Shown here piece after piece: positions 1 through 64,000 of a DNA stretch of 64,000 nt. Origin of the DNA: Desulfosudis oleivorans (GTDB taxonomy: Bacteria; Desulfobacterota; Desulfobacteria; Desulfobacterales; SURF-7); assembly GCA_020723325.1 (NCBI GenBank), contig DYJD01000003.1, positions 167,822 through 231,821 on the forward strand, written 5' to 3'. The notes beneath the pieces were generated by a model. It was not told the origin of the DNA. It saw only the letters and a program-made list of their open reading frames with translations, and did no database searches. The number at the start of each line of letters is the position of its first letter. Within the stretch, counting starts at the first letter, position 1. The position numbers and the translations under genes were made by a program.

Positions 1-668
1 AATGCGGCTTCATTATAATGGTAAGCAGGCGCTATCAAATAAGCCGGCGGTGATGCGGAGTGAACCATGGCATTCAACCCGTTATACCAGTCAACGACAT
101 TGCGTTTTTCGGACAAGGGCCACAGCAGATCCAGAAACAAACCTGCCCTGGTTTTTAAATCCGGGATCTCCATCTTTTCCCGGAATTCCGCCCAGGTATA
201 AAAATGGGGTTCGAATTCATGCGGTTTCCGGTAAATCGGGTGGAGCAGATTCCGGTTGAACATCCACGGCTCGATATTGATCACCGCGAGCGATGCGGAT
301 TCCAGCAGGAAAGGATTTTCCCGGCAGAGGACCAGCGCCTCCCAGAAACTGCCGGAATCCATAGACAGGTTCAGGACACCGGCGGGATCGATATTTCCAA
401 GTTGCGCGAAAAAATCGGAATTGATGCAGGACACAAACCTGGAACTGCCCAGGAAAATGATTTTCGCTTGGCCGGTATGATGATTGCGAAGAAAGGATGA
501 AACCGGTGTTATCATGGAGCGGGGGGCGATGGTCTCCAGATAAACGCGGTTTTTCGAAATCAACAGGCCGATGCAGACCAGCAGGGCCAGGACTAAAAAG
601 AACACCCGGTTCGGCCTGGGAAATTCCGCAAGCGTATCAAAACTGAAAATAGATGAACGGCTGGACAT
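1..668 (-). CDS. hypothetical membrane-anchored protein, 3' end outside window (possible DltD/SGNH-like partner of the upstream MBOAT gene)
   Basis: Absent from the ORF track because it has no stop inside the window. My own minus-strand translation from ATG 668 (alt. GTG 605) reads MSSRSSIFSFDTLAEFPRPNRVFFLVLALLVCIGLLISKNRVYLE...AKIIFLGSSRF...INIEPWMFNRN... and stays open to position 1. It has one N-terminal hydrophobic helix and overlaps the MBOAT stop by 32 nt. Confidence 0.45.
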   Translation of the reverse strand, partial: MSSRSSIFSFDTLAEFPRPNRVFFLVLALLVCIGLLISKNRVYLETIAPRSMITPVSSFLRNHHTGQAKIIFLGSSRFVSCINSDFFAQLGNIDPAGVLNLSMDSGSFWEALVLCRENPFLLESASLAVINIEPWMFNRNLLHPIYRKPHEFEPHFYTWAEFREKMEIPDLKTRAGLFLDLLWPLSEKRNVVDWYNGLNAMVHSASPPAYLIAPAYHYNEAA

Positions 669-2064
669 AACTTTCCCCGATAAAGGATACTATCAGAATC
701 AATATGGTATAAGTCAGACTCTGCCAAACCCAGTGGGTGCTGCTTGTCACGAGCAATTCACGCTCAGCCAGATATTGTGGAAGATCAAGTAAAAAAGTGA
801 ACAGTAGATAAAAGATCGTCACATACAGCAAGGGCGAATTTGGATGTGCCCAATGGGCGGGATTGAATACCCTCAACAAATAAGTACTGGCAGTACGCAA
901 GTCCGGAGACCTGAAAAACACCCAAATGAAACTCGTAATATGAAAGGTGAAAAAAATGCTGATACCGGAAATGGCCGCCGAACTCCATTTCCGGCTGTTT
1001 TCCCGGATCACCATTTTTGTCGAGTCCTTGAATATCCTGTAAGCGGCAAGACAGGCTCCATGCAAGCCCCCCCAGATGACAAAGACCCAAGAGGCCCCAT
1101 GCCACAATCCCCCCAAAAGCATGGTGATCATCAGATTCCGGTACATGTTCCATTTTCCTTGCCGGTTTCCCCCCAGCGGGATATAAAGATAATCCCGCAG
1201 CCATTGGGACAACGAGATATGCCACCGCCGCCAGAACTCCACAATATTTTTAGAGAAATATGGTTGTCTGAAATTGATCACCAGGTCGATGCCCATCAAC
1301 TTGCTGACCCCCCGGGCAATATCGCTGTACCCGGAAAAATCGCCGTAAATCTGAATCGCAAAAAGATAGACGCCGCATAAGAGATCCAGACCCATCTGGC
1401 CGCCGCAGTTCTGGTATAGACTGTTGACAAACGGCGCCACCGCATCCGCGATGGCGATTTTTTTTTACAAAACCGATCAGGATCAGTTGAATACCGGCGC
1501 TGACATCCTCCCGCCTGACGATTCTTTTGGACTGTAACATGGGAAGAAGATGTCCGGCTCTTTCAATGGGACCTGCCAAGAGCAATGGGAAAAAACAGAT
1601 AAACAGCGCAAATGAAATGATATCTTTTATGGCTGTCTGCTTTCCCAGATAAACATCGATGATATAGGCCATGGCCTGAAAGGTATAGAAACTGATGCCT
1701 AAGGGCAGAATGATTTTCAAGGTGGAAGTCAGCGGAGAAAAACCCAGGATTTGGAAAACATCCGAAAGACTGTCGATGAAAAAATGATAATATTTGAAAA
1801 AACCCAGGAAGCCGAGATTGAGGATAATTCCAATGATCAGAAGCGTTTTCTTCTTATTCCCGGCGGCTGTCTGGATTCCAAAGGCAATGACATAGTTGAC
1901 CGTAGTGGCAATGACGATAAGCGATAGGAACCGGTAATCCCAGTACCCGTAAAAAAATAACTCGCAGCAATCAGGAAAATGTTCTGAAACCGTGTACTCA
2001 GCGAGTAATAGACCGGCAGCACAACAGCAAGAAACAAGATGAAAACCCAAGAATTGAACAACAT
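637..2064 (-). pseudogene. MBOAT-family membrane O-acyltransferase (AlgI/DltB-like), reading frame broken twice at homopolymer runs
   Basis: Three consecutive minus-strand ORFs (2064-1837, 2050-1250, 1440-637) together spell one MBOAT protein. N-terminus: MLFNSWVFILFLAVVLPVYY. Middle: YGYWDYRFLSLI...ISFYTFQAMAYIIDVY...LLAGPIERA. C-terminus: FWRRWHISLSQWLRDYLYIPLGGNR...LLGGLWHGASW. The frame switches map to the A7 run at 1951-1957 and the T9 run at 1458-1466 (plus-strand numbering). Confidence 0.8.
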
Positions 2065-2201
2065 CTAAAGGAGGTTCCCCGCGAAAAAATATTTTCTATA
2101 GTGTTAAGCGCTTGATGCCGCTTTTCAGTTGTGAAACGTTGAAGTTTACCAACAACCGCTTTAATATCGGCAAGTTTCATGTATGTCAACAACTGATGGA
2201 G

Positions 2202-2281
2202 GGCCGTGATCACCGTTGCGGCGGCCCTTCATTGTGGGAGCGGCTTCCAGCCGCGATAAGGCCGGAACAATAATCAAGGCC
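2202..2281 (+). repeat. family-2 intergenic palindromic element, copy 1 (core TGTGGGAGCGGCTTCCAGCCGCGAT flanked by imperfect ~21-nt inverted arms)
   Basis: ggccgtgatcaccgttgcggc...cattgtgggagcggcttccagccgcgataaggccggaacaataatcaaggcc. The core holds a GCGGC-TTCCA-GCCGC hairpin. The same element recurs at 28064, 59966 and 63326. Confidence 0.8.
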
Positions 2282-2290
2282 TGATGGTGT

Positions 2291-3676
2291 TTATCCGACA
2301 ACCTTGGAGCGTTCGATCTCGTTTTTCATTTGGCGCAGCCTTTTGGCCTTTACTACTACGGCTTCCAGTACTTGCTGGTGTTTGGGGGTTATCCAGGGGC
2401 CTTCGACTTCGATATCGGCATAGGGAAAGTCGCTTTTGGCCGAAAGGGTCTGCAAGATGGTCCGGGCCTGAATGGAGGGTTGGCAGTTGAATATGCTTAA
2501 ATGCACCAGGCCGTCAAAGCCGCCCGACTCTACAGAGCATAGAAAACGGCCGACGGTTTCGGTGGCTTCATGATACAGGACACAGGAAGTAAATTTATCC
2601 CCTGCTTTTAGAAGGTGGAGATGGGGAATATGTGCATCGTAACAAAGTCCGGATTTTTTGGCGATGTTTCGAAAATAGATGCTGAGTATGTCCGCCAGCA
2701 GGATGGTCACCCGGGAGACCACCGCCTCATAAGCATCCTTGAAGGGCCGCTTGGGGTTCAGGAACGAGCGCAACAGGGGCCAGATATTGAAGATGCTCAA
2801 GCGATTCCCCCCCAGTCTAAAGCCGAAACGGTTGACAAAGGCGGATTCCATATGCAGGACAAATTCACTCATGTTGACTACCTTGGGAATAATATCGTAC
2901 TGAAGGAAATAATCGATGGGCGGTTGATGGATCACCGCTGAGCTGCCGCTGCCGAAAATAAGTACCCTGGGTGTTTCCGCCACGTTTTTTTTCAGGGGGA
3001 TCCGGGCGACATTTTTTGCCCAGGCTGTTAACGCAAAAGGCAACACGATGAGGCCGCGGCGGGCTCTTTGGATGAACTTATCAGTCTCGGCCTTGAACGC
3101 GGGCATGGCTGTTTCCGCGTTTTCGGCAACCACTTTCAAACAGTTTTCCGCTTCTTCCAACAGGTCTCCCAGGATGATGGTGGTTAGAATCTGAATGCCG
3201 AAAAGGGTGCCCTGGCCCATGAAATTGTTATACAGGCTGGGATGACCCGGGAATACGGCGTTGCGCAATTTCAGGCGTCTGGCAAAAACTTCGCTGACCA
3301 GGGGCCAGGCGCCGCTTTGACAGGGGCCGCCCTCTTCCAAGCCGTAATACACGCTGATCTCATCCGGGCCGCGGTTTTCAACAATGTCTTTGTAGGTGCC
3401 GCCGATGATGGTATTGAAAGACAGGCATTCCCGGCCGGAGCAGAGTTTTTTGGCGTACTGCAGCACCTCTGAGTTCAATTTATGGGGCTGCATTCTGGTT
3501 TTCCATCCGCGTTTTTGTAAAAAGCTGTCGATCAATCCCATGGTGGGGGTGATGATGTTGTAGGGAAAGACATGGACCACCCGGGGATCGTTGAACTTCA
3601 CCCGCTTGCCGTCACAATCGATGATGTATTTATAATTCTTGCTTACCTGGGCCAGTTGAAAAGTTTCCGTGCTCAT
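2291..3676 (-). CDS. acyl-CoA dehydratase-related protein (2-hydroxyacyl-CoA dehydratase D-component-like half of the activase-associated module)
   Basis: 461-aa ORF whose ATG overlaps the stop of the upstream activase fusion (ATGA, 3673-3676). The sequence (…AKKLCSGRECLSFNTIIGGTYKDIV…, …GPCQSGAWP…) is of the kind found C-terminally fused to CoA-enzyme activases in Firmicutes. The family assignment is from memory, not from a search. Confidence 0.5.
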   Translation of the reverse strand: MSTETFQLAQVSKNYKYIIDCDGKRVKFNDPRVVHVFPYNIITPTMGLIDSFLQKRGWKTRMQPHKLNSEVLQYAKKLCSGRECLSFNTIIGGTYKDIVENRGPDEISVYYGLEEGGPCQSGAWPLVSEVFARRLKLRNAVFPGHPSLYNNFMGQGTLFGIQILTTIILGDLLEEAENCLKVVAENAETAMPAFKAETDKFIQRARRGLIVLPFALTAWAKNVARIPLKKNVAETPRVLIFGSGSSAVIHQPPIDYFLQYDIIPKVVNMSEFVLHMESAFVNRFGFRLGGNRLSIFNIWPLLRSFLNPKRPFKDAYEAVVSRVTILLADILSIYFRNIAKKSGLCYDAHIPHLHLLKAGDKFTSCVLYHEATETVGRFLCSVESGGFDGLVHLSIFNCQPSIQARTILQTLSAKSDFPYADIEVEGPWITPKHQQVLEAVVVKAKRLRQMKNEIERSKVVG

Positions 3677-6645
3677 GATGCGATTCTTTCTTCATAGGGT
3701 TTGGCTGTGTTGCGGTTTTGTTCGGCGATGATATCCAGGAAAGCGCCGATGCGGGTCTCAAAGCCGGCGTGGGCCGTGTGGGCATCGATTTCCAGATAGC
3801 AGAAGGTTTCTCCGGCAAGTTCCTCGCGGAATTGATGATACATGATGCCGTCCGGCACACAGGAAAAGCAGGACATCATGCACAGGTACAATCGGGGATA
3901 CTCCTTGATATAAGCCAAGGCGTTGGTGACCTGCTGGGTAAAATACCAAACATTTCTAGAGTGGGTTGTTCCATTGAGATTGCGCTGGGGCAGCATGTCC
4001 AGCGGAATGACGTTGTAACCCCGGCTGGTGATTTTGCGCGGCAAGGCCAGATTGGCTTCGGCCGAGCAGATGATGTAGGGTTTGGCCGCAATGACCACCG
4101 TGGGCTCATGGCGCATTTTGGCCAGCATGGCGCGGCCGAAGGCCTGGTAGCGCGTCTGAAAAATCCCGTAATATTCAAGGGCTTTTTGGGCGGCCCGAAT
4201 GCCTTCCTTGGTTTTTAACCCCAGCTTTTGGGCCAGGCGCCCGATTTCGTTGATCAGCCCCTTGATTTTGGCAGCGGAAAAGGCCATGTGGGGTGTGAGC
4301 AATTTAATGCTCAGGCCTTCAAAGGCATCGGCAAAGGCCTGACCGATGAGTTCCGGAACAATACCGGCATTGGCGCAGAAATAGCTGTTTTCAAAGGCGC
4401 TGGGATTGGCCCCGTCCAGAATGAAGGGCATGAATACGTGGTCCACACCACGCTGCAATAAGTCATACACGGCGCCATGGGCCATTTCACAGGGGTAGCA
4501 AATATCGCCGCCGGTCTTGAGATTGCCTGGCTTGGAAGGCTTGGACAACACCACATCATAACCCAATTCGGTGATCAGCCGGGCGTAAAACGGAAAAAAC
4601 TCGAAGGTGGACAAGACCATGGGTATGCCGATGGTGCCCCGGGGGTTTTTCACCGGTTCCGGCCCGAATTCTTCAAACATGATCTTGTTCCTGGCGGCGA
4701 TCATGTCCGTACCTTCAACCAGGTCGTCTTGGCGATGGCGGCTGAGCTCATATTTCGAGCACAACCCGCCGAAGGGATAGGTTTTTTCCCGGATGCTGAT
4801 GCGTTTGATTTCACATTTGTTTTCACAAGTTTTACAAGCGAAGGTGCCCTTGACTTCCATGGCGCCTTTTACCAGATTCTCCAGGCGATAATGGATTTCC
4901 GGCACATCCCCGTTCCGCAGCAGATCCCGTGTGAGCAGACCGTTGCCGATACAGCCCATGAGTTCCGGATGGCCGGGGACCACGATGCGGCGTCGGGTCA
5001 GGGCCGCCATGGCCAGGGCCACCGAGCGGTTCAACGCCACCCCGCCCTGAAAGAGCAGATTTTCGCCCACGGAGCGGGTGCCGACGATGCGGGAGATGTA
5101 GTTCATGGCAATGGAATAGACCAGGCCGGCCACCACATCCTCCGGTAGTGCCCCTTGTTGCAGCGCGTTTCTCAGGTCCGTATTGATGAAGGCCGCGCAA
5201 CGTTCGCCAAAGGAAATGGGTTCCCGGGCCGATTCTGCCGCGGCACTGATGGCGGTCACCGGAATACCCATATCCACGCTCACCGATTCTTCCAGGAAAC
5301 TGCCGGTTCCGGCTGAACAGCCCTCGTTCATGGCATAATCCACCGGCACGCCTTTTAAGAAAGAAATGAATTTGGAGTCCTGCCCGCCGATTTCAAAGAC
5401 CGTATCCACTTCCGGGACTTCCTCGGCCGCGGCCCGGCCGTGGGCCAATATCTCGTTGAAGCTTAAACAATTATCCAGATAAACCGAAACCAGTTCGCGG
5501 CCGGAACCGGTTACCGCCGCCTGGATGATCCGGATGGGCTGGTCACCCACCTGTTGGATCAATTCCTGCAAACATTTTTTGGTGGCCAAAACAGGATTGC
5601 CGTGGGTTCGTAAATAGCAACCGGCGCCGATGCCGCCTGCGGCCACATCAAACAATACCGCCTTGGTGGTGGTGGAGCCGGCATCCACGCCCAGAATATA
5701 GCGCCGGTTGCCTTCGATCCGCATTCGGTCACCGGGTTGCACGCGATAATCCAGCAGGGCCTCTGCTGTTGAAAGGGGCGGCAAAACATCAAAGGCGCTT
5801 CTGTGGATATTGAAACTGGTGCCTGCTTTCCGTCCGGCAGAGGGTTCGGCGTTTTCAGCAGCGTGCAGATAGGCGCCGAAGGCTTCCAGGCAATGGCTTT
5901 CATCCAAAATGATCAGCCTGGAATGGTTGAGCTGCCGGCTTAATATTTCCACAAAGGGTTCATTCAAGGTCAGCCCGCCGGCCAGGACAATGGTGTTCAG
6001 GGGCCAGCGCGCGAGTTCGAGCATTTTACAGATTTTTTGGCTCAAATCCACAATCAGGGATTTGGCGATGTCGGCCGGCGTGCATTCGCCTTTATTCAGC
6101 TTATGGGTGGCATCCGACTTGCAGTACACCGAGCAGCGCGCGGCCAGGGGAACAAGGTTGCCCTTTTTACTGGCCTCGATTCCTTCCGCAAGGGTAAAGT
6201 TCATGCGCTGGAGTTGCTGGACCACGAATTCACCGGTGCCGGCCGCGCATTTGGAAGAGGAAATGACATTCCTGATTTGTCCGTCTTTTACGGTGAGGAC
6301 GGTGAATGTTTCGCCCCCCAGGGACAAGACGATATCCGGTTTGAGATGATAATGGGCCAGGGCTTTTTCAATGCATTCGGTTTCCGGTATATACGGCAGG
6401 CTCAGCATGTTTTTGGCGGACTGGCCGGTGACCATGATCCGGGCCCCTTGGGCGGCAGCCAGCTCGCTGAAGATCTCCTGGAGCTTCTTTGAAGGATTGC
6501 CCTCGTGGCGGATGACTTGTTTTTCCAGGGTTGCATGGCCGCCGCCCCGGACGCGCTTGACCGATACGGCGCCGATTTCAATGCCTTCATACCAGGCCGC
6601 GCTGTTTTCATTCTTGATGAGCGTTACGTTATTCATTTTAATCAA
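3673..6645 (-). CDS. CoA-substrate-specific enzyme activase fusion: two BcrA/BadF/HgdC-type ATPase domains plus C-terminal activase-associated (DUF2229-like) domain
   Basis: 990 aa. The second ATPase domain has a canonical YILGVDAGSTTTKAV phosphate loop. Both domains carry the cluster-ligand motifs of HgdC-type activators: SKCAAGTGEF + ARCSVYC, and EGCSAGTGSF + ERCAAF. The C-terminal part begins TFACKTCENKCEIKRI and contains IGIPMVLSTFEFFPFYARLITELGYDVVLS and GGDICYPCEMAHG. The start is TTG 6645 or ATG 6636, only 26-35 nt after the PKS stop. Confidence 0.8.
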   Translation of the reverse strand: MIKMNNVTLIKNENSAAWYEGIEIGAVSVKRVRGGGHATLEKQVIRHEGNPSKKLQEIFSELAAAQGARIMVTGQSAKNMLSLPYIPETECIEKALAHYHLKPDIVLSLGGETFTVLTVKDGQIRNVISSSKCAAGTGEFVVQQLQRMNFTLAEGIEASKKGNLVPLAARCSVYCKSDATHKLNKGECTPADIAKSLIVDLSQKICKMLELARWPLNTIVLAGGLTLNEPFVEILSRQLNHSRLIILDESHCLEAFGAYLHAAENAEPSAGRKAGTSFNIHRSAFDVLPPLSTAEALLDYRVQPGDRMRIEGNRRYILGVDAGSTTTKAVLFDVAAGGIGAGCYLRTHGNPVLATKKCLQELIQQVGDQPIRIIQAAVTGSGRELVSVYLDNCLSFNEILAHGRAAAEEVPEVDTVFEIGGQDSKFISFLKGVPVDYAMNEGCSAGTGSFLEESVSVDMGIPVTAISAAAESAREPISFGERCAAFINTDLRNALQQGALPEDVVAGLVYSIAMNYISRIVGTRSVGENLLFQGGVALNRSVALAMAALTRRRIVVPGHPELMGCIGNGLLTRDLLRNGDVPEIHYRLENLVKGAMEVKGTFACKTCENKCEIKRISIREKTYPFGGLCSKYELSRHRQDDLVEGTDMIAARNKIMFEEFGPEPVKNPRGTIGIPMVLSTFEFFPFYARLITELGYDVVLSKPSKPGNLKTGGDICYPCEMAHGAVYDLLQRGVDHVFMPFILDGANPSAFENSYFCANAGIVPELIGQAFADAFEGLSIKLLTPHMAFSAAKIKGLINEIGRLAQKLGLKTKEGIRAAQKALEYYGIFQTRYQAFGRAMLAKMRHEPTVVIAAKPYIICSAEANLALPRKITSRGYNVIPLDMLPQRNLNGTTHSRNVWYFTQQVTNALAYIKEYPRLYLCMMSCFSCVPDGIMYHQFREELAGETFCYLEIDAHTAHAGFETRIGAFLDIIAEQNRNTAKPYEERIAS
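3691..4848 (-). other. activase-associated C-terminal domain (DUF2229-like)
   Basis: aa ~600-985. Contains a C-x2-C-x3-C motif (CKTCENKC) followed by conserved IGIP...FFPFY...LGY.VVLS...CYPC blocks. Confidence 0.55.
4921..5700 (-). other. activase ATPase domain 2 (BcrAD/BadFG-like, canonical)
   Basis: aa ~316-575, with LGVDAGSTTTKAVLFD, EIGGQDSKFI, NEGCSAGTGSFLE, GERCAAFINTD and LFQGGVALN. Confidence 0.75.
5860..6588 (-). other. activase ATPase domain 1 (BcrAD/BadFG-like, degenerate phosphate-1 motif)
   Basis: aa ~20-262. GIEIGAVSVK replaces the usual G-x-D-x-G-S-T-x-x-K. The Cys motifs SKCAAGTGEF and ARCSVYCKSD are retained. Confidence 0.6.
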
Positions 6646-6671
6646 CCGTCTTTATGAGTTTCAATTGCATA

Positions 6672-9600
6672 TTATTTCCCCATGGAAGCAAGCCGGGGAA
6701 TCCATTTGCCATCCAACGCCGCTGATATTTTTTGCGAGACAGACCCCGGCCGCGGCCGGCCCGGCAGTTTTCCCCTGGTCGTCATTTTCTTGATGTATTC
6801 GTACTTCATCTTGTTCACCAATTTTTCTTTGGGCGTGTTCTTCTGGATATAATTCACGGCCAGGCAATATTTCATATAGGTTTCCATCAAGGCTTGATTG
6901 ATGCGCGGGCAACGGATGCCCGCCTGCTCAAGGATTGCGGCTGTATAGGTGGCGTCGGCATAGGTGCTTTCATTATGGGGCATCATGGCCGGATTGAATT
7001 GCAGCAGATCCGCGGTCAGGGAATCATATTTGCGGATGTAATCCAGGGAGGCTTTGAATTCGTCAATTTCCAGATAGTTCAACCCGAAACCGCAACCTGC
7101 CAGCAGGTCCATGATTTCCTTGAATGTTTTAGGATGGGGATTATTCAAATGATAGGTCGCGAACACGGTTTTTAATTGGGTGGAAAGGTACACCAGGCTC
7201 TGCCCCACATAGTCGCTGGGGGCGATATCAAAAAATTGGATGGCATTGACGGCGATCTGGTTTTTTACCACGGTTTTAAAAATGTCATAAAAGATCCCTG
7301 GTACTTGGGATTTGCCCAGGGGATAGGTTCCCAGGCGGCTGTCCCCCATGATATTGCCGGGCCTGGCGATGATCCAGCGTAGACCGTGGCCGTGGGCCAG
7401 GCGCACCAGCTTTTCGGCTTCGTATTTGGAACGCGCATAACCGAGATTCTCAAAGCCCTGGCCCACCTGGAAATCCTTTTCCGTATAGGGCCTGGATGCC
7501 GTGAACTGCCGGTCCCCCATGACCACATAGGAGGAAACAAAGACAAAATAGCGTTGGGCGGTGTTTAAGCAGAAATCGATCATGTGCCGGGTGCCGTCCA
7601 CATTGACGACTTTCAACTCCCGGTAGTTCCCGTGCAAGCTGGTTTTGGCGGCACTGTGGATCACCATGTCAACGGATTGAGCCAATTGATGGTATTCCTT
7701 TGCGCTCATTTTCAGATCCGGCTGGATCACGTCACCGACAACCGGGATCACCCGTTGTTCAAACTGTTCGCTCAGCCGCTGGTTCGGGCTATAGATCTGC
7801 AACATCGCGCGGATGCGTTTTTTAGCGTGTTCACGATCCTGGGCTCTGACCAGGCAATAAATCGTGCTATCCGTGTTTTCCAGGAAATCCTTTACCAGCC
7901 TCCCGCCCAGCACACCCGTGGCCCCGGTCAGAAGAATCCGCCGGGTTTGCAGTTCCTTGGCCTGGTGAACAGCGGGAGGGAACAGGTCCGCCTGGTTTGC
8001 TAAAGTGATGGGAATTTCCGGTTGCTCCAAGAATCCGAATTTGTCAGCGGCCGGGTGATCATCATCCGAATCAGCACTCCTTGTTGCGGAATCCGGCTTG
8101 TTTGGCGGGGATGCTTTTTGGGCATCGATGCGCCGGGCCAGCTCCTCCATGCTGGAAGTTTGGATGGATTCGAGGGCCAGCTTGATTCCAAAGGCTTTTT
8201 CAATTTCATTGGCCAGGCGCATGCTGGTGATGGAATCCAAACCATAATCCGCCAAGGCCGTGTCCAAACGGAGGCTGGCTTTATTGATCTTTAACAGGCT
8301 GGAAACTTTTTCCACCAGCAGTGGAACTGTCCGTGATTCAGCCCAAGCGGTTTTCTCAAACCGGATTTCCGGTTGGCGGGCAGGCACGGTTTTGGGAACC
8401 GGCTCCATTCGACTTGGGGCCTGGTCAATGCTTTCAACAGTTATCCAGCAGCGCTCCTTGGCAAAGGGGTAGGCCGGGGCGGAAATCCGGCGCGGCCGCA
8501 GGCCCGGATACAGCAAGTGCCAGTTGATATCCAGGCCGGAAACCCATAGTTTGGCCAGTTTTTGAAATTTTTTGCTGTGGATGATGCTATTGAGAAAGGA
8601 AAGGCCCTCTTCACCATCCAGCAGAAGATCCAGGTCGGTTCCTACACCGCCGTCGCTGTTGATCCAAACCTGCTCAATGTTATGCTCCCCCAGGCAATAG
8701 GCATTCAGCTTGCCGGCCAGATCATCCCAGCCGGAGACGAGCAGGGCGAGTCTTGCCGGCATGGCTTCGCGGCCCACTTGGAAAGTATAGCAAAAATTCG
8801 TCAGGGTTAAGCCTGCGGGCATTATCATGTGAGTTGCAGAGGCAGTCACCCCTTGGGCGGTTTGTTTCATCAAACCATGGTCTTTGAAGAAGTCCAGGAT
8901 GGTTTCCGCATAAGCTTTCAGCCGCTCGGAATTCCTGGCCGAAAGCACGAAGATCCAGGTGCCCAAGGCCGGGTCGGCCTGCTGGACATCATCCCCGGTT
9001 TCAAATTCCTCCACGATCAGGTGGGAATTGGAGCCGCCGGCACCAAAGGAGCTGATGCCCGCGCGCCGGGGGCCGGCGGCATTTTGGCCGTTTTGGGAAA
9101 TCAGCGGCTTTTTCCAGTCCGATAGTTCCGCCTGAAGGTGGAAGGGCGAATTTTTAAAATCGATAAGGGGGTTGACGATCTCGGCATGGAGGGAAGGAAC
9201 CAGTTTTTTGTGCTTCATCTGCAGGATGACTTTGGTCAAGGCCGCCATGCCGGCCGCGGATTCCAGGTGGCCGATATTGGATTTAACCGAGCCGATGGAA
9301 CAATAGCGCTGCCGGCGGCCATCACTATCCTGGGACGGCATGCCTTGTTCAAAGGCGCTGATCAAACCGGCGATTTCGATGGGGTCGCCCAGCGCTGTTC
9401 CGGTGCCGTGGGCTTCCAGGCAACTGATGGTGCGCGGGTCGACATTGGCGCGCTTGAAGGCGTTCAGGATCACCCGGCTTTGGGCCTTGGGATTGGGCAC
9501 TGTGTATCCATTGGTTCTGCCGCCGTGGTTCACGGCGGTGCCTTTGATCACGGCCTGGATGTTGTCGCCGTCGGCTATGGCCCGGCCAAGGGGTTTCAGC

Positions 9601-12600
9601 AATACGGCGCCCACACCTTCACCGGGAACGTAGCCGTCACCACCCTGGCCGAAACTGCGGCAGCGACCGTCACCGGCGATGAAATTCCCCAGGCTCAGCA
9701 GGAGATATTTATTGGGATGGAGGGAGAGGTTGACCCCGCCGGCCACGGCCATGGTGCAGTGGCCGCGCTGAATGCTCTCGCAGGCCAGATGAACGGCGCT
9801 GAGGGATGACGAGCAGGCCGTATCCACCGCCATGCTGGGGCCGGAAAAATTGAAAACATAGGAAACCCGGTTGGCGATGCTCCAGTAGCTTGACGAGGGC
9901 CGGACACCCTGGCCAAACATTTGATATTCCCCCCACATGACCCCCACAAAGACACCGACGGTTTCCTCGGAAAGGCTTGCGCGGGTGTGGCCCGCATCTT
10001 CCAGCGTATGCCAGGCGGTCTGAAGGAACAAGCGCTCCTGGGGGTCCATGTATTCGGCTTCCCGGGGTGAAATATTGAAAAACAAGGGATCAAATTTGTC
10101 CGCATCCTGGATGAAGCCCCCCCATTTGCTTTTGCTTTTTCCCGGCTGCGGGGCGTTTGGGTCGTAGAACTCCTGAAGATCCCAGCGCTCCTTTGGAATT
10201 TCCGTTATGCAATCTTTTCCGTTCACCAGGTTCCGCCAGAAGATCTCCACATTGTCTGCCAGGGGATATCGTCCGCTCAGGCCGACAACGGCGATATCCT
10301 CGTCCGCTGCTTGAGGGTTTTGGGCCGTGGCATGACGGAATTGATTTACCGGTTTTGGATTCATTGGAGAAGATTCCGGGGTTTTTACTTCCCGCAGATA
10401 AGTGTTTTCCGGACTTTTCAAGGCTGCCGGCGGATTTTGATGCCCCATGGTTGCAACCACCTTTTCAGGATGACGTTTGATAAAATAGTCGGCCAAATCG
10501 ACAAGATTGGAATATTCAAAAAAAAGCGTTTTGGGTATTTCGCCGAAATGCTTTTCCAATCTCACATTCAGCCGCATGATCATCAACGAATCGATTCCGA
10601 ATTTTTCAAAGGGCGTGTCGGCCCGGACCCTGGCTGGATCGAGTTTGGTCGCGGCGCACAGCTCTTTTTTCAAAAAGTCGGTCAGCCGTTCCTTCCATTC
10701 CATTGGTGTTGATGAAAGGTCCGGCGCGGCGCCTTTGCCAAAAACCTCAAGGCCGGAAACGGCCGGTTTTTCTTCCTTCCGGTTGAAAAGCCCCTGCTCC
10801 TGTTCCATGGGGGCACTTCCTGCAATTACAGCAAGCTGGGGGCCTTTATAGGTCAAGGCATATTCAAAGGCCTGGATGCCGGCTGCTGAATTCAAGGACA
10901 AAAGCCCGAAGACTTCTTGAAAATGGTTTTGCAGGGCCGCAGCATGGCCCATACCGCCCTGTTGCCACAGGGGCCAGTTTATGGCGAGGGTTTTTCCATG
11001 GCGCCGGCCTTTGCGCCGCAAGCGTTCCCGCCACACGGCAAAATGATCGAGATAACTGTTGGCATAGGCGTAATCGCTTTGGCCGCTATTGCCGAACACT
11101 GCTGCCAATGACGAAAACAGAATAAAAAAATCCAGGTTTTCATTTTTGGTAAAAACATCCAGATAGCGCGTGCCCGACACCTTGGGCGCCAAAACCGCTT
11201 GAATTTCGGCTTTGGTTTTTCGCAGAACAAAGGCGTCCTTGCTCACCCCGGCGCAATGCAGGATGCCGTTGATGGCGTGATGTTTTGATTTGACTTCCGC
11301 GACCAGACGTTTCACTTCCAAGGGTCTGGCGATATCGGCTTGGATGTATTCCACGGTGGCCCGGCCCCAATCCATTTGGGAAATACGGGCTGAAATGTCC
11401 GGGCTGAATTTCGAGCGTCCCACCAGGATCACTGTTCCTTGGGTTTTTTTCGCAAGGTATTCGGCAAATATCATTCCCAGGCGACCGGCACCGCCAGTGA
11501 TCAAGTAAATGCCCTTTGGGCGGAAGGCAATTGCAGAGGATGGGCCGTCCGCCTCCACCGGTTTGAGTGCTTTGGTATAGCGGTGGTCATTAAGATAGCG
11601 GATGTCGGCCGGTTCTGAGAAGGACATTTGAAATTCATTTACAATCAGCCGGGCCGTTTGCCAAGGAGCCTTGTTCACGCCTTGGCCGGAAGTAGTTTTC
11701 AGCGTGAGGGTTTTATAGCGGTAATTTGGATTTTCCTGATAAATCGTTTTGACAAGCCCGGACATGGCGGCCCAATGGGGGGCCATGTCCGTTTGTAATG
11801 GATATACATAGATCAGATCGACCTTGTTTTGCAGCCTGCTTGCCATCAGTGCCTGGGTTAAGAAAAAGACGGAATAAAAACCATGGGCCAAGCGGCGGCC
11901 CAATGCTGCCGGGGCCCGGCCGACCCTGGATTTGCTCCAATTATGAATGATTCCGATGCGGCTTTCCGGATCAAGGCCCAGAACCTTGATGAATTCCCCG
12001 TAGTTTTCACTTTCTTCCGGATTAAGGCTGAAATGACTTGCCCCTTTTTGCTGAAAGCGTTCATCAGCAGTAACCAGGATGATTTTTATCGCAAGGTTTT
12101 GGTCTTTCAGGAGTTGTTCCAAAGCATCCCGGAGATCGCCATCCGTATCCAGCAGCAGGATGGTTTGCAGGTTCTTGATTTCCGTGGTTGCAATTGTGCT
12201 TTCCGCTTTTTTCCATAGGAAATGGTAGTAGTATTGGGGCGGGTTGTCATCCCATGCTGGGGGTTCCTGGATCGCTTTAACACAAAAATTTTTGATGGAA
12301 ACCAGGGGATTGCCCTCAATATCCAGCAGGCGGATATGGAATTTCTTAACCTCGGCATGCAATTGTCTACCACTGTCGGCAACGGTGGCGTAGGCAAAAC
12401 AGGTTTCCGGCAATTCCCCCAGGATTTCCAACTCCTCAATTCCCATGGGAAGAAATAATTTTTCAGAATGGGCGCCGTTACCCTGGGACAGCAAGCCGAT
12501 CACGGTTTGAAAGGCGCCGTCGATCAAGATGGGATGAAGGGGATAATGTTTCAGGCTCGACTTCAAGTGCTGCGGCAGCTTCAGTTGCGCCAGGGATTCA

Positions 12601-15600
12601 TTGTGGTTGCTGAACAATTCCTGAATGGGTTGAAAATTCGGTCCGTAATTGAGTCCGGCATCGGAAAAGAGCGCATAGCATTCGGAACCGCTCTTGCGCC
12701 TGCTGCAGCGCCCCTTGATGGTTTCAATATCCAGGCCGGCCGGCTGATATCGCCGGTCATACACCAGCCGGCCCTTGGAGAACATTGTCGCCCCATCCGG
12801 ATCTGCTTCCGTGCTGAATTGAAACCGGGCGGCATTTTCTTCAGATGATAAATGCAAATGCACTTCCCGGGGGGCTGCCGCAATCTGAATGGGCCTGGCC
12901 CAAACCACATCCTGCAGTTTGCGCACCCGTCCATCCTTGAACTGTTCCGCCAACGCACGCGCCATTTCAAGATACATGGCGCCGGGCAGCACTTTGGCCT
13001 GGCCGATTTTATGATCGGCAATGTAAAATTCATCGCCTTTAACTTGGAGCGAATACTTGTTTGCGCGGGCGTCAAAGGCGTGGCCCGCACCAAATGCTTG
13101 AAACACGGAATCCATTTCAGCCGCAGCAGGGGCAATGTTGTCCGCGGCATCAGCGGCCTGGACCCAATAGCGGGTCTTGGCAAACGGATAGGTCGGCAGC
13201 GGCATGCGCTTGACCGCTTCGCTGCCGTGCAAGCGCCGCCAATCGATCGCCCGGCCGCTTACCCAGCTTCGGGCGATTGCAGGCAAATCCCCATAATCAA
13301 CAGGGGCGTTTCCGTCCGGCCTTTGGGTGTCTTCATTTAGGCCTGGATCATGGGCTTGAACCCTTCCCTTGAAAAAGCGTTCATCCTGGAAATCATCCGT
13401 GTTTAAATACGCACGCAGCAACCCGGCCAGTTCGGTCTTGCTTGCGACCAGCCATGCTGCTCTTGCCGCCATGGCTTCCCGGCCGCTCTGCAAGGTCCAG
13501 GCCATGTCCGCCAGTGAAAATCGGCTTGGATCGTCCGGCCCGGCTTTTTCAATAAAGTCCAGCAGGTCTTCCACATAGCAGCGCAGCCGGGCTTCATCCC
13601 CGGCTGACAGGATGATCAGTTGCTTGGATGGAGTGGCCGGCCGGGTTGCGCCTGGGGCGGAGTCAGCCGGAATGATATATTCTTCCAAAACCGCATGGGC
13701 ATTGACACCGCCGAAGCCGAAGGAGCTGATGCCGGCCCGGTGTGGAATCTCTTGATTCTTTTCATCACGGAGCCGGTCCCAGGTTTTGGTTTTTTCCACA
13801 ACGTAGAAGGGCGTATCCGCAATATCGATATAAGGATTCAGCTTTTTGAAATGGATGCCGGCCGGCAGTTTGCCGTGTTTCAGGGCCAAAACCAGCTTGA
13901 TTAGCCCGGCGATCCCGGCGGCGGTCTCCAGATGCCCGATATTGGTTTTCACTGAACCCAGCCCGCAGCGGGCTTCCCCGGCAAAGGCTTTGTTCCCTTG
14001 GGCATACAGGCGGCTGAAGGCCTTGACCAGGCCTTGGATTTCAGCCGGATCACCAAGGGCCGTCCCGGTGCCGTGGGTTTCAATATAGGTTATGGTGGCG
14101 GGATCGATCCCCGCTTTTTCCACTGCGTCCACAATCAGGGCCGCCTGGGCATTCACATTGGGCGCGGTGATGGACTGGGCCTTGCCGCCATGATTGACAG
14201 CCGTGCTTTTGATCACGGCGTAAATAAAATCCCGGTCTTTTTCCGCCGCAGCTAATGGCTTGAGTAAAACCGCACCCACGCCTTCACCACGGACATAGCC
14301 GTCGGCAGCCATATCAAAGGTTTTGCATTTGCCGTCCGCGGCCAACATGCCGGCACAGTTGAAGGCAATGTTCAGGGTGGGGGTCAGCATCACATTCACG
14401 CCGCCGGCCAGGGCCATGGAGCAGGTCCCACTGCGGATGGCCTCAACCGCCCGGTGCAAGGCCACCAGGGAGCTGGAGCAGGCGGTATCCACCGGCTCGC
14501 TTGGGCCGTGCAAATTCAGCATATAGGAAATACGATTGGCCAGGATGGAATGGGAAAGCCCGGTGGCGGTATAGGCATCCACCGGAATACCGCTGTTGTG
14601 GACGAGCTCCGCATAATCCGAGGTGCCAACACCCACAAAAACACCGATCTTCATGTCGGCAAGACTTCCGGGCCGATAGCCGGCATTTTCAATGGTGTGC
14701 CACGCGGTTTGCAAAAAAAGCCGCTGCTGGGGGTCCATCAACTCCGCTTCATGGGGGGTGATCCCGAAAAACCTGGCGTCGAAAGCCGCCACATGGTCCA
14801 TGAACCCGCCCCATTTGGCCGTGGTTTTGTTGTTTTCCTTGAGGGGCGTACCATAGCGGGCCTGCCAATCCCAGCGCTCCTTGGGAACGACGCTGATCAG
14901 ATCATGACCGCATTCAAGATGATTCCAAAAGGCCTCCAGATCCTTTGACTGGGGCATGCGCCCGCTTATGCCGATGATGGCGATGGCATCCGCCTGCTGA
15001 CCGGTCTTGAATTCAGCGGCGGCCCTTGAGTGGGGGAGCTTCTGTTCCCGGACAGGCGCCGGCTTTGTCAGGTGATTCGTCACCAGGTAATGACCAAAGG
15101 CGGCCAGGCTCTGATGCTCAAAAAACACGGCCGGTTTCAATGCCACCCCATATTTCCGGTTGACTGCCGTTGTGATTTTGATCAAGGCAAGGGAGGTGAA
15201 GCCATATTCGCCGATGTTTCTTTCAATATCCAGTTCTTGGGGTTTTATTTTCAGTACGCCGGCGGCAATCCGCCTGAGTTCAGCCAGTACTTGGCCTGGA
15301 TCAATCACCGGGTCCGGCCCTGAACCATCGGGCTGGTAAGCGCCGGTGGAAAATAATTCCTGGTCAATCAGTTTTGCCAGGCGCTCCATGCCCTGATCAA
15401 ACTCACCGGCCAAATAATCCTTGCGAAGCTTGGCGCGCTGCAATTTGCCGCTGGTGGTTTTGGGAATGCGCTCAACGGGGATGATCTGTTTGATGGTGAT
15501 TCCGATTTTGGCCTGAATGCAATGGTGCAGCTTCACAGCCAGGGGAACCATGGCGTTAAGGTTCATGGTCTTGTCGGCGATGAAGACAAGCAGTTCGTCT

Positions 15601-17993
15601 TCTTTGGCCTGGTGGTTGAAAACACCCACGGCGGCGATTTGTCGGTTTTCATTTTCCAATGACTGTTGCAGCGTGTTTTCGATGTCATGGGAGTAGTAGT
15701 TGAGACCGCCGACGAAAATGATATCCTTTTCCCGGCCGGTGACAATCAGACGGCCGTTCTGGAAAAAGCCGAGATCGCCGGTGACAAACCAACCAGCGCT
15801 TGTGAAAGCCGCTTGGGTGGCTGCTTGGTTTTGAAAATAGCCGGAGGTTACATTGGCGCCCTTGATTTGGATGCGGCCGATGCAGCCGTCCGGCAGGGGG
15901 CGGTCTTGTCCGTCGACGATACGAACCGAGACATGCGGCAACGGCCGGCCCAGGTCCACAAAATGAATGCCCTGGGGATGTTGGCTGTCAACATGGACGA
16001 CTTGGTCTCCAAGGCCCACCTGATTTCGATCCAAGCGCACGGATTGAAGCCCTTGGCCCGGATGGGGGAAGCTGACGGCCAGGGTCGCCTCGGCCAAGCC
16101 GTAAACCGGATACATGACGCCTGGCTTCAAGCCAAAGGGCGCCAGCTTTTCCAAAAAATCCTGGGCCAGTTCATAGGAAATGGGCTCGGCGCCGTTGAAA
16201 ATCAATTTGACGCAAGCAAGATCCAGATCCGGCGGTTTATTGGCGGCGTCCTGCTCCTGGGTGAACAGCTTTAGAAAATGGTTGAGCCCGGAGTTGGGGG
16301 AAGCCAAATAGGTGGCCTTATGCCTTGCGGCAAGTTCCAGCCATTTGGTGGGAAAAAGTAAAAAAAGCACTGTGGGCGCCAGGATTTGATTGATGCCGAT
16401 AAAAGTGGGAAACAAATGAAAGCCGATCAGGCCCATATCATGGGTCAACGGCATCCAGGAAAAAGTTTTATTGGAGGCTGCATGGCAAGGGGCCAGCCCC
16501 CAGCCGATATCCGCAAGATTGGTGATCAGATTCCCATGGGTCAACATCACTCCCTTGGGCTCGCCGGTGGTGCCCGAGGAAAACTGGATCAGGGCCGGAT
16601 TTTCGGGGGCGGCAGGATGAATCCTTCCGAGGTTTTCCGGGGCATAGTCGATTTCGTCTAAAACAACTGCTTTTTCTTGAATTTCACGGAGCGCGTTTTC
16701 AAAATTATTTTTAGCGGCAAACTCCTCCAAACCGGCCAATCGGTTTCGGGAAGTCAGGATATATTTCTGTTCCAGGATATCCCAAATCTTGAACACTTTT
16801 AACAGGTGGTCCGAATGGTTGCGCACCTCCACCGGCACCGGCAAAAAACCGCCCAAAACACAGGCCCAGAAGGCGATCACAAAATTATTTTCCGATTCAA
16901 TCTGAAAGACCACCTGGTCATGAGGCCCTATGCCTTTGGCTTGGAGTCTGTGCAGCAGTTTGCGCGCCGCTTTGTAAATATCATGATAGGAATGGAAAAC
17001 TTCTTTCACGGTGAAAGTGGCCGGGTCGGGCGTGAGAAAGGTGATGCCGAGTTCGGTATTCTCTCCGGCCCGGATAAAGACATCCGTCAGGGTTTTATAC
17101 CGGCTTGTTTCTTGTTCATCTTGCGCAAAAGAAGCCCGAATGTTTTTGACAAATTTGGTGAGCGGTTTTGCTTTGCCGATTTCCACAAACTGAACTTCCC
17201 CTTGGCGGAGCACGTACAGAATACTGTCCTTCCAGCGCACCGGGGCGGTAATCTGCCCGGCCAGGGTTTGTTTCAGTTCCAAGTGTTTGTACGGTCCGGC
17301 ATGGGTATTGGCAATCACCGGCAGGGTCAACGCGGAAAATTCAAATTCATTGAGAAAGCGTTCAAATTCCTTGGCCGCGGCAGCCATATGGGGGGAGTGA
17401 AAGGCGCCGCCGACATTAAGGCGGACATAGTGTTCCGCGCCCGCGGCCCTGAAAAACGGTTCGGCTGTTGTAATCTGGGCCGCATCACCGGATATCACGG
17501 TTTGCGACAAGGAATTTTCGTTGGCGATATATAGCGAATCCAGTTGATGAGAGCGGAGCACTTCATGGACGGCGGCCGGAGCCAGTCCCAGCACGGCGGC
17601 CATGGCGCCGCCGGCTGCGGCGGCCATTAATTCCGCTCTTTTTTTCACCAACCTGAGCCCGGTTTCAAAATCAAAGACGCCGGCTGCCAGCAGGGCATTA
17701 TATTCGCCCAGGCTGTGCCCCAGGGCAAAATCAACGGCCGCCGGCTGTTGTTCGATATATTCCAAATAGTGAAAAGTGTTGATGATAAAGATCGCCGGCT
17801 GGGCAAAGCGGGTTTGCCCCAGGGCATTGCCGGGATTGGCAAGGCAAATCTCCTTGATGGAATAACCCAACAGTTCATCGGCTTTTTGGGTCAGGGTCTG
17901 GTATTTATCAAACAGCGCAAGGCCCATGCCCTGCTGTTGCGTGCCTTGTCCTGGGAATAGTAATGCAACCATAACTACCGTTTCTGCAACCAT
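6672..17993 (-). CDS. type I polyketide megasynthase, AT-FAAL-ACP-KS-DH-KR-ACP-KS-ACP-R (3773 aa)
   Basis: One uninterrupted 11.3-kb ORF with ordered catalytic motifs. AT: GHSLGE. Acyl-AMP ligase: FSSGTTGEPKGV, GREKDIIFVGGLNYYSHDIE and PKTTSGKLQR. ACP: GFTSL. KS: DTACSSS, HGTGT and NIGHLE. DH: HKIGQAKVLP. KR: LITGGAGRLG and SDYAYAN. ACP: GIDSL. Second KS: DTACSSS, HGTGT and NIGHLE. ACP: GLDSI. Thioester reductase: LLTGATGVLGG and YARSKYEAE. Confidence 0.95.
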   Translation of the reverse strand: MVAETVVMVALLFPGQGTQQQGMGLALFDKYQTLTQKADELLGYSIKEICLANPGNALGQTRFAQPAIFIINTFHYLEYIEQQPAAVDFALGHSLGEYNALLAAGVFDFETGLRLVKKRAELMAAAAGGAMAAVLGLAPAAVHEVLRSHQLDSLYIANENSLSQTVISGDAAQITTAEPFFRAAGAEHYVRLNVGGAFHSPHMAAAAKEFERFLNEFEFSALTLPVIANTHAGPYKHLELKQTLAGQITAPVRWKDSILYVLRQGEVQFVEIGKAKPLTKFVKNIRASFAQDEQETSRYKTLTDVFIRAGENTELGITFLTPDPATFTVKEVFHSYHDIYKAARKLLHRLQAKGIGPHDQVVFQIESENNFVIAFWACVLGGFLPVPVEVRNHSDHLLKVFKIWDILEQKYILTSRNRLAGLEEFAAKNNFENALREIQEKAVVLDEIDYAPENLGRIHPAAPENPALIQFSSGTTGEPKGVMLTHGNLITNLADIGWGLAPCHAASNKTFSWMPLTHDMGLIGFHLFPTFIGINQILAPTVLFLLFPTKWLELAARHKATYLASPNSGLNHFLKLFTQEQDAANKPPDLDLACVKLIFNGAEPISYELAQDFLEKLAPFGLKPGVMYPVYGLAEATLAVSFPHPGQGLQSVRLDRNQVGLGDQVVHVDSQHPQGIHFVDLGRPLPHVSVRIVDGQDRPLPDGCIGRIQIKGANVTSGYFQNQAATQAAFTSAGWFVTGDLGFFQNGRLIVTGREKDIIFVGGLNYYSHDIENTLQQSLENENRQIAAVGVFNHQAKEDELLVFIADKTMNLNAMVPLAVKLHHCIQAKIGITIKQIIPVERIPKTTSGKLQRAKLRKDYLAGEFDQGMERLAKLIDQELFSTGAYQPDGSGPDPVIDPGQVLAELRRIAAGVLKIKPQELDIERNIGEYGFTSLALIKITTAVNRKYGVALKPAVFFEHQSLAAFGHYLVTNHLTKPAPVREQKLPHSRAAAEFKTGQQADAIAIIGISGRMPQSKDLEAFWNHLECGHDLISVVPKERWDWQARYGTPLKENNKTTAKWGGFMDHVAAFDARFFGITPHEAELMDPQQRLFLQTAWHTIENAGYRPGSLADMKIGVFVGVGTSDYAELVHNSGIPVDAYTATGLSHSILANRISYMLNLHGPSEPVDTACSSSLVALHRAVEAIRSGTCSMALAGGVNVMLTPTLNIAFNCAGMLAADGKCKTFDMAADGYVRGEGVGAVLLKPLAAAEKDRDFIYAVIKSTAVNHGGKAQSITAPNVNAQAALIVDAVEKAGIDPATITYIETHGTGTALGDPAEIQGLVKAFSRLYAQGNKAFAGEARCGLGSVKTNIGHLETAAGIAGLIKLVLALKHGKLPAGIHFKKLNPYIDIADTPFYVVEKTKTWDRLRDEKNQEIPHRAGISSFGFGGVNAHAVLEEYIIPADSAPGATRPATPSKQLIILSAGDEARLRCYVEDLLDFIEKAGPDDPSRFSLADMAWTLQSGREAMAARAAWLVASKTELAGLLRAYLNTDDFQDERFFKGRVQAHDPGLNEDTQRPDGNAPVDYGDLPAIARSWVSGRAIDWRRLHGSEAVKRMPLPTYPFAKTRYWVQAADAADNIAPAAAEMDSVFQAFGAGHAFDARANKYSLQVKGDEFYIADHKIGQAKVLPGAMYLEMARALAEQFKDGRVRKLQDVVWARPIQIAAAPREVHLHLSSEENAARFQFSTEADPDGATMFSKGRLVYDRRYQPAGLDIETIKGRCSRRKSGSECYALFSDAGLNYGPNFQPIQELFSNHNESLAQLKLPQHLKSSLKHYPLHPILIDGAFQTVIGLLSQGNGAHSEKLFLPMGIEELEILGELPETCFAYATVADSGRQLHAEVKKFHIRLLDIEGNPLVSIKNFCVKAIQEPPAWDDNPPQYYYHFLWKKAESTIATTEIKNLQTILLLDTDGDLRDALEQLLKDQNLAIKIILVTADERFQQKGASHFSLNPEESENYGEFIKVLGLDPESRIGIIHNWSKSRVGRAPAALGRRLAHGFYSVFFLTQALMASRLQNKVDLIYVYPLQTDMAPHWAAMSGLVKTIYQENPNYRYKTLTLKTTSGQGVNKAPWQTARLIVNEFQMSFSEPADIRYLNDHRYTKALKPVEADGPSSAIAFRPKGIYLITGGAGRLGMIFAEYLAKKTQGTVILVGRSKFSPDISARISQMDWGRATVEYIQADIARPLEVKRLVAEVKSKHHAINGILHCAGVSKDAFVLRKTKAEIQAVLAPKVSGTRYLDVFTKNENLDFFILFSSLAAVFGNSGQSDYAYANSYLDHFAVWRERLRRKGRRHGKTLAINWPLWQQGGMGHAAALQNHFQEVFGLLSLNSAAGIQAFEYALTYKGPQLAVIAGSAPMEQEQGLFNRKEEKPAVSGLEVFGKGAAPDLSSTPMEWKERLTDFLKKELCAATKLDPARVRADTPFEKFGIDSLMIMRLNVRLEKHFGEIPKTLFFEYSNLVDLADYFIKRHPEKVVATMGHQNPPAALKSPENTYLREVKTPESSPMNPKPVNQFRHATAQNPQAADEDIAVVGLSGRYPLADNVEIFWRNLVNGKDCITEIPKERWDLQEFYDPNAPQPGKSKSKWGGFIQDADKFDPLFFNISPREAEYMDPQERLFLQTAWHTLEDAGHTRASLSEETVGVFVGVMWGEYQMFGQGVRPSSSYWSIANRVSYVFNFSGPSMAVDTACSSSLSAVHLACESIQRGHCTMAVAGGVNLSLHPNKYLLLSLGNFIAGDGRCRSFGQGGDGYVPGEGVGAVLLKPLGRAIADGDNIQAVIKGTAVNHGGRTNGYTVPNPKAQSRVILNAFKRANVDPRTISCLEAHGTGTALGDPIEIAGLISAFEQGMPSQDSDGRRQRYCSIGSVKSNIGHLESAAGMAALTKVILQMKHKKLVPSLHAEIVNPLIDFKNSPFHLQAELSDWKKPLISQNGQNAAGPRRAGISSFGAGGSNSHLIVEEFETGDDVQQADPALGTWIFVLSARNSERLKAYAETILDFFKDHGLMKQTAQGVTASATHMIMPAGLTLTNFCYTFQVGREAMPARLALLVSGWDDLAGKLNAYCLGEHNIEQVWINSDGGVGTDLDLLLDGEEGLSFLNSIIHSKKFQKLAKLWVSGLDINWHLLYPGLRPRRISAPAYPFAKERCWITVESIDQAPSRMEPVPKTVPARQPEIRFEKTAWAESRTVPLLVEKVSSLLKINKASLRLDTALADYGLDSITSMRLANEIEKAFGIKLALESIQTSSMEELARRIDAQKASPPNKPDSATRSADSDDDHPAADKFGFLEQPEIPITLANQADLFPPAVHQAKELQTRRILLTGATGVLGGRLVKDFLENTDSTIYCLVRAQDREHAKKRIRAMLQIYSPNQRLSEQFEQRVIPVVGDVIQPDLKMSAKEYHQLAQSVDMVIHSAAKTSLHGNYRELKVVNVDGTRHMIDFCLNTAQRYFVFVSSYVVMGDRQFTASRPYTEKDFQVGQGFENLGYARSKYEAEKLVRLAHGHGLRWIIARPGNIMGDSRLGTYPLGKSQVPGIFYDIFKTVVKNQIAVNAIQFFDIAPSDYVGQSLVYLSTQLKTVFATYHLNNPHPKTFKEIMDLLAGCGFGLNYLEIDEFKASLDYIRKYDSLTADLLQFNPAMMPHNESTYADATYTAAILEQAGIRCPRINQALMETYMKYCLAVNYIQKNTPKEKLVNKMKYEYIKKMTTRGKLPGRPRPGSVSQKISAALDGKWIPRLASMGK
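6834..7946 (-). other. PKS domain: terminal NAD(P)H-dependent thioester reductase (R/TD)
   Basis: aa ~3350-3720. Motifs are RILLTGATGVLGGRL, VIHSAA and the catalytic GYARSKYEAEK (Tyr/Lys). No thioesterase is present. Confidence 0.85.
8124..8342 (-). other. PKS domain: ACP3
   Basis: aa ~3218-3290, with LADYGLDSITSM (Ser3254). Confidence 0.8.
9006..10301 (-). other. PKS domain: KS2 (Cys-His-His intact)
   Basis: aa ~2565-2996. The triad is VDTACSSS (Cys2727; DNA checked at 9827-9804), EAHGTGT (His2862) and SNIGHLE (His2909). It is followed by an AT-less linker ending SAPAYPFAKERCW. Confidence 0.9.
10470..10700 (-). other. PKS domain: ACP2
   Basis: aa ~2432-2508, with FEKFGIDSLM (Ser2469; DNA checked at 10589-10587). 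Confidence 0.8.
10809..12191 (-). other. PKS domain: ketoreductase (KR, structural + catalytic subdomains)
   Basis: aa ~1935-2395, with the Rossmann motif GIYLITGGAGRLG and the catalytic region SSLAAVFGNSGQSDYAYAN. Confidence 0.8.
12264..13106 (-). other. PKS domain: dehydratase (DH)
   Basis: aa ~1630-1910. Carries the HxxxGxxxxP motif ADHKIGQAKVLPG (His1661) and a downstream HPILIDGAFQ. Confidence 0.75.
13683..14990 (-). other. PKS domain: KS1 (Cys-His-His intact)
   Basis: aa ~1002-1437. The triad is DTACSSS (Cys1172; DNA checked at 14489-14469), ETHGTGT (His1307) and NIGHLE (His1354). It is followed by an AT-less linker ending PLPTYPFAKTRYW. Confidence 0.9.
15078..15305 (-). other. PKS domain: ACP1
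   Basis: aa ~897-972, phosphopantetheine site GEYGFTSL (Ser934). Confidence 0.75.
15396..17096 (-). other. PKS domain: fatty acyl-AMP ligase-type adenylation (loading) domain
   Basis: aa ~300-866. Motifs are FSSGTTGEPKGVMLTH, YGLAEATL, GWFVTGDLGF, TGREKDIIFVGGLNYYSHDIE and KTTSGKLQR. Confidence 0.8.
17139..17972 (-). other. PKS domain: N-terminal acyltransferase (FabD/malonyl-CoA:ACP transacylase-like)
   Basis: aa ~8-285. Motifs are LLFPGQGTQ, GHSLGEYNAL (Ser94) and GAFHSPHM. Confidence 0.85.
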
Positions 17994-18224
17994 TCAAACA
18001 TGGAATGGGTAGGGACTACCACAAGATCTTGCTATGTTTTGAAACAGCAACAACAAAACATAATGCTTCAAAACAGAGCGACATTCCTGTATAAATGCTG
18101 CCGCACTGCTGATTTTAGATTAAAATAGTGCTATATAGCAGAAAAAACAAATGAATTTAAAAATATGAAATCCCCTGGGATGGCTTGTATTGAAATAGGG
18201 ATGGAGAGTCAATATGAAAAAGTG

Positions 18225-18252
18225 TTTCATGAAAATTTCTGTTTTAACATGA
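18225..18252. promoter_or_regulatory. candidate operator, site B: TTTCATGAAA-a-TTTCTGT-tttaa-CATGA, ~230 nt upstream of the PKS start
   Basis: Contains the perfect 10-bp palindrome TTTCATGAAA plus TTTCTGT plus a second CATGA half-site. The same composite motif is found at 20576-20603. Confidence 0.4.
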
Positions 18253-18332
18253 AATATAAATGCATTTTAAAACAGAGGTAATGCTCAGATAACTAGTCCG
18301 CAGGCTGAAGGATAGAATATTCACCTGGGCAG

Positions 18333-20570
18333 TTACAGATGCATGGCCCCATGATCAATATGATGGGTAAATAACAAGTAGCGCTCTGCTTGGACTCGTT
18401 CCCCTTGGGTATAGGGGCGCGAGCCGTCCAGATGTGACACGCAGCGTTCTATTTTCGCCAAGGAGTCGGAAAGCTGCCGGATGAACACATCCAGCGATGA
18501 CATTTCGCCATGAAACCGTGTGAAAGAGTAAATGTAGAGTTTGTCCTTTTGGTTTTTTTTCGCGATCTCAATCGCTTTTTCTAGAATTTTAACAGTATGT
18601 CTGCCGGTAGCCGCGGAGCGGATGGGATAAAAATCCCAAAGAACGGCTGCGAAGCAAAAATAAATCGTCGGCCGGTAGGTGTCCAAGGCCACGGCATTGT
18701 CATGGGTTTGAAATGCTTTTAAAAGGGCCAGATCCAGTTCTGGAAGTTGTTCTTCAACCGGGGCGGTTTCCCGCAGCCAGCCCATGGCATACAACATGTC
18801 CAGGGCCGGCTTTCTGGCAATCTCGATGGGAATGCCGATGGGCTTTTCAGGGTTGACACAAATATCCTGGTCATAGGCCAGGATGCGCTTCAGAATGCGG
18901 ACGCAAATCAGTAAATAAACCGAACGCGTGCCCCGGGGAGAGACGGACATGCCTTTTTCAAACAGATCCTCGGCCGCATTCAGGAAGTCAAACACGCTGG
19001 AAGGGTCTATGTGAATATCAAAATCCACTGGTTTGCCGTGCTGCTTGCGGATAAAGCGCAGGTTGGTGATGGCCTGGGTCAGTCGCAACACTGCAAACTC
19101 AACATAAAAATCCTCGTCCAGGGCCTTGCAGTTGGACAGGATGAAGGCCGCCTCCTTTTCAGCGCGCCGGAAATGGGCCGCGGCCACCGAATAGGCGATT
19201 GCGTTTGAGCCCAGGTCCCGATAAATCACCATGCGCAGGGAGCGGGCGCTCAAATTGGTCGGATTGGTGCTTAGAACAATGCGCAGTATTTCCAAGGCTT
19301 CCCAAAGTTTGTTGCGGAAGTAAAGTGTTTTGGAAATTTCAACCCCCAGCAGCGTGTTTTGCGGGGAACGCATCAGGGCTGTGACGGCATTGGTATGATT
19401 TTGATATTCGATTTTCGACCGGGAGCAATAGGCGCTGTCTAAAAGGGTTCGTAAAAGATCGGAGTTTGAAACCGCCTCGTCTTTTAACAGGCCGGGAATG
19501 AACGGCCAATAGATGGAACTCCACAGCCCGACAATCCACCAGATGCTTAGCAATTCGCCGTTGAACAAGGAAATTTCTTTGGGTTTGTTGTTGAAAATGG
19601 CGCGGATATCATTGATTAAAAGGCATTGCCTGGCAAAATCGGTAACCCGGATGACCGGATCGCCTGGAAGTCTCGCACTTAAAAGGGGTTGAAGATAATT
19701 ATCAAGGGTGGTGAAATTGCCGGCGGCGATGCCGATGGATAAAAAACGCTTGGGGCTGGCAAAGGGCGAAAGGGCCCATCTGACCGCCATTTGATGCCCC
19801 ACGGAAGTGGCGTTGCGGATGCCTTGCTGATAGCAAGACAGGTCATGGATGCCCTCCTCTTTTGGAAAATCAACATACAGGGTGGTGATATCATAGACCC
19901 TTACCGCTCCCCATTGTCCGCCGGGCGCCACGGTCAGGCCTTCCTTGATAAACTGTTTTAAATCCTTTTTCAGCCAGATAATAATATCTTGTTCAATGAT
20001 GTCCCCCCGGCTGATCAGGGAAAGGCCGATGCGTACGCCGTCTTTGGCGCTGACCGGGCGGTCGCTTTTATGGCAGATTTTCATTAGGGCCGCGTAATTC
20101 CAGCCCAGATTCAATTCGCTGCGCTCATACCCAAGCCAAAAGGCTAAGCTGCGCAGGACGTTCTGCTTGTGCAGGGTGTCGGCCGGCTCTTGCTTGATGC
20201 GGGTCAGCATGGTGTTGCTGATTTTGGGCAGGGCGATATCGAATTTATCCAGCAGGGCATTGATGCGGGCCACCAGGCCGCGACCGGACAAGCCGGTTTG
20301 CAGAAAATCCTCCTTGTTGTCCAGCAGGGCCTCCATGGTGATATTCCGGGGCAGGTCTGGATTGGATCTGTGCTCAACGTTGTTTTCAAGCCAATCCTGA
20401 AATGAGTCCCTGGTGTTGTCTGAAATGATCCCTATGTTTGCGGCAAAGGCGATCAAGGATTCCAGGACCCGATCAGCACCTTCACCGGTTAAAAATTCTT
20501 CATATTCCTGCATTGTCGGAAAAATCGCGAGAATTGCCGACATGGCTTTGATTTTCAAAGTGACCTCCAT
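18333..20570 (-). CDS. large orphan protein with putative XRE-like helix-turn-helix (candidate cluster regulator)
   Basis: 745-aa ORF directly upstream of the PKS and in the same orientation. Residues ~95-148 (…LPKISNTMLTRIKQEPADTLHKQNVLRSLAFWLGYE) fit the XRE/Cro HTH pattern. The remaining ~600 aa are helical with no motif I recognise. No obvious SD precedes the first ATG. Confidence 0.45.
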   Translation of the reverse strand: MEVTLKIKAMSAILAIFPTMQEYEEFLTGEGADRVLESLIAFAANIGIISDNTRDSFQDWLENNVEHRSNPDLPRNITMEALLDNKEDFLQTGLSGRGLVARINALLDKFDIALPKISNTMLTRIKQEPADTLHKQNVLRSLAFWLGYERSELNLGWNYAALMKICHKSDRPVSAKDGVRIGLSLISRGDIIEQDIIIWLKKDLKQFIKEGLTVAPGGQWGAVRVYDITTLYVDFPKEEGIHDLSCYQQGIRNATSVGHQMAVRWALSPFASPKRFLSIGIAAGNFTTLDNYLQPLLSARLPGDPVIRVTDFARQCLLINDIRAIFNNKPKEISLFNGELLSIWWIVGLWSSIYWPFIPGLLKDEAVSNSDLLRTLLDSAYCSRSKIEYQNHTNAVTALMRSPQNTLLGVEISKTLYFRNKLWEALEILRIVLSTNPTNLSARSLRMVIYRDLGSNAIAYSVAAAHFRRAEKEAAFILSNCKALDEDFYVEFAVLRLTQAITNLRFIRKQHGKPVDFDIHIDPSSVFDFLNAAEDLFEKGMSVSPRGTRSVYLLICVRILKRILAYDQDICVNPEKPIGIPIEIARKPALDMLYAMGWLRETAPVEEQLPELDLALLKAFQTHDNAVALDTYRPTIYFCFAAVLWDFYPIRSAATGRHTVKILEKAIEIAKKNQKDKLYIYSFTRFHGEMSSLDVFIRQLSDSLAKIERCVSHLDGSRPYTQGERVQAERYLLFTHHIDHGAMHL

Positions 20571-20575
20571 TTGGA

Positions 20576-20603
20576 TTTCATGAAACGTTTCTGTGTTTCA
20601 TGA
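20576..20603. promoter_or_regulatory. candidate operator, site A: TTTCATGAAA-cg-TTTCTGT-g-TTTCATGA, in the divergent region between the 745-aa gene and the ADH gene
   Basis: Contains the perfect palindrome TTTCATGAAA (20576-20585). TCATGAAAC (20578-20586) and GTTTCATGA (20595-20603) form a 9-bp inverted repeat with an 8-nt spacer. Confidence 0.4.
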
Positions 20604-20721
20604 TAAAACAGATATTTCACGAAAACACATAAAATATTTGACATGATTCATGATACACCATAGTAGCCTTAGACAAAAAAATCAAACTGAATTTTTCGAA
20701 AAAACCCCAGGAGAAGCGATT

Positions 20722-21897
20722 ATGTTACCGGAATTTTATCAGTTTCAATTATCGACAAAAGTGTTGTACGGGCCGGGCCTGGCCCTGGATTTTTCCCATG
20801 AACTGCACGAACTTGGGGCAAGCAGATATTTTCTGATTTCGGATCAGGTCATCCAGGCCTGCGGGCTTGTGGATGGGATTGCCGAGCGCTTGCAGGAAGA
20901 AGGTTTTACGATTACCGGCAAGTATTTGGATGTTCCCCAGGATGCCTCGGTGACTTGTGTGGAAGCCATTGCCGCCCAGGCAAGTCAAACCGGGGCCCAA
21001 GGGCTATTGGCCGTGGGCGGGGGCAGTGTCATCGATGCAGCCAAAGCCGCCAACTTTATCTTTACCAATGGCGGGAGCTTGATCGCGGATTACTCCGGAG
21101 CCGCCACCCTTGCAAAACGCCTCAAACCGCTGGTGGTCATTCCCACCACGGCCGGAACCGGCAGTGAATGCACCTTGGCGGCCGTCATCTATGACCAGGA
21201 GAACAATACTAAACTATCCTTTTCGGACAAATTCCTGTTGCCGGATCTGGCCGTGCTGGACCCGCAAATGACGGTTACCATGCCGTCGCTATTGACCGCT
21301 GCGACCGGCATGGACGCCCTGACCCATGCGGTTGAGGCCTATGTGGGGGTCGACGCCTCGCCCCATTCCCAAGCCCTGGGACAGCTTGCCATTGCATATA
21401 TCACCCGCAATATCGCCCAGGCCGTGGAAAACGGCGGCGACTTGACGGCCCGGGGCGCCATGCTGATCGGGGCCAATCTGGCCGGAATCTCTTTCTCCCA
21501 CTCCATGGTCGGCTGTGTTCATTCCATGGCCCATGCGGTGGGTGCTGTTGCCCGGGTACCCCACGGCATTGCCAATGCCATACTGCTGCCCCATGGGATG
21601 GCCTACAATCTGGAGGAATGCCAAGAAGCCTATGCCGGCCTGGCGCCGCTTTTTGGAGCTGATGCCAATGGCCGCCATGCCGGTGATGCGGCCCGGATGG
21701 CCATTGAAAGCGTGAAAAAACTCACAGCCGAACTGAACCGGATTTGTGCCCTTCCCATCCGGCTGAGGGATGCCGGCGTAGAAAAAGACATGCTGCCCCT
21801 GATCGCCCGCAAAGCGGAAGAAGACGGCACGGCCATCTACAACCCAAGGCCGGTAACGGCGGAAGAGATCATGGTTCCATTGCAAAATGCATTCTGA
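20722..21897 (+). CDS. iron-containing (group III) alcohol dehydrogenase
   Basis: Motifs are GGGSVIDAAKA, PTTAGTGSE and the His-rich metal site HSMVGCVHSMAHAVG. I prefer ATG 20722 (MLPEFYQF…) because AGGAGA lies 8 nt upstream; the ORF track begins at 20650. Confidence 0.85.
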   Translation: MLPEFYQFQLSTKVLYGPGLALDFSHELHELGASRYFLISDQVIQACGLVDGIAERLQEEGFTITGKYLDVPQDASVTCVEAIAAQASQTGAQGLLAVGGGSVIDAAKAANFIFTNGGSLIADYSGAATLAKRLKPLVVIPTTAGTGSECTLAAVIYDQENNTKLSFSDKFLLPDLAVLDPQMTVTMPSLLTAATGMDALTHAVEAYVGVDASPHSQALGQLAIAYITRNIAQAVENGGDLTARGAMLIGANLAGISFSHSMVGCVHSMAHAVGAVARVPHGIANAILLPHGMAYNLEECQEAYAGLAPLFGADANGRHAGDAARMAIESVKKLTAELNRICALPIRLRDAGVEKDMLPLIARKAEEDGTAIYNPRPVTAEEIMVPLQNAF

Positions 21898-21922
21898 AAA
21901 CCAAAAAAGAAAGGAAGTCAAA

Positions 21923-22336
21923 ATGGGATTATTTGCCAATAGTGAAGATTTTGAAAAGGTGATTGTCGGTTTTTTCAACCTGGTGGCCGAGACCCCGGAG
22001 GTCGCGGATAAACTGCTGGCCTCCAAACTGGTGATCCGCTTCAATTATCATGATCCGGAAGTGGTGGTGGTGGTGGACTGCTCCCAGGAAAAAATCCAGG
22101 TACGGTCAGGCGACAAAGAGGCCCAAGCCATTGTGGAAATGAGCATGAGCGCGGATATCGCGCACAAGTTCTGGTTCGGCAAGGTCAACTTGACCATGGC
22201 CCTGGCCAGGCGGCAGATGATCGCCAAAGGTCCGGTGCCGAAAATATTAAAACTGCTGCCGGCCATCCGGCCGACCTATACCATGTATCCGCGGTATCTG
22301 GATACAAGCGGGCACAGCAACTACAATGTTCATTAA
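21923..22336 (+). CDS. SCP2 (sterol/lipid carrier protein-2-like) domain protein
   Basis: MGLFANSEDFEKVIVGFFN...VIRFNYHDPEVVVVVDC...FWFGKVNLTMALARRQMIAKG has the typical SCP2 fold signature. GAAAGGAAG lies upstream of ATG 21923. Confidence 0.7.
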   Translation: MGLFANSEDFEKVIVGFFNLVAETPEVADKLLASKLVIRFNYHDPEVVVVVDCSQEKIQVRSGDKEAQAIVEMSMSADIAHKFWFGKVNLTMALARRQMIAKGPVPKILKLLPAIRPTYTMYPRYLDTSGHSNYNVH

Positions 22337-22352
22337 ACAAGGAGGGCAATTC

Positions 22353-24230
22353 ATGGGCGGCTACGCCGGACAATTTCTGCAAATCGATTTAACCGCAGGG
22401 ACAATCACCAAGCTCCCACTTGATAAAGCATTTGCGCGCAATCATATCGGCGGGCTCGGTTTCAGTGCCGAACTGTTTTTAGAGCATATAAAAAACAAGC
22501 CGCATTTTGATGCCTATGCCCCGGAAAATCCGTTTATTGTCATGACCGGGCCGCTTACCGGGATTCCCCTGAACGGCGCGGCACGCTGGACCGTCTGCGC
22601 CAAGTCGCCCTTAACCGGATTCTGGGGGGATGCCAATGTCGGCGGTTATTTCGGCGCGGAGCTGAAATGCGCGGGCTATGACGGCATGATTATTACCGGC
22701 GCAGCCCCCAGCCCGGTTTATATTTACATCCATGATGAACTCGTGGAACTCCGTGATGCCTCTCAATATTGGGGCCTGGACACCTATACTGTAAATGATC
22801 GGCTGCTTGCCGATCTGGGTGTTGACGCCAAACATCAAGGCCATACCCTGAGCATCGGTCCAGCCGGTGAAGGTCTGGTCCGATTCGCGGCTTTGATTCA
22901 CAATAAAGGGCATGCTGCCGGACGAACCGGCCTGGGTGCGGTTTGGGGCAGCAAAAAGCTGAAGGCGATCTATGTTTGCGGCAGCGGCAAAGTCAAACCC
23001 GCGCATCCTGCCCGGTTGAAGCAGTTGCGTGGCGAGCTTAAGGACCTATACGCCGAAAGCATCGGGATCGCCGCCATGCGCGCCACCGGCACCGTAACCC
23101 ATATGGACGTGGGCATCATCAGCGGCGATATTCCCATTAAAAACTGGAATCAAACCGATTGGGATCAAATCAACGAACTGGGGCCGGCGGCGATTGAAGA
23201 AAAAATCCATGCCGGTCACCGTACTTGCTTCGGCTGCGGCGTGGCCTGCAAGAAAGACGCGCGGGTCCCCGGCGGTCCTTTTAAGATGGAGAAAGGCCCG
23301 GCGCCGGAGTATGAAACCGTGGCAGTCTTTGGCACCATGTGTCTGAACCCGAGCATTGAATCCGTTGCCAAAGCCAATGAGATCTGCAATCGCATGGGCA
23401 TGGATACCATTTCCTGCGGTGCCACCATCGCCTTTGCCATCGAGTGCTTTGAACATGGCTTGATCCGTGCCGCCGATACCGATGGTTTGCAACTGGCCTG
23501 GGGAAACTCGGAAGCCATCATTGCACTTACGGAAAAAATCGGAAAAAAGGAGGGGATAGGCGCTGTTTTGGCCGAAGGGAGTGCCCGGGCCGCCGCCCAT
23601 TTCGGCGGGCAGGCCGCCGATTTTCTGACCACGGTCAAAGGATTGGAGGCTCCCATGCATGATCCGCGCAACGCCCATGGCTTTGGCTTGGCCTACGGGG
23701 TTTCCCCCCGCGGGGCCTGTCATGAAGCCAGCCTGACTTTTGAAGTGGAAGGCGGCACTTTTTATTTGCCGGATCTGCCTGGTCTTACGGCGGAACTTCC
23801 ACCCGGCAGCCAGGACCGGGCCCAACTCAATGTTGTGTGCCAGGACTACGGCATGGTTTTCTCCCATTGCGCTGTTTTCTGCAATCTGGGCGGAATGCCC
23901 CTGACCGCCACCCGGACAGTGGAAATTCTCAATTGCGTGACAGGCTTTGATTACACATTGGAAGAACTCCTTGCCATAGGACGAAGACTGTGGTTGCTCA
24001 AACGCGGTATCACCGGTTTGTTCGGCGCCCGCCGAAAAGACGACCAATTACCGAAAAAACTCATGCAACCGCTACCGGAGGGTCCCACTGCCGGAAGCAC
24101 TCCGGACATGGAACTGATGCTGGCCGAGTTCTATAAGATCAGAGGCCTGACCGAAGACGGTGTTCCAACCCCAGTCACCCTGGCGGCCAACCGGTTGGAA
24201 CAGTTGGCTGAACTTTTCAAACAGGCATGA
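22353..24230 (+). CDS. aor: aldehyde:ferredoxin oxidoreductase (tungsten/molybdopterin AOR family)
   Basis: N-terminus GGYAGQFLQIDLTAGTI…, with the AOR domain-1 pattern, CFGCGVACK and other FeS/pterin-region Cys. AAGGAGGG lies 6 nt before ATG 22353. Confidence 0.9.
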   Translation: MGGYAGQFLQIDLTAGTITKLPLDKAFARNHIGGLGFSAELFLEHIKNKPHFDAYAPENPFIVMTGPLTGIPLNGAARWTVCAKSPLTGFWGDANVGGYFGAELKCAGYDGMIITGAAPSPVYIYIHDELVELRDASQYWGLDTYTVNDRLLADLGVDAKHQGHTLSIGPAGEGLVRFAALIHNKGHAAGRTGLGAVWGSKKLKAIYVCGSGKVKPAHPARLKQLRGELKDLYAESIGIAAMRATGTVTHMDVGIISGDIPIKNWNQTDWDQINELGPAAIEEKIHAGHRTCFGCGVACKKDARVPGGPFKMEKGPAPEYETVAVFGTMCLNPSIESVAKANEICNRMGMDTISCGATIAFAIECFEHGLIRAADTDGLQLAWGNSEAIIALTEKIGKKEGIGAVLAEGSARAAAHFGGQAADFLTTVKGLEAPMHDPRNAHGFGLAYGVSPRGACHEASLTFEVEGGTFYLPDLPGLTAELPPGSQDRAQLNVVCQDYGMVFSHCAVFCNLGGMPLTATRTVEILNCVTGFDYTLEELLAIGRRLWLLKRGITGLFGARRKDDQLPKKLMQPLPEGPTAGSTPDMELMLAEFYKIRGLTEDGVPTPVTLAANRLEQLAELFKQA

Positions 24231-24484
24231 GGGCTTTTGAGAGAAGGCAATACTCTGTGCGGAACACGCATTTCATCCTTTTCGCCACAAAAAGGCTTAA
24301 ATTGCGCATGGAACTAGCCGGCAGGGGGATCGCATGTAAAAAAATACCCTCTGCACCTGTTGTACCATAAACCCGAAAACCCAGTGCTTTTCCTCTGCTG
24401 AACCCAAGACCCAATGCGATGGCCTTACCGCATATTTCGCGCCAAGTTTGCATGCGATTCCCTTGCTTCACTACCTATGGGATA

Positions 24485-24514
24485 TTGACACAACCAAATC
24501 GATCATGATATCGT
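24485..24514 (+). promoter_or_regulatory. possible sigma70-type promoter of vapBC
   Basis: TTGACA (24485-24490), a 17-18 nt spacer, then ATATCGT. GAGGAG SD lies before ATG 24545. The -10 element is weak. Confidence 0.3.
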
Positions 24515-24544
24515 AATACGAATTTAATCGATGAGGAGATTGTC

Positions 24545-24751
24545 ATGCAAACAGTAACCGTATCACCAAAATACCAAATCGTTATACCCAAAATGATCAG
24601 GGATGCACTGAATCTTCGTCCAGGCCAAAAAATGCAGGTAATAGAATATAATGGACGTGTCGAGCTTATACCGGAGCGCGATATCAAAGAACTTCGTGGA
24701 TTCTTAAAAGGCATCAATACGGAATTCAAGCGGGAAAAAGATAGGGTATGA
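24545..24751 (+). CDS. vapB: AbrB/SpoVT-family antitoxin (VapB-type)
   Basis: 68 aa. MQTVTVSPKYQIVIPKMIRDALNLRPGQKMQV matches the AbrB swapped-hairpin motif. There is a 4-nt ATGA overlap with the downstream PIN gene. Confidence 0.85.
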   Translation: MQTVTVSPKYQIVIPKMIRDALNLRPGQKMQVIEYNGRVELIPERDIKELRGFLKGINTEFKREKDRV

Positions 24752-25122
24752 ATATTGTAGATTCTTCCGGCTGGCTAGCGTATTTCGCAGATGAGCCCAG
24801 CGCCAAGCATTTCCTTGTTCCATTACATGACTCTGCTTCGCTTGTTGTCCCAACCATAACGATATATGAGGTTTTTAAGGTAATTCTTCGGGAATCCAGC
24901 GAAAACGAAGCGCTGCATGCGGCGATTGCCATGCAAAAGGGCAAGGTTGTGGATCTAAAAACATCACTGGCGATCGCAGCTTCAAAACTGAGTATCGAAC
25001 ACGATCTTCCAATGGCCGACAGTATTATTCTCGCAACGGCTCAAGAATTTAATGCCGTCATCTGGACGCTGGATTCAGATTTTAAAAATCTAAGCAATGT
25101 GAAGTATTTCCCCAAGAAATAA
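24748..25122 (+). CDS. vapC: PIN-domain ribonuclease toxin (VapC)
   Basis: 124 aa. MNIVDSSGWLAYF… supplies the first acidic residue, and a later …ADSIILATA… and …TLDSDF… complete the typical PIN pattern. Confidence 0.85.
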   Translation: MNIVDSSGWLAYFADEPSAKHFLVPLHDSASLVVPTITIYEVFKVILRESSENEALHAAIAMQKGKVVDLKTSLAIAASKLSIEHDLPMADSIILATAQEFNAVIWTLDSDFKNLSNVKYFPKK

Positions 25123-25158
25123 AATGTGCATAGGGGAGCATCAGCCATAATGGTGTAA

Positions 25159-25390
25159 TCGTCACAAGGCGCAGCGGCCCAACAGATCGCGGGCCATAAA
25201 TCCCTGATCGCAGACGTGACCGAAACCCATGACTTGTCCAAAAAACGCTATGAGAAAGGCCTGGACAGCTACCTGAGTGTCCTGGATTCCTATCGCTCCC
25301 TCTGCGCGGCCAAACAGGCCCTGGTAGGGTTGCGACTATCGCGACTGGCAAGCCAGATCAGGCTTTATGCGGTATTGGGCAGGGGAGTGG
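25159..25390 (+). pseudogene. 3' remnant (~75 codons) of an RND-efflux outer-membrane-factor gene (NodT/TolC family)
   Basis: The frame is open from 25159 and reads …AAAQQIAGHKSLIADVTETHDLSKKRYEKGLDSYLSVLDSYRSLCAAKQALVGLRLSRLASQIRLYAVLGRG. This is the conserved C-terminal helix pattern (RY.xG..sYL.VLdaqRsL…LY.ALGGGW). The preceding ~400 codons are missing. Confidence 0.75.
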
Positions 25391-25431
25391 AATCAAATAA
25401 CTTCAATAGTATTGTAAGGAATGATGGAATC

Positions 25432-25452
25432 GGTGGGCACAGCCCACCCTAC
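25432..25452 (+). repeat. REP hairpin (family 1) GGTGGGCACAGCCCACCCTAC
   Basis: GGTGGG/CCCACC stem with a 5-nt loop and a CTAC tail. The same consensus recurs at 26238 and, inverted, at 26321. Confidence 0.85.
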
Positions 25453-25513
25453 GAAGATGTGATAGTCATGTCCAGCAAGGTAAAATAGATTTGCAATTGT
25501 ATCTTTGATTGTC

Positions 25514-25531
25514 GGATGGGTTGTGCCCATC
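25514..25531. repeat. REP-like variant hairpin GGATGGGTTGTGCCCATC just upstream of the RAYT start
   Basis: GATGGG/CCCATC inverted repeat with a 5-nt loop, the same architecture as the family-1 REP. Confidence 0.5.
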
Positions 25532-25544
25532 AACAATGCGATCG

Positions 25545-26099
25545 ATGCCGAATTATAAAAGAGCCAAAAGTGGGGCAACCTATTTTTTCACGGTGGTGAC
25601 CCATGAACGCCGGCGGATATTGTGCTTGGAACAAAGTCGTGCGGTCTTGCGCTGGGTGATTCGGAATGTGCAGCTTGAATATCCTTTTACCATTGAGGCC
25701 TTTGTGTTGTTACCGGATCATCTCCATTGCATTTGGACTTTTCCAAAAGGAGATACGGATTATTCCAAGCGTTGGGGTATGATCAAAAAGGAGTTCACCA
25801 AACAGGTGCGGAATGATATCGAACGGTTGTTAGGCGAAGACCACCTCACGGAATCGAGAATTAAACATCGCGAGGCAGGTATTTGGCAACGGCGATTCTG
25901 GGAACATCTAATTCGGGATCAGAATGATTTTAACCGCCATTGTGATTATATCCACTATAATCCAGTAAAGCATGGATTGGTTTCCCAACCAAGTGAATGG
26001 GCGTATTCGTCCTTTCATCGGTTTGTAAAGGCAGGGAAATATGCGCCGGAATGGTGCGCCCCGGTTGATGTGGAATCACAAGCAGATTTTGGCGAGTAA
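25545..26099 (+). CDS. REP-associated tyrosine transposase (RAYT; IS200/IS605 Y1 transposase-like)
   Basis: MPNYKRAKSGATYFFTVVTHERR…FVLLPDHLHCIWTFP (HUH-type motif)…GIWQRRFWEHLIRD…YIHYNPVKHGLV (catalytic Tyr region). I prefer ATG 25545; the ORF track begins at TTG 25509. Confidence 0.9.
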   Translation: MPNYKRAKSGATYFFTVVTHERRRILCLEQSRAVLRWVIRNVQLEYPFTIEAFVLLPDHLHCIWTFPKGDTDYSKRWGMIKKEFTKQVRNDIERLLGEDHLTESRIKHREAGIWQRRFWEHLIRDQNDFNRHCDYIHYNPVKHGLVSQPSEWAYSSFHRFVKAGKYAPEWCAPVDVESQADFGE

Positions 26100-26237
26100 A
26101 TGCGAATAGAGAGAAATTAAAGCCATAAAACGGGTAGAAGAGAAGCATGGTCGAAGTAGTCCACACAACACGGATGGTTGGGTGAAAGATGGGGGCAAGG
26201 TTTTGTTGTATTGATTGGGTTGTAAATGAATATTGGC

Positions 26238-26258
26238 GGTGGGCGCAGCCCACCCTAC
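26238..26258 (+). repeat. REP hairpin (family 1) GGTGGGCGCAGCCCACCCTAC
   Basis: Same consensus as 25432. It forms an inverted doublet with 26321-26341. Confidence 0.85.
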
Positions 26259-26320
26259 ATAGATACTTGGCCGAAATGTGATCGGCAAGTCTCGGCATTG
26301 ACCCTGGTTTTTTTACAAAT

Positions 26321-26341
26321 GTAGGGTGGGCTATGCCCACC
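26321..26341 (-). repeat. REP hairpin (family 1), inverted copy GTAGGGTGGGCTATGCCCACC
   Basis: Reverse complement of GGTGGGCATAGCCCACCCTAC, lying 62 nt from the 26238 copy (REPIN-like doublet). Confidence 0.85.
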
Positions 26342-26370
26342 AAAAAAACGTATATAAAACAAACCCCATA

Positions 26371-26531
26371 AAACGAAACTTAAATGGGTTGGCGATGATT
26401 ATATCCGGTAATAGGAATGATAGGAAAGGGGCCAGGAAATTATCTTATGACTCAATTTGAGGGGCGATGAATCGTTGCTGGATAAGGGATGCGGAGATGG
26501 AGAGGTCACGGCCGAAAAATCAAATCATCTG
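26371..26531 (+). pseudogene. decayed 5' remnant of a paralog of the methyltransferase gene at 27248
   Basis: DNA at 26371-26531 aligns by eye with 27267-27430 (e.g. ttgaggggcgatgaatcgTtgctggatAAgggAtgCggagatggaGaggtCacGgccgaaa vs ttgaggggcgatgaatcgCtgctggatGTgggGtgTggagatggaAaggtTacTgccgaaa). In the gene's frame the remnant reads TKLKWVGDDYIR**E**ERGQEIIL*LNLRGDESLLDKGCGDGEVTAEKSNHL, with multiple stops. Confidence 0.75.
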
Positions 26532-26637
26532 ATAAAATAATTCCAAATTACATGCCAGACGCGGGATATACTATAGCGCGCTGTGCTGCGCGGATCTTGG
26601 CTGACGACAACGGGCTTTATGGCTTTCGAACAGGGTT

Positions 26638-27108
26638 TTATGGGCAAAATCTTATCTTCATTGGTTTATCCGAAAATCTGTTTTTAATCAAATTTAGCAG
26701 TTCTGTTTTATGCACTGTAAATTCTTCCGGTTCAATTAAAAATAAAGCATGCTCACGAAGCATCTCAATATTAACTATGTTAGAAGTATAGTCTCCAGTG
26801 CATTTAAGAGAAATATAATGCTCTTCATGGAAATACCATCTTTTACAATTCTTCATATTGCATGAAGGACGATCTAAATTATAATGATACCCATGTGCTT
26901 TTGCAAAATTATCTATAATATCAATGAGTATTTCATAACCGTTTTCGTCGGTTTGAATGTTCAAATCAATATTTTTATCGGCTATTGTATTTACCTCAAG
27001 CTCCATAATATAACGTTGGTTACAAGAGCAAAAAACGATAGTCAGAAAAAAAATGATGAGAAAATAATTTAACCGCCGTCTCAGTCTTAAAAAAAGTAAT
27101 TTTTCCAT
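26638..27108 (-). CDS. hypothetical small secreted/lipoprotein (orphan, AT-rich)
   Basis: 156 aa. The N-terminus MEKLLFLRLRRRLNYFLIIFFLTIVFCSC looks like a signal peptide with a Cys. The gene is visibly more AT-rich than its surroundings, and I recognise no family motif. Confidence 0.5.
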   Translation of the reverse strand: MEKLLFLRLRRRLNYFLIIFFLTIVFCSCNQRYIMELEVNTIADKNIDLNIQTDENGYEILIDIIDNFAKAHGYHYNLDRPSCNMKNCKRWYFHEEHYISLKCTGDYTSNIVNIEMLREHALFLIEPEEFTVHKTELLNLIKNRFSDKPMKIRFCP

Positions 27109-27247
27109 AAGTCAGACCTTATGTAAGTTATTACCATTGATTTGCCTCCAAAATTTGGAAGAGGTGTTAAGCACTGAGTTAGAATTATCAGAAAGGAAAT
27201 GAAATAAGCAAGGCAAATTCAATTGTTTTGATCCCGCATGAGCGCCA

Positions 27248-28057
27248 ATGAAAAACGAACGAGAAAAAACAAAATTTAAATGGAATGCCGATGATTATGC
27301 CCGACATTCAGGCGTTCAACAAGAATGGGCCAGGGAGTTAATCACAAAGCTCAACTTGAGGGGCGATGAATCGCTGCTGGATGTGGGGTGTGGAGATGGA
27401 AAGGTTACTGCCGAAATAGCAAACCATCTGAAGGCCGGTAGCGTGGTAGGTGTCGACAGTTCGGAAGGAATGATCGATCTCGCCAAAAGGAATTTTCCGA
27501 TTCACGAATACCCGAATCTTAAATTCCAAATGCAAGATGCGCGGGAGCTGTCGTTTAACCAGGATTTTGATGTGGTCTTCTCCAATGCTGCTCTGCACTG
27601 GGTGCTTGACCACCGGCCTGTTCTCCAGGGGATTTATCGCGCTCTTAAATCCAATGGCCGTGTGGTTGCTCAAATGGGCGGCAAGGGCAATGCCGCATTG
27701 GTAATTGGTGTAGTCAATGCAATCATAACGCAAGGCCAATGGAAAAAGTTTTTTGAAAATTTTGCTTTTCCCTATGGCTTCTATTCCCCGGAGGAATATG
27801 CACCCTGGCTGCATGCTGCGGGATTTAGCGCTGTCAGTCTGGAACTCAAGCCCAAAGACATGGTTCATGAAAATATCGAGAAGTTTAAAGGGTGGGTACG
27901 AACCACTTGGTTGCCCTATCTCCAACGCATTCCCGAAAGATTGCAGGAGTTATTCATTAATGAAGTAACGGAAAAATATCTCCAAATAAATCCTCCGGAT
28001 CAAAGTGGAAAAATTCACACGGTAATGCAGCGGTTGGAGTATGAGGCCATCAAATAA
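27248..28057 (+). CDS. class I SAM-dependent methyltransferase (trans-aconitate methyltransferase-like)
   Basis: N-terminus KWNADDYARHSGVQQEWARELI, SAM motif I LLDVGCGDGKVT, and FDVVFSNAALHW. Confidence 0.8.
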   Translation: MKNEREKTKFKWNADDYARHSGVQQEWARELITKLNLRGDESLLDVGCGDGKVTAEIANHLKAGSVVGVDSSEGMIDLAKRNFPIHEYPNLKFQMQDARELSFNQDFDVVFSNAALHWVLDHRPVLQGIYRALKSNGRVVAQMGGKGNAALVIGVVNAIITQGQWKKFFENFAFPYGFYSPEEYAPWLHAAGFSAVSLELKPKDMVHENIEKFKGWVRTTWLPYLQRIPERLQELFINEVTEKYLQINPPDQSGKIHTVMQRLEYEAIK

Positions 28058-28063
28058 AAAATC

Positions 28064-28143
28064 GGCCTTGGTCATCGTTTCGGCCTTATCGCCACTGGAA
28101 GCCGCTCCCACAGTGGAGGATGGCCGAAACGATAATCAAGGCC
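28064..28143 (-). repeat. family-2 intergenic palindromic element, copy 2 (best preserved)
   Basis: GGCCTTGGTCATCGTTTCGGCC-ttatcgccactggaagccgctcccacagtggagga-tGGCCGAAACGATAATCAAGGCC. The 22-nt arms pair at 20/22 positions around the conserved core, which is inverted relative to copy 1. Confidence 0.85.
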
Positions 28144-28166
28144 AAAAAATCAAACTTGATAATCAT

Positions 28167-29006
28167 TTGAACAGCCGCTGGAAATCCATCAAGTTTATCA
28201 TCGCAATGATAATTGTTCTGATTGGGGGCCGACCACCCCTGGCCTTTTCGAGCAATGCAGGGTTGCTCACGGGTAATGCTGTCGAGGTGTTTCGCCGCGC
28301 GCAAAGTGGGCGTTGGTTTGCGGATGCACATAAATTAGAGCCTGATATTATTCCAACATCAGACGGCCAAAGCTTTCTTGTGGTGTGGCAAGGGACTGAA
28401 AAAGCCCCCAAGCGCTGGATTGTTTCCATCCATGGCAGCCGGGGCTTTGCCACGGACGATCTCGCCATCTGGCATCCGCATCTCAAGAACCGTGATGTTG
28501 GATTGATATGCCTGCAATGGTGGATCGGAACAGATGATACCAATAAGTCCTACTATATGCCGATGCAGATCTATCGCGAAATCGATATCGCGCTTCAGAA
28601 GATAGGCGCTTCACCTGGTAAGGTTATGCTCCACGGCTTCAGCCGCGGTTCGGCCAATTCCTATGCCATTACCGCCCTTGACTTCGGCCGGGGCAAGCGT
28701 TATTTCTCTCTTTCTGTTGCCAGCTCCGGAGGGGTCGGGCTGGATTATCCGTCGAATCGTGCCATTCTCACAGGTGCCTTTGGTGACCACCCGCTAAGAA
28801 ATACCCGCTGGATAACCGTGGCCGGCGCCCATGATCCAAACCCGGAGCGTGACGGCATTGCCGGAATGCGACGGGCAGCGACCTGGCTAAAGGAACAGGG
28901 CGCAATTGTCATTGAAAGCATTGAAGATCCCAATGAAGGCCATGGCGCGCTGCAGCGCAATGCAAATAATGCGAGGCGGGTCCTTGATTTATTTTTTAAA
29001 GAATAG
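28167..29006 (+). CDS. secreted alpha/beta-hydrolase-fold esterase-like protein
   Basis: Nucleophile-elbow-like motif HGFSRGS, plus WIVSIHGSRGF and a signal-like N-terminus (SRWKSIKFIIAMIIVLIGG). The ORF track starts at 28041, but that stretch is the palindromic repeat, so I favour TTG 28167 or ATG 28206. The start is uncertain. Confidence 0.55.
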   Translation: MNSRWKSIKFIIAMIIVLIGGRPPLAFSSNAGLLTGNAVEVFRRAQSGRWFADAHKLEPDIIPTSDGQSFLVVWQGTEKAPKRWIVSIHGSRGFATDDLAIWHPHLKNRDVGLICLQWWIGTDDTNKSYYMPMQIYREIDIALQKIGASPGKVMLHGFSRGSANSYAITALDFGRGKRYFSLSVASSGGVGLDYPSNRAILTGAFGDHPLRNTRWITVAGAHDPNPERDGIAGMRRAATWLKEQGAIVIESIEDPNEGHGALQRNANNARRVLDLFFKE

Positions 29007-29008
29007 CC

Positions 29009-29293
29009 ATGAGGAGCGGCCTGATGAAAAATAAGGTCTTGTTGATTCTTTTGATCGTTCTTGGCCTGTTTTGTGTCTTGATCTTTCGATCTGATATTGT
29101 TCTGAAGCCGGGAAGAATACTTATGAGCTACAAATGGAATGGATTCGGCTTTTCAGGAATCAAGGAGTACAAGACACCCCAGACCGGACAACATTTATCC
29201 CTTCGCAACGGCAATATCCTTTTAGTGGACGCCCACGGCACTATTGTTCAAGAAATCCCGATTAATTACTTCACCCCTGACAACATGTTTTGA
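29009..29293 (+). CDS. small hypothetical membrane-anchored protein
   Basis: 94 aa with an N-terminal helix MKNKVLLILLIVLGLFCVLIF. It starts 2 nt after the hydrolase stop and overlaps the convergent crotonase 3' end by 28 nt. Confidence 0.35.
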   Translation: MRSGLMKNKVLLILLIVLGLFCVLIFRSDIVLKPGRILMSYKWNGFGFSGIKEYKTPQTGQHLSLRNGNILLVDAHGTIVQEIPINYFTPDNMF

Positions 29294-29979
29294 AATGGAA
29301 TATCATGTTCAATAACAAAGGATTCCTCAAATCCAAGTTCCGAATTGTTATTTAAATAACTTTTCACAACCTTCAGTGTATCCAGTGGCGCTTCCAAAAT
29401 GGTTTTTCCGATCTGAACAGCCCTATCCAACAAATGAGCTTCATCCACAATTTCACTGACCAGGCACAGGCGCAGGGCTTCTTTTGCATCGATCTTTCTG
29501 CCGGTCAAACAGAGATCCCGAGCCATGGCATGGCCTACAATCCAGCGCAACGGTGTATACAGCGGCGGAGCCCCGAATTTGATCTCCGGATGGCCGAATA
29601 CAGCCGACGCCGTACAAATCCGGATATCGCAAAGCGTGGTTAAATCAAACCCCCCGCCCAAGGCATTATTGGCTATGGCCGCAATGGTGGGTTTGGGAAA
29701 ATGCCAAACATCCCGGTGATACGCAGCGGAAGACTGATAAACATCCTTTAATAGTTCCGGCCGGCTGAATTCTTTTAAATCAAAACCGGCTGAAAATGTG
29801 TTGCCGGCACCGGTGAAAATGACCACGCCCACGTCCGTCGCCGCCATCCAGTTTTTTAGACAGGCAGATATCTCCTCTCTCATTTTGATGGAAAGGGCAT
29901 TGCGTTTATCCGGTCGATTCAAGGTGATTGTTCCGATTCTGTCGCTTGTTACTTGGGTTAAAATTGTTTCAAAATTCAT
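29266..29979 (-). CDS. enoyl-CoA hydratase/isomerase (crotonase) family protein
   Basis: GTITLNRPDKRNAL, FTGAGNTFSAGFDLKEF and ALGGGFDL match the oxyanion-hole motifs. Confidence 0.85.
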   Translation of the reverse strand: MNFETILTQVTSDRIGTITLNRPDKRNALSIKMREEISACLKNWMAATDVGVVIFTGAGNTFSAGFDLKEFSRPELLKDVYQSSAAYHRDVWHFPKPTIAAIANNALGGGFDLTTLCDIRICTASAVFGHPEIKFGAPPLYTPLRWIVGHAMARDLCLTGRKIDAKEALRLCLVSEIVDEAHLLDRAVQIGKTILEAPLDTLKVVKSYLNNNSELGFEESFVIEHDIPFQNMLSGVK

Positions 29980-30083
29980 CAGTTACCTCCAGATTTTTTT
30001 TGTCTTAACTGGCCTTCAACTACTGATACAGCTTCTAAAGACTGTTTGTGACAAAATGCGCCGACACCGGATAAAAAAAAGGC

Positions 30084-31295
30084 CTAATTCAAAATAGAAA
30101 CCGTAGCCCTGAATTTCACAACAAACGGGAAGCTCAAAACATCGTTTTCAAAATCATGATATGTAGTGTTGTTCCATAGCAAAACACCAGGTAGTATTTC
30201 AGCGCCGATTTGCAGTTTTTTGTGTTGGACCAAGTGCAGACCGATACCGGCAGACAATTCAACGGCGCCGGTATTGTCGTTGCGTATAGTGGAGTTACCG
30301 ACTTGAATTGGATTTTCATAGGACCAGAACAAATGATTATACGCCAGTCCGAGAACAAAATATTGACCCAGGAAGGTATGGCGGGGGGTTGTAAAAAATT
30401 TATAATTGCCCCCAATGCTGAACCCACCCAAACCATGGTCGATGGACTGATCCAAGGTGCTGGTTTTTCTTATCGGCACCCACACCCCGCTCAAGTAAAT
30501 TTCCAAACGAGAATGCTCATCCAGATAGTCTCCCACACCGATCTGTAAGTGATTCCATTTTTCAAAATCAGCGCCCCGGATCAATCCGCTGCCACCACCC
30601 AAGATGACAAATGAATCCTTTTTCCGTTCTTGTTCGTCGTTTACTGGTTGATGGGTAGCTTTGGACTTTATGATTGGCGGCGCTTCCTGCTCCGCTTCCA
30701 TGTCGTTTTGTGCATCCAATTTCTGCTTTTCGATGGGAGTAAGTTCCAATTGCTCCATATTTCCCTCCGGCTCTGGAGAATCAGGGGGCGTTTCTGCTTT
30801 GAAAATATGAGTGTTCTGGGGCGGGGGTTGCAGATCACTTTCATCACTAACTTGCGGCTGCGTTGATTCTTGTTCACTGAAATTTGGACCCGCCAATTGA
30901 TCCGGCATTGGCTCTTCTTCCATTGAATCTTCTTCTTCTTCTTCAGTCTCATAACCGGGGAATGTCTGTTGATTTTTTTTCTGTGAATATTCGTAGTCTG
31001 TCCTTTCTTCGGGCTCCCCAAGGGTGATGTCCAACAGAGAAAACAGGCAGCTTCCACCGGATGAAGAAGAACCGGATTCCTTTGTTCTATGCTTCTGGTT
31101 CGAATATCTTTCCTGTGAATTGTGTCTTGTTCTATTGGTTCTGTCATCTGAATGTCTGTCCGAGGCTTTTTTCATGGCATCGCTCAATTTCCCACGGGAA
31201 TGGCCACCAGAAGCGCACCCGTAGAAAAACGGGGATAGCTGGATCAACAAGAATACCATGAACAAAGCGCGATAAAAATTCCGAGCCGGTAACAT
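30084..31295 (-). CDS. putative lipoprotein with acidic low-complexity linker and C-terminal beta-barrel-like domain
   Basis: Signal/lipobox-like region LLIQLSPFFYGCASGG, a long S/E/D/Q/P-rich tract (…GYETEEEEEDSMEEEPMPDQ…) and a C-terminal ~180 aa with an alternating hydrophobic pattern. Confidence 0.5.
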   Translation of the reverse strand: MLPARNFYRALFMVFLLIQLSPFFYGCASGGHSRGKLSDAMKKASDRHSDDRTNRTRHNSQERYSNQKHRTKESGSSSSGGSCLFSLLDITLGEPEERTDYEYSQKKNQQTFPGYETEEEEEDSMEEEPMPDQLAGPNFSEQESTQPQVSDESDLQPPPQNTHIFKAETPPDSPEPEGNMEQLELTPIEKQKLDAQNDMEAEQEAPPIIKSKATHQPVNDEQERKKDSFVILGGGSGLIRGADFEKWNHLQIGVGDYLDEHSRLEIYLSGVWVPIRKTSTLDQSIDHGLGGFSIGGNYKFFTTPRHTFLGQYFVLGLAYNHLFWSYENPIQVGNSTIRNDNTGAVELSAGIGLHLVQHKKLQIGAEILPGVLLWNNTTYHDFENDVLSFPFVVKFRATVSILN

Positions 31296-31698
31296 TTCAC
31301 TGATCTCCCATGGTTTCAGCTATGAATTCGATTGAATATTATATGCTTCAGTTCAAAAACCTTCAGCCTAATAACCTGACTTAAATAACTTCTAAAAAGC
31401 CGCTGATTGTCTTCCCAGATAAGACAGTCTTGTCCAACAATACAATACCCTCTGCTTTAAATTATGCGTAATTTTTTTTCTGGTATTCATATCTTACTTA
31501 ATTAACGATAAATATTTATCACATGAAAGACTTTGACAAGTTGGCATCCTTCTTGATTGTTTTTATGAATAAATGGAGCATTGCCGTGATGCCTGAATAG
31601 AACCGCATTAACATCAGTTCTAAAAGTGTTCAAGTCCGTCTTGATCGTACTGCTCCTAAATTCCATATGAATTGTCGCGAAAAAACAGGAGACGGACC

Positions 31699-32847
31699 AT
31701 GATGATCCCCGAAAAAAATCAAAACCCCAATGTTGTCCCGATTGATTCCAGTCACCTGTCAATGCTGGAACTGGAAATACACGCCCATAAGCGCAAGCAT
31801 GCTGATGACTTCCGGCAGGATGACGGGAAATGGACTTCCGGCAAACCCTCCGAAATCCTCAGTTGGGATGACATGCTGGATATGGTGGTATTGATCGACC
31901 CGGCCGGAGGCGTGCTCACGGCCAATGCAAGTTTTTATCGCACCATGGGGAGGATGAGAGGCCAAGGCACTCCATTGCGGTTCACCGACCTGGTGCATCC
32001 GCCGGATGTTCCCAAAGTGGAACGCTCCCTGATTCAGGCGCTTCATTTTGAGAAAGCTGTCAGCGGGCTTGAATTCCGGATTGCGATGCAAGACCGGATC
32101 ATGGATGTGGAATGCAATGCCGCAGGGGTCATCCGTGATAGACAGCTTGTCGGCTACCAACTGGTTGTCAGGGACATTACCGGCCGGAAATTGCTGGAGA
32201 GGGATCATGCCAAGGCCATCACCATTATAGGATTGGCCAAACTGGCTGAATTCCGGGATGAGGACACCGGTGCCCATCTGGAAAGAATCCGTGAATACTC
32301 GAGGATTTTGGCCAATGAGCTGAGTGACAAACCCAAATTTAAAGGCTATATCGACAGCGGCTATGTGGAGGACCTGTTTCAATCTTCGACCCTGCATGAT
32401 ATCGGCAAGGTGGGCATATCCGACCGAATTTTGTTGAAACCCGGCAAACTGACCGAAGAAGAATTCAATCTCATCAAACAGCATCCCCAGCTCGGCGGCG
32501 ATGTGCTCAGCAAGATCGACCGGCAGGTGGACAGCCGCTCCTTTCTCACCTTGGGAAAACAGATCGCCTATTATCACCATGAAAAATGGAACGGGACCGG
32601 GTACAGCAGCGGTCTGATGGGGGAGGCCATCCCGCTTTCCGCCAGAATCGTTGCCCTGGCCGATGTATACGACGCCCTGACCTCACGGAGATCTTATAAG
32701 GCAGCCTTCAGCCATGAAAAAGCCGGGGAAATCATTGCTGCTGAAAAGGGTACGCATTTTGATCCTGACATCGCGGATGCCTTCTTGGCCTGTGAAGGGG
32801 AATTCAACAAAATCCGAGGCAGCATGGGGGAAGCGGCAGTGGAATAA
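31699..32847 (+). CDS. PAS-domain HD-GYP phosphohydrolase (c-di-GMP phosphodiesterase family), copy 1
   Basis: HDIGKVGISDRILLKPGKLTEEEF…YHHEKWNGTGYSSGL are the HD and GYP motifs. AGGAGA lies 7 nt upstream of ATG 31699; the ORF track begins at TTG 31672. Confidence 0.85.
   Translation: MMIPEKNQNPNVVPIDSSHLSMLELEIHAHKRKHADDFRQDDGKWTSGKPSEILSWDDMLDMVVLIDPAGGVLTANASFYRTMGRMRGQGTPLRFTDLVHPPDVPKVERSLIQALHFEKAVSGLEFRIAMQDRIMDVECNAAGVIRDRQLVGYQLVVRDITGRKLLERDHAKAITIIGLAKLAEFRDEDTGAHLERIREYSRILANELSDKPKFKGYIDSGYVEDLFQSSTLHDIGKVGISDRILLKPGKLTEEEFNLIKQHPQLGGDVLSKIDRQVDSRSFLTLGKQIAYYHHEKWNGTGYSSGLMGEAIPLSARIVALADVYDALTSRRSYKAAFSHEKAGEIIAAEKGTHFDPDIADAFLACEGEFNKIRGSMGEAAVE
31758..32847 (+). repeat. direct repeat unit 1 of the HD-GYP gene pair (873 bp identical, then ~12% diverged)
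   Basis: 31758-32630 is base-for-base identical to 35713-36585 in every line I compared. From 32631/36586 to the stop codons I count 27 substitutions, of which 4 change an amino acid and 1 is in the stop codon. Confidence 0.9.
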
Positions 32848-33089
32848 ACATCTTTTTTATGAGCCCACGTCTTTGTAATCCGTAAAATCAAAATTTTCGA
32901 CCTCCCGCACTCCAAATGGGGGCGAATTAACTCAAATCAAAACGGTTATCCCTTTTCTTTCCACTCCGCCCTCTCTCAAAGGCGGTTCGCCGACAGAGCG
33001 ATCTGAGGCGTCCCGCCGGTGGATAGCGACGGTTCGCGAACCGCCCTTATGGCAAGGCCATCGCTTTGATTCTCAGGGTCAGCAGGCCT

Positions 33090-33127
33090 CCCTGGCTCTT
33101 CGGGGTCGGGGGTGCCCATTTTTTTTT
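33090..33127 (+). terminator. candidate Rho-independent terminator (9-bp stem, UUCG loop, T9 run)
   Basis: CCCTGGCTC-TTCG-GGGTCGGGG (33090-33111; three G-U pairs), then gtgccca, then a T9 run at 33119-33127. It lies ~245 nt after the HD-GYP copy 1 stop, at the end of a GC-rich structured stretch. Confidence 0.4.
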
Positions 33128-33565
33128 CGATACCGATTCCCATACCAAATAACGCCCCCGAAAAGAAACTACATGCCATTGCCCTGCCCCCGTGCCTCTA
33201 TTTGGAGACGGCTTATAACTATAATTGGTAATTGACGCACAATTTAACCTATAATATATAGTGGAAATCTTTTTGATATTCAATTCTTTGTGCCCAGGGA
33301 TAGTTCGTCGCACCTCCTCTCGGAGGGCATGATCACCTGGATGTGGGCTGGAACCAACAGCCCAAACTGACAAGTCTCCCAAATAATTATTGGCTGGGGG
33401 CTGGGAAATATAATCGGAATAATATCTCGAAAGCAGCACTAGGTTAAACTACCTAATTCAAATGAGAGGTATTGAGCTGCGCTTATTATTCGTTTGACCT
33501 GTCATTATAAACAGTTGGGCATCTTAGTTTTAGTATCTCAATAGATATCAATAGGATACACAAAT

Positions 33566-35584
33566 ATGTATAATGAAAAAACATTCAGAGAATTGAAACA
33601 AAGAATCATCGCGCTTGAGCGAGAGATATCCAACCATAAACAGACAGAAAAAATCCTGAGGGAAAAAAGTGACCTGTATCAAAAACTGTTGAACAACAGC
33701 AAGATTGTCACATACAGGCGCGAGCCGTCTGGGCAGTTTCCCATTACATTTATCAGCGAAAATATTTTCAAGTTATGTGGATATCAAAAAGAGACACTTA
33801 CCGATGATCCACAATTCTGGTCTGATCGCATTCATCCTGATGACAAGCAGCAAGTATTTTCCGATATGGCCTATCTCTTGGAGAAAGGTTGCTGCAGTCA
33901 TGATTATCGGTTTTTGCATGGTGATGGGATGTATCGCTGGGTACACGATGAGTTGGTTTTGATTCGGAATAAAGAGGGCCGCCCTGTGGATATTCTCGGT
34001 AATTGTTTGGACATTAGCGATCTCCAAAAGACGAAGGAGGCCGTAGATAAAACGCTGCTGCTTTTAAAGGCGAGTGTTGAGACGCTCAAAGGTGTTATTA
34101 TTTTTGCAATCGACACAGAATACCGGTATCTCTTTTTCAACGAAGTGCACAGAAAGGGCATGCGTGATGCCTATGGCACTGAGATTGCGGTTGGGAAAAA
34201 TATTCTTGATTGCATTGCAAAAAATTTTGACAGGCAAAAAGCCAAAACGGATTTTGACCGAGCACTAGCCGGGGAGAACCATATTTCGATTCATGAATAT
34301 GGTGAAATCCTTAAAGCATATTACGAAATTATTTTTAACCCCATCGTGAATGACAAGGGTGATATTATCGGAACCATTACCATTGCAACTGATATCACCG
34401 AAAGGATGCGTACGGAAAGATCGCTACGACAGATTGAAAAGATCGAAAGTCTCAAATGCATGGCAGGAGCTATCGCCCATCGTTTTAACAATCAACTTGG
34501 CGTGGTGATGGGCAATCTAGAACTCACTCTATCAGGTCTCCAGACTGATTTTACATTGCGTAATAATATCCAAAAGGCCCTGGAGGCCGCAAGGTGCTCT
34601 GCGGAAACCAGCGGATTGATGCTGGTTTATCTCGGCCAAAGCACAGTTGCTGGAGAACTCATCGATCTTTCCGATGTCTGCAGCCGGTACCTGCCAACCC
34701 TCGATGCATCGATTACAGATACGGTCATCTTTGAAACCGATTTCATGGATGCCGGCCCCATTGTTCTCGCCTCGGCCAGTCAAATGCAGCAGGTTATCGT
34801 CAATTTGATCAGGAATGCCGTCGAAGCCATGGGAAGCAATGATGAAAAGAAAATTATACTGACGACAGGCACTATTTTACCCCATGATCTACCGAAATCT
34901 CATCTGGTACCTCCAGATTTCAAACCCACTGCGAATAGATACGCCTATCTTGAAATCACTGACTCAGGAACTGGAATTGCAGAGGAACATTTAGACAAAC
35001 TTTTTGACCCTTTCTTTTCTACCAGATTCCCGGGGAGAGGGTTGGGCCTGGCGGTATTATTGGGGATCATAACCCAATGGGATGGTGCTGTCCATGTTGA
35101 CAGTAAGACTGGAGGCGGAGCTTCCTTTCGTGTTTTTTTACCGTTACAGGGCAGCGAAGCCATTCCTCTTGCTCCAGAGGCCGCCCCCATTCGATTGGTT
35201 GACAGACCCATGCACAGCGTATTGCTGGTGGAGGATGAAGATACTGTTCGGGAAATGTTTGAGAAATTGCTCGAACACCTTGGCTATTCAGTCCATTCGG
35301 CAAAGAATGGAGCAGGGGCCATCGCGTTTTTTGAGCAGCATCAAAATGAAGTCGGTTGCGTCATCACAGATTTGACCATGCCCGATATGAATGGATGGGC
35401 ACTGATCGCTGCATTGCGGGGGATAGACCCGGATATTCCGATTATACTGGCCAGTGGATACGACGAAACCGATGTTATGGGAGGCAGGCAATCAGAGCGT
35501 CCTCAAGTGTTTCTTCATAAACCATTTATGCTGAACGATCTGAATGCTGCTTTACGAAAGGCTATGGATAAATCCCTAAGCTAA
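33566..35584 (+). CDS. hybrid sensor histidine kinase (coiled coil, PAS domains, HisKA, HATPase, C-terminal receiver)
   Basis: H-box region MAGAIAHRFNNQLGVVMGNLEL, ATPase G-boxes ITDSGTGI and GRGLGLAV, and receiver VLLVEDEDTVREM…ITDLTMPDMNG. Confidence 0.9.
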   Translation: MYNEKTFRELKQRIIALEREISNHKQTEKILREKSDLYQKLLNNSKIVTYRREPSGQFPITFISENIFKLCGYQKETLTDDPQFWSDRIHPDDKQQVFSDMAYLLEKGCCSHDYRFLHGDGMYRWVHDELVLIRNKEGRPVDILGNCLDISDLQKTKEAVDKTLLLLKASVETLKGVIIFAIDTEYRYLFFNEVHRKGMRDAYGTEIAVGKNILDCIAKNFDRQKAKTDFDRALAGENHISIHEYGEILKAYYEIIFNPIVNDKGDIIGTITIATDITERMRTERSLRQIEKIESLKCMAGAIAHRFNNQLGVVMGNLELTLSGLQTDFTLRNNIQKALEAARCSAETSGLMLVYLGQSTVAGELIDLSDVCSRYLPTLDASITDTVIFETDFMDAGPIVLASASQMQQVIVNLIRNAVEAMGSNDEKKIILTTGTILPHDLPKSHLVPPDFKPTANRYAYLEITDSGTGIAEEHLDKLFDPFFSTRFPGRGLGLAVLLGIITQWDGAVHVDSKTGGGASFRVFLPLQGSEAIPLAPEAAPIRLVDRPMHSVLLVEDEDTVREMFEKLLEHLGYSVHSAKNGAGAIAFFEQHQNEVGCVITDLTMPDMNGWALIAALRGIDPDIPIILASGYDETDVMGGRQSERPQVFLHKPFMLNDLNAALRKAMDKSLS

Positions 35585-35712
35585 TCTCGCAAGGGTGCTT
35601 GAGGAACGTAGTGCCCTATCTCGGCTGTTTTCGTTCCAAGCTTTTATATAACCGTTTAACCGAAACAATTTAAAAAATATTTAATATTTAAGATGTGACC
35701 CCTATTCTTTCA

Positions 35713-36802
35713 GTCAATGCTGGAACTGGAAATACACGCCCATAAGCGCAAGCATGCTGATGACTTCCGGCAGGATGACGGGAAATGGACTTCCGGCAAA
35801 CCCTCCGAAATCCTCAGTTGGGATGACATGCTGGATATGGTGGTATTGATCGACCCGGCCGGAGGCGTGCTCACGGCCAATGCAAGTTTTTATCGCACCA
35901 TGGGGAGGATGAGAGGCCAAGGCACTCCATTGCGGTTCACCGACCTGGTGCATCCGCCGGATGTTCCCAAAGTGGAACGCTCCCTGATTCAGGCGCTTCA
36001 TTTTGAGAAAGCTGTCAGCGGGCTTGAATTCCGGATTGCGATGCAAGACCGGATCATGGATGTGGAATGCAATGCCGCAGGGGTCATCCGTGATAGACAG
36101 CTTGTCGGCTACCAACTGGTTGTCAGGGACATTACCGGCCGGAAATTGCTGGAGAGGGATCATGCCAAGGCCATCACCATTATAGGATTGGCCAAACTGG
36201 CTGAATTCCGGGATGAGGACACCGGTGCCCATCTGGAAAGAATCCGTGAATACTCGAGGATTTTGGCCAATGAGCTGAGTGACAAACCCAAATTTAAAGG
36301 CTATATCGACAGCGGCTATGTGGAGGACCTGTTTCAATCTTCGACCCTGCATGATATCGGCAAGGTGGGCATATCCGACCGAATTTTGTTGAAACCCGGC
36401 AAACTGACCGAAGAAGAATTCAATCTCATCAAACAGCATCCCCAGCTCGGCGGCGATGTGCTCAGCAAGATCGACCGGCAGGTGGACAGCCGCTCCTTTC
36501 TCACCTTGGGAAAACAGATCGCCTATTATCACCATGAAAAATGGAACGGGACCGGGTACAGCAGCGGTCTGATGGGGGAGGCCATTCCGCTCTCCGCCAG
36601 AATCGTGGCCTTGGCGGATGTTTATGACACCCTGACTTCGCGAAGATCCTACAAGGCGGCCTTCAGTCATGAAAAAGCCGGGGAAATCATCGCTGCTGAA
36701 AGGGGCACGCATTTTGATCCTGACATCGCGGATGCGTTTTTAGCCTGCGAAGGTGAATTCAACAAAATCCGATGCAGCATGGGTGAAGCGTCAGTGGAAT
36801 GA
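35713..36802 (+). repeat. direct repeat unit 2 of the HD-GYP gene pair
   Basis: See 31758-32847. The offset between copies is 3955 bp. Confidence 0.9.
35717..36802 (+). CDS. PAS-domain HD-GYP phosphohydrolase, copy 2 (N-terminally shorter paralog)
   Basis: 361 aa, identical to copy 1 over MLELEIH…GEAIPLSARIVALADVYD, then 4 aa differences. An in-frame TGA lies 6 codons upstream of ATG 35717, and no SD is visible. Confidence 0.8.
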   Translation: MLELEIHAHKRKHADDFRQDDGKWTSGKPSEILSWDDMLDMVVLIDPAGGVLTANASFYRTMGRMRGQGTPLRFTDLVHPPDVPKVERSLIQALHFEKAVSGLEFRIAMQDRIMDVECNAAGVIRDRQLVGYQLVVRDITGRKLLERDHAKAITIIGLAKLAEFRDEDTGAHLERIREYSRILANELSDKPKFKGYIDSGYVEDLFQSSTLHDIGKVGISDRILLKPGKLTEEEFNLIKQHPQLGGDVLSKIDRQVDSRSFLTLGKQIAYYHHEKWNGTGYSSGLMGEAIPLSARIVALADVYDTLTSRRSYKAAFSHEKAGEIIAAERGTHFDPDIADAFLACEGEFNKIRCSMGEASVE

Positions 36803-36946
36803 GCACTTATCTGTTCAGGCAACTGTTGTCTCTTGATCCGGCAATAGAAGTTGAGCCAAAATGATATCAACTTAATATGTATATATTATGTATATATATC
36901 AAGATCATTTTTTGATCGTGCAGATCTACGGCGGTTGAAAGCCATT

Positions 36947-38251
36947 CTACAAAGCCTTTTCTATCCCTTTGAAAATTTCTTCTATATCTTGATCATTTAA
37001 AGTCAGCGGCGGGCGAATGATTACACAATTTTTTGCGACTTCACCTGTTTTTAAAAAAACGCCATTTTTGATCGTACTCCGGCAAAATATTGCCGCATCT
37101 TCCGGGCTTTCCAGGCTCAATGCCAGAAGCAGTCCAATGCCGTCCACCGATTTGATTTTCGAATTTGAAGCCGCCAGTGCTTCCAATTTTTGTTTAAGTT
37201 TCTCTCCTTGTCGCTTGGCATTTTCCCATGGCCTGACTTGATCATACACAGCCAATGCTGTTGCTGCGACGCGACAGCCCACATCATGCCCTCCAAAGGT
37301 TAGCAAATGAATTAACGGGTGCACATCAAAGAATTTCTTCAGAAGTCTTGTAAATATCATCGCACCTATGGGAAACATGCCGCCGCTCAAGGCTTCACCG
37401 ACAAGCATGATATGAGGCAACACTCCGAAATAATCCGCTGCAAACTTTTCCCCGGTTCGGCCGAATCCGGTTTGAGATTCATCGAAAATGAGGAGCGCAC
37501 CCACTTTGTCGCAGGCAACTCGTAATTCCTGAAGATAGATTTTATCGGCAGTCCTACAACCATTTTCAGCTTGAACCGGTTCCAGAATAACGGCGGCTGT
37601 TCGTTTTGTGATGGCCTTGCGCGCAACACTGATGTCATTAAACGGTATTGTTTTAATATCCGGAATCAACGACCCGAAATGCTTTTTATCCGATCGTTCC
37701 GACAGGGACATGGCAAATCCGGTCTGACCGTACCAACCTCCGTCCACGGTGATCAACTCGGATCTCGCCGTATACCCTCTGGCAAGTTTGCAGGCAGCAT
37801 CCATGGCCTCACCTCTCACCACGGTAAACAAGACACAATCCAGCGTACGGGGTGTGAATTTAGCTATTTTTTTCGCCAGCTCCGCTTTTTCTTTGGAAAT
37901 CATGACAAAGTTTCCTTGATCTGTTTCACGAATGGCGCGTCTCAGCTCGGCGGTAATGTCCGAATTTTTCCTTCCCAGATTATAGCTGCCGGCTGAGGTA
38001 TAACAATCCAGAAATACCTTCCCATCACCATTAAAAATCGTGGTGTTTTCCCGTTTGCATTCCTCCCATTCCATTCCCCGGGCTTTCAGATTGTTCACAA
38101 ATCCTTTCCCAAATACCTTTTGAGCGTCAATTATCAGGTTATGGGACGGTTCTCCTTGCTCATTCACGATTTTTTGTAATTTTAACGATTTTTCAATCGG
38201 ATCTTTTTCTTTTTTGATTACAGCAACCTTTTCCTGTGCTGATGTCGTCAT
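36947..38251 (-). CDS. class-III aminotransferase-fold protein lacking the PLP Schiff-base lysine (Lys to Glu)
   Basis: The fold motif LIFDESQTGFGRTGEKFA is present. At the position where the neighbour has DIMVLAKSFGGG, this protein has HIMLVGEALSGG. EPVQAENGC also replaces the usual EPxQGEGG. I prefer ATG 38251 (MTTSAQEK) because GGAGG lies 8 nt upstream. Confidence 0.75.
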   Translation of the reverse strand: MTTSAQEKVAVIKKEKDPIEKSLKLQKIVNEQGEPSHNLIIDAQKVFGKGFVNNLKARGMEWEECKRENTTIFNGDGKVFLDCYTSAGSYNLGRKNSDITAELRRAIRETDQGNFVMISKEKAELAKKIAKFTPRTLDCVLFTVVRGEAMDAACKLARGYTARSELITVDGGWYGQTGFAMSLSERSDKKHFGSLIPDIKTIPFNDISVARKAITKRTAAVILEPVQAENGCRTADKIYLQELRVACDKVGALLIFDESQTGFGRTGEKFAADYFGVLPHIMLVGEALSGGMFPIGAMIFTRLLKKFFDVHPLIHLLTFGGHDVGCRVAATALAVYDQVRPWENAKRQGEKLKQKLEALAASNSKIKSVDGIGLLLALSLESPEDAAIFCRSTIKNGVFLKTGEVAKNCVIIRPPLTLNDQDIEEIFKGIEKAL

Positions 38252-38280
38252 GTCACAACCTCCGGTGGTTTTACGTTTGG

Positions 38281-39663
38281 TTAATTCCAAAATGCAAACT
38301 TGCGCAACCAAACATTAAATGTGATTAAAATATTTCCTTTGTTCAGCATATCCCGTATAAAAGGAATCTTTGAAAGCGGACCCAAGGCAATCAAATACAG
38401 TTTCATCAATCTAATCGCTTTTCGGATGATCGTAAGGATTTCATCGATATCTTGCTCTGTTGCAGCCGTGGGAAGCTGGAATCGCATGACCTGGGGTGCA
38501 TTACCGGAATAGGCGGCAAACATACCATTGGATGCTAAACAGTCGGCCATCAAAATTCCCATGAATTCCTGCTTATACTCAACGCCCACCATCATGCCTC
38601 TGCCGCGGACCTCCCAAATGATGTCTGAATTCTCATCTCGCAACCGACGGAGCCCTCCTAAAAAACGTTCACCCATTTTAGCGACATTTTCCCAAATTTT
38701 ATTTTCAACTATGTAGTCAATCACTGAACTGGAAACTATGCAGCCCAAATCTGAACCACCTCCCAATGAGGTATGGAATTCCGGATTCTGGTCCACAAAA
38801 TTTGTCAGAACGCTGCTATCCCGATATAGAATCGCAGCGTTCGGATACAAACCACCACCAAATGATTTCGCAAGCACCATAATATCCGGTACAACCCTTG
38901 AATGATCCGAGGCCCATAGTTTGCCAGTTCTTCCAAACCCGGTTTGGATCTCGTCAAATATTAGCATTATTCCATACTGATCGCAGATTTCTCTCAATCC
39001 GTTGAGATAATTGTCTGCAGCCACATGGATACCACCTTCTCCTTGAATCGGTTCCAGGATGATCCCGGCCGTGTGCTGGGAAACCATTTGACCTATGGCG
39101 GCAAGATCGCCGAACGGTGCAAATCGGAAGCCCGGCATTAACGGCTGAAATAGTTCCTTATAATAATCTTTCCCATTTGCCGACAGACTCATACCCGAGT
39201 GGCCGTGATAGGCTTTGGTCATGGAGATAATTTCATTACGTCCGGTTGCGCCCCTTGCCAGTTTTAACGCTCCTTCAATCGCATCGGCGCCGGTTCCGCA
39301 AAGCAAGACGCGATTCAAGTCACCCGGTGCAACCGCTACGAGCTTTTTAGCGAGTTCGATCTTTGGGGCGGACAACATGCCATAGGTGCCCATGTCATAA
39401 TCATCCAAAGCCGTTTCCAGTGCTTGAATGATTTGTCGATTACAACGTCCGACATTAAAACATCCCGCTGATGAAAACCCATCAATAAAGGCCCGGCCAG
39501 ATCTGCTTTCATGAAAACGAATCCCATTGCGTTCACCTTCCAAAATATCTAAATGCCCTGCGGATAAGTATCTAATCTGTCCTTTGGATATATGTTTTCC
39601 AAACATTTCAAAAATTTGATCCCGATCTCTCTTTGAGATGGTCTCAGGGCTTGCTGCGTTCAT
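38281..39663 (-). CDS. class-III (omega-amine type) PLP-dependent aminotransferase
   Basis: ILEPIQGEGG, LIFDEIQTGFGRTGKLWA and the catalytic-Lys motif VLAKSFGGG. It carries a ~40-aa hydrophobic C-terminal extension. Confidence 0.85.
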   Translation of the reverse strand: MNAASPETISKRDRDQIFEMFGKHISKGQIRYLSAGHLDILEGERNGIRFHESRSGRAFIDGFSSAGCFNVGRCNRQIIQALETALDDYDMGTYGMLSAPKIELAKKLVAVAPGDLNRVLLCGTGADAIEGALKLARGATGRNEIISMTKAYHGHSGMSLSANGKDYYKELFQPLMPGFRFAPFGDLAAIGQMVSQHTAGIILEPIQGEGGIHVAADNYLNGLREICDQYGIMLIFDEIQTGFGRTGKLWASDHSRVVPDIMVLAKSFGGGLYPNAAILYRDSSVLTNFVDQNPEFHTSLGGGSDLGCIVSSSVIDYIVENKIWENVAKMGERFLGGLRRLRDENSDIIWEVRGRGMMVGVEYKQEFMGILMADCLASNGMFAAYSGNAPQVMRFQLPTAATEQDIDEILTIIRKAIRLMKLYLIALGPLSKIPFIRDMLNKGNILITFNVWLRKFAFWN

Positions 39664-39755
39664 GATGATTTCTCCCTTCTTAATTCGGGTAGATTATGGT
39701 GGCCGTTGCATTTTTGTTTCGACTGTGGTCTGGTGAAAATGTCCTGATTTTATAA

Positions 39756-40670
39756 TCAGTGCAGTTTCAGCAATTGGGCAGCATTTTCATATAGTATTTT
39801 TCTTTCTAGTTTGGGGTTACAACTACAGGCCACTTTTACCGCTTTGAGCCCTGCTTGCCGACTTCCAAAGGGCCAGTCCGATCCGAAAAGCACTTTGTCT
39901 TCACCAAAAACATCAATTAAATCTCTTATCGACTCAGGTGATTGCAGGGAAGTATCCACCCAGATATGATTATATCCGCCCAAGAGTCTAATCACCTCTT
40001 TTACGTCATACATACCGGCATGCCCTACAATAAATTTTGCACCCGGATATGCAGAAACCAAAGCCCTCGCTTCCTTGATAGTGCCATATTCCGGAATGTT
40101 ATGTTTTTTTTCCTTACCTGTGTAGTAATTGGAGATGCCCGCATGGAATAAAATAGGCAGGTCAAATCTCATAAATGAACGAACAGCGCGCAGCATGCGC
40201 TCATCTGTAAATGGAACCTTTTGGATTATCGGATGAAGCTTCAGACCTTTTGCACCCTGCTTTATTTCCTCGGCAAACTGTATTTCCAGTTGCTCCATAT
40301 GAGTAAAATCAACACCTGTGAAGGGTATCAGTCCAGGATCCTTTTCTGAAGCCTGCTTCACGTCAGAGAAGGATACATGGGGTGGGAGAGGTAAGCACAC
40401 AGAAGAAGTTATCCCGGTTGCGTTCATTGACTTTCGTGCATTTTCCCGTGTGGCCGTGAAATTTCGCTCTTGTTCGGCCCTGATAATCCAGCGCAAAAAT
40501 AATCTATAGGGCAGGGTCCCCATTCCATAGTTTCGATTTAAGCTCATTTGCCATATGGAAATCGGGTCAAATATCAATTTCTTGCGAATCCCTTTGTGTT
40601 CAATAATGCGCCCGCCGTCTGGATATAAGATATCACCTACATGAGAATGAGCATCGATTATCGGGGGCAT
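39756..40670 (-). CDS. amidohydrolase-2 family metal-dependent hydrolase (TIM barrel)
   Basis: N-terminal MPPIIDAHSHVG is the His-x-His metal motif; also FHAG and GHAG. GAGGAGA lies before ATG 40670. Confidence 0.7.
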   Translation of the reverse strand: MPPIIDAHSHVGDILYPDGGRIIEHKGIRKKLIFDPISIWQMSLNRNYGMGTLPYRLFLRWIIRAEQERNFTATRENARKSMNATGITSSVCLPLPPHVSFSDVKQASEKDPGLIPFTGVDFTHMEQLEIQFAEEIKQGAKGLKLHPIIQKVPFTDERMLRAVRSFMRFDLPILFHAGISNYYTGKEKKHNIPEYGTIKEARALVSAYPGAKFIVGHAGMYDVKEVIRLLGGYNHIWVDTSLQSPESIRDLIDVFGEDKVLFGSDWPFGSRQAGLKAVKVACSCNPKLERKILYENAAQLLKLH

Positions 40671-40699
40671 AATTTCTCCTCTTTTTGATCGTTTTATGA

Positions 40700-41806
40700 T
40701 CAATTAATGTATTGGCTGCACTCCATCTTAAGCGAATCGGCGACTTTGTCGTTCATCAACTGCCCTTGAAAAACATTGAGGCCTTTTGCCAGTGGGATAT
40801 TCTCCTCAATAGCCTTTTCACATCCTTTTTCTGCTAGTTCCAGTGCGAAGGGCAGGGTGGCATTGGTAAGTGCATATGTGGAGGTAACCGGCACTGCGCC
40901 GGGCATGTTGGTTACGCAATAATGCACTACACCATTTTCTTCAAATATCGGTTTATCATGGGTCGTTGGTCTGCTACTTTCCGCGCAGCCGCCCTGATCG
41001 ATAGCGATGTCGACAAATGCGGCCCCGGTTTTCATACTTGAAAGCATTTCCCGACTGATCAACTTCGGTGCCCTAGCTCCCGGGATCAGAACAGAACCGA
41101 TGATTAGGTCCGCACCTGCAATACTCTCTGCGATGTTAGCCGGATTTGACATCATGGTGACAATTCTGGAATGGAAAATATCTTCAAGATAGCGGAGGCG
41201 ATCTATGTCAATGTCTAAAATCGTTACCCTGGCACCCATCCCCACCGCAAGGTGGGCTGCATTAAGCCCCGATATTCCACCGCCGATGATGGTTACCTGG
41301 GCGGGAGGTACACCAGGAACACCTGACAGCAACATGCCCCGTCCACCATTTTTAGATTCGAGACAGTAGCATCCCATCTGCACGGCGAGACGTCCCGCCA
41401 CCTCACTCATAGGAGCAAGCAAGGGCAAGCTGCCATCTTCCCGCTGAATGGTCTCATAAGCGATACCAACAACCTTTTTTTCAAGCAACTTCAGGGTGAG
41501 CTCTCTATCCGCGGCAAGATGGAGATAGGTAAAAAGGATCTGGCCTGGACGCATTATTTCAAATTCATGCCCCAGCGGTTCCTTGACCTTGACAATCATT
41601 TCCGCTTCATACCAGACACTGTCGGCATCCGGTAGAATGACCGCCCCTGCTCGCTCAAAGGCCTTATCAGAAAGGCCTGAACCAATGCCCGCCTCTTTTT
41701 CAATATAGACGGTATGGCCTTTGGCGATAAAAGCCTCGACACCTGCCGGAGTAAGTGCCACCCGCTTCTCCATATTTTTAATTTCTTTTGGGACTCCGAT
41801 TTCCAT
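40700..41806 (-). CDS. ald: L-alanine dehydrogenase
   Basis: [23 protein letters not shown]… matches the canonical Ald N-terminus, with an NAD-binding region [22 protein letters not shown] lies before ATG 41806. Confidence 0.85.
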
Positions 41807-41862
41807 TTTGCACCTCAAAAATTTCAATTTTTAAACTGTCTTTAGAACGAAAAAATAATTTT

Positions 41863-41908
41863 AATTTAGTTTGTTGACTAACATAATAAATTTAGTCTGT
41901 CAACTAAC
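41863..41908. promoter_or_regulatory. two tandem palindromic operators AATTTAGT-N6-ACTAAC (candidate TetR sites)
   Basis: AATTTAGTttgttgACTAAC (41863-41882) and AATTTAGTctgtcaACTAAC (41889-41908). Each has a TTAGT/ACTAA inverted repeat. Centres are 26 nt apart. The sites lie 57-102 nt upstream of ald, in the ald/TetR divergent region. Confidence 0.6.
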
Positions 41909-42133
41909 TTTTTTTTATGTTATTTAAATCATGGATGTATATATTTTCTGGCGTACCAAATACTATTTATGATTGTTTGTTTTTCGGCTTCATATATTTC
42001 GGACTATTTAGCCGTTGCCATTACAATATTTTTTCGGTAAGGGGCGATGAGGTAAAAAGAATTTTGATGAGAAAGGGGCGCCCTCTCAAAGATTGCTAAA
42101 CACAGAAGATAGAGAACTATCAGGATAAGAAAT

Positions 42134-42724
42134 ATGAGCCGCAGAAGTGTACAAGCGGAAAGACGGCAACAAATAATGGAAGCTTTACATAAATGTCTGC
42201 TGGAAAAGCCGTTTGATCAGACCTCAATTAAGGATATCGCCGCAACCGCCCAAATAAACTATGGCGCGCTGCACTACTATTTTGAGAGTAAGGAGGATAT
42301 CCTATTAAATTATATTGAATACCTGATCGAACGTTATAAATCGTTTTTTGAAGAATGGATTCAATCAAATAGCTCCTCCATGCAAGACCCAAAAGACTTT
42401 CTTCGTGCTAGCATTGATTTCGTGCACCATAAAATAACTTTGAATCAGGATCTATCTAAAATTTTTATCGAAATCTGGGAAATCGCTATTTATAACTCGA
42501 AGGTTAAGGAAAAGCTCCAAAAAGCCTATACTGAATGGATTGAAACCGTTAACCTGGCAATTCTCAAAGTCACCGCAAACAAGACTACGGCCGCCCGCCT
42601 GAGCGTTGGATTGGCTGCCTTTTGGGAGGGCATTTCTCTATTTTCGATCATTCTCGATGAGAAAACAATTGAAGCAGGAGCACTTCTCAAGGACTTTCAG
42701 GAACAGTTCCTAAAATTTTTGTAA
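42134..42724 (+). CDS. TetR/AcrR-family transcriptional regulator
   Basis: The N-terminal HTH RRQQIMEALHKCLLEKPFDQTSIKDIAATAQINYGALHYYFESKEDIL is the classic TetR signature. Confidence 0.9.
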   Translation: MSRRSVQAERRQQIMEALHKCLLEKPFDQTSIKDIAATAQINYGALHYYFESKEDILLNYIEYLIERYKSFFEEWIQSNSSSMQDPKDFLRASIDFVHHKITLNQDLSKIFIEIWEIAIYNSKVKEKLQKAYTEWIETVNLAILKVTANKTTAARLSVGLAAFWEGISLFSIILDEKTIEAGALLKDFQEQFLKFL

Positions 42725-43162
42725 ACTCAACGCGCCCATTTATCATTTGAAATACGTTTATGCATATTCATACTCCTACCAGTTCTCAGATCAATAGTTT
42801 TATTCACTAATTGATGGAATCGTAAAAAGCAAAACTTTATTAATATATTGCTAAGTTTATAGTTTTTGAATCAGCCTGATTCCTGATCGGAGCGTTGAAC
42901 ACCAGTCGTTACAAGCGCCCACCAGTTTTCCCATTGCAATCGGAACAACGAAAACGACATTTAAGATCGCCATTTTAACGATTCAATCGAATGTTGTTGC
43001 CGAATTTTTGGATTCCAGCTTATTCCATACCCAATGAAAGTCGCGTGCCGGGGCTGTTTGGTTGCAGTGACCCGGGTGCGGTGTTCCTGTTCATGAAAAT
43101 AACAGTCCCTCCCTGGTTCGGATCATTGGGCGGACACAACAACTTAGAAAATGGAGGCTTCC

Positions 43163-43864
43163 ATGAAAATGAGAAATGTTACCATCTATTATTTTTTGAT
43201 TGCCCTGTCGGCGGTTTGCCTGTTCGGCCGTGGGCCTGCGGCCGCGGCTGACCCGGCGCCGGCTTCGAAACCCTATCAATGGCGCTTTCCGGTCGGTTTG
43301 GGGGGCGTCACGGCATTTGATGATGTTGCCGACCGTTATGAGGACAACCTGCGTGCTAAAGGCTACACCGTGGACAAGGATGGTGCTTTCCCTGTCGGCA
43401 TTTCGTTTCAGCCGTATGTGGAGCTCAATACCGGCTTGCGTCTCGGTTGCGGCATCGGTCCTGCGACCTTCCTTTGGTATGGGGATGATAAAGACGATCA
43501 CTACCGCAGCTATCATTCAAAATACGATGATGACAGTAATGATGTCCATTTCTACGATGTTCCGGTGAACATGACCATTGGGTACACCTTCATGCCCACA
43601 GCGGATTTCTCCCCCTATGTCCGGGGCGGGTTCATCTACCATATCGCCGGTGGTGACTACGTGGAAGGGGTTACCCCGGGCCTGTTCGGTGCCTTCGGTA
43701 TCGAATTTTTCAGAAATAACAAGGTCGGCTTTGGGGTCGAGGTGGGTTACGACACTTCCAGAATCGAATTCGAGCGCTACCGCGACAACAATGTTTCCAT
43801 TGTCAAGGATTTCGAAGAGATGGATCCTTACAAAGTTGTCATCAGCGGGTATGCAGTTTTTTAA
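43163..43864 (+). CDS. outer-membrane beta-barrel protein (porin-family/OmpW-like)
   Basis: Signal peptide MKMRNVTIYYFLIALSAVCLFGRGPAAAA, alternating beta-strand pattern, and a C-terminal aromatic ending …VISGYAVF. Confidence 0.7.
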   Translation: MKMRNVTIYYFLIALSAVCLFGRGPAAAADPAPASKPYQWRFPVGLGGVTAFDDVADRYEDNLRAKGYTVDKDGAFPVGISFQPYVELNTGLRLGCGIGPATFLWYGDDKDDHYRSYHSKYDDDSNDVHFYDVPVNMTIGYTFMPTADFSPYVRGGFIYHIAGGDYVEGVTPGLFGAFGIEFFRNNKVGFGVEVGYDTSRIEFERYRDNNVSIVKDFEEMDPYKVVISGYAVF

Positions 43865-43884
43865 AAAACGGCTAACGGAACAAA

Positions 43885-43906
43885 GGGGTTCACTACCATG
43901 AACCCC
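43885..43906. terminator. hairpin GGGGTTCA-ctacca-TGAACCCC between convergent genes
   Basis: Perfect 8-bp stem with a 6-nt loop, 21 nt after the OMP stop and 11 nt after the minus-strand mini-ORF stop. A T-rich tract follows on the minus strand only. Confidence 0.45.
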
Positions 43907-43916
43907 CGCAGGATTC

Positions 43917-44036
43917 CTAAATGACGAGCAGGGGTGATCCGAATTGTCGGGCCAATTCCACAGTGTCGCATTCCTCGATAAACAGACAGCCGCCCCGGGT
44001 GCTTAGGCAATCGTCAATTTGGGTATTATGTTTCAT
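43917..44036 (-). pseudogene. 39-codon N-terminal remnant of a group-IV PLP decarboxylase (LysA/ornithine decarboxylase-like)
   Basis: My own translation: AAGGAGA SD, then ATG 44036, then MKHNTQIDDCLSTRGGCLFIEECDTVELARQFGSPLLVI*. The …L.IE..D...LA..FG(T/S)PL.V. pattern is the typical start of DAP/ornithine decarboxylases. No continuation exists in any frame. Confidence 0.5.
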
Positions 44037-44354
44037 TGCTTTCTCCTTATGCGATTTCGGGAAAGATAGATCTCTCTTTATGCATGCCAAAAAAAAATTA
44101 TCCCAAAAGTTGTTGAAACGACCTCATAATCAGATTGATCTTCCGGTCAGCCCCCAGGCGTTCATCCACTGCCGGCCTCCATTCCAGCCTGTTGATACAC
44201 TTCCCATTTGGCGGAAAAGAACTATTTTTTGTCATAAATGCCTCTTGTCATGCGGACAGCCGGATTATAATCTATTCCCAAAATTTACGGTTGCGACTCC
44301 GGCTCCGGTATCGGGGAGCGGATGAGCGGTAATGGAATCCAAAAGGAGGGGGAT

Positions 44355-46592
44355 ATGAACGGATGGCATAAGACCGGCTGTGTGCTGTGCGCCCAAAATT
44401 GCGGGCTGGAAGTATTGGTGGAGAACAACCGGATGGTCAAGGTCAGACCCGATCAGGAAAATCCGCGCAGTCAGGGCTATGCCTGCCGCAAAGGGCTCAA
44501 TGTGATCTATCATCAGTATCCGGCGGACCGCCTGACCGAGCCGTTGAAACGGGTGGGGGGCCGTTTTATGCCCGTGTCCTGGGACCAGGCCCTTGGGGAA
44601 ATTGCCGAAAAAATGCGATCTTTGGTGGAGACCCACGGTCCGCGCTGCCTGGCGTATATGGGTGGTAGTTCCCAGGGCGGCCATATGGAGGCGGCCTTTG
44701 GCCTGAATGTTCTCAGGAGTTTGGGGTCCCGTTATTATTATTCCTCGGCCGGTCAGGAATTCAGCGGGATCTGGTGGCTGCTGGGCCGCATGCTGGGCCG
44801 GCAGTACAATGTGGCCGTGCCCGACGAGCACGCTGCGGAAATGCTGGTGGCCTGGGGCTGGAACGGCATGGAGAGCCATCAGATGCCCCAGGCGCCCAAA
44901 GTGCTCAAAGCTTTCAGCAAGGATCCCCAGCGTCTGTTGGTGGTCATCGATCCGCGCAAATCCGAAACCGCGGCCATCGCAAACCTTCATCTGCCGGTGC
45001 GCCCTGGGACCGACGCCCTCCTGATCAAGGCCATGATCGCCGTCATCGTGGAGCAAGGCTGGGAAAACAAAGACTATATCCATAAGCATGTAGACGGGTG
45101 GGAACGGCTGCGTCCCTGGTTTGTGGGCTTTGACAGCCGCGCGGCTGTTCAGGTCTGCGAACTGGATTACGAACAGGTCCTGCATCTCTGCCGCCTGATG
45201 ACCACCAAGCGCTGGTGCATGCACCCGGATCTCGGCATTTATATGGGCCGCAACAGCACGCTCAACTCCTACTTGATGAATATCCTGGGGGCCATTTGCG
45301 GTATTTTCGGCGTGCGCGGCGGCAATGTCATCCCCGGCATGGTCATGCCCATGGGGTTTCATGCCGACGAACGTGATCCCAAAACCTGGCGCACCATGGT
45401 CACCAACATGCCGCCGGTGGCGGCCGGTTCCTTTCCACCGGCGGTGATGCCGGAAGAGATTCTCAGCGACCATCCGGAGCGGCTGCGGATGGTTTATGTC
45501 AGTGCCTGCAATCCGTTGCGCTCCTATCCGGACACCACGGCCTATGAAAAGGCCTTTGCAAAGCTGGACCTGCTGGTGGTCAACGACATCGTCATGAGCG
45601 AAACCGCCCGGCTGGCCCATTATGTGCTGCCCTGCCGCTCCTTTTACGAATCCTGGGACACGACTTTTTTCCCCTGGACTTTTCCGGAAGTCTATCTGCA
45701 GATGCGGCGTCCCATTGTGAAGCCGCCGGCCCAATGCCTGGAAGCCTCCCAGATTTTCACCCTGCTGGCGGATAAACTGGGACTGATCCCCAAGATCCCG
45801 AACGAGCTGCAGCAGGCAGCCGAATCCGACCGCCTGACCTTCGGCGCCAAACTCATGGAATGGGCGGCCAGCGAACCCACGGCCCTGCCGCGCATGCCCT
45901 TTGTGCTGGCCAAAACCCTGGGCAGGGTCTGGGACAGCGCTGCCAAGGCCGCCCTGTGGGGTTTGCTGATGACCGCGCCCAAAACCTTTCGCAAAAATGC
46001 GGCCCGGGCCGGTTTTGCGCCGGGTCTGGACCAGGGTGATCGCATTTTTCAGGCCTTGCTGGACACCCCCCAGGGAATCTGGGCCGGTAAAGTCGATCCG
46101 GATGAAAATCTGGCCGGCCTGCCCACGCCCTCAGGCAAAATCGAAGTCCATGTCCCGGAAATGGCGGCGCAGACCCTTGAGTTGAATGCTGTTGCTGAAA
46201 AAGCGGCCCTGCAGATGCCGGAAGGCTTCCCCCTGATCCTAAATGCCGGCCGGCACATGAAATACAACATCAACACCTTGATGCGCAATCCGGAATGGAA
46301 CAAGGGCAAACGGGCCTGCACCATCGCCATCAGCCCTGCCGATGCTGAATCGCTCGGTCTGGAAGACGGGCAGCAGGCGCGGGTCACCACCGCAGCCGGC
46401 AGCGAGGTGGGTGAAATCCAGGTCAGCGATCAAATCCGTCAGGGCATGGTGTTGATCCCCCATGGGTTTGGCTTGATATACAAAGACCAGGTTTATGGAA
46501 TCAACGTGAATCGCCTGACCCAAACCACCCACCGGGACCCCATGGGAACGCCCATCCATCGTTTTGTGCCGTGCCGGGTGGAGGCTATGTGA
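44355..46592 (+). CDS. molybdopterin (bis-MGD) oxidoreductase, formate-dehydrogenase-like catalytic subunit, no twin-arginine signal
   Basis: N-terminal 4Fe-4S motif CVLCAQNCGLEV…ACRKG (C-x2-C-x3-C-x27-C), a large MopB-type body and a C-terminal MGD-binding beta-barrel (…IQVSDQIRQGMVLIPHGFG…). AAGGAGGGGG lies before ATG 44355. Confidence 0.85.
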   Translation: MNGWHKTGCVLCAQNCGLEVLVENNRMVKVRPDQENPRSQGYACRKGLNVIYHQYPADRLTEPLKRVGGRFMPVSWDQALGEIAEKMRSLVETHGPRCLAYMGGSSQGGHMEAAFGLNVLRSLGSRYYYSSAGQEFSGIWWLLGRMLGRQYNVAVPDEHAAEMLVAWGWNGMESHQMPQAPKVLKAFSKDPQRLLVVIDPRKSETAAIANLHLPVRPGTDALLIKAMIAVIVEQGWENKDYIHKHVDGWERLRPWFVGFDSRAAVQVCELDYEQVLHLCRLMTTKRWCMHPDLGIYMGRNSTLNSYLMNILGAICGIFGVRGGNVIPGMVMPMGFHADERDPKTWRTMVTNMPPVAAGSFPPAVMPEEILSDHPERLRMVYVSACNPLRSYPDTTAYEKAFAKLDLLVVNDIVMSETARLAHYVLPCRSFYESWDTTFFPWTFPEVYLQMRRPIVKPPAQCLEASQIFTLLADKLGLIPKIPNELQQAAESDRLTFGAKLMEWAASEPTALPRMPFVLAKTLGRVWDSAAKAALWGLLMTAPKTFRKNAARAGFAPGLDQGDRIFQALLDTPQGIWAGKVDPDENLAGLPTPSGKIEVHVPEMAAQTLELNAVAEKAALQMPEGFPLILNAGRHMKYNINTLMRNPEWNKGKRACTIAISPADAESLGLEDGQQARVTTAAGSEVGEIQVSDQIRQGMVLIPHGFGLIYKDQVYGINVNRLTQTTHRDPMGTPIHRFVPCRVEAM

Positions 46593-46610
46593 TAAAGTAG
46601 TTTGTGCATA

Positions 46611-46639
46611 TTGACACCCCGTTTTATTTCGTATATATA
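46611..46639 (+). promoter_or_regulatory. candidate sigma70-type promoter TTGACA-N17-TATATA(AT)
   Basis: TTGACA at 46611-46616, a 17-nt spacer, and TATATA at 46634-39 (overlapping TATAAT). It lies ~60 nt upstream of the transglycosylase ATG. Confidence 0.45.
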
Positions 46640-46697
46640 ATTGAATTATTAACAAATCAAATCTTCATCCTTTTTGCCCGCCACATAGGAGATCTTC

Positions 46698-47441
46698 ATG
46701 AAGGTGCCGTCGCTGGATATCCAGGAAAAATTGATTCAGGCCAGTGCCAATCGCAGCGGCCCGGTGGGGCGGGAGTTAGCCCCGCCAGCGACCGCCTTTG
46801 CGACGTTCCTGGGAAACGCGGTCAAGCAAGAAACCGGCGAAACGACAGCGCCGCTCGATAAGGAAAAGGTTGCTGTTCAGGTGGAGCTCATCCGCTACAG
46901 GATGAACCAGTCGATCATTGATGCATTCGCAGATAAGGAAGAGGAGGAAACCGCGGCGGCCGAATCCGGTTTTTTATCATTTGCACCGGAATTCCAAGAG
47001 CTTTTGGCCGGCCAAGCACATCCCCGGAACCCCAAAACCTCTGATAAATCCTTCACGAATGTTAAAGACCTGGATGCCATCATCCACAAAGCTTCCGAGA
47101 CCTATGGGGTGGATAAGGATCTCATTATTGCCGTCATCCGGGCCGAGAGCGGATTTGATGCAGGCGTCACCTCGCCCAAACAGGCCATGGGGCTGATGCA
47201 GCTTATGCCTGAGACCGCCCGTGACCTTGGCGTGACCGATGCCTATGATCCGGAGCAGAACATCATGGCCGGCACCCGTTATCTTAGAGGCCTGCTTGAC
47301 CGTTACAACGGCGATGTCAGATCAGCCTTGGCCGCCTACAATTGGGGTATGGGCAATCTGGAAAAAAACATCGGCCTGCCGACTGAAACCCGCAATTACA
47401 TCAGCAAAATCATGAAGGACTACGGCCGGGATAAGGCCTGA
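46698..47441 (+). CDS. lytic transglycosylase (SLT domain)
   Basis: VIRAESGFDAGVTSPKQAMGLMQLMPETARDLGV…NIMAGTRYL has the catalytic Glu-Ser and the GLMQ motif. Confidence 0.85.
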   Translation: MKVPSLDIQEKLIQASANRSGPVGRELAPPATAFATFLGNAVKQETGETTAPLDKEKVAVQVELIRYRMNQSIIDAFADKEEEETAAAESGFLSFAPEFQELLAGQAHPRNPKTSDKSFTNVKDLDAIIHKASETYGVDKDLIIAVIRAESGFDAGVTSPKQAMGLMQLMPETARDLGVTDAYDPEQNIMAGTRYLRGLLDRYNGDVRSALAAYNWGMGNLEKNIGLPTETRNYISKIMKDYGRDKA

Positions 47442-47555
47442 TTTCGTTTCGCATCTTTAAGAAAAAAATGAACAGTCAGTGCATGGGCCCAGGCGTATTG
47501 GTGCCCATGAAGGGCGCATCGAATGGTAACCGATTGTTGATCCGGGAGAGACGGC

Positions 47556-48710
47556 ATGGGTATACGCATAATCTTTGTTTTACTGTCCTTTTTGTGGGTA
47601 ATGCCGGCAACGGCCGAGCAACCGGGCATCAAGATCGGTCTGTCCCTATCGATCACCGGAAAATATGCGGCCATGGGCAACATGCAGAGAAACGGGTTCG
47701 AACTTTGGAAGAAGCATGTCAATTCCGGTCGCAAATTATTGGGCCGTGAAGTTGAGATGATCATCCGGGATGATCAGAGCAACTCGGAGGCAGCCAAGTC
47801 AATTTATCTTGAACTGATCGAAAAAGAGAAAGTCGATCTGGTGTTTGGACCCTATTCCAGCGAGATTTCCGAGGCCATCCTGCCGATAACCGAGCAGCAT
47901 CATTACCCGGTGCTGCTGTCCGGTGCTTCGGCCGATGAATTGTGGAGCAAGGGCTATCGTTACGCATTCGGCGTTTATTCACCGGCCAGCAAATATGCCG
48001 TGGGTTTTTTGGAAATGCTGGTCCGAAACAAGATCAATGACATCGCCATCGTATCCGCCGATGATTCTTTTTCAGCATCCCTGTTCGAAGGCACGCGCAA
48101 TTGGGCTAAAAAATTTCAAATCAATATTCGCTTTTCCCAGCGTTTTGCAAAAGGCACAGGTGACATGGTTCAATTGGCCGAAAAAGTAAAACAATCAGAA
48201 GCACAAGCCCTGCTGGTCTGCGGTCATTTGCAGGAATCCGTGGATATGCGCAAGGCCCTCAAATCCATCAACTGGTATCCGCGCGCCTATTACGCCTCCG
48301 TCGGTCCGGCCACCAGGGTTTTTCAGGAGATTTTGGGCGGGGATGCCGAGCTGGTTTTTTCTTCTTCCCAATGGGAGGAACAGGTGGGCGTACATTTCCC
48401 AGGCGGCAAGACCTTTATCACCACATTCAAGGAAACCTATGGGCAGGCCCCTTCCTATCATGCGGCAACAGCCTATGCAGCCGGCATGATTTTGGAAGAA
48501 GCGTTGAAAATATTGGGAAGGGTCGATCGGGACGGATTGCGGGACACCCTGTCCATCATGGATACCATGACAGTGATCGGACGGTACGGGGTGGACAAAA
48601 CCGGTTGGCAAATCCGGCATTTTCCTCTGATTATCCAATGGCAGCAGAAGGAGTTGAAAGTAGTCTGGCCGCCGAAACTGAAACAAGCAGAGCCGGTGAT
48701 TATGCCGTGA
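47556..48710 (+). CDS. periplasmic solute-binding protein (LivK/branched-chain amino-acid-type, type I PBP)
   Basis: Signal peptide MGIRIIFVLLSFLWVMPATA, then IKIGLSLSITGKYAAMG…VDLVFGPYSS. Confidence 0.8.
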   Translation: MGIRIIFVLLSFLWVMPATAEQPGIKIGLSLSITGKYAAMGNMQRNGFELWKKHVNSGRKLLGREVEMIIRDDQSNSEAAKSIYLELIEKEKVDLVFGPYSSEISEAILPITEQHHYPVLLSGASADELWSKGYRYAFGVYSPASKYAVGFLEMLVRNKINDIAIVSADDSFSASLFEGTRNWAKKFQINIRFSQRFAKGTGDMVQLAEKVKQSEAQALLVCGHLQESVDMRKALKSINWYPRAYYASVGPATRVFQEILGGDAELVFSSSQWEEQVGVHFPGGKTFITTFKETYGQAPSYHAATAYAAGMILEEALKILGRVDRDGLRDTLSIMDTMTVIGRYGVDKTGWQIRHFPLIIQWQQKELKVVWPPKLKQAEPVIMP

Positions 48711-48769
48711 CCGTAGTTTCCGGTATTTATGGATTTGCTAAAAGGTAAATTAAACGACAAAGAAAAACG

Positions 48770-51070
48770 ATGATCAATATTAAACGCAGCTTGACTTTGC
48801 GGGTGGCCGTTCCGGTTATCGTATTGGTTTTGGCTTTGGGGCTGTCCCTTTATTTTTTGGTGTTTAGAACTTTGTCGGACTTTGTCAGAAATGAAATCGA
48901 AAGGGATTTGGAGTCGATTTCCCATCGGTTATATAATATTTGCAACACCACCTATGATTCGATTTTACAATCCGGATTGGCGGATGATAACGGTACCATC
49001 ATTATTGAAAAAGCATTGACCCTCGGTAAATTTGAGGATTTTTTCCGCCAGGAAGAAATCGAAGGCCTCATCTATCATGGTGAAGAAAAGGAATTGGTAT
49101 TCAGAACAACCTTGCCGACCAGTCCGGAAAATATCATCGCGGTGGGCAACAAGGACGGGTTGCTGGTATCCCTCAGCCAAGAAGCCAAGGGCTATTTTTC
49201 CTTTCATTTTGATTTCACCCCCTGGGAATGGAATATCATCATTATCAAGTCTGAGAAGAAATATGGTGATTTGATTTCCCAGGTCAAGCAGATCCATCTC
49301 TACACCATCGGCTTGCTTTTTTCAGTCAGCATTTTATTGATATTTTTTATTTATCAATCCGTTCAACAGCCCATCAACGCCATTATTCAGCCGTTGAAAA
49401 AAGGGCTTCAGCCCGAATACAAGGGGATTGAGGCCTTTGAGTACCTGAGCGATACGATCCGTGATTTGTTGAATTCGATCAAGCAAAGTGAAGAAAAATA
49501 TCGCTCCCTGGTAGAGACCACCAGCGATTTTGTCTGGGAGGTGGATAAAAGGGGCTGCTTTTCCTATGCCAGCCCAACAATCAAGGGCATTCTCGGCTAT
49601 GAACCCCAAGAACTGCTGGGCAAAAATCCTTTTGACTTAATGCCTCCTGATGTTGCCCAAGGTGTGGCGGAAAGCTTTCGAAAAATTTTTATTGAAAGAA
49701 AACCATTTGAGCGCATGGAAAGCGTTCACCTGCACAAGGATGGACATCCGGTAGTACTGGAAGCCAGCGGCATCCCGATTATTAGCGCCAAAGGTGAATT
49801 GCTGGGATATCGCGGCATCGACCGGGATGTGACGGAGCGCATTCGCCTGGAAGAAGAGCGCAAGAAAATGGAGGGCCAGCTTCAGCAATTGCAGAAATTG
49901 GAGGCCATCGGTACCCTGGCAGGGGGGATCGCCCATGATTACAATAATCTTTTGTCTGTGATCATGGGTAATATTACGCTGGCAAAAGAGGATGCGGCCG
50001 GCAACAAAGAAGTGGAATTGTATTTGGAAAACGCGGAAGTCGCCTTGTCGCGCGCCCAAGACCTTACCAGTCTGTTGATCACTTTTTCAAAGGGCGGTGC
50101 ACCGGTCATGGAGGTGGGGTCCATCGCGCATTTTTTACGGGATACGGCGGAGCACACCCTTTCGGAATCGAAATTAACCTGCATATACGACTTGCCCCCT
50201 GATTTGTGGCTGGTGGAATTTGACGGCCGCCAGATGAAGCATGCCATTAAAAACATTATTATCAATGCAGCGGAATCCATGCCTCAGGGGGGCACCATCT
50301 GGATCGGTGCGCAAAACTATACTTCGAATTCCCAGCGGCGGCGGGCCGACATTTTTCTTCCCCAAGGAAAATATGTCAAAATTTATATCAAGGACAGCGG
50401 GAGTGGAATTCAACCCGAACACCTTACCATGATTTTTGATCCGTATTTCTCCACCAAGCGGCGGGGGACTCAAAAAGGAATGGGACTGGGGCTTACCATC
50501 AGTTATTCCGTTGTCAACCGTCATAGCGGTTATATCAGCGTGGAATCGGAAGTCGGAAAAGGCTCCGTGTTTTCCATATACATCCCAGCCTATGAATACT
50601 ATCAGTCCACGGCAAGACCGGCGGAAGCTCTGCCGGAAAGCCTTGCGAAGCGTCCTAAAAAGATTCTGCTTATGGATGATGAAGAGATGTTGAGAAAAGT
50701 CGTTGAAAATATATTAAAGCGCAGTGGATATGAGAGCGCCCTGGCCAAAGATGGCGCCGAGGCGGTCGATATGTATAAACGCGCCTTTGAAGCCGGCCGG
50801 CCGTTTGACGTGGTGATTCTGGATTTATCCGTCAAAGGCGGCATGGGCGGCAAGGAAGCCGTCCGGCTCTTAAAAGAAATTAATCCGAATGCCAGGGTGA
50901 TCGTTTCGAGCGGATATTCCAATGATCCGGTCATGACGGATTATAGGGCCTATGGATTCTGCATGGCTTTGTCAAAGCCTTACAACGTCACTCAGTTGAA
51001 TGAGGCTATCAAATTGGCAGTAAACGCCGGTCCTCCGGAAAGCCATGCCGGCGCATTAAGAAGTTCTTGA
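48770..51070 (+). CDS. hybrid sensor histidine kinase (2 TM, PAS, HisKA, HATPase, receiver)
   Basis: Two TM helices bracket a ~140-aa outer domain. Also a PAS domain, H-box GIAHDYNNLLSVIMGNITL, G-boxes DSGSGI and GMGLGL, and receiver ILLMDDEEMLR…DLSVKGGMGG. Confidence 0.9.
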   Translation: MINIKRSLTLRVAVPVIVLVLALGLSLYFLVFRTLSDFVRNEIERDLESISHRLYNICNTTYDSILQSGLADDNGTIIIEKALTLGKFEDFFRQEEIEGLIYHGEEKELVFRTTLPTSPENIIAVGNKDGLLVSLSQEAKGYFSFHFDFTPWEWNIIIIKSEKKYGDLISQVKQIHLYTIGLLFSVSILLIFFIYQSVQQPINAIIQPLKKGLQPEYKGIEAFEYLSDTIRDLLNSIKQSEEKYRSLVETTSDFVWEVDKRGCFSYASPTIKGILGYEPQELLGKNPFDLMPPDVAQGVAESFRKIFIERKPFERMESVHLHKDGHPVVLEASGIPIISAKGELLGYRGIDRDVTERIRLEEERKKMEGQLQQLQKLEAIGTLAGGIAHDYNNLLSVIMGNITLAKEDAAGNKEVELYLENAEVALSRAQDLTSLLITFSKGGAPVMEVGSIAHFLRDTAEHTLSESKLTCIYDLPPDLWLVEFDGRQMKHAIKNIIINAAESMPQGGTIWIGAQNYTSNSQRRRADIFLPQGKYVKIYIKDSGSGIQPEHLTMIFDPYFSTKRRGTQKGMGLGLTISYSVVNRHSGYISVESEVGKGSVFSIYIPAYEYYQSTARPAEALPESLAKRPKKILLMDDEEMLRKVVENILKRSGYESALAKDGAEAVDMYKRAFEAGRPFDVVILDLSVKGGMGGKEAVRLLKEINPNARVIVSSGYSNDPVMTDYRAYGFCMALSKPYNVTQLNEAIKLAVNAGPPESHAGALRSS

Positions 51071-51115
51071 CTACCATTAGATCGATGAACGGGGTTTGCC
51101 CTGAACAGCTCTTCC

Positions 51116-51925
51116 TCATTTGAGGCCGATGGCCTGCTTTAAAAAATCGAGAATGGCGAGATTGACTTCCGTCTCCTTTTCCAAGGGTGAAAAATGACCG
51201 GCGGCGGGTATCTGCACCATGTAGGCGAAAGGAAGTTGTTGGGTCAAGTATGTGCCGTATTTGGGCGGTGTCAGTTTGTCGTCTTCCGCGGTCAGCACCA
51301 GCACCGGCATAGCGATGGTCGCCAATTGATCCATGACGTCAAAGGCATCGCAGGCCAGGAAGTCATTCAGGGCCGATTCCGAACGGCATTGATGCATGGC
51401 GGCGATCAAGGGCGCCACCTTCTGCGGATCGGTTTTGGGAGAGACGGCGAACAATCTGGTGGCTTCCACCGAGGCGCGATAATCTTTCCGGATGGTCTCG
51501 AAAATCATGGGCATGACCTTGAGACGGGCGCCGGTATTGATCAAAATGCCGCCGGTATAGTCGTACTTCTTTTCGATTAAAAGCTGGAGGGTAATAGCAC
51601 CGCCGATGCTGAGACCACAGGGAATGGGATTGGGGATTTTCAGGGCTTCAATGAAGTGATGGAGTACGCCCGCATAGCCGGCGATTGTATCCAGCGCATC
51701 CCCTTGACTTCGGCCGTGCCCCGGCAGGTCCAAGGCAATAGTATTGACATGCGCCGACAAGGCGTCCATCTGCTTGTCCCAAAGCACATGGGAGCCTCCG
51801 GAACCATGGATGAAAATCAAAGTGGGTTTGGCCTGATCCAGGGGCCAATGCCCGGCAGTATAAAAAAGCCCATCCGACGTTCTTTCCATCATCATGATCT
51901 CCGTGTTGTTTTTTTGTGTTTGCAT
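51116..51925 (-). CDS. alpha/beta-fold hydrolase
   Basis: LIFIHGSGGS, DLPGHGRS and the nucleophile elbow GLSIGG. Confidence 0.8.
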   Translation of the reverse strand: MQTQKNNTEIMMMERTSDGLFYTAGHWPLDQAKPTLIFIHGSGGSHVLWDKQMDALSAHVNTIALDLPGHGRSQGDALDTIAGYAGVLHHFIEALKIPNPIPCGLSIGGAITLQLLIEKKYDYTGGILINTGARLKVMPMIFETIRKDYRASVEATRLFAVSPKTDPQKVAPLIAAMHQCRSESALNDFLACDAFDVMDQLATIAMPVLVLTAEDDKLTPPKYGTYLTQQLPFAYMVQIPAAGHFSPLEKETEVNLAILDFLKQAIGLK

Positions 51926-52154
51926 TCATTCGGCGAAAATCCAAGATCAAATCATGCCATTATTGCTGAGCACTTTCATTACAATCTTTGTCGGCTGTAA
52001 TTTGATCTCGAATTTAACAATAGTTTATTATTGAGGTCAAGCAAATACACTCGTGGTTTAGCCGTAACAGACGGCAGCCGGGATCGTCTCGGCAGGCGGC
52101 GCGGCCATGGCTGTTGAAACCGATCTGCGATCTACCTCTGTGCTGTTCCGGGAG

Positions 52155-53648
52155 TCAGAATGACTTGGTGGAATCCGTGACAAGGGTTTTGATTCTGTCA
52201 CAGAAGGCGAGTATCGCTTCTGCTTCCACTTTAAGGCGCTTGGCGGAATCGAGTTCGGCAAGATCCAGGTTTTCGGTTTGATAACCGTATCCGATGGAAG
52301 ATGCCATCTGACTAGCGAGATGCACCATCAATATACTTTTGCTGGTGGTATCAAAAAACTTCGGCCCCTCATGGGAGGTGGCGATTTCATAAAATTCTTT
52401 GGGGAATTTCCAGAACCGTAAGATGATGGCTCCCAGACTGTTGTGACCGATCTGCAGGACTTTTTCCACCTGGGAGCGCGTCAGGCCTTTGCTCCAATCC
52501 TCATTTTCGCTTAAGGTTTTGAGGATTAACACCTTGCCGATATCATGCACCAGGCCCATCAAGAAATATTTTTCCGGCTCTGGATACTTTAAATAATCCG
52601 CCAGGATTCTGGCGCCATAGGCAGAAGCCAGGGAGTGGAGCCACAGTTCTTCCATCCAACGCATATATTCCTTGCTTTGGGTCTGGAACAGATTCTTGCT
52701 GGTGATGACCGAAACAATGTTGCGGGTTTCCCGGAAACCGATTCTGGGGATGGCTTCCCGGATGGAACGTACCCTTTGCTGGCCCATGTACATGGGTGAA
52801 TTGGCGGTCGACATCACACGAATGGCTACAATGGCGTCCTTTTCAATGATTCTGGCAAGATCATCGTTGGTGGTATTGGGCCTGTCGATGGCTGTCTGAA
52901 TTTCTTGAATGATGGCGGGCAAAACCGGCAGATCGATTTTGCCGACTTTCACCTGTTCGAAAATATCCCGGGCGATCTCTTCGGGCTTAAAATCGTTTTC
53001 GGGTTCCGGGGTCTCCTTGGAAATCTTTGTCTGGCCGGCACCGTTGGTCTGGCTTGGGCCGTTCAATTTCTTATTCAATAGTCGAATGAATTCGTCCACC
53101 AAATCACTGTCAAAACGAAGACCTTTATTTTTTTCCAACTCCTCCAGTATGAGGGGCATGGATTTGGGAGAACGGTAGGGCCGCAAGGAGCCCATGGCCA
53201 CAAAGCTTTCCACAATATTGATAATCCTGGATCCATATGGAATTTGTTCCCCGGCCAAACCGTCCGGATATCCACTGCCGTCATACAACTCATGGTGATG
53301 GCGAACCAGCGGTAAGACCCCTTGCAGCGGTTTTAAATTTGATAAAATTTTTTCGGACATAACCGGATGCTGGCGGACAACAAGCATTTCGTCATTGGTC
53401 AATTCGGTGGTTTTACGGATGATGTCGGCGGGAATATACACAACGGCGATATCGTGGAGCAGGGCCGCCAGATTTACGCCGGCGACTTCAGGGGGTGGCA
53501 AACCGATTTTCGCGGCCAATTCCGCACATAAGACGGCCATGCGTTTGTAGTGCCCGCGGGGATAGATGATGGCCTCATCAATAATGGACAGCAGGGTTTG
53601 AACAGTGTCCTCGAAAAGAGGATTCTGAAGCAATTCCTTTGTAATCAT
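52155..53648 (-). CDS. HD-GYP domain plus HDOD domain signalling protein
   Basis: N-terminal LHDIAVV…HHHELYDGSGYPDGL (HD-GYP). C-terminal LPVLPAIIQEIQTAI…GLVHDIGKVLI (HDOD-like). Confidence 0.8.
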   Translation of the reverse strand: MITKELLQNPLFEDTVQTLLSIIDEAIIYPRGHYKRMAVLCAELAAKIGLPPPEVAGVNLAALLHDIAVVYIPADIIRKTTELTNDEMLVVRQHPVMSEKILSNLKPLQGVLPLVRHHHELYDGSGYPDGLAGEQIPYGSRIINIVESFVAMGSLRPYRSPKSMPLILEELEKNKGLRFDSDLVDEFIRLLNKKLNGPSQTNGAGQTKISKETPEPENDFKPEEIARDIFEQVKVGKIDLPVLPAIIQEIQTAIDRPNTTNDDLARIIEKDAIVAIRVMSTANSPMYMGQQRVRSIREAIPRIGFRETRNIVSVITSKNLFQTQSKEYMRWMEELWLHSLASAYGARILADYLKYPEPEKYFLMGLVHDIGKVLILKTLSENEDWSKGLTRSQVEKVLQIGHNSLGAIILRFWKFPKEFYEIATSHEGPKFFDTTSKSILMVHLASQMASSIGYGYQTENLDLAELDSAKRLKVEAEAILAFCDRIKTLVTDSTKSF

Positions 53649-53728
53649 GGCCTGAGCTTTCTATTGATGAACATAATCGCCATAGTACAACGTAACTCGT
53701 TTGATCGCAAGAGTTTTTCATATTTTAT

Positions 53729-54481
53729 CTATGCCGGGTTTTTCCGGGGCTTGCGCAGTTCGGCAAACAGCGTAAACACCCAGGGCCGGAAGCCGATGAC
53801 CAGGCCGGTACTGTAACGGCCCTTGAGGGGCAGGGCCGCGTCCATTTCAGCCAGTTCATTGAACTGCCGCACCAGGTCGTCGATCTTTTTTAAAATGATC
53901 TTCAGAGAGGCTTCCGAAAGCTGCCCAGGGCTGAATTCCAGCCGGTCATTGGGCTGATCAAAGGGGTGGCGGATAAAGTCGTTAAAAATTTTTTCCTGGT
54001 AGTGCTTCCAAAGGGGCCCGTGTTTACGCCAGAAAGCATTTTTGGAAACCAGCAGCCGGAAGCGATTCTCCGGGTGCAGTTCAATCAGTTTGAGGCGGTC
54101 CAATTGGATCAAGAGGCGGGTGGCTTCCTGGGTGGTGATGTCATACATCTCCGTGATCAGGGACAGGGGCCAGCCGTTGATTAAAAAATAAAGAAAGGCC
54201 AACAATCTTTCGTCCTTGACCAAAATGCGCTCCTGCTCCAAGGTCAGGCTGTTGGTGCTGCGCTGTTGCTTGCGTCTGGCCATTAAGGCAAGATCATAGA
54301 TGTCGAGATCCAGTACTTTGCAGACCGCTTCCAGGCGTTTCAGGGAAAAGGATTTTTCCGAAAACAACCGTTTGATGCTGGTTTCGCTGAGCCCCAGCTC
54401 CTGGCCCAGCTTGCGGTAGGTGATGTTTTTGGCTTTCAGGTATTGCTTCAGGGTATCCAGCAGTTCTGCGGTTTGGCTCAT
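53729..54481 (-). CDS. XRE-family HTH transcriptional regulator
   Basis: LKAKNITYRKLGQELGLSETSIKRLFSEKSFSLKRLEAVCKVL. GGAGG SD lies 6 nt before the ATG. The gene is divergent from the crotonase/ACAD genes. Confidence 0.8.
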   Translation of the reverse strand: MSQTAELLDTLKQYLKAKNITYRKLGQELGLSETSIKRLFSEKSFSLKRLEAVCKVLDLDIYDLALMARRKQQRSTNSLTLEQERILVKDERLLAFLYFLINGWPLSLITEMYDITTQEATRLLIQLDRLKLIELHPENRFRLLVSKNAFWRKHGPLWKHYQEKIFNDFIRHPFDQPNDRLEFSPGQLSEASLKIILKKIDDLVRQFNELAEMDAALPLKGRYSTGLVIGFRPWVFTLFAELRKPRKNPA

Positions 54482-54690
54482 GGTTGCCTCCGGTCATAAT
54501 CATTGTTCCGACCCACCTTAACAAATTGCCGAAATTCAAATCCAGTGTCTCTGATACGAAGCGTACTGTAAAATGGTACTTTGTAAAAAGCATTTTTCAT
54601 TTTAGCCGTCATTATCGTAAGATTCAACCAAATCTAATCGCACAGCAGCGTATTGTAATTTGTTTTATATCCTAAACAGGAGGTGGCGCC

Positions 54691-55524
54691 ATGGAGTTCA
54701 GGGAGATCCTGTATGAAAAAAGCGGTGAAACCGTCATCATCACTTTCAACCGGCCGGCGGTCCACAATTGTATCGGGCCCCAGACCCATGCGGAACTAGT
54801 TATGGCCTGGGACCGCTTCCGGGAGGATGATAAGGCCAAGGTGGCCATCATTACCGGCGCCGGCGACCAGGCCTTTTCATCCGGCGGGGATATCAAGGCC
54901 GGCGCCAAGCTTGTGCCGGTTACCCCGGCAGAAATCGCGGCCCACAACCGCGGAGAACGGCCCGGTATTCTGGGGCCCAGTCGCTGGACCGACATTTACA
55001 AGCCCATAATCGCCGCCGTGAACGGCGTGGCCTATGCCGGCGGTCTGGAATGGGCCTGTTTTGCCGATATCCGCATCGCCGAGGAACATGCCACTTTCGG
55101 CGTGACCTGCCGGCGGTGGAACATCGGCCTGGGTGACGGCGGCACCCAGCGCTTGCCGCGCATTGTCGGCCTTGGGCGGGCCATGGAACTGATCATCACC
55201 GGCCGGGTGATCGATGCCCGGGAAGCCGAGCGCATTGGTCTGGTCAATGAAGTGGTGCCCAAGGGCCAAAGCCTGGCCCGGGCCCTGGCATTGGCGGAGT
55301 TCATTTGCACTCTGCCCCAGCCGGCGATTCACACGGATAAGGAAGCCGCCATACGCGGCTTCGGCCTGCCCCTGACCGAAGGGCTGCGCATCGAGGCCGA
55401 ATGTTTCAATCGCCTGATTCATACCCGGGAAATGGCCGAAGGCGCGCGCCGCTTTGTGGAACGGGATCATCCGGATCGTCGCCCGGGCACGGGGGTGACA
55501 CCAGGGATAAAAAGAAAGTCGTGA
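54691..55524 (+). CDS. enoyl-CoA hydratase/isomerase (crotonase) family protein
   Basis: VIITFNRPAVHN, ITGAGDQAFSSGGDIK and AYAGGLEWA. AGGAGG SD present. Confidence 0.85.
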   Translation: MEFREILYEKSGETVIITFNRPAVHNCIGPQTHAELVMAWDRFREDDKAKVAIITGAGDQAFSSGGDIKAGAKLVPVTPAEIAAHNRGERPGILGPSRWTDIYKPIIAAVNGVAYAGGLEWACFADIRIAEEHATFGVTCRRWNIGLGDGGTQRLPRIVGLGRAMELIITGRVIDAREAERIGLVNEVVPKGQSLARALALAEFICTLPQPAIHTDKEAAIRGFGLPLTEGLRIEAECFNRLIHTREMAEGARRFVERDHPDRRPGTGVTPGIKRKS

Positions 55525-55542
55525 TCAAAGGAGGAAAAAGTT

Positions 55543-56709
55543 ATGAGCTTTGATTTCAATACCAAGACAACCTGCCAGGAATATTTCACCAAATCCCACG
55601 ATATGGTCCGCAAGGCGGTCCGTGAATTTATCAATAAGGAAGTCAAACCATATATCGACGAATGGGAGGAGGCCGGCGAGTTTCCCCGGGACATGTACCG
55701 CAAAGCCGCCCAAGTGGGCATTCTCGGCATGGGCTTTCCAGAGGAATACGGTGGTACGCCGGGTGATGTTTTCTTCCAGATTGCGGTTTGCGAGGAATTG
55801 ATGCGCTCCGGCTCCGGCGGGTTCGCCGCCGGTATCGGCTCCCTGAATATCGCTATCCCACCGATCCTGAAACTGGGCACCGAGGAGCAGAAACATAAAT
55901 TCGTGACTCCGGTGCTGGCCGGCAAGAAAATCGCGGCTCTGGCCATCACCGAACCCTCGGGGGGCTCGGACGTGGCCAATCTCAAAACCACCGCAGTGCG
56001 CGACGGGGATCACTACATCGTCAACGGCAGCAAGACCTTCATCACCAGCGGCTGCCGGGCCGACCAGATCACCTGCGCCGTACGCACCGGCGGAGAAGGC
56101 GCCCACGGCATCAGCCTGCTGGTGATTGAAACCGACAATCCTGGTTTTTCCGTTTCCAACAAGCTCAAGAAAATGGGCTGGTGGGCCTCGGATACGGCCG
56201 AACTTTTTTTTGACAACTGCCGGGTGCCGGCAGCCAACCTCATCGGTGTGGAAAACCAGGGCTTTTATGGCATCATGATCAATTTTCAGGCCGAGCGTTT
56301 GTCCCTGGCAGTGATGGCCAACATGACCGCCCGCCTGGCTCTGGAGGAAGCCGTCAAATACGCCAAAGAGCGCCAGGCCTTCGGCAAACCCATCCTGGGT
56401 TTTCAGGTAACCCGCCACAAGCTGGTGGATATGGCCACCCTGGTGGAGGCCAGCACCGAATTCACCTACCGGGTGGCGGCCAAGATCGGCGCCGGTCTGG
56501 ACCAGGTCAAGCAGGTGTCCATGGCCAAGAATTTCGCCTGCAGCGTGAGCGACAAGGTGACCTATGATGCGGTGCAGATCTTCGGCGGCTACGGCTTTAG
56601 CCGCGGGTATCTGGTGGAACGCCTGTACCGGGACAACCGCATCCTGTCCATTGGCGGCGGCACCAGTGAGATCATGAAGGAAATTATTTCCAAGATCATG
56701 TTGAGCTGA
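55543..56709 (+). CDS. acyl-CoA dehydrogenase
   Basis: ALAITEPSGGSDVA, FITSG and YRDNRILSIGGGTSEIMKEII. Confidence 0.9.
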   Translation: MSFDFNTKTTCQEYFTKSHDMVRKAVREFINKEVKPYIDEWEEAGEFPRDMYRKAAQVGILGMGFPEEYGGTPGDVFFQIAVCEELMRSGSGGFAAGIGSLNIAIPPILKLGTEEQKHKFVTPVLAGKKIAALAITEPSGGSDVANLKTTAVRDGDHYIVNGSKTFITSGCRADQITCAVRTGGEGAHGISLLVIETDNPGFSVSNKLKKMGWWASDTAELFFDNCRVPAANLIGVENQGFYGIMINFQAERLSLAVMANMTARLALEEAVKYAKERQAFGKPILGFQVTRHKLVDMATLVEASTEFTYRVAAKIGAGLDQVKQVSMAKNFACSVSDKVTYDAVQIFGGYGFSRGYLVERLYRDNRILSIGGGTSEIMKEIISKIMLS

Positions 56710-56768
56710 TTGTAACGGCTCAGGTGATGAGAGTGAAGGCTGAAGAATGAAATAAAGGGAGAACGCTG

Positions 56769-57473
56769 ATGAAATCCGCACACAACAACCTATCGGTAAA
56801 ACACTGGGAAAAACGCCCGGAAGCCAATTGGGAAAAATTTGAATTCAACCAGCCCTATCAAAAAGGACTGGAGCGCTTGCAGGAGCAGGTTCTAAGCAAA
56901 ACCAATTTTGACCCTGCCACTCTTTGGCAATGGGGCACCATGCAGGCCATGGCCATCATCGAAATCCTCAAGACCCTGGAAAGCCGATTCGGCCGGGAAG
57001 GCCAGCAAGCCGTATTCGAGAGCCTGCGGCGGGTGGGTTATGATGTGGGACGCCAGATCACGGCAGGCACCACCATTCCGGAAGAGATGGGCACGGCGGA
57101 ATGGATCAGCTTTTATGCCACGGTGGTGAACCGGGTGGCCTATGCTTCCCTGGAAACACCGGCCATTGAAAACAAACAGAAAGCCAATTTCCACATTGAC
57201 TGGTGCCCCCACCAGGACCATTACCGGGCCTTTGATTGCCGGGTGCAGCGGTATTTTGTCCAGGGCATGATCGAGGCGGCCATGGATTTTGCAAAGAGCC
57301 AGGGTCGGGAAGATGTGTGGGATGTGGCCTTTCGGGCCACAATTCCATCCGGCAGCGAAACCTGCTATTTTGAAATCTTCCGCGGCGACCCGGAAGAATC
57401 CGGCAAATGGAGTGACTATACATGCCTGATAGAGGAAAAGGCCCTGGAGATAGCTAAAAAGAGCAAGGCGTAG
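56769..57473 (+). CDS. hypothetical protein, possibly ATC-hydrolase-like family
   Basis: FGREGQQAVFESLRRVGYDVGRQI…FHIDWCPHQDHYRAFDC…ETCYFEIFR. The Cys pattern and layout resemble the L-2-amino-thiazoline-4-carboxylate hydrolase-like family as I remember it; this is unverified. Confidence 0.35.
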   Translation: MKSAHNNLSVKHWEKRPEANWEKFEFNQPYQKGLERLQEQVLSKTNFDPATLWQWGTMQAMAIIEILKTLESRFGREGQQAVFESLRRVGYDVGRQITAGTTIPEEMGTAEWISFYATVVNRVAYASLETPAIENKQKANFHIDWCPHQDHYRAFDCRVQRYFVQGMIEAAMDFAKSQGREDVWDVAFRATIPSGSETCYFEIFRGDPEESGKWSDYTCLIEEKALEIAKKSKA

Positions 57474-57623
57474 CATCTGCTTCAAACCGGCTGATCCCAT
57501 GGAATTAAGGTTGACAGTTCTAAACAATATATAGTATTTTCTTAAAATTAAAAAATCACCATTTCACAACCGATATCCTTTTCATCATCAGAATCAACCA
57601 AGACCAAAGAAAAGAGGACTGCC

Positions 57624-58868
57624 ATGTCAAATCGAAAAGTTTTGGGTGTTTTTGTTGTTTTGGTATTCATCGCGGCCCCGGTATTTTCAGCCGATATGTA
57701 TGTGTCAGCCAACAAGGGCGATAACGGCAATGCCGGCAACTCCAAGGAGGCACCGTTTGCAGAGCTCGACAAAGCCGCGAATAAAGCCAAGGCCGGTGAT
57801 ACAATCCATGTTGCGGCGGGTCGATACTACGGCATCGGCAAGACCGCTGCCACGGAAATTAAGGAAGCGGTTGCCATTTTAGGGGGATATGATGATGCTT
57901 TCACATCCCGGGATTCTAAAAAGAATCAAACTATTTTGACCGGAGACAATTCATCCAAAAGCCTGGGTTCAGGCAAACCCCGTTTACGGCTTATCGCCAA
58001 AAATGGTAATGTAATGGTGGATGGCATTGTTTTCGATATGGCTGAACGCAATAACTACAGCGACGGCAAGGTCGTAGTACGCAAGGCCAATCCGAAAACA
58101 GGCACTAACGCCTCGCTGGATGCTCCTACCCTTGAAATCGGCACGGGCGATGGCGGCGCAATCACGGTGAAAAACTGTCTGGTTTTAAACAGCACCCATA
58201 CCGGAATTCGTGTCAAGGCCGGGAAAGGCGTCAAAGTTAATATCAGCAACAACTTTATTATAAATTCAGCCGGTATCGGACTTGAGCTGAATACTACCCA
58301 TCACTCAAACGAGGGCCAGCCGGAATTTGAAGTGTCGCACAACAGCATTTTATTTGTCTGGAAGTATGACGGATATGGTACACGCGGGGGGGAAGGAATC
58401 AATTTTGACGGCAAGCTGAAGCTGGCCTTGACAAACAACATCATTGCCTTTGCCGACAATTATGCCATTGTTAATGGGAAGGGCAATAAAAGTTTGGCAG
58501 CGGTAAACAATATTCTATTCGGCAGCGGTCAAGCCGACTATTGGGAAGGCGATTTGATGCTGGCTGCAAAAGAAATGGGAGATGGCAAGCTGATCGAAAG
58601 CGCCAAGGGGAATACCAATAAGAACTTGTCGTTCAAAGTGAATCAGGATTGGGCAAATCTGTATGCCGCAAGGGTTTTAATCGATCGCAATAAAGTTGAA
58701 GCCGATGTTAAGGCCAAAAATACCTTTGCAAATGAATTGCGCTCCATCCTTGGCCTTCCGCTGCAAGCCGCGGATGTGAAATTGGACGCCAATGTCCATG
58801 CCCATCCCATGCCTTTGGATGGCGCTTTTCTTGTTTCAGCAGATGCCGGTGCGGCTGGCGCTAAATAA
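57624..58868 (+). CDS. secreted right-handed parallel beta-helix repeat protein
   Basis: Signal peptide MSNRKVLGVFVVLVFIAAPVFSA. It has repeated …N..I.N..GIG/…N.I… turns (VKNCLVLNSTHTGIRV, ISNNFIINSAGIGLEL, LTNNIIAFADNYAIV) typical of pectate-lyase-fold proteins. Confidence 0.65.
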   Translation: MSNRKVLGVFVVLVFIAAPVFSADMYVSANKGDNGNAGNSKEAPFAELDKAANKAKAGDTIHVAAGRYYGIGKTAATEIKEAVAILGGYDDAFTSRDSKKNQTILTGDNSSKSLGSGKPRLRLIAKNGNVMVDGIVFDMAERNNYSDGKVVVRKANPKTGTNASLDAPTLEIGTGDGGAITVKNCLVLNSTHTGIRVKAGKGVKVNISNNFIINSAGIGLELNTTHHSNEGQPEFEVSHNSILFVWKYDGYGTRGGEGINFDGKLKLALTNNIIAFADNYAIVNGKGNKSLAAVNNILFGSGQADYWEGDLMLAAKEMGDGKLIESAKGNTNKNLSFKVNQDWANLYAARVLIDRNKVEADVKAKNTFANELRSILGLPLQAADVKLDANVHAHPMPLDGAFLVSADAGAAGAK

Positions 58869-58890
58869 TGCGTGCAAAGGGGTTGTCTCT

Positions 58891-59229
58891 ATGAAGTCGT
58901 CTGAATTTCCAGATTTTGTGCGCGCCCTGCCGGAAGCCGACCTGCCTTTTGAAGGTCTGCGCGGCTGGCTTCTTCAAAGCGAGTCAGGGCAAGTTCTGTT
59001 CAACGAAGCGGATATTGAATTGACCGTGCCTGAGCATTCCCACGGCTGCCAGTGGGGCGTTGTCATCGCCGGCAAGATAGATATGACCATCAACGGCCAA
59101 ACGCAGACCTACACCTGCGGCGACACTTATTTCATTCCAGATGGAATGCGGCACCAGGCAAGAATTTATCCCGGCTATCGCGCGGTTGACTATTTTGCAG
59201 ACCGCAATCGGTATCGTATAAAATGTTGA
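58891..59229 (+). CDS. cupin-domain protein
   Basis: …VPEHSHGCQWGVVIAGKIDMTINGQ…GDTYFIPDGMRHQA matches cupin motifs 1 and 2. I prefer ATG 58891 over the ORF-track start, which overlaps the previous gene. Confidence 0.7.
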   Translation: MKSSEFPDFVRALPEADLPFEGLRGWLLQSESGQVLFNEADIELTVPEHSHGCQWGVVIAGKIDMTINGQTQTYTCGDTYFIPDGMRHQARIYPGYRAVDYFADRNRYRIKC

Positions 59230-59265
59230 GTAAATGGCAGGCCGAGAAAAAAATTGCGTTTTACA

Positions 59266-59868
59266 TCAGGAAACCGCTCTGCTTAAAACATCATATTTCC
59301 CGTCCCGGCATTCCACTTGCCCTGCCATGACCATTTCCAGGAGATGCTTTTCCACCATGTGCCGTTCGAAAAGGCCGTAGATGACTTCCAGGAAACAGTA
59401 ATGGTCGTCCAGGTGTCCGGGGGTATGGACGGCCTGGAGGGTGATGCCGCCGAAATCCAGGCGCTGGTTGTCTACAAAGGTCCGTGTGTGGCAGTAATCG
59501 CGCATTCCCAGCTCCTTGCGGACGAAATTCTCCCAGTTGGTCATGATCTGCCGGTCCGGACCCACCAGGCGATGGGCGAGGCGCGGAATAGCCCCGGTTT
59601 CCGCTGCGCGTTCCTTGGGGATCCACAATTCCTGCCCCTCAAACAGATGGTTCCCGGAAACATGATCCGGGTGGCAGTGGGAATTGATGACCACATCCAC
59701 CCCATAGTGATCCGCCACGGCCCGGCAGGCCTTTTCACCACAGCCCGTGTCGATCAGGGCATGGGAGTCCGTGCCCATGACGAGAAAGGAAAAAGCCAGG
59801 GGAAATCGTCCTTGGGTGGGGGAAGTCACCAGATACAGTCGTTCGGTGATTGGAATAATATCATTCAT
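59266..59868 (-). CDS. metallo-beta-lactamase-fold hydrolase
   Basis: ALIDTGCG, HCHPDHVSGN (HxHxDH) and HTPGH. The C-terminal tail looks short or atypical. Confidence 0.7.
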   Translation of the reverse strand: MNDIIPITERLYLVTSPTQGRFPLAFSFLVMGTDSHALIDTGCGEKACRAVADHYGVDVVINSHCHPDHVSGNHLFEGQELWIPKERAAETGAIPRLAHRLVGPDRQIMTNWENFVRKELGMRDYCHTRTFVDNQRLDFGGITLQAVHTPGHLDDHYCFLEVIYGLFERHMVEKHLLEMVMAGQVECRDGKYDVLSRAVS

Positions 59869-59965
59869 GTTTTAAACTATATTCCAAAATTCAAATGACA
59901 GAAATACAAAACTGCGCTACACAATACCAGATTGAATTCCGGATTTTGAACCGCGTCTTTCCCAT

Positions 59966-59990
59966 ATCGCGGCTGGAAGCCGCTCCCACA
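59966..59990 (-). repeat. family-2 element, copy 3 (core only, arms degenerate)
   Basis: ATCGCGGCTGGAAGCCGCTCCCACA, located in the MBL/hbd divergent intergenic region. Confidence 0.7.
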
Positions 59991-60079
59991 GGGGGATGAC
60001 AGCAAAGAGGATCAGGGTTTTAATTTGGTGTTTGGGGGCCTGGATACTGGTTTTTCACATTTTGAAAGGAGCTACAGCC

Positions 60080-60931
60080 ATGGAAATCAAAACAATGGGA
60101 GTCATCGGCAGCGGACAGATGGGCGGCGGGATCGCCCAGGTGGCGGCCATGGGCGGGATCACGGTGATCATGAACGACATCGCACCTGAATTTGTCGAAC
60201 GCGGACTATCCGTCATTACCGGAAATTTTCAGCGCAATGTGGACAAAGGCAAGCTGACGGCAGATGAAAAAAATGCAATTCTGGGACGTATTAAGACCAG
60301 CACCAGTCTGAAAGACATGGCCGGGGCCGACTTCGTGGTGGAGGCGGCCACGGAAAAAGAACCCATCAAGGCCCAGATCTTCCGGGACTTGGACAGCATT
60401 TGCAAGCCCCAGGCAATCCTTGCCACCAACACCTCCTCCATTCCCATCGGCCGCATCGCGGCCCAGACCAAACGACCGGAAAAAGTCATCGGCATGCATT
60501 TCATGAATCCGGTGCCGGTCATGAAACTGGTGGAAGTCATCCGCGGCATTGCCACCTCTGATGAAACCTTTAAAGCCACCTGGGACCTGAGTATCCGATT
60601 GGGTAAAACCCCGGCCGAGGCCAACGACTATCCCGGCTTCATCGCCAACCGCATCCTGCTGCCCATGATCAACGAGGCGATTTACTGCCTGTATCACGGC
60701 GTGGGCAAACGTGAAGATATCGACACGGTCATGAAGCTGGGCATGAATCATCCCATGGGTCCCCTGGCCCTGGCGGATCTCATTGGACTCGACACCTGTC
60801 TGGCCATCATGGAAACCTTGTTCGACGGATTCAAGGATTCCAAGTACCGGCCCTGCCCGTTGTTGCGCAAATACGTGGAAGCCGGCTGGCTGGGCAAGAA
60901 AACCAAAAAAGGATTTTACGACTACGAGTAA
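60080..60931 (+). CDS. hbd: 3-hydroxyacyl/3-hydroxybutyryl-CoA dehydrogenase
   Basis: MEIKTMGVIGSGQMGGGIAQV (Rossmann)…HFMNPVP…GFIANR…KKGFYDY. AAAGGAG SD lies before ATG 60080. Confidence 0.9.
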   Translation: MEIKTMGVIGSGQMGGGIAQVAAMGGITVIMNDIAPEFVERGLSVITGNFQRNVDKGKLTADEKNAILGRIKTSTSLKDMAGADFVVEAATEKEPIKAQIFRDLDSICKPQAILATNTSSIPIGRIAAQTKRPEKVIGMHFMNPVPVMKLVEVIRGIATSDETFKATWDLSIRLGKTPAEANDYPGFIANRILLPMINEAIYCLYHGVGKREDIDTVMKLGMNHPMGPLALADLIGLDTCLAIMETLFDGFKDSKYRPCPLLRKYVEAGWLGKKTKKGFYDYE

Positions 60932-60943
60932 AGGAATGGATTC

Positions 60944-62098
60944 ATGCCGTTTGAATTGACCGAAGAACAACGTCTCATTAAGAAATCCACCCGGGAGTTC
61001 AGTCGCAAAACCCTGGCGGCCACCGCCGACGAACGCGACCGCACCAAGGAATACCCGGCCGATAACCTGAAAAAAATGGGCGCGCTGGGCCTCATGGGCA
61101 TGCTGGTACCGGCGGAATACGGCGGCGAAGATCTGGATACCGTGAGTTATTCCCTGGCCCTGACCGAAGTGGCCTATGGTTGCGCCGCCACGGCCGTGAT
61201 CATGTCCGTACATGCCTCCATTGTCTGTGGCAGCCTGAACCGTTTTGGAACTCCGGCCCAAAAGGAAAAATATCTGCGACCTTTGGCCGGCGCCGAAATC
61301 ATCGGCTCTTTTGCCCTTACGGAGCCGGAAGCCGGCTCGGATCCGGCCGCCCTCCAGACCACGGCTGTAAAGGAAGGCGACTGCTACGTACTCAACGGGA
61401 TCAAACGCTTCATCACCGGCGGCGCCACTTCCGGACTGTTCATTGTGCTGGCTAGGGCCCCGGGCTCGGAAGGCCATAAGGGCATCAGCGCCTTTCTCGT
61501 GACCCCGGACATGCCGGGTTTCCAGGCCGGCAAGATCGAAGATAAAATTGGCATTCGGGCCTCGGACACCTGCGATCTCATCTTTTCCAATTGCCGGGTG
61601 CCGGCCGAGAATCTGCTGGGCAATGAAGGCGACGGGTTCAAGATTGCCATGTCCGGCCTGGATTCCGGCCGTATCGGCATCGCCAGTCAGTCATTGGGGG
61701 TCGGCATGGCGGCCCTGGATGCCGCCGTAAAATATGCCAAATCCCGGCGCCAGTTCGGCAAGCCCATTGCGGCCTTTCAGGGACTGCGTTGGATGCTGGC
61801 GGAGATGGCCATGGATGTGGAGTGCGCCCGTCTCTTGGTATTGAATGCCGCAGCCATGAAGGACCGGGGCGAAAAATGCGCGGCCCAGGCTTCCATGGCC
61901 AAGTTGTATGCTTCTGAAATGGCCAACCGGGTCACGGCCCAGGCGGTTCAGATCCACGGCGGTTACGGCGTCACCAAGGAATATGTGGTGGAACGTCTGT
62001 ATCGGGATGCCCGGGTATTCACCATTTACGAAGGAACCTCCCAGATCCAGAAAATCGTCATTGCCAATGATCTTCTGAGAGACAAGGCAGTCGGTTGA
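60944..62098 (+). CDS. acyl-CoA dehydrogenase (short-chain/butyryl-CoA dehydrogenase-like)
   Basis: FALTEPEAGSDPAA, FITGG and YRDARVFTIYEGTSQIQKIVIA. Confidence 0.9.
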   Translation: MPFELTEEQRLIKKSTREFSRKTLAATADERDRTKEYPADNLKKMGALGLMGMLVPAEYGGEDLDTVSYSLALTEVAYGCAATAVIMSVHASIVCGSLNRFGTPAQKEKYLRPLAGAEIIGSFALTEPEAGSDPAALQTTAVKEGDCYVLNGIKRFITGGATSGLFIVLARAPGSEGHKGISAFLVTPDMPGFQAGKIEDKIGIRASDTCDLIFSNCRVPAENLLGNEGDGFKIAMSGLDSGRIGIASQSLGVGMAALDAAVKYAKSRRQFGKPIAAFQGLRWMLAEMAMDVECARLLVLNAAAMKDRGEKCAAQASMAKLYASEMANRVTAQAVQIHGGYGVTKEYVVERLYRDARVFTIYEGTSQIQKIVIANDLLRDKAVG

Positions 62099-62111
62099 TG
62101 TAAGGACTCCC

Positions 62112-63314
62112 ATGAACGACATTGCTCAAAAGTATACGCCCCAATCCGAACTGCAAGGCCGTATTACCAAACTCCAGGAGAGCCTGTGCGGTAAGAACAT
62201 TGACGGCGCCTTGATTTTACAGAATTCGGACCTGTTTTATTTCTGCGGCACCAGCCAGCAGGCCCAACTGTATGTGCCGGCCACAGGGGCGCCGGTCTTG
62301 ATGGTCCGCAAGGATCTGAAAAGGGCTGAAGCGGAATCGGCCCTTGGCTGCATTGTTCCCTTTATCAGCCCAAAACAGATTCCGGATATTCTTAAGCAGA
62401 ACCACCAGCCCCTGCCAGGCAAACTGGGATTGGAATGCGATGTCCTGCCGGTGAATCAATATTTCGGTTTGCAGAATCTTTTCGGGCAGGCGGAGCTTGT
62501 GGATGTTTCCAATGAGATCCGTTTAATCAGGGCCATCAAATCCGATTATGAGGTGGGATTGTTGCGGGAGGCGGCCGGTTTGTCAGATCAATTGGCCGCG
62601 GCTGTGCCGGCTATACTTCGGGAGGGAATGACGGAAATCGAACTGGCCGGCCGTCTTGAGGCCGAGGCCCGCAAATGGGGGCACCAAGGCGTGATCCGCA
62701 TGCGCCTGTGGGGCAGTGAATTGTTTTACGGGCATGTTATGGCCGGTCCTGCTGCCGCTGTTCCCAGTTATCTGTCATCCCCCACCGGCGGCATTGGTGT
62801 GACCCCGGCCGTGGCCCAAGGTTCCAGCCTGCGCCCTATCCAGCGTCATGAACCTGTTCTCGTGGACCTGGTTTTTGCCCTGCACGGCTATCTTTCAGAC
62901 CATACCCGCATTTTCGCCTTGGGCGAACTCCCCGATGAACTGGTTGCAGCACACTCAGCCATGCTGGACATTCAAGCCAATATTAAAAAAAAGGCCAGGC
63001 CTGGGGTTGTCTGCGGGAGCCTGTATGAAGCGGCCCTTGCCAAAGCCGCCGAACACGGTATGGAAGGGCATTTCATGGGAGTGGGTGATCAGCGCATCCG
63101 TTTTGTGGGACATGGAGTGGGTCTGGAACTGGATGAATTCCCCTTTCTGGCCAAAGGCCAGGAGATGAAGCTGGCTGCCGGCATGATCATCGCCCTGGAG
63201 CCCAAGGCGATTTTCCCGGGAAAAGGCGTGGTGGGCATTGAAAATACTCACCTCGTCACTGAAACCGGCCTTGAACAATTGGGGGCTTTTCGGGAAGATA
63301 TAGTCGTGGTGTGA
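62112..63314 (+). CDS. M24-family metallopeptidase (Xaa-Pro aminopeptidase/creatinase-like)
   Basis: Creatinase-like N-domain plus a pita-bread C-domain with HGVGLELDEFP and IALEPK. Confidence 0.8.
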   Translation: MNDIAQKYTPQSELQGRITKLQESLCGKNIDGALILQNSDLFYFCGTSQQAQLYVPATGAPVLMVRKDLKRAEAESALGCIVPFISPKQIPDILKQNHQPLPGKLGLECDVLPVNQYFGLQNLFGQAELVDVSNEIRLIRAIKSDYEVGLLREAAGLSDQLAAAVPAILREGMTEIELAGRLEAEARKWGHQGVIRMRLWGSELFYGHVMAGPAAAVPSYLSSPTGGIGVTPAVAQGSSLRPIQRHEPVLVDLVFALHGYLSDHTRIFALGELPDELVAAHSAMLDIQANIKKKARPGVVCGSLYEAALAKAAEHGMEGHFMGVGDQRIRFVGHGVGLELDEFPFLAKGQEMKLAAGMIIALEPKAIFPGKGVVGIENTHLVTETGLEQLGAFREDIVVV

Positions 63315-63325
63315 AATATTCGCCA

Positions 63326-63403
63326 GCCTTGATCACCGGTTCGACCGACCTTCATTGCGGGAGCGGCTTCCAGCCGCGATGGGGCCGAAACGGTGATCAA
63401 GGC
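63326..63403 (+). repeat. family-2 intergenic palindromic element, copy 4
   Basis: GCCTTGATCACCGGTTCGACC-gaccttcattgcgggagcggcttccagccgcgatgg-GGCCGAAACGGTGATCAAGGC. The arms pair at 19/21 positions. It lies between convergent genes. Confidence 0.85.
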
Positions 63404-63422
63404 TCATTCTCCTATCGCACTG

Positions 63423-64000
63423 TTAGCGCACCGTAATTTCAACCCTGCGGTTCTGCTCTTCAGATACCCCGTCGGCTGTGGGTACCACCGGGTTTTCTTC
63501 ACCGTGGGATTCAATGTTGATGATCTTGGGATCAACGCCGAGCTTCATGATCGTTTCGGCGGTTTCCTTGGCACGGGTGAGGGCCAGTTTGGCATTTTTA
63601 TCCGCATCGCCGGCCCGATCCGTATGACCGATGACACTGATGTCATTTGAATTTCTGGTCTTGATGGTCTGCAGCACCTGGGGCAAGGATTTTTTGGAGT
63701 CTTCGGTCAACTCCGCAGTACCGCTTTTGAAGTAGAGTTTAAAGGTCACCGCCGGTGTAGGCTGAATGGCCATGGCCTCTTTGAAGGTTTTTTGAACCTG
63801 ATTTTTATCCAGCAGTACCGGGTCCGCCGGTTTCACATCCGGACCTGCGATTTCAGTGCCTTGATAGGCTTTATCCAGTACCTGTTCGCCTTTCTGGTTT
63901 TCCACCACCACTTGACCGACTTTTCCGTCTTGATCCGGCAAGAGAATGACCTGGGTTTTTCCAGCGCAAGCACCCATCCCAAACAAAAGCAGTAGAACCA
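63423..64000 (-). CDS. OmpA-family peptidoglycan-associated (lipo)protein, 5' end outside window
   Basis: C-terminal OmpA-like domain ISVIGHTDRAGDADKNAKLALTRAKETAE…NRRVEITVR. The frame stays open upstream of the track start and reads …VLLLLFGMGACAG (signal/lipobox) at the window edge. Confidence 0.85.
   Translation of the reverse strand, partial: VLLLLFGMGACAGKTQVILLPDQDGKVGQVVVENQKGEQVLDKAYQGTEIAGPDVKPADPVLLDKNQVQKTFKEAMAIQPTPAVTFKLYFKSGTAELTEDSKKSLPQVLQTIKTRNSNDISVIGHTDRAGDADKNAKLALTRAKETAETIMKLGVDPKIINIESHGEENPVVPTADGVSEEQNRRVEITVR

Follow-up and report, generated by a model that had tools for sequence, protein, structure and literature searches.

Two operons without joint inheritance, probably under one regulator: a PKS-radical enzyme cassette beside a widespread alcohol/aldehyde module in Desulfosudis oleivorans

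The analysis covered a 64-kb stretch of Desulfosudis oleivorans DNA (the window), in which the interval under study falls into two units. Unit A (18333-24230) comprises the gene for a 745-aa protein and the ADH-SCP2-AOR operon. Unit B (2291-18254) encodes a polyketide synthase (PKS), a 990-aa activase fusion, and a 461-aa protein of BCR/HAD/DCCP fold, in a PlsA/PlsR-Ger architecture. The features are as follows.

3-668, minus strand: incomplete ORF, truncated at the window start, downstream of the MBOAT gene (ORF only)
637-2064, minus strand: MBOAT/DltB-like O-acyltransferase gene (Pfam MBOAT, E 1.3e-20)
2196-2281, no strand: GC-rich hairpin and adjoining REP-like dispersed repeat (inverted repeat)
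2291-3676, minus strand: catalytic subunit, 461 aa, BCR/HAD/DCCP fold, PlsR/"Red2"-like (AF2 and Foldseek)
3673-6645, minus strand: activase fusion, 990 aa, two HgdC-type ATPase activator domains and DUF2229 (Pfam)
6672-17993, minus strand: PKS, 3773 aa (Pfam domains and motifs)
18208-18254, minus strand: predicted second operator-promoter copy, facing the PKS (nhmmer 28.3 bits, E 8e-8)
18333-20570, minus strand: 745-aa putative regulator/sensor (homologue family and alignment; AF2 pLDDT 83.6)
20591-20666, plus strand: operator-promoter of ADH-SCP2-AOR, between the divergent genes (nhmmer 31.6 bits, E 8e-9)
20650-21897, plus strand: iron-containing alcohol dehydrogenase, Fe-ADH (Pfam Fe-ADH and ADH_Fe_C)
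21923-22336, plus strand: SCP2-fold lipid-carrier-like protein, 137 aa (Pfam SCP2, E 2e-6, 28.5 bits, cut-off 21.3)
22353-24230, plus strand: tungsten-type aldehyde:ferredoxin oxidoreductase, AOR (Pfam AFOR_N and AFOR_C)
24748-26099, plus strand: right-hand boundary block (PIN toxin, short ORF, transposase)

ORF coordinates and Pfam agree with the minus-strand order given in an earlier, sequence-only reading: 745-aa gene, PKS, activase fusion, dehydratase-like gene. The PKS, identical to P0362 (3751 aa), consists of AT, FAAL, ACP, KS, DH, KR, ACP, KS, ACP, and a terminal thioester reductase (R) domain, in modules with trans-AT-style linkers and no internal AT. Both KS domains contain DTACSSS and HGTGT, and the R domain contains TGATGVLGG and YxxSK. 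The enzyme would load a fatty acid via its FAAL domain, add malonate twice, with the first round reduced and dehydrated and the second kept as a β-keto group, and free the product reductively as an aldehyde. Myxobacterial ElbD, a multidomain protein with an acyl-activating enzyme, an ACP, and a reductase, also yields a fatty aldehyde, for ether lipids (PMC9131029). Unlike the window PKS, ElbD has an AGPAT-like acyltransferase and no KS modules, and its pathway is aerobic and without a BCR/HAD-type enzyme.

The activase gene follows the PKS gene after 26 nt and shares a 4-nt overlap with the 461-aa gene. The activase fusion gave two BcrAD_BadFG matches (E 1.6e-43) and one to DUF2229 (E 1.8e-41) in Pfam; residues 316-575 matched the activator of 2-hydroxyisocaproyl-CoA dehydratase (PDB 4eht, E 3e-28), and MbdQ, HgdC, and DCCP-R were matched further. 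In sequence, the activator domain came closest to 4eht, 9gai, 1hux, and 7yyl_E. For the 461-aa protein, Pfam, NCBIfam, and the PDB returned no sequence match. The top 19 Foldseek matches of its AF2 model (pLDDT 91.1) in the PDB were all DCCP, BzdNO, MbdON, or 2-hydroxyisocaproyl-CoA dehydratase, and the description "dehydratase-like" is therefore valid at the level of fold. The best structural matches of the model lie among DCCP/DCCP-R, 2-hydroxyacyl-CoA dehydratases, and class I benzoyl-CoA reductases (BzdNOPQ/MbdONPQ), with 6eno, 7yyl, 8s02, 3o3m, and 9g87 nearest, at only ∼10 to 12% sequence identity and TM scores of 0.4 to 0.47. Cys84, Cys119, and Cys398 are invariant in the family alignment and could ligate an Fe-S cluster, as in these systems. 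In contrast to them, the activators of the window are joined in tandem to a catalytic half, and no sign of a CoA-thioester substrate was seen.

The arrangement of two BcrAD_BadFG domains and DUF2229 (BBD) has been described for PlsA/Ger (PMC13159169). We compared the window with the anaerobic plasmalogen synthase PlsA/PlsR (C. perfringens CPE1194/1195) and the glycerol ester reductase Ger (T. maritima Tmari_0479, D. alkenivorans SHJ90043). In PlsA/Ger and the window alike, BBD lies in one ∼1,000-aa protein followed by a reductase/dehydratase part of ∼400 to 460 aa, which the window, like plsA-plsR, encodes in a gene of its own. Also shared with PlsA/PlsR/Ger are the BCR/HAD superfamily fold and an anaerobe distribution that includes Deltaproteobacteria and Asgard archaea; homologues of the 461-aa protein occur in Desulfobacterota and Asgard archaea. 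The 461-aa protein, however, lacks a Pfam HGD-D match; the likeness concerns architecture and fold. A further difference is that in the window and at three other loci (L085, L086, and L094) the pair shares an operon with a megasynthase that has ACP-R at its end, an arrangement of which our literature search found no published description for PlsA/Ger. The window enzyme may have a substrate other than a glycerolipid ester. The activase and the 461-aa protein, whose genes are translationally coupled, would make up a low-potential radical enzyme of the PlsA/PlsR-Ger/DCCP type that is driven by ATP, fed by ferredoxin, and acts on the PKS product or an ester of it.

In Unit A, the likely true start of the Fe-ADH is 20722, with an AGGAG site ahead of it, giving 391 aa; the protein scored below every NCBIfam equivalog cut-off. 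The AOR matched PDB 1aor over its full length (E about 1e-109 to 4e-109). The three genes are as tightly packed as first described, with gaps of exactly 25 and 16 nt, each containing a ribosome-binding site. The Fe-ADH would interconvert alcohol and aldehyde, the SCP2 protein would ferry a hydrophobic substrate, and the AOR would interconvert aldehyde and acid, using ferredoxin. The 745-aa protein had been taken for an orphan HTH protein. It has more than 200 homologues of ∼740 aa, mostly from Desulfobacterota MAGs; the 214 that were scored are nearly all 736 to 762 aa long. The HTH, an Xre-like sequence pattern at ∼95 to 150, found no support in Pfam, NCBIfam, or PDB-profile searches, which detected no DNA-binding domain. 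The protein comprises an N-terminal helical region, a degenerate class-III-cyclase-like domain (∼177 to 350), and C-terminal TPR-like repeats, and its model gave weak Foldseek matches (E 2.5e-3 or worse) to TPR proteins and the CyaB/Rv1625c cyclases.

Synteny was assessed at 83 loci of the regulator family (65 dereplicated, 46 of these with at least 3 kb upstream and 36 with at least 3 kb downstream). Genes for Fe-ADH/AdhE, AOR, ALDH, or acyl-CoA synthetase lie upstream of the regulator in 36 of the 46; by class, a Fe-ADH domain was found at 29 of these loci, ALDH at 22, acyl-CoA synthetase at 12, SCP2-like proteins at 12, and AOR at 11. As a module, the regulator and ADH/SCP2/AOR-type genes are widespread in Desulfobacterota and common in sulfate-reducer-like bacteria. 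A KS, an R domain, an activase, or a 461-aa homologue was present at none of the 83 loci (36 dereplicated with at least 3 kb downstream), and the PKS-free loci include the closest relatives (L090 and L092, 66%; L093, 63%; L005, 61%). The window ADH is 71% identical to that of L005 and 63% to that of L007, both of which adjoin family regulators, and the SCP2 proteins of the window and L005 are 75% identical; both window genes are orthologues of genes at PKS-free L005. Sister loci have an NAD-type ALDH or a fused AdhE in place of the AOR, often followed by an acyl-CoA synthetase, which points to an alcohol-to-aldehyde-to-acid (to-acyl-CoA) funnel, rather than polyketide tailoring, as the ancestral role of the module. 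The Fe-ADH/AdhE and AOR alcohol-oxidation sets of anaerobes likewise place a Fe-ADH beside a tungsten-type AOR, interchangeable with ALDH or AdhE and acyl-CoA synthetase as in the sister loci. Unlike these sets, the window has an SCP2-fold carrier between ADH and AOR, and a conserved ∼740-aa cyclase-like/TPR protein with a defined operator alongside; a literature search found no published description of this combination.

The three-gene cassette of Unit B is rare, being found on two other contigs only (L085 and L086), with identities of 53 to 58% for the PKS, 71% for the activase, and 70 to 72% for the 461-aa protein. Neither has ADH-SCP2-AOR beside the PKS, and neither an AOR nor a Pfam-detectable SCP2 was found at these orthologous cassettes. 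The L086 cassette runs on into a gene for a 176-aa protein and a pair of Fe-ADH genes. This protein and the first ADH are 49% and 33% identical to those of a divergent operon at L079, which adjoins a family regulator and has its own operator match; the window ADH shares only 29% and 40% identity with the two ADHs of L086. At L094, a more distant cluster, an activase, a ferredoxin, and a 452-aa homologue again accompany a megasynthase with ACP-R at its end, whose R domain is 48% identical. These data bear on whether the interval is one biosynthetic cluster, in which ADH, SCP2, and AOR tailor the hydrophobic aldehyde released by the R domain and the 745-aa protein is a cluster-specific regulator. 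The units adjoin and have an operator-promoter in common, the R domain looks functional from its motifs, and at L086 Fe-ADH genes share an operon with the cassette. This explanation is nevertheless quite unlikely, given that the regulator and ADH/SCP2/AOR-type genes recur in dozens of PKS-free lineages, that the window ADH and SCP2 have orthologues there, that the ADHs at the orthologous cassettes differ from that of the window, and that the ALDH/AdhE swaps and acyl-CoA synthetase are typical of catabolism. Since the module is widespread without a PKS and L085 and L086 lack the trio, these three genes do not form a tailoring set dedicated to the PKS. Of the functional link once proposed between trio and PKS, the single inherited cluster does not stand, while the two-site operator and the L086 ADHs argue for a link of some kind.

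The operator is a conserved ∼60-bp element between the regulator gene and the divergent oxidoreductase genes, with two GTTT-N7-AAAC-type inverted repeats directly against a TTGACA -35 element. Of 71 eligible loci, 48 have it directly upstream of the regulator gene and facing the divergent gene. At L050, L053, L056, and L077, copies in displaced positions lie ahead of genes for AdhE or acyl-CoA synthetase; the HMM search gave no significant match at L005, a close relative. An HMM trained on 34 promoters, all from other genomes, found exactly two matches in the window, ahead of the ADH and the PKS, and nothing else scored above 6.9 bits, which argues against independent regulation of the two operons. 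The PKS-side copy has two boxes of the family type, then a TTGAC -35 element at its end. A 22-nt block is common to it and 20596-20617, with all 20 specified positions matching. Its second box (TTTTCATGAAACAC) is closer to the family consensus than that of the ADH copy, so that recent duplication of the latter would not alone account for it. Among the three known PKS cassettes, the upstream PKS DNA was read for that of the window.

A hairpin is present at 2196-2232 (arms 2196-2206 and 2222-2232). The palindromic repeat reported earlier is a dispersed REP-like element next to it (2226-2281), not specific to the cluster, with further copies at 28064-28143, 59965-59990, and 63349-63380. The hairpin region is likely the end of the PKS operon, and by arithmetic on gene lengths an independent Logan contig seems to stop near 2196-2281. 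Beyond it, the MBOAT gene, a neighbour outside the cassette, is broken as described, by two frameshifts at homopolymer runs (∼1957-1963 and 1458-1466); its two ORF fragments scored 126.8 and 33.1 bits against NCBIfam DltB (cut-off 375 bits). The partial ORF 3-668, whose ATG (668-666) overlaps the MBOAT stop, had been called DltD-like; it gave no Pfam match even at E≤1, has no counterpart downstream of the cassettes at L085 and L086, and is outside the conserved cassette. On the right are a PIN toxin gene (24748-25122) closely preceded by a MazE-type antitoxin, a short ORF (25216-25488) labelled as an OEP fragment in a precomputed record and without a Pfam match, and an IS200-like Y1 transposase gene (25509-26099). 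A mobile or horizontally acquired cassette could have landed behind the regulator by chance, with the operons used independently. Such an origin would agree with the repeats, toxin-antitoxin pair, and transposase around the block, with an arrangement unique to this lineage, and with the occurrence of the Ger-like pair alone or in non-PKS contexts (L087, L088/L089, L095, and L096). It is unlikely, as is the corollary that the PKS-side operator is a relic or a fortuitous match: that site retains both boxes, their spacing, the -35 element, and the correct orientation, at a score that nothing else in the 64 kb approaches apart from the ADH site, and L086 independently joins the cassette to a regulon-type 176-aa and ADH pair.

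We therefore favor two operons without joint inheritance that are probably under one regulator. In D. oleivorans, Unit B lies directly behind the regulator gene with its own predicted copy of the family operator-promoter, a position that could itself be due to chance. Joint induction of both operons is predicted from this copy, and the same conserved element on both means that they are probably switched on together. We infer DNA binding by the 745-aa protein, although another factor may bind the operator. Co-regulation of the units and a functional link between ADH and PKS are plausible. Most likely, the ADH/AOR module would have been co-opted for redox handling of an aldehyde or alcohol, either entering or leaving the PKS, and would incidentally provide reduced ferredoxin.

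Ferredoxin or flavodoxin is the reductant of HgdC-type activators, and ferredoxin is in turn reduced by AOR. The trio might serve the PKS cassette mainly in energetic terms, with ferredoxin reduced by the AOR during aldehyde oxidation as the donor for the activator domains of the 990-aa protein. This is very improbable as the main role, since any cellular ferredoxin pool would do, no ferredoxin gene was found among the genes examined in the interval, and L085, L086, and L096 have no nearby AOR. It is compatible with the two-operon reading, and two loci are in keeping with it: at L094 the ferredoxin gene lies between the activase and 452-aa genes, and at the Asgard locus L095 an AOR lies 3 kb from the pair.

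The ORF map agrees with the order proposed for the minus strand, a 745-aa gene followed by a polyketide synthase (PKS), an activase fusion, and a dehydratase-like gene; 26 nt separate the PKS and activase genes, and the activase gene runs 4 nt into the 461-aa gene. The divergent trio, encoding an iron alcohol dehydrogenase (Fe-ADH), an SCP2 protein, and an aldehyde:ferredoxin oxidoreductase (AOR), is as tightly packed as had been described, with gaps of exactly 25 and 16 nt and a ribosome-binding site in each.

Genes of the minus-strand row and the divergent trio
2291-3676, minus strand: 461-aa protein, without Pfam or NCBIfam match
3673-6645, minus strand: activase fusion, 990 aa, two BcrAD_BadFG domains plus DUF2229
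6672-17993, minus strand: PKS, 3773 aa, with AT, FAAL, ACP, KS, DH, KR, ACP, KS, ACP, and R domains
18333-20570, minus strand: ORF of the 745-aa protein
20722 (likely start), plus strand: Fe-ADH, 391 aa, PF00465 (E 1e-43) and PF25137 (E 7e-49), full length
21923-22336, plus strand: SCP2 (Pfam SCP2, 28.5 bits against a gathering score of 21.3)
22353-24230, plus strand: AOR, AFOR_N (E 1e-69) and AFOR_C (E 1e-109)

The Fe-ADH reached no NCBIfam equivalog cut-off. Orthologues of the SCP2 protein at two other loci, L005 and L033, scored 29.3 and 34.7 bits, and the AOR, of the tungstopterin family, is collinear with that of P. furiosus (1aor residues 3-590, E 4e-109). The analysis described here splits the apparent single cluster in two, a catabolic module that is common and a biosynthetic cassette that is rare, with a linking cis-element between them that is concrete and testable.

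The sequence-only reading had treated the 745-aa protein as an orphan HTH protein. A homologue search instead gave 214 proteins, nearly all of 736 to 762 aa and 35 to 66% identical, the named sources being Desulfobacterales, Syntrophales, Smithellaceae, and similar MAGs; the family aligns end to end with a mean column identity of 58%. The AF2 model (pLDDT 83.6) has an N-terminal helical region, an α/β domain at about residues 177 to 350, and C-terminal helical repeats. Foldseek gave weak matches (E 2.5e-3 or worse) of the α/β domain to the class III nucleotidyl cyclases CyaB (3r5g) and Rv1625c and of the repeats to TPR proteins. No HTH model from Pfam or NCBIfam matched the 745-aa protein, its first 200 residues, or 26 homologues, nor did any Pfam HTH model match the protein at relaxed E-values, so the HTH is a tentative call from an Xre-like sequence pattern; a profile of residues 70 to 170 gave a best E of 0.43 against PDB sequences. 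Indirect support for a possible Xre/Cro-type HTH factor comes from a conserved operator, described below, that adjoins genes of this family.

Neighborhoods of the family were compared in 80 metagenomic loci and several more obtained by exact-protein look-up, 83 in all and 65 after dereplication. The next upstream gene is divergent in 55 family loci. Upstream genes were counted within 6 kb at the 46 loci having at least 3 kb of upstream sequence: 36 carry at least one of the enzyme classes considered, with an Fe-ADH domain in 29, an ALDH domain (mostly as fused AdhE) in 22, an acyl-CoA synthetase in 12, an SCP2-like gene in 12, and an AOR in 11. KS, R domain, activase, and 461-aa homologue were absent from every locus having 3 kb or more of downstream sequence (36 loci), and from any position in all 83. 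Among the nearest relatives, two regulators 66% identical to the 745-aa protein are followed by an MFS transporter; the divergent gene is a confirmed Fe-ADH at one (L090) and is cut by the contig end at the other (L092). At L005 (regulator 61% identical), the ADH (71% identical to that of the window) and SCP2 (75%) are followed not by AOR but by an ALDH-family gene. A lipase and its chaperone stand where the ADH would be, divergent from the 63%-identical regulator of L093 (positions 378-2355), which hints at a regulon concerned with ester, alcohol, or lipid catabolism. Given these counts and the PKS-free nearest relatives, we conclude that the regulator and ADH-SCP2-AOR form a self-contained, widespread alcohol/aldehyde module in which the aldehyde-oxidizing enzyme is interchangeable, and that the trio is part of this general module, not a tailoring set specific to the PKS and inherited along with it. 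A literature search for ADH-SCP2-AOR in Desulfo* organisms found nothing relevant.

The PKS cassette has a different distribution. Close homologues of the 461-aa protein number two (70 to 72% identical), at loci L085 and L086 on two other contigs, and at both they are preceded by the activase fusion (71%) and the PKS (53 to 58%). No orthologue was found for the N-terminal 1000 aa of the PKS, the best matches being FAAL-ACP proteins (≤37%) and AT domains, and over residues 23 to 1000 only the window's own PKS was collinear in an exhaustive representative library. The cassette is thus conserved but rare, since the AT-FAAL N-terminus has no other collinear protein in that library. The middle region of the PKS (1251-2150), searched against genome contigs, was uninformative, matching only two distant PKSs, from Paenibacillus and Streptomyces, at 31 to 32%.

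Behind the L086 cassette come a 176-aa gene and a pair of Fe-ADH genes; at L085 the same small gene is present before the contig ends. The protein, of 176 to 183 aa (L085:11674-12225, L086:7892-8422, L079:1548-2078), has a hydrophobic N-terminus and no Pfam match; we considered whether the L085 and L086 copies might be SCP2-like and rejected this, as there was no Pfam match and the hhalign probability was below 1%. The gene trails the cassette in L085 and L086, and in L079 it heads a divergent ADH operon beside a family regulator, with its own operator match; the best matches of this L079 operon are the 176-aa gene (49%) and the first ADH (33%) of L086. The window itself lacks this gene. Regulon-type genes thus adjoin all three known cassettes: Fe-ADH in the window and L086, and the 176-aa gene in L085.

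The two units are also linked by a shared predicted operator-promoter. The pattern TTTCATGNTAAAACAGANATTT has two occurrences in the window, at 18233-18254 (minus strand) and 20596-20617 (plus strand), and no others. This architecture is seen again between regulator and ADH genes in other genomes and comprises, in order, GTTTyA-N-TAAAAC, TTTTCATGAAAC, about 9 nt, and TTGACA. An nhmmer model built from eight such regions placed an operator site immediately upstream of the regulator gene, facing the divergent gene, at 48 of 71 eligible loci, and displaced copies were found directly before AdhE or acyl-CoA synthetase genes at four (L050, L053, L056, L077). A non-circular model, built solely on promoters from other genomes (34 unique sequences), gave exactly two significant matches in the 64-kb window.

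Matches of the non-circular operator model
20591-20648, plus strand: predicted operator before ADH, 31.6 bits, E 8e-9
18254-18208, minus strand: predicted operator before PKS, 28.3 bits, E 8e-8
Next-best match, with no target: 6.9 bits, E 0.39

In the PKS copy both boxes are preserved, as are their spacing and the -35 element, and its second box is closer to the family consensus than that of the ADH copy, which argues for maintained function of the predicted operator and against a recent duplication. Outside the interval, at 39507-39516, there is a third exact TTTCATGAAA palindrome, which has no significant match to the full operator model. Judging by its predicted operator, the PKS operon has apparently joined the regulon of the family regulator in this genome. 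A large, uncharacterized family of putative regulators of about 740 aa (cyclase-like plus TPR) is thereby defined together with its operator and its targets, AdhE, Fe-ADH, AOR, SCP2, and acyl-CoA synthetase; it could explain the control of alcohol and aldehyde metabolism in many Desulfobacterota.

The proposal that the trio handles an aldehyde released by the PKS is accordingly upheld in part. The trio belongs to a PKS-free general module, and none of the 83 family loci has a KS; yet the predicted operator is shared, and Fe-ADH genes accompany the cassette of L086. A functional link remains plausible because the PKS operon appears recruited into the regulon and Fe-ADH recurs with the cassette. 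The trio may act on the putative R-domain aldehyde, as product handling, or the flow may run the other way, the trio oxidizing an alcohol to an acid that the FAAL domain then loads as starter; the acyl-CoA synthetases of sister regulons offer a parallel for such starter supply. Reduced ferredoxin derived from AOR could be an additional feed for the activator domains, which is compatible with the data.

The PKS itself has the features of a trans-AT-style synthase, with active-site KS motifs, a separate AT, and a C-terminal R domain. Both KS domains (ketoacyl-synt, E 2e-181) carry DTACSSS (1169 and 2724) and HGTGT (1307 and 2862). The sole Acyl_transf_1 match (residues 12-273) precedes the FAAL domain and shares about 50% identity with acyltransferases of trans-AT PKSs; the modules lack an embedded AT, and Pfam places RhiE-like and CurL-like linkers after both KS domains. 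The terminal SDR-type R domain (NAD_binding_4, E 3e-56, residues 3355-3597) has the motifs TGATGVLGG, of NAD(P)-binding type, and YARSK, which fits the catalytic Y-x-x-x-K pattern.

The 990-aa protein is an ASKHA-fold ATPase activator with two BcrAD_BadFG stretches (E 1.6e-43). It passes TIGR00241 (195 bits against a cut-off of 125.4) and resembles HgdC-type activators (PDB 4eht, E 3e-28). The 461-aa protein gave no Pfam match at E≤5 except a spurious DUF6677; its AF2 model (pLDDT 91) matched only DCCP, BzdNO, MbdON, and 2-hydroxyisocaproyl-CoA dehydratase, the top 19 Foldseek hits all falling in the BCR/HAD/DCCP superfamily (E 7e-6 to 2.4e-3) before a sharp drop. The label "dehydratase-like" is thus borne out by a predicted HgdAB/BcrBC/DCCP fold. 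Three cysteines (Cys84, Cys119, and Cys398) never vary among 40 family sequences and Cys79 hardly does; they are candidate ligands for a [4Fe-4S] or double-cubane cluster.

The ester-to-(vinyl)ether reductases PlsA/PlsR and Ger, whose characterized members convert the sn-1 ester of glycerolipids, consist of two activator domains and DUF2229, followed by a second reductase part (PMC12838417, PMC13159169). The 990-aa protein has the first of these parts, the BBD architecture (2x PF01869 + PF09989) described in PMC13159169, whereas their C-terminal or partner part has HGD-D (PF06050) segments and the 461-aa protein lacks these, its similarity being at the level of fold. Membership of the pair in the PlsA/PlsR-Ger family is therefore only partly established: architecture and fold fit, and the HGD-D Pfam signal is absent. 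Ger homologues have been reported in Deltaproteobacteria and Asgard archaea (PMC12838417, PMC13159169). We found the same two-gene pair in Asgard archaea, at L095 (5052-9395, Promethearchaeota, GCA_048939995.1) and in hits P0296-P0348 (activase 58%, 464-aa protein 36%), with AOR and B12-radical SAM genes within 5 kb. Remoter 461-aa homologues (43 to 46% identical) sit in other contexts: at L096 the pair stands alone, preceded by a TetR gene, at L087 acyl-CoA dehydrogenases accompany it, and at L088 and L089 radical-SAM and FAD/CCG proteins do.

One further locus, L094 (1-11825, Logan SRR34261158_3795), encodes a 6172-aa megasynthase ending in ACP-R, its R domain 48% identical to that of the window, and is a second, distant case of an R-domain synthase coupled to a Ger-like pair. 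The genes after the megasynthase encode, in order, a radical SAM/SPASM protein, a 2-oxoacid_dh-type acyltransferase, a BBD activase, a ferredoxin (its gene lying between the activase and 452-aa genes), a 452-aa homologue, an esterase, a GDSL lipase, and a 4HBT thioesterase. An ACP-R-ending megasynthase is thus paired with a PlsA/PlsR-Ger-like pair in four instances (the window, L085, L086, and L094), and the R domain is partnered more consistently by the Ger-like radical enzyme than by the ADH. We flag this recurrent pairing; literature searches turned up no account of a PKS together with an enzyme of the 2-hydroxyacyl-CoA dehydratase or Ger type. A bolder reading, which we hold to be rather unlikely, is that ACP-R-ending megasynthases and an ATP-driven radical reductase of the PlsA/PlsR-Ger kind embody an undescribed biosynthetic logic, in which ketyl-radical chemistry on the PKS-released aldehyde or its ester, by reductive deoxygenation or (vinyl) ether formation, would give a new class of anaerobe lipid; here this would fall under an unrecognized, widespread, alcohol/aldehyde-responsive family of Desulfobacterota regulators, so that ADH/AOR redox and polyketide-lipid synthesis would be co-induced. 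If real, the pairing would extend ATP-driven ketyl-radical chemistry into the polyketide or ether-lipid natural products of anaerobes.

Downstream of the 461-aa gene lie a GC-rich hairpin, an MBOAT/DltB-like gene (637-2064, minus strand), and a partial ORF. The palindromic repeat noticed there is present, although it is a dispersed REP-like element (2226-2281) that the window contains at least three more times (28064-28143, 59965-59990, and 63349-63380). Judged from gene lengths, an independent Logan contig appears to stop close to the copy at 2226-2281. Scanning the window with Rfam gave no match. The broken O-acyltransferase is indeed a generic MBOAT member with two frameshifts, both in homopolymer runs (T7 near 1957-1963 and A9/T9 at 1458-1466), which may reflect misassembly or slipped-strand phase variation and not gene decay. 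Its supposed DltD-like partner is the partial ORF, which has no DltD or other Pfam match; with the DltB equivalog also below its NCBIfam cut-off (126.8 against 375 bits), a DltB/DltD D-alanylation pair is not supported. Since the REP-like element stands between them and the cassette, and both are absent from L085 and L086, we take the MBOAT gene and its downstream ORF as unrelated neighbors.

The right edge of the ADH operon is a zone rich in mobile elements. A MazE-type antitoxin and PIN toxin pair (24545-25122) directly follows AOR, and after it come a short ORF (25216-25488), recorded as an OEP fragment in a precomputed annotation and without match in our own Pfam scan, and an IS200-like Y1 transposase gene (25509-26099). 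Just beyond lies a separate long inverted repeat (26238-26341), with arms GGTGGGCGCAGCCCACCCTACA and TGTAGGGTGGGCTATGCCCACC, a candidate end structure of REP/RAYT or IS type.

Follow-up and report, generated by a model that had tools for sequence, protein, structure and literature searches.

The question raised by this locus is what a pair of genes related to ATP-driven radical enzymes would do directly behind a polyketide synthase (PKS). Little is understood of how polyketides are tailored in strict anaerobes. In the literature searched, BCR/HAD-type enzymes are described in amino-acid fermentation, in aromatic degradation, and recently in ether-lipid synthesis. No ATP-driven radical enzyme of this type was found there in an assembly-line pathway, nor was a description of this PKS/activase association. 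The genes lie on a 64,000-nucleotide stretch of DNA (the window) as follows.

6672..17993, (−) strand: PKS gene, 3773 aa
6646..6671, (−) strand: junction between the PKS gene and the 990-aa gene, 26 nt from the PKS stop codon to a TTG, or 35 nt to the ATG at 6636
3673..6645, (−) strand: 990-aa gene, 990 aa from the TTG or 987 aa from the ATG at 6636
2291..3676, (−) strand: 461-aa partner gene, 461 aa

An earlier note on this DNA had described these three open reading frames, and all of them were found on the same strand at these positions, with the gap of 26–35 nt after the PKS stop codon as described there. The stop codon of the 990-aa gene overlaps the start codon of the 461-aa gene (ATGA, 3676–3673). 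No terminator-like hairpin was found when the 26-nt junction was scanned, so that the possibility raised earlier of a terminator separating the PKS from the 990-aa gene finds no such site there. The proposed operon with the PKS is thus apparent, judging from the short same-strand junctions without a terminator. A promoter-like TTGAAA-18-TAAAAT in the same junction was dismissed, since its frequency in the region is that of chance and the site ends at the start codon. At the related PKS-linked loci described later, the coordinates place the next start codon 17–160 nt after the PKS stop codon.

The 990-aa protein contains the following elements.

5851..6594, (−) strand: ASKHA/HgdC-like domain 1, approximately residues 18–265, a BcrAD_BadFG stretch with GIEIGAVSVK, Cys133, and Cys171
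4921..5700, (−) strand: ASKHA/HgdC-like domain 2, residues 316–575, with GVDAGSTTTK, Cys443, and Cys483
4759..4836, (−) strand: C604-x2-C607-x3-C611 ... C629, a candidate relay [4Fe-4S] site
3706..4635, (−) strand: DUF2229 "D" domain, approximately residues 671–980, with six conserved Cys residues

BcrAD_BadFG (PF01869) matches the protein in two stretches with a whole-protein E value of 1.6e-43 (Pfam), and TIGR00241 matches it with an E value of 1.5e-57 (NCBIfam, 195 bits versus a cut-off of 125), bearing out the earlier statement that one chain holds two HgdC/BcrA-type ATPase domains. The cysteine motifs quoted for both domains are all present. Domains 1 and 2 align with an E value of 1e-10, with Cys133 on Cys443 and Cys171 on Cys483, and the four residues are invariant among 32 homologs. 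Domain 2 matches HadI (4EHT) at 3e-28, and also MbdQ and HgdC, in phmmer searches. Its TM-scores in Foldseek are 0.80–0.89 to HadI, MbdQ/P, HgdC, and DCCP-R (0.85–0.89 to HadI alone), and in the alignment with the HadI activator sequence, Cys443 and Cys483 fall on cysteines. We take these positions to be the ligands of a bridging [4Fe-4S] cluster, as in HgdC and HadI. The protein thereby combines an ASKHA-fold ATPase match with two cysteine residues at bridging-cluster positions in each domain, which are two of the features of an HgdC/BcrAD-type activator ("archerase"). A third, a canonical phosphate loop in each ATPase domain, is seen in one domain only. The phosphate loops differ as the earlier note had read them: the loop of domain 2 is canonical (DxGSTxxK), whereas that of domain 1 is degenerate. 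Throughout the subfamily the first loop is degenerate, in contrast to the PlsA-type proteins of Listeria and Fusobacterium, which have canonical loops in both domains.

The C-x2-C-x3-C motif noticed earlier is also present (C604/C607/C611). These residues and C629 are invariant among the 32 homologs, and the CxxCxxxC..C motif is kept in Listeria, Fusobacterium, and another set of homologs (the L071 group). The search for a DUF2229-type family suggested in the earlier note gave a match to PF09989 (E value, 1.8e-41). The position and number of the cysteine residues in this D domain should be noted, since they differ from those in PlsA. Cys716, Cys719, Cys757, Cys926, Cys929, and Cys949 are all invariant among the 32 homologs except Cys719, which is conserved in at least 90%. 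All six are also kept in Methylomusa and Sporomusa ovata, whereas the D domains of the PlsA and L071 types have only C716, C757, and C929. In the AF2 model, a helical insert is flanked by two α/β halves, and comparison with solved structures gave no confirmation of a BCR/HAD/DCCP-type fold for this domain. The six residues fall into two groups of three (C716/719/757 and C926/929/949), which in number are like the 3+3 cysteines of BzdN.

The earlier note called the 461-aa partner dehydratase-like. This description does not stand by sequence and stands by fold. The partner has no Pfam or NCBIfam match even at an E value of 10, the profile search for HGD-D (PF06050) that had been proposed included, and no PDB sequence match with either the single sequence or a profile. 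No signal emerged when the profiles of the partner and of the 990-aa family were compared with each other. Its AF2 model (pLDDT 90), however, has the two-α/β-domain fold of BCR/HAD/DCCP catalytic subunits, though with TM-scores of only approximately 0.4. The top 19 PDB matches of the model in Foldseek are all DCCP, BzdNO, HadBC, or MbdON, with E values down to 2.9e-6. Cys84, Cys119, and Cys398 are invariant among 35 sequences and align with PlsR cysteines of Listeria and Fusobacterium. Their spacing is near that of Cys95/128/380 in BzdO, a three-Cys motif for a [4Fe-4S] cluster with one free iron (PMC11971306). In 65 of 75 loci, the partner gene immediately follows the gene for a 990-aa homolog, or the two are fused. 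Judging from the model, the partner is a HadB/BzdO/DCCP-fold subunit; with its aligned cysteines, it is also a remote homolog of PlsR. The domains and the partner fold together support the earlier assignment of the pair to the superfamily of ATP-driven BCR/HAD/DCCP radical enzymes.

The best fold matches of the partner are structures of DCCP (6ENO, E value 2.9e-6; 7YYL), whose reductase DCCP-R is ATP-dependent and HgdC-like. The pair may hence be compared with a DCCP-like reductase acting on a small molecule or an unrelated metabolite, with a regulatory or accidental link to the PKS, and both the six cysteines of the D domain and the heterogeneous contexts of the non-PKS subfamily members are in line with this. 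However, DCCP forms homodimers and has a set motif of seven cysteines, CX19CX18-19CX29CX166-170CX32-34CX32C (PMC7317905), whereas the partner has three invariant cysteines and the six-Cys site is in the D domain, with a spacing unlike that motif. The adjacency to a homologous KS-ACP-TR terminus is, moreover, conserved and monophyletic. We regard such a function as very improbable.

In the heterodimeric core of class I benzoyl-CoA reductase, one subunit holds the active site, a [4Fe-4S] cluster on three cysteines, and the other an [8Fe-9S] electron store on six (PMC11971306). BzdNOPQ and MbdONPQ share an ATP-driven HgdC/BcrAD-type module with the pair, but they consist of four separate subunits and act on an aromatic CoA ester. 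The D domain and the partner have no sequence-level match to BzdN and BzdO, and the cysteine spacing is unlike theirs. Compared with HadBC/HadI and HgdAB/HgdC, the partner shares the fold of HadB and HadC but lacks a PF06050 match. The activator in the window is duplicated and fused to a catalytic-type domain, and no genes of a 2-hydroxyacyl-CoA pathway are found near the pair.

The closest architecture is found in lipid biosynthesis. The earlier note considered large fused activases functionally uncharacterized, which is outdated as far as the architecture is concerned: this layout is shared by PlsA/PlsR, the anaerobic plasmalogen synthase, and by the glycerol ester reductase Ger, whose functions are known. 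Both convert lipid O-esters into vinyl or alkyl ethers (PMC9702350, PMC13159169, PMC8788747), Ger by full reduction of the ester carbonyl to an alkyl ether. Their layout is a BBD protein plus a second subunit (PMC13159169, PMC8788747, PMC12838417). PlsA/PlsR is CPE1194/1195 in C. perfringens and a single fused PlsA in Enterococcus and Listeria. The pair in the window likewise has the BBD architecture (two PF01869 plus PF09989, as defined in PMC13159169) with an adjacent or fused second reduction subunit of approximately 400–470 aa, and a Pfam scan gave the same layout for the PlsA-type proteins of Listeria and Fusobacterium. The operon is approximately 4.3 kb in both systems, and the bridging-cluster cysteines, the CxxCxxxC..C motif, and the three cysteines of the second subunit are conserved between them.

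The resemblance does not reach the level of orthology. The 990-aa protein is only 27–28% identical to the PlsA parts of Listeria and Fusobacterium, while these two species share 48% and 40% with each other, and the partner has no BLAST match to PlsR, to which it is linked only transitively through the L071 group. The six-Cys D domain and the degenerate first ATP loop of the window subfamily, unlike the three-Cys domain and canonical loop of PlsA, suggest that the chemistry may differ too. PlsA/PlsR is also stand-alone, whereas the window clade is PKS-linked. Ger could be compared by description only: it shares the BBD architecture and strictly anaerobic activity, and its range includes deltaproteobacteria and Asgard archaea (PMC13159169). 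The tested Ger proteins (Tmari_0479 of T. maritima and SHJ90043 of D. alkenivorans) are, however, fused proteins of approximately 159 kDa (PMC11150832), and no PKS context is reported for Ger. Expression of Ger2, a paralog from D. alkenivorans, in E. coli yielded no ethers (PMC11150832). No tested enzyme that could be placed in the window subfamily was found.

These likenesses raise the possibility that the pair is an ordinary membrane ether-lipid enzyme of the plasmalogen synthase or Ger type that acts on phospholipids, its co-location and perhaps co-transcription with the PKS being fortuitous. The architecture is identical to that of PlsA/PlsR and Ger, and Ger homologs are widespread in deltaproteobacteria and Asgard archaea (PMC13159169), the groups with the closest homologs here. 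The invariant residues of the 990-aa and partner families hold in the window and in two PKS-linked contigs, and the persistence of the six D-domain cysteines in Methylomusa and S. ovata also agrees with an ordinary enzyme. The distribution of the PKS-linked copies argues against it.

A KS-ACP-TR terminus followed by a 990-aa homolog and then by a partner was found seven times. These loci are distinct and come from two widely different lineages; they comprise the window, two contigs from metagenomes (L002 and L003), and four Sporomusaceae genomes, with Sporomusa ovata, Dendrosporobacter quercicolus, and Methylomusa anaerophila among the named species. A view that the link is limited to three contigs was overturned when a search with the PKS C terminus led to the Sporomusaceae loci. 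A metagenome scan with the same C terminus gave no more than eight loci, all of them generic trans-AT PKSs that lack the pair. The PKS-linked 990-aa proteins are monophyletic in 197 of 200 bootstraps, apart from 24 non-linked homologs, and the PKS-linked partners in 124 of 200. None of 72 other loci in species-representative genomes has a PKS beside the 990-aa homolog (51 of them with at least 1.5 kb of upstream sequence). The adjacency that the earlier note suspected is therefore conserved at seven loci in one clade but is not fixed family-wide. This single clade, drawn from two distant lineages, is consistent with the copies having been inherited along with the PKS. Within the clusters of Sporomusa and Methylomusa, the pair is flanked by the PKS on one side and by RND efflux genes on the other, and a stand-alone AT and a PPTase also follow in the Sporomusa cluster.

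The PKS and the pair are the only genes conserved across all seven loci. An Fe-ADH is doubtful as a conserved partner; it occurs near the window, L003, and L092 with only 29–40% identity, but not in the visible Sporomusaceae loci. No acyltransferase able to make an ester substrate is conserved at the PKS-linked loci. An MBOAT gene follows the pair in the window and was ruled out as an ester-forming partner, being frameshifted at an A9 run, absent from the related loci, and set off from the stop codon of the pair by a spacer of approximately 226 nt that looks promoter-like by eye. The neighbors of 50 non-PKS loci showed no consistent functional context and no lipid-gene context.

Clade-specific substitutions are found in eight of 86 conserved columns of the partner, versus two of 311 in the 990-aa protein, and some of those in the partner adjoin Cys119 and Cys398. 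This concentration in the partner, partly beside the cysteines, fits an altered substrate pocket. The separate clade from distant lineages, the location within the clusters of Sporomusa and Methylomusa, these changes beside the cysteines, and the lack of a lipid-gene context even for non-linked family members make an ordinary phospholipid enzyme improbable.

Pfam searches with the whole PKS and with eight pieces of it gave the order AT (GHSLG)–FAAL-type AMP-binding–ACP–KS–DH–KR–ACP–KS–ACP–thioester reductase (TR). Both KS domains have the DTACSS, HGTGT, and NIGH motifs, and GATGVLGG and YARSK are present in the TR, which is redox-competent. Active KS domains (Cys-His-His), ACPs, KS-linker docking domains, and a terminal NAD(P)-dependent TR characterize the protein as a trans-AT-type modular PKS with reductive release. 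The AT is an N-terminal fusion in the window and stand-alone in Sporomusa. The terminal KR-ACP-KS-ACP-TR part is collinear with the Sporomusaceae PKSs at 40–42% identity, and the DH-KR-ACP-KS-ACP-TR terminus is common to the PKS-linked loci compared. The chain would be primed by the FAAL, extended by two modules, a reducing one (KS-DH-KR) and a non-reducing one (KS), and off-loaded by the TR as a lipid-like 3-oxo-enal. The presence of its own DH and KR and of a redox-competent terminal TR suggests that the product leaves the PKS as an aldehyde.

This prediction bears on the proposal of the earlier note that the pair acts on an ACP- or CoA-bound polyketide thioester through a BCR/HAD-type ketyl reaction, either reduction of a conjugated enoyl or 3-oxo-enoyl group or radical dehydration. 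All structurally characterized BCR/HAD substrates are thioesters on a phosphopantetheine arm (PMC7317905, PMC11971306), and the conservation of the PKS and the pair alone would also fit a carrier-bound thioester. The six-Cys D domain and three-Cys partner are, in addition, closer to BzdN/BzdO than to PlsA, and the identity to PlsA-type proteins is low. However, the DH, KR, and TR of the PKS already cover β-processing and release. The predicted chain has neither an α-hydroxyl group nor an aromatic ring and offers no obvious substrate for the removal of an unactivated hydroxyl that had been suggested, the conserved neighbors include neither a CoA ligase nor a CoA transferase, and in its BBD-plus-partner layout the pair matches lipid O-ester reductases rather than BCR/HAD enzymes. 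Action on a thioester thus seems unlikely, though less so than the phospholipid function.

We therefore tentatively prefer, without holding it to be quite an even chance, that the pair is a self-contained ATP-driven low-potential iron–sulfur reductase or dehydratase with a PlsA/PlsR-like layout, which in this clade is dedicated to tailoring the product of the adjacent PKS. Most likely, it reduces or dehydrates the polyketide once this has been released as an aldehyde, by a reaction whose exact nature is conjectural. The order of the genes, the domains, the fold, the patterns of cysteines, and the conservation of the pair with the PKS in this clade are as observed above; the cluster content, electron path, substrate, and reaction that we infer would be as follows. 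The two HgdC-like domains in one chain would form a pseudo-dimer, as the homologs suggest, with one bridging [4Fe-4S] cluster on Cys133/171 and Cys443/483. ATP binding and hydrolysis, with the intact phosphate loop in domain 2 only, would push an electron uphill. The electron would pass through the CxxCxxxC..C site to the six-Cys D domain, possibly a two-electron store like that of BzdN or DCCP, and then to the three-Cys [4Fe-4S] cluster of the 461-aa subunit. There, the carbonyl oxygen of the substrate would bind to the free iron and reduction would proceed via a ketyl-type intermediate.

For the reaction itself, our committed guess, modeled on PlsA/PlsR and Ger, is that the pair works on the released product, at a carbonyl carbon bearing oxygen in an ester or hemiacetal derivative, and gives an enol (vinyl) ether or a deoxygenated form. 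A more novel reading, which we consider doubtful and return to below, has two versions. In one, the aldehyde released by the TR and a lipid or internal hydroxyl group would form a hemiacetal, which the pair would dehydrate to a vinyl ether; the product would be a "polyketide plasmalogen" built from the aldehyde side, not from an ester. In the other, the pair would reduce the conjugated 3-oxo-enoyl system by two electrons in the manner of BCR. The ElbD-type ether-lipid synthase of myxobacteria may serve as a functional analogy only, since it would similarly combine fatty-acid activation, a carrier protein, and a terminal reductase to give a reduced chain. It differs in being aerobic, with AGPS-type chemistry and no BCR/HAD-type enzyme (general knowledge and PMC8788747).

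The recurrence of the PKS and the pair in unrelated anaerobes points to an undescribed oxygen-free step of polyketide tailoring. That this PlsA/PlsR-like clade performs an ATP-driven, very-low-potential tailoring, possibly with a double-cubane iron–sulfur cluster and unprecedented in polyketide biosynthesis, is a possibility that we consider doubtful. Through the monophyletic PKS-linked clade, one branch of this very large and largely unexplored family gains a definite genetic setting, and the occurrence of the clade in genome-sequenced Sporomusaceae opens the hypothesis to knockout or heterologous expression. The six-Cys D domain of the subfamily suggests that double-cubane-type cofactors may extend beyond DCCP and class I BCR. 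If either version of the tailoring is true, it would be the first physiological function for a large subfamily found in Asgard archaea and in metagenome-assembled genomes annotated as Desulfobacterota.

The PKS and the pair of genes behind it are encoded by three ORFs.

6672..17993, minus strand: PKS, 3773 aa
3673..6645, minus strand: 990-aa ORF with a TTG start; the ATG at 6636, chosen by gene callers, gives 987 aa
2291..3676, minus strand: 461-aa ORF

The next gene begins 26 nt (TTG) or 35 nt (ATG) after the PKS stop codon, and the stop of the 990-aa ORF overlaps the start of the 461-aa ORF as ATGA (3676-3673). The ORFs, spacing, and overlap described in the earlier note are thus borne out in the sequence. 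No hairpin was found in the PKS/990-aa junction. The single promoter-like match there was rejected, since it ends at the start codon and such matches occur in the region at the chance rate.

Pfam and NCBIfam profiles confirm the 990-aa protein as a double activase fusion, with two BcrAD_BadFG stretches and DUF2229 (the D-domain). Domain 2 matches the activators HadI, MbdQ/P, HgdC, and DCCP-R, and in the HadI alignment its Cys443 and Cys483 occupy cysteine positions. From what is known of HgdC and HadI, we take these positions to be the ligands of the bridging cluster. In an alignment of the two domains (E 1e-10), Cys133 and Cys171 of domain 1 fall on the same positions. C604-x2-C607-x3-C611 and C629 are invariant among the 32 homologs compared.

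The same architecture, two PF01869 domains and PF09989 with a second 'reduction' subunit behind them, is published for PlsA/PlsR and Ger (PMC13159169), and the description of such fused activases as uncharacterised is therefore outdated. PlsA/PlsR is the anaerobic plasmalogen synthase, encoded in C. perfringens by two genes in an operon of about 4.2-4.3 kb and in Enterococcus and Listeria by one fused gene; T. maritima and D. alkenivorans have Ger, the glycerol ester reductase. For comparison, PlsA-type sequences were taken from Listeria monocytogenes and Fusobacterium replicons in a plasmid collection. Between the two, identity is 48% for the A part and 40% for the R part, in agreement with the 48-55% and 41-42% among confirmed PlsA/PlsR proteins (PMC12838417). 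The 990-aa protein aligns with both A parts over its full length (E about 1e-91), but at only 27-28% identity. For the 461-aa protein, BLAST finds no match to the R parts; the connection runs only through an intermediate group, the fused Desulfobacteraceae proteins L070-L073, with 21% identity to either side.

The subfamily of the 990-aa protein differs from PlsA at two places. Its first phosphate loop is degenerate (G[IL]EIGxVSVK in the joint alignment), whereas that of PlsA is canonical, and its D-domain has six conserved cysteines (716, 719, 757, 926, 929, and 949), whereas PlsA-type proteins, like the L071-type fused proteins, have only three of them (716, 757, and 929). The [8Fe-9S] double cubane of DCCP and BzdN is ligated by 3 + 3 cysteines in the two halves of the domain (PMC7317905, PMC11971306). 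The D-domain cysteines, also 3 + 3, would suit this ligand count, with a spacing that differs from the DCCP motif. A DCCP-like function unconnected to the PKS seems very improbable. The subfamily also holds Asgard archaea, Sporomusaceae, and MAGs annotated as Deltaproteobacteria, Desulfobacterales, and Syntrophaceae. At several Asgard (Promethearchaeota) loci (L011, L014, L019, L030, and L047, at about 10001-11030), the fused gene is directly preceded by an additional D-domain paralog that stands alone (about 340-350 aa, 21-22% identity to residues 660-980), and L030 has a second, more distant activase-like copy (17626-19637). According to a recent paper, Ger and PlsA are currently indistinguishable from sequence alone (PMC13274423).

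The 461-aa partner matches nothing in Pfam or NCBIfam, and further sequence methods likewise fail. An AlphaFold2 model built from 35 homologs (pLDDT 90) has DCCP, BzdNO, HadBC, or MbdON chains as all of its top 19 PDB matches (E 2.9e-6 to 2e-3, TM about 0.4). Three invariant cysteines, Cys84, Cys119, and Cys398, are matched by cysteines in the aligned PlsR parts from Listeria and Fusobacterium, and their spacing resembles that of the catalytic [4Fe-4S] ligands of BzdO, Cys95/128/380 (PMC11971306). On this basis, the label 'dehydratase-like' is correct as regards fold and cofactor signature.

The 990-aa family is very large: of 8000 candidates scored, 6757 match, and identity in the top 120 is 56-100%. 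The partner lies directly downstream of, or is fused to, the 990-aa homolog in 65 of 75 loci. In the initial search, the window and two metagenome contigs, whose proteins are 71% identical, were the only loci with a PKS directly upstream. When the PKS C-terminus (KS-ACP-TR) was used as query, Sporomusaceae proteins matched it over the full length, and the same gene order is found in Dendrosporobacter quercicolus, Sporomusa ovata, Sporomusa sp. KB1, and Methylomusa anaerophila. These trans-AT-type PKSs end in (DH-)KR-ACP-KS-ACP-TR, their terminal 1.7 kaa being collinear with the window PKS at 40-42% identity. A 970-976-aa fused protein, 58-60% identical to that of the window, starts 17-160 nt after the PKS and is followed by a 452-474-aa partner. 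RND efflux genes come next in Sporomusa and Methylomusa. In D. quercicolus and at the two Sporomusa loci, the partner is followed by a NudC-like NUDIX gene, and Sporomusa sp. KB1 also has a stand-alone AT and a PPTase downstream. The partner gene of this strain is in two pieces, ORFs of 221 and 222 aa, in an NCBI and a JGI assembly alike (L088/L089, 12934-14333), and may be a pseudogene or a genuine split. Both metagenome contigs encode a 176-183-aa protein after the partner (L002, 14634-15185; L003, 7892-8422; 85% identical, no Pfam match), which is absent in the window.

The seven PKS-linked 990-aa proteins form one neighbour-joining clade apart from 24 non-linked homologs (197 of 200 bootstraps); the linked partners do likewise with weaker support (124/200). 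At columns conserved at >=90% in the non-linked homologs, the linked clade deviates at 2 of 311 in the 990-aa protein and 8 of 86 in the partner, some of the latter changes adjoining Cys119 and Cys398. This pattern fits an electron-delivery machine that would be kept while the substrate site is re-tuned. The fixed association raised as a possibility in the earlier note stands for seven loci of one clade, but not for the family: no PKS was seen at 72 other loci, 51 of them with at least 1.5 kb of upstream sequence. These loci come from species-representative genomes, and their best aligned segments are 35-64% identical. Neighbours at the non-PKS loci are heterogeneous, with no lipid-synthesis genes among them; a TrmO-like gene is the commonest (16 of 99 neighbour ORFs scanned). 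That the pair is a housekeeping ether-lipid enzyme merely co-located with the PKS is unlikely, being weakened by the cross-phylum monophyly of the linked copies and by the position of the pair inside the cluster.

The window PKS reads AT-FAAL-ACP-KS-DH-KR-ACP-KS-ACP-TR. Both KS domains are catalytically complete by motif, and the TR has NAD(P) and Tyr/Lys motifs. By standard PKS logic, a fatty acid would be extended twice, the first extension being reduced and dehydrated and the second staying 3-oxo, and released as an aldehyde (3-oxo-alk-4-enal) or further reduced. This predicted chain offers no hydroxyl needing radical chemistry, which tells against the proposed removal of an unactivated hydroxyl. 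The related idea that the pair acts on the thioester-bound polyketide draws on the BCR-like cysteine complement and on the universal conservation of the PKS and the pair only, but TR, DH, and KR are already present in the PKS; we regard it as somewhat doubtful. Our tentative preference is for a dedicated tailoring role, in which the pair would act as a reductase/dehydratase on the lipid-like polyketide after its release, its likeliest chemistry, by analogy, paralleling PlsA/PlsR and Ger. The pair would employ the BCR/HAD electron-injection mechanism and turn an oxygenated carbonyl carbon of the released polyketide into an enol ether or a deoxygenated form.

Divergent genes upstream of the cluster encode an Fe-type alcohol dehydrogenase (20650-21897, plus strand) and an aldehyde:ferredoxin oxidoreductase (22326-24230, plus strand), which could process the TR-released aldehyde. 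Fe-ADH genes (29-40% identity) also follow the pair in L003 (8439-10894) and the TR of a related PKS, L092 (9991-11199); not all related TR-ending PKSs come with the pair, L092 having the Fe-ADH after its TR and L086 and L087 showing no pair in the short flank at hand. Between the cluster and the two divergent genes lies a gene for a soluble protein of 745 aa that matches neither Pfam nor NCBIfam (18333-20570, minus strand); it shares the strand of the PKS and sits 340 nt upstream of it. Beyond the Fe-ADH and aldehyde:ferredoxin oxidoreductase genes, about 7.5 kb upstream of the PKS start, is an IS200/Y1-type transposase-like ORF (25509-26099, plus strand) in a low-GC stretch (0.42-0.47). Downstream of the pair, about 226 nt past its stop, lies an MBOAT (DltB/AlgI-like) gene (637-2064, minus strand) that a frameshift beside an A9 run (about 1463-1471) breaks into the overlapping ORFs 1250..2050 and 637..1440. 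The spacer has a TTGACA...TATTAA-like stretch by eye, absent from the promoter scan list, and no MBOAT counterpart was found in related loci. An ORF at 2-655 (minus strand) overlaps the MBOAT stop, has an N-terminal hydrophobic segment, and continues past the window end; its product may be a DltD/AlgJ-like partner. A beta-oxidation-type set (54691-63314, plus strand; enoyl-CoA hydratase, two acyl-CoA dehydrogenases, and 3-hydroxyacyl-CoA dehydrogenase) and a molybdopterin oxidoreductase (44322-46592) fit a fatty-acid-degrading anaerobe as host.

Among the papers searched, none tied PlsA/Ger-type or BCR/HAD-type enzymes to polyketide synthases. The kind of enzyme itself is already known; what appears to be new is a conserved clade of PKS-linked members inside a distinct six-Cys subfamily. 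This clade is testable in named Sporomusaceae with genome assemblies.

Follow-up and report, generated by a model that had tools for sequence, protein, structure and literature searches.

A predicted two-module trans-AT-type polyketide synthase with a leading acyltransferase is encoded beside a putative PlsA/Ger-like radical enzyme pair

In the initiation of iturin, mycosubtilin and bacillomycin (FenF/ItuD with MycA/ItuA), a FabD-type AT precedes a FAAL-ACP-KS unit whose KS is AT-less, features that recur in the megasynthase described below. Iturin-type loading domains activate fatty acids. The AT of these systems is a separate protein (in Bacillus siamensis, 20 nt separate a 399-aa AT gene from the 3982-aa FAAL-KS-NRPS gene that follows it), and the chain is transaminated, extended by NRPS modules and passed to a TE. 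Trans-AT systems such as bacillaene (PksC, PksE and PksJ), disorazole (DisD) and the Brevibacillus bimodule 7zma likewise have KSs with an AT-less subdomain, and one AT serves several modules. Furthermore, stand-alone AT-ligase-ACP proteins from Caldimonas brevitalea, Methylobacterium indicum and a metagenomic locus (L082) have the same N-terminal order as the protein studied here; in L082, a large PKS gene begins 1 nt past the AT-ligase-ACP stop codon. In anaerobic lipid metabolism, two BcrAD/BadFG domains with a DUF2229 domain (termed BBD) form the core of the PlsA/Ger family (PMC13159169). In Clostridium perfringens PlsA/PlsR, the BBD and the HAD-like part are divided over two genes, an arrangement also found here (PMC12838417, PMC13159169). 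Characterised PlsA/PlsR/Ger members act on the carbonyl of a lipid ester, which they reduce to a vinyl ether or ether.

We analysed a 64-kb stretch of DNA, referred to as the window, in which an earlier note had described a single 3773-codon ORF encoding AT-FAAL-ACP-KS-DH-KR-ACP-KS-ACP-R. Domain calling with Pfam and NCBIfam profiles returned this order for the 3773-aa protein, with all catalytic motifs intact. The gene occupies 6672..17993 of the minus strand, the strand of all gene and domain coordinates given below, and contains no internal stop; the note had left the strand unstated. Its start codon is uncertain, with M1, M8 and M23 as candidates: NCBI calls M1 (3773 aa) and Logan calls M23 (3751 aa), a choice by which the GQG motif of the AT would be lost. 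M8 resembles the canonical FabD N-terminus.

The AT (17136..17972, residues 8-286) scores 286 bits against TIGR00128 (fabD; cutoff 260.9) and carries FPGQGTQ at 13-19, GHSLGE at 92-97 (Ser94), Arg119 and GAFHS at 196-200 (His199), in keeping with the malonyl type proposed earlier. The loading domain is a FAAL-type acyl-AMP ligase (15396..17006, residues 330-866; AMP-binding, 1.7e-52), and the loading carrier ACP1 (15084..15281, residues 905-970) has Ser934 within GFTSL at 931 in place of the usual DSL. The triads of KS1 (13674..14990, residues 1002-1440; Cys1172, His1307, His1354) and KS2 (9015..10301, residues ~2565-2993; Cys2727, His2862, His2909) are complete, as had been claimed, with DTACSSS at 1169/2724, HGTGT at 1307/2862 and NIGHLE at 1351/2906. 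KS1 is followed by an AT-less flanking subdomain (13158..13673) with a RhiE-like/CurL-like linker that ends in PLPTYPFAKTRYW at residues 1598-1610, and KS2 by a second such subdomain (8442..9014) that ends in SAPAYPFAKERCW at 3171-3183. The DH (12264..13058, residues 1646-1910) carries HKIGQAKVLPG at 1661, LNYGPNF at 1781 and DGAFQ at 1825, and so retains His1661, Pro1670 and Asp1825-x3-Gln. The KR (10962..12164, residues 1944-2344) has GGAGRLG at 2167 and Ser/Tyr/Asn within 2294-2312; the stereo-motif check placed Asp2252 at the LDD position, from which a B-type domain is predicted. ACP2 (10482..10685, residues ~2437-2504) carries GIDSL at 2466, and ACP3 (8118..8321, residues 3225-3292) carries GLDSI at 3251. 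The terminal NAD(P)H thioester reductase (R; 6849..7937, residues 3353-3715) scores 233 bits against TIGR01746 (cutoff 213) and retains TGATGVLGG at 3356 and YARSK at 3519 (Tyr3519-x3-Lys3523), which agrees with the reductive terminus read earlier. A basic tail of ~58 aa after the R domain (6675..6848) is kept in the orthologues of loci L164 and L165 and is absent from that of locus L173. Aminotransferase, condensation and amino-acid adenylation domains were not detected in the 3773-aa protein by Pfam or NCBIfam. The catalytic motifs are kept in PKS orthologues of just 53-58% identity, which argues for selection on activity.

The lack of an AT in both KS modules had been presented as an oddity. 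The layout itself stands, with linkers that are RhiE-like flanking subdomains, but it is no anomaly: trans-AT PKSs are defined by just this arrangement. In Pfam, PF22336 (RhiE-like linker; 99 bits, cutoff 27) and PF22621 linkers follow both KSs. Residues 1001-1620 (KS1 and its linker) align over their full length to trans-AT KS structures, namely 7zma (1e-301), PksJ (4e-185) and 'AT-less PKS'. The closest PDB matches of the AT are 6mhp (1e-84), PksC (1e-80) and PksE and DisD (~1e-76), while housekeeping FabDs match more weakly (1e-33 to 1e-48). Judging from these sequence relationships, the megasynthase is a trans-AT-type PKS rather than an odd PKS stripped of its ATs, and its AT belongs to the trans-AT clade (PksC, PksE, DisD) of malonyl transacylases.

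This AT is not free-standing: it lies in the same ORF, 44 residues ahead of the ligase, and an Acyl_transf_1 domain likewise comes first in the L164 orthologue. The leading position of the AT is real, but it has unfused equivalents in the iturin-type and AT-ligase-ACP systems; the AT-first order is the gene-fused form of a known layout. A homologue search with the N-terminal 1000 aa, in which the AT was ~50% identical to AT-ER and AT-AT trans-AT proteins, yielded matches of at most 1536 aa and failed to recover even the identical protein, so that it appears blind to megasynthases. A HMMER search was used instead, and among 1.84 billion representative proteins strong similarity to both the AT and the FAAL was confined to the protein's own cluster. 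Genome and metagenome pattern scans gave generic relatives only (<=45% identity, among the matches listed); an R domain was present in one of the matches listed, at 28% identity in locus L011, which has a cis-AT layout. Two candidates for a leading AT, P0375 and P0341, have a FAAL that is not N-terminal, and were rejected as a glycosyltransferase or nothing recognisable lies in front of it. Database and literature searches found no characterised cluster with the same domain order, in line with the note's remark that it matched no characterised pathway. The literature searches also found nothing relevant on AT-FAAL-ACP or on trans-AT systems with a FAAL and a reductase.

The nature of the starter acid is less firmly indicated. 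The ligase contains the ANL motifs SSGTTGEPKG, WMPLTHDMG, GREKD and TTSGKLQR, and an ACP lies directly downstream. In NCBIfam its top matches are FAAL families, all scoring under their cutoffs, including the fatty acyl-AMP ligase PRK09192 (321 bits against a 600-bit cutoff). The nearest PDB entries are the A domain of 6ulw/6ulx (9e-89) and the A-PCP of McyG (3e-87), a phenylpropanoid loader, and these outrank the bona fide FAALs of Legionella, E. coli and mycobacteria (3e-58 and weaker). On this evidence, the starter might be something other than a fatty acid. The loader could take a different acid, be it arylalkanoic, short-chain, keto or hydroxy, and the product would then be a small functionalised polyketide and no long-chain lipid. 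The sub-cutoff FAAL scores fit such a reading, as does the AT-ligase-ACP gene of L082, which adjoins PabAB and AurF genes, so that its starter appears to be aromatic. However, the identity to iturin-type fatty-acid loading FAAL domains is higher (41-48%), and an alignment to the Legionella FAAL 3kxw shows in the ligase a segment at the position of the FAAL-specific insertion, which in FAALs blocks CoA use; this putative insertion is longer than in McyG, where it is partly missing. The cassette also contains no genes for biosynthesis of a starter acid. We therefore doubt the alternative, while granting it an appreciable chance, and take a fatty acid as our best guess for the starter, though not a certainty.

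Neighbouring genes had been searched for a TE, PPTase, transporter or MbtH gene, and we also found none adjoining the megasynthase, and no PPTase within the whole window. The neighbourhood is not empty, however: two co-oriented genes directly downstream had been overlooked. The first (3673..6645) encodes a 990-aa protein with two BcrAD/BadFG ATPase (activase) domains and DUF2229; Pfam places PF01869 in two stretches and PF09989 over 671-885, TIGR00241 is matched at 195 bits (cutoff 125), and the HadI activator 4eht at 3e-28. The second (2291..3676) encodes a 461-aa protein that resembles catalytic subunits of the HAD/BCR/double-cubane family and could be a PlsR-like second subunit. PDB and Pfam sequence and profile searches with it gave nothing significant, and the family was resolved by fold search alone. 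Its AF2 model has a pLDDT of 90, and the 19 Foldseek matches listed at E <= 0.001 comprise DCCP, BzdNO, HadBC and MbdON only. The predicted fold is that of a 2-hydroxyacyl-CoA dehydratase/benzoyl-CoA reductase catalytic subunit, and Cys84, Cys119 and Cys398 are invariant. Judged by Pfam architecture, modelled fold and published descriptions, the two proteins appear to be a PlsA/PlsR/Ger-like pair. Such a pair would be an ATP-driven, iron-sulfur, low-potential radical enzyme.

The gap between the PKS gene and the 990-aa gene is 27 nt, and the last 4 nt of the 990-aa gene, with its stop, are also the first 4 nt of the 461-aa gene, implying one transcript. All three genes occur together in the window (locus L166), L164, L165 and L173. 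In each of these four informative loci, which represent three or four lineages, the pair comes after a PKS with a KS-ACP-R terminus; the suggested coupling is one of synteny. The KS2 triad is kept in L164 and L165, where KS2 is 75-76% identical to that of the window and the 990-aa protein 71% identical; in the more distant lineage of L173, these values are 61% and 54%, and the two proteins of the pair are 44-54% identical. There the pair is preceded by a PKS of 6172 aa. The C-terminal 1214 residues of this protein (KS-linker-ACP-R) align colinearly to residues 2560-3730 of the window PKS (46% identity), and the cassette is interleaved with radical SAM, acyltransferase, ferredoxin and hydrolase genes. 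A downstream gene of 176-183 aa, present in both L164 and L165, was discarded as a cassette member: it has no Pfam match, is unlike the SCP2 protein of the window and is absent from the window. Loci L167 and L168-170, taken at one stage as cases of the pair without a PKS, were withdrawn as uninformative because the contig or locus stops at or within the activase.

These data bear on the possibility that the pair is the organism's own membrane ether-lipid or plasmalogen synthase (Ger/PlsAR), which would work on ordinary glycerolipids and, although encoded beside the PKS or on its transcript, leave the polyketide untouched. Relatives of the pair are found in Deltaproteobacteria and Asgard archaea, and with the BBD architecture this spread fits the Ger homologues as described (PMC13159169, PMC12838417). 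The family, with 131 proteins listed, far exceeds its PKS-linked members, and the pair is much more conserved than the PKS (71% identity compared with 53-58%), as expected of a housekeeping enzyme. On the other hand, chance co-location sits poorly with the recurrent KS-ACP-R adjacency, which extends to the divergent L173 with its diverged pair, different PKS size and interleaved tailoring genes, and with the single transcript implied by gene spacing. We consider a purely housekeeping role distinctly unlikely. Our preferred reading, which we hold to be rather probable, is that a compact, working two-module trans-AT-type PKS heads a cassette with a radical enzyme pair that would act on what the PKS makes or on a conjugate of that compound.

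In the assembly line proposed, the FAAL-type ligase would take a free carboxylic acid, a fatty acid being the likeliest, adenylate it and load it onto ACP1 without CoA, and the AT, whose activity is predicted from its domain, would charge ACP2 and ACP3 with malonyl. KS1 would join the starter to malonyl-ACP2, and the B-type KR and the DH would turn the beta-keto group into a trans-2-enoyl. KS2 would then condense the enoyl chain with malonyl-ACP3; since module 2 has no reducing domains, the chain would remain a (4E)-3-oxo-alk-4-enoyl-ACP3. The nearest solved relative of the R domain is that of myxalamid MxaA (4u7w, 2e-48). The MxaA reductase carries the reduction of its thioester through to the alcohol, and an MxaA-like reductase would release the chain as an aldehyde, possibly continuing to the alcohol. 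The most likely product would thus be an acyl starter plus two malonyl units, freed as a 3-oxo-4-enal or alcohol. The colinear product of the earlier note (a starter and two C2 units, the first processed to the enoyl and the second left as beta-keto) agrees with profiles and motifs, while its fatty starter is uncertain. It is very unlikely that the line is instead non-colinear, with a KS2/module 2 that only transfers or a non-reductive (Dieckmann/Claisen-type) R giving another chain length or a cyclic product: non-elongating modules frequently break colinearity in trans-AT PKSs, and beta-keto thioesters are what Dieckmann-type R* domains in fungal PKS-NRPSs classically act on, but KS2 retains Cys-His-His, including the HGTGT histidine missing from non-elongating KS0, and the R domain is closest to reductive MxaA and keeps TGxxGxxG and Tyr-x3-Lys in all orthologues.

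The conserved radical pair in the cassette suggests that synthesis probably does not end with the released aldehyde or alcohol. In this anaerobic Desulfobacterota member, the preferred reading would give a specialised lipid that is either ether-linked or deoxygenated. With more caution, as a possibility that we would not yet call probable, we propose that R-terminated trans-AT PKSs and PlsA/Ger-type radical enzymes form an unrecognised partnership in anaerobes that yields polyketide-derived vinyl-ether, ether or deoxygenated lipids. The assembly line would deliver a 3-oxo-enal or enol-type lipid, and the radical enzyme would carry out low-potential carbonyl reduction or dehydration on this lipid, its ester or a hemiacetal conjugate. 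Literature searches found no publication that pairs a PKS with PlsA/Ger-type (DUF2229, BcrAD_BadFG) enzymes.

The host, an uncultured bacterium, is probably anaerobic, since an AOR, an Fe-ADH and a BCR-type ATPase are encoded near the megasynthase and the relatives of neighbouring proteins are from Desulfobacterota. Within the 339-nt region upstream of the PKS gene lies a near-palindrome, TTTCATGAAAC (18224..18234), with a second exact copy at 20576-20586; exact copies occur only at these two intergenic sites of the window, and 11 matches are found at <=1 mismatch compared with 2.6 expected. We regard it, speculatively, as a candidate shared operator. An upstream 745-aa gene was rejected as a cluster member, as its family (~742 aa) is large and spread across the Desulfobacterota, and a 66%-identical relative has no PKS alongside. 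A nearby MBOAT gene carries two homopolymer frameshifts, so the assembly may hold errors or the region may be decaying. A plasmid megablast gave no match, and tRNA and Rfam scans found nothing.

Apart from a PPTase, the protein combines everything on one polypeptide: an AT, a loader predicted to work without CoA, and a domain for reductive off-loading. Such a minimal, self-contained trans-AT system is attractive for studies of mechanism and for engineering of fatty aldehydes and alcohols, and the covalent tether between AT and assembly line is relevant to the question of how trans-ATs locate ACPs. The conserved PlsA/Ger-type partnership suggests that anaerobes tailor polyketides by ketyl-radical or low-potential chemistry and, if true, would be the first link of assembly-line polyketides to chemistry of the benzoyl-CoA reductase/2-hydroxyacyl-CoA dehydratase type. 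Bacterial ether-lipid synthases are relevant to the 'lipid divide' debate and to sediment lipid biomarkers; a PKS-fed branch could thus explain unusual ether and keto-ol lipids of anoxic environments.

Two lipid systems offer more distant parallels. The aglycones of heterocyst glycolipids are reductively released 3-keto-1-ol or 1,3-diol lipids, and ElbD is a myxobacterial ether-lipid enzyme. The resemblance lies in the long chain, the C3 oxygen, the reduced C1 and the PKS or ligase-ACP-R logic, whereas these systems use other enzyme families and domain orders, belong to aerobic organisms and have no HAD/BCR-type partner. The elb cluster ties a reductase domain to ether lipids (PMC13159169). 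The reductase of MxaA shares the SDR-type TGxxGxxG and YxxxK motifs with the window R, but ends an NRPS module, while the window R follows a KS-ACP that should present a beta-keto thioester. Ger (Thermotoga maritima, Desulfatibacillum alkenivorans) and PlsA/PlsR come from anaerobes and are similar in combined size to the window pair (1451 aa); unlike that pair, they have not been reported beside a PKS. The AT-ligase-ACP tridomains, separate and uncharacterised polypeptides, are ~30% identical overall to the window PKS. Canonical trans-AT PKSs differ in that the window PKS has its AT as the first domain, comprises two modules only, and has a FAAL at the start of the line and an R at its end. 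The iturin-type systems are 41-44% identical in the FAAL, ~46% in KS1 and 30-35% in the AT, and the window PKS departs from them in its fused AT of the trans-AT clade, its DH-KR module, its second KS and its reductive release.

The polyketide synthase (PKS) gene of the window is one open reading frame (6672..17993, minus strand) of 3773 codons, and its translation contains no internal stop; the ORF listing and the translation agree with the earlier note on this point. Pfam and NCBIfam profiles place along it a FabD-type AT (residues 8-286; TIGR00128, 286 bits against a cutoff of 260.9), an AMP-binding ligase of the fatty acyl-AMP ligase (FAAL) type (residues 330-866), ACP1 (residues 905-970), KS1 (residues 1002-1440), a DH (residues 1646-1910), a KR (residues 1944-2344), a second ACP and then a second KS between the KR and the third ACP (ACP3, residues 3225-3292), and a terminal thioester reductase, R (residues 3353-3715; TIGR01746, 233 bits against a cutoff of 213). 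This is exactly the AT-FAAL-ACP-KS-DH-KR-ACP-KS-ACP-R order that had been claimed from the sequence. All catalytic motifs, including those of both KSs, had also been called intact, and we located each of them in the translated protein: GHSLGE, Arg119 and GAFHS in the AT; DTACSSS, HGTGT and NIGHLE in both KSs; His1661...Pro, LNYGPNF and DGAFQ in the DH; GGAGRLG with the Ser/Tyr/Asn residues in the KR; three carrier serines; and TGATGVLGG and Tyr3519-x3-Lys in R. The start codon is ambiguous (M1 in NCBI, M23 in Logan). Starting at M8 gives a canonical FabD N-terminus, and a start at M23 would cost the AT its GQG motif.

The absence of an AT from the two KS modules, which the earlier note had pointed out, is real, but it is not a defect, since trans-AT PKSs are recognised by KSs that have no AT. 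Both post-KS regions, whose previously described motifs lie at residues 1598-1610 and 3171-3183, match the RhiE-like KS-MAT linker family well above its cutoff. Solved structures of trans-AT KSs with their flanking subdomains align over the whole 620 aa of KS1 plus linker: the 7zma bimodule (1e-301), PksJ of the bacillaene synthase (4e-185), and entries named 'AT-less polyketide synthase'. The scores of cis-AT KSs are far lower. The AT is closest among PDB entries to 6mhp (1e-84) and to the trans-acting PksC, PksE and DisD (1e-76 to 1e-80); housekeeping FabDs match it far less well (1e-33 to 1e-48). In the protein database the AT is most similar (about 50% identity) to AT-ER and AT-AT proteins named 'trans-AT polyketide synthase' by their sources. 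From the linkers, the KS alignment and the nearest relatives of the AT, we therefore classify the protein as a two-module trans-AT PKS whose AT is fused ahead of the loading module. The colinear interpretation proposed earlier is reasonable, but it overlooked two points: apart from the fused AT, the architecture is that of ordinary trans-AT PKSs, and the cluster includes a conserved pair of radical enzymes.

The loading ligase finds its best NCBIfam matches in FAAL families, all below cutoff. Among solved structures, the 6ulw/6ulx A domain and the McyG A-PCP match it best (about 1e-87 to 1e-89), and the FAALs of Legionella, E. coli and mycobacteria match at about 1e-58 and more weakly. In the alignment, the FAAL insertion segment of 3kxw has a counterpart in the ligase, but falls in a gap in McyG. 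The domains with the highest identity to the ligase (41-48%) are those that load fatty acids in iturin-type and related loci. Because of this identity and the insertion counterpart, a fatty acid is our best guess for the starter.

An AT gene directly upstream of a FAAL-ACP-KS gene occurs in many Bacillus and Paenibacillus loci. In B. siamensis, for example, a gene for a 399-aa FabD-type AT is followed after a 20-nt gap by a gene for a 3982-aa FAAL-KS-NRPS protein, which we take to be the iturin/bacillomycin arrangement. In loci of that type the AT is thus a separate gene before FAAL-ACP-KS, whereas in the window it is fused. Partial fusions also occur: stand-alone AT-ligase-ACP proteins of about 1000 aa and about 30% identity (e.g., in Caldimonas brevitalea and Methylobacterium indicum), a reversed ligase-AT fusion in one locus (L081), and an AT-ligase-ACP tridomain gene in a metagenomic locus (L082; JGI 3300032212, 1011-11490) that lies 1 nt upstream of a large PKS gene. 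The tridomain gene is divergent from genes for PabAB-like (chorismate-binding/aminotransferase IV, GATase) and AurF-like N-oxygenase proteins, and L082 looks like a trans-AT PKS primed by p-amino- or p-nitrobenzoate. When residues 1-900 of the PKS were searched with HMMER against 1.84 billion representative proteins, AT and ligase were both matched only in the protein's own cluster among the matches listed. In all other matches listed (at most 654 bits) the ligase is N-terminal, lies deep within a longer multi-module protein, or follows a domain other than an AT. Two candidates with space for an N-terminal AT have no AT there. Scans of genomes and metagenomes for relatives of the PKS returned none above 45% identity among the matches listed. 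Judged by these comparisons, the full one-polypeptide arrangement is rare, and unfused and partly fused versions of it exist. The domain order had not been recognised from any characterised pathway, and we likewise found no characterised counterpart in sequence collections or the searchable literature.

Directly downstream of the PKS gene lie genes for a 990-aa and a 461-aa protein. The former has two BcrAD/BadFG ATPase stretches and a DUF2229 (Pfam), meets TIGR00241 ('acyl-CoA dehydratase activase'), and matches the HadI activator structure over residues 316-575 (3e-28). The latter has no Pfam match and no sequence match in the PDB. An AlphaFold model of it, built from 33 homologues (pLDDT 90), matched only the catalytic subunits of the double-cubane cluster protein, BzdNO (benzoyl-CoA reductase), HadBC (2-hydroxyisocaproyl-CoA dehydratase) and MbdON with Foldseek at E <= 0.001. 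Its Cys84, Cys119 and Cys398 are invariant.

Searching with the unannotated 461-aa ORF, we found three close relatives: one identical protein, present on two contigs (NCBI, 382 kb; Logan, 24 kb), and two others that are 72% and 71% identical. One related locus (L164) encodes a 3751-aa PKS, whose Pfam order starts Acyl_transf_1, AMP-binding, PP-binding, ketoacyl-synt, then proteins of 987 aa (BcrAD_BadFG+DUF2229) and 461 aa. A second (L165) has the same layout, with its PKS cut by the contig end. The PKS parts of both are colinear with that of the window and 53-58% identical to it, for the counterparts of the 990-aa and 461-aa proteins identity is about 71%, and the motifs of DH, KR, ACP2, KS2, ACP3 and R are all kept. 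In a distant locus (L173; Logan SRR34261158, 1-13825), the last 1233 residues of a 6172-aa PKS comprise a KS, a RhiE-like linker, an ACP and an R, a terminal module colinear with residues 2560-3730 of the window's PKS at 46% identity (KS 61%, R 50%). The genes that follow encode, in order, a radical SAM/SPASM protein, a 2-oxoacid_dh-type acyltransferase, an activase (54% identical), a membrane-anchored Cys-rich Fer4 ferredoxin-like protein, a 452-aa homologue of the 461-aa protein (44% identical), an alpha/beta hydrolase and a GDSL lipase, and a 4HBT thioesterase. By these alignments, L173 is a larger relative of the window's three-gene cassette. An R-terminated trans-AT PKS is coupled with such a pair in all four informative loci, a count that leaves out L167 and L168-L170, which end at or inside the activase and are uninformative either way. 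In L168-L170 (Syntrophaceae-type contigs, 2736-9826), about 7 kb of restriction-modification, GmrSD and IS110 transposase genes lie between the genes for the activase and a 450-aa subunit, and beyond the pair come genes for a radical SAM protein and an FAD-oxidase/CCG protein of 1031 aa.

The gene upstream of the PKS (orf745, 745 aa; 18333-20570, minus strand) was rejected as a cassette member, as its relatives form a large Desulfobacterota family, and one of them (66% identical) adjoins an MFS gene, not a PKS. It has no Pfam or NCBIfam match. Its very large, length-conserved family (about 742 aa) has members in Desulfobacterota-type MAGs at 44-49% identity, is apparently restricted to them, and includes some TPR proteins according to JGI.

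The host is an anaerobe and probably a member of Thermodesulfobacteriota; proteins encoded nearby have their nearest named relatives in Syntrophales, Desulfobacterales, Desulfatibacillum and Smithellaceae. A divergent operon (20650..24230, plus strand) encodes, by profile matches, an iron alcohol dehydrogenase (Fe-ADH), an SCP2 lipid-carrier-like protein and a tungsten-type aldehyde:ferredoxin oxidoreductase (AOR), which could handle a lipid aldehyde released by R. Since L165 carries two Fe-ADH genes downstream of its cassette, one of them 40% identical to the window's, aldehyde-handling enzymes may be loosely associated with the cassette. The window has just two exact copies of the near-palindrome TTTCATGAAAC, one in the region upstream of the PKS (18224-18234) and one between orf745 and the Fe-ADH gene (20576-20586), with a near copy at 20595-20605 and AAAACAGA-type inverted repeats nearby. 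At up to one mismatch it has 11 matches against 2.6 expected. The restriction of exact copies to two intergenic sites hints at shared regulation, and the element may be a common operator of the PKS and the orf745/Fe-ADH region.

Next to the operon lies a small patch (24748-26099), mobile or decayed, with a PIN-domain toxin gene (a MazE-type antitoxin is called upstream of it in locus L166), an IS200-like Y1 transposase remnant and a short OEP fragment. A DltB/AlgI-like MBOAT gene (637-2065, minus strand) has two frameshifts, one close to a T7 run (about 1950) and the other within an A9 run (about 1462-1470), and is either a pseudogene or a homopolymer assembly error. After it, an ORF of at least 222 aa (3-668, minus strand) with an N-terminal hydrophobic segment and no Pfam match runs off the window. 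The genes at 36947-41827 (minus strand; two class-III aminotransferases, an Amidohydro_2 protein and alanine dehydrogenase) were not counted in the PKS cluster, as they lie about 19 kb away with unrelated genes between.

In the pathway we propose, the ligase would load an acid, probably a fatty acid, onto ACP1, and the AT would malonylate ACP2 and ACP3. KS1 would extend the chain, which the DH and the KR, predicted to be B-type from the Asp at its LDD position, would convert to a trans-enoyl chain. KS2 would extend it again and, since module 2 has no reducing domains, leave a (4E)-3-oxo-alk-4-enoyl-ACP3. R would release the aldehyde and, possibly, the alcohol. The solved structure nearest to R is that of MxaA, which performs a four-electron reduction. 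On chemical grounds, a free 3-oxo-4-enal would enolise, and could cyclise via oxa-Michael addition to a 2-alkyl-dihydropyran-4-one. The pair, in turn, would most likely catalyse an ATP-driven low-potential reduction or dehydration; a need for electron supply would fit with the ferredoxin gene between the two subunit genes in L173.

We found no characterised counterpart of the PKS-pair cassette in sequence collections or the searchable literature, and the coupling of a PKS to a PlsA/Ger-type system is a potentially important, uncharacterised feature. Asgard archaea (Loki-, Thor-, Heimdall-, Hermod- and Promethearchaeota MAGs) have many homologues of the HAD/BCR-like 461-aa subunit, at 35-39% identity. 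The plasmalogen synthase PlsA/PlsR has two activase domains, a DUF2229 and further HAD-like sequence; in Clostridium perfringens two genes encode it (PMC12838417). An enzyme of the same architecture, the glycerol ester reductase Ger, converts sn-1 esters to alkyl ethers under anoxic conditions and has homologues in Deltaproteobacteria and Asgard archaea (PMC13159169). By analogy with PlsA and Ger, the pair most likely acts on a carbonyl of the PKS product or of an ester or hemiacetal conjugate of it. The architecture published for PlsA/PlsR and Ger matches that of the window's pair, and the Ger homologues and the 461-aa family share the same taxonomic distribution, in Deltaproteobacteria and Asgard archaea.
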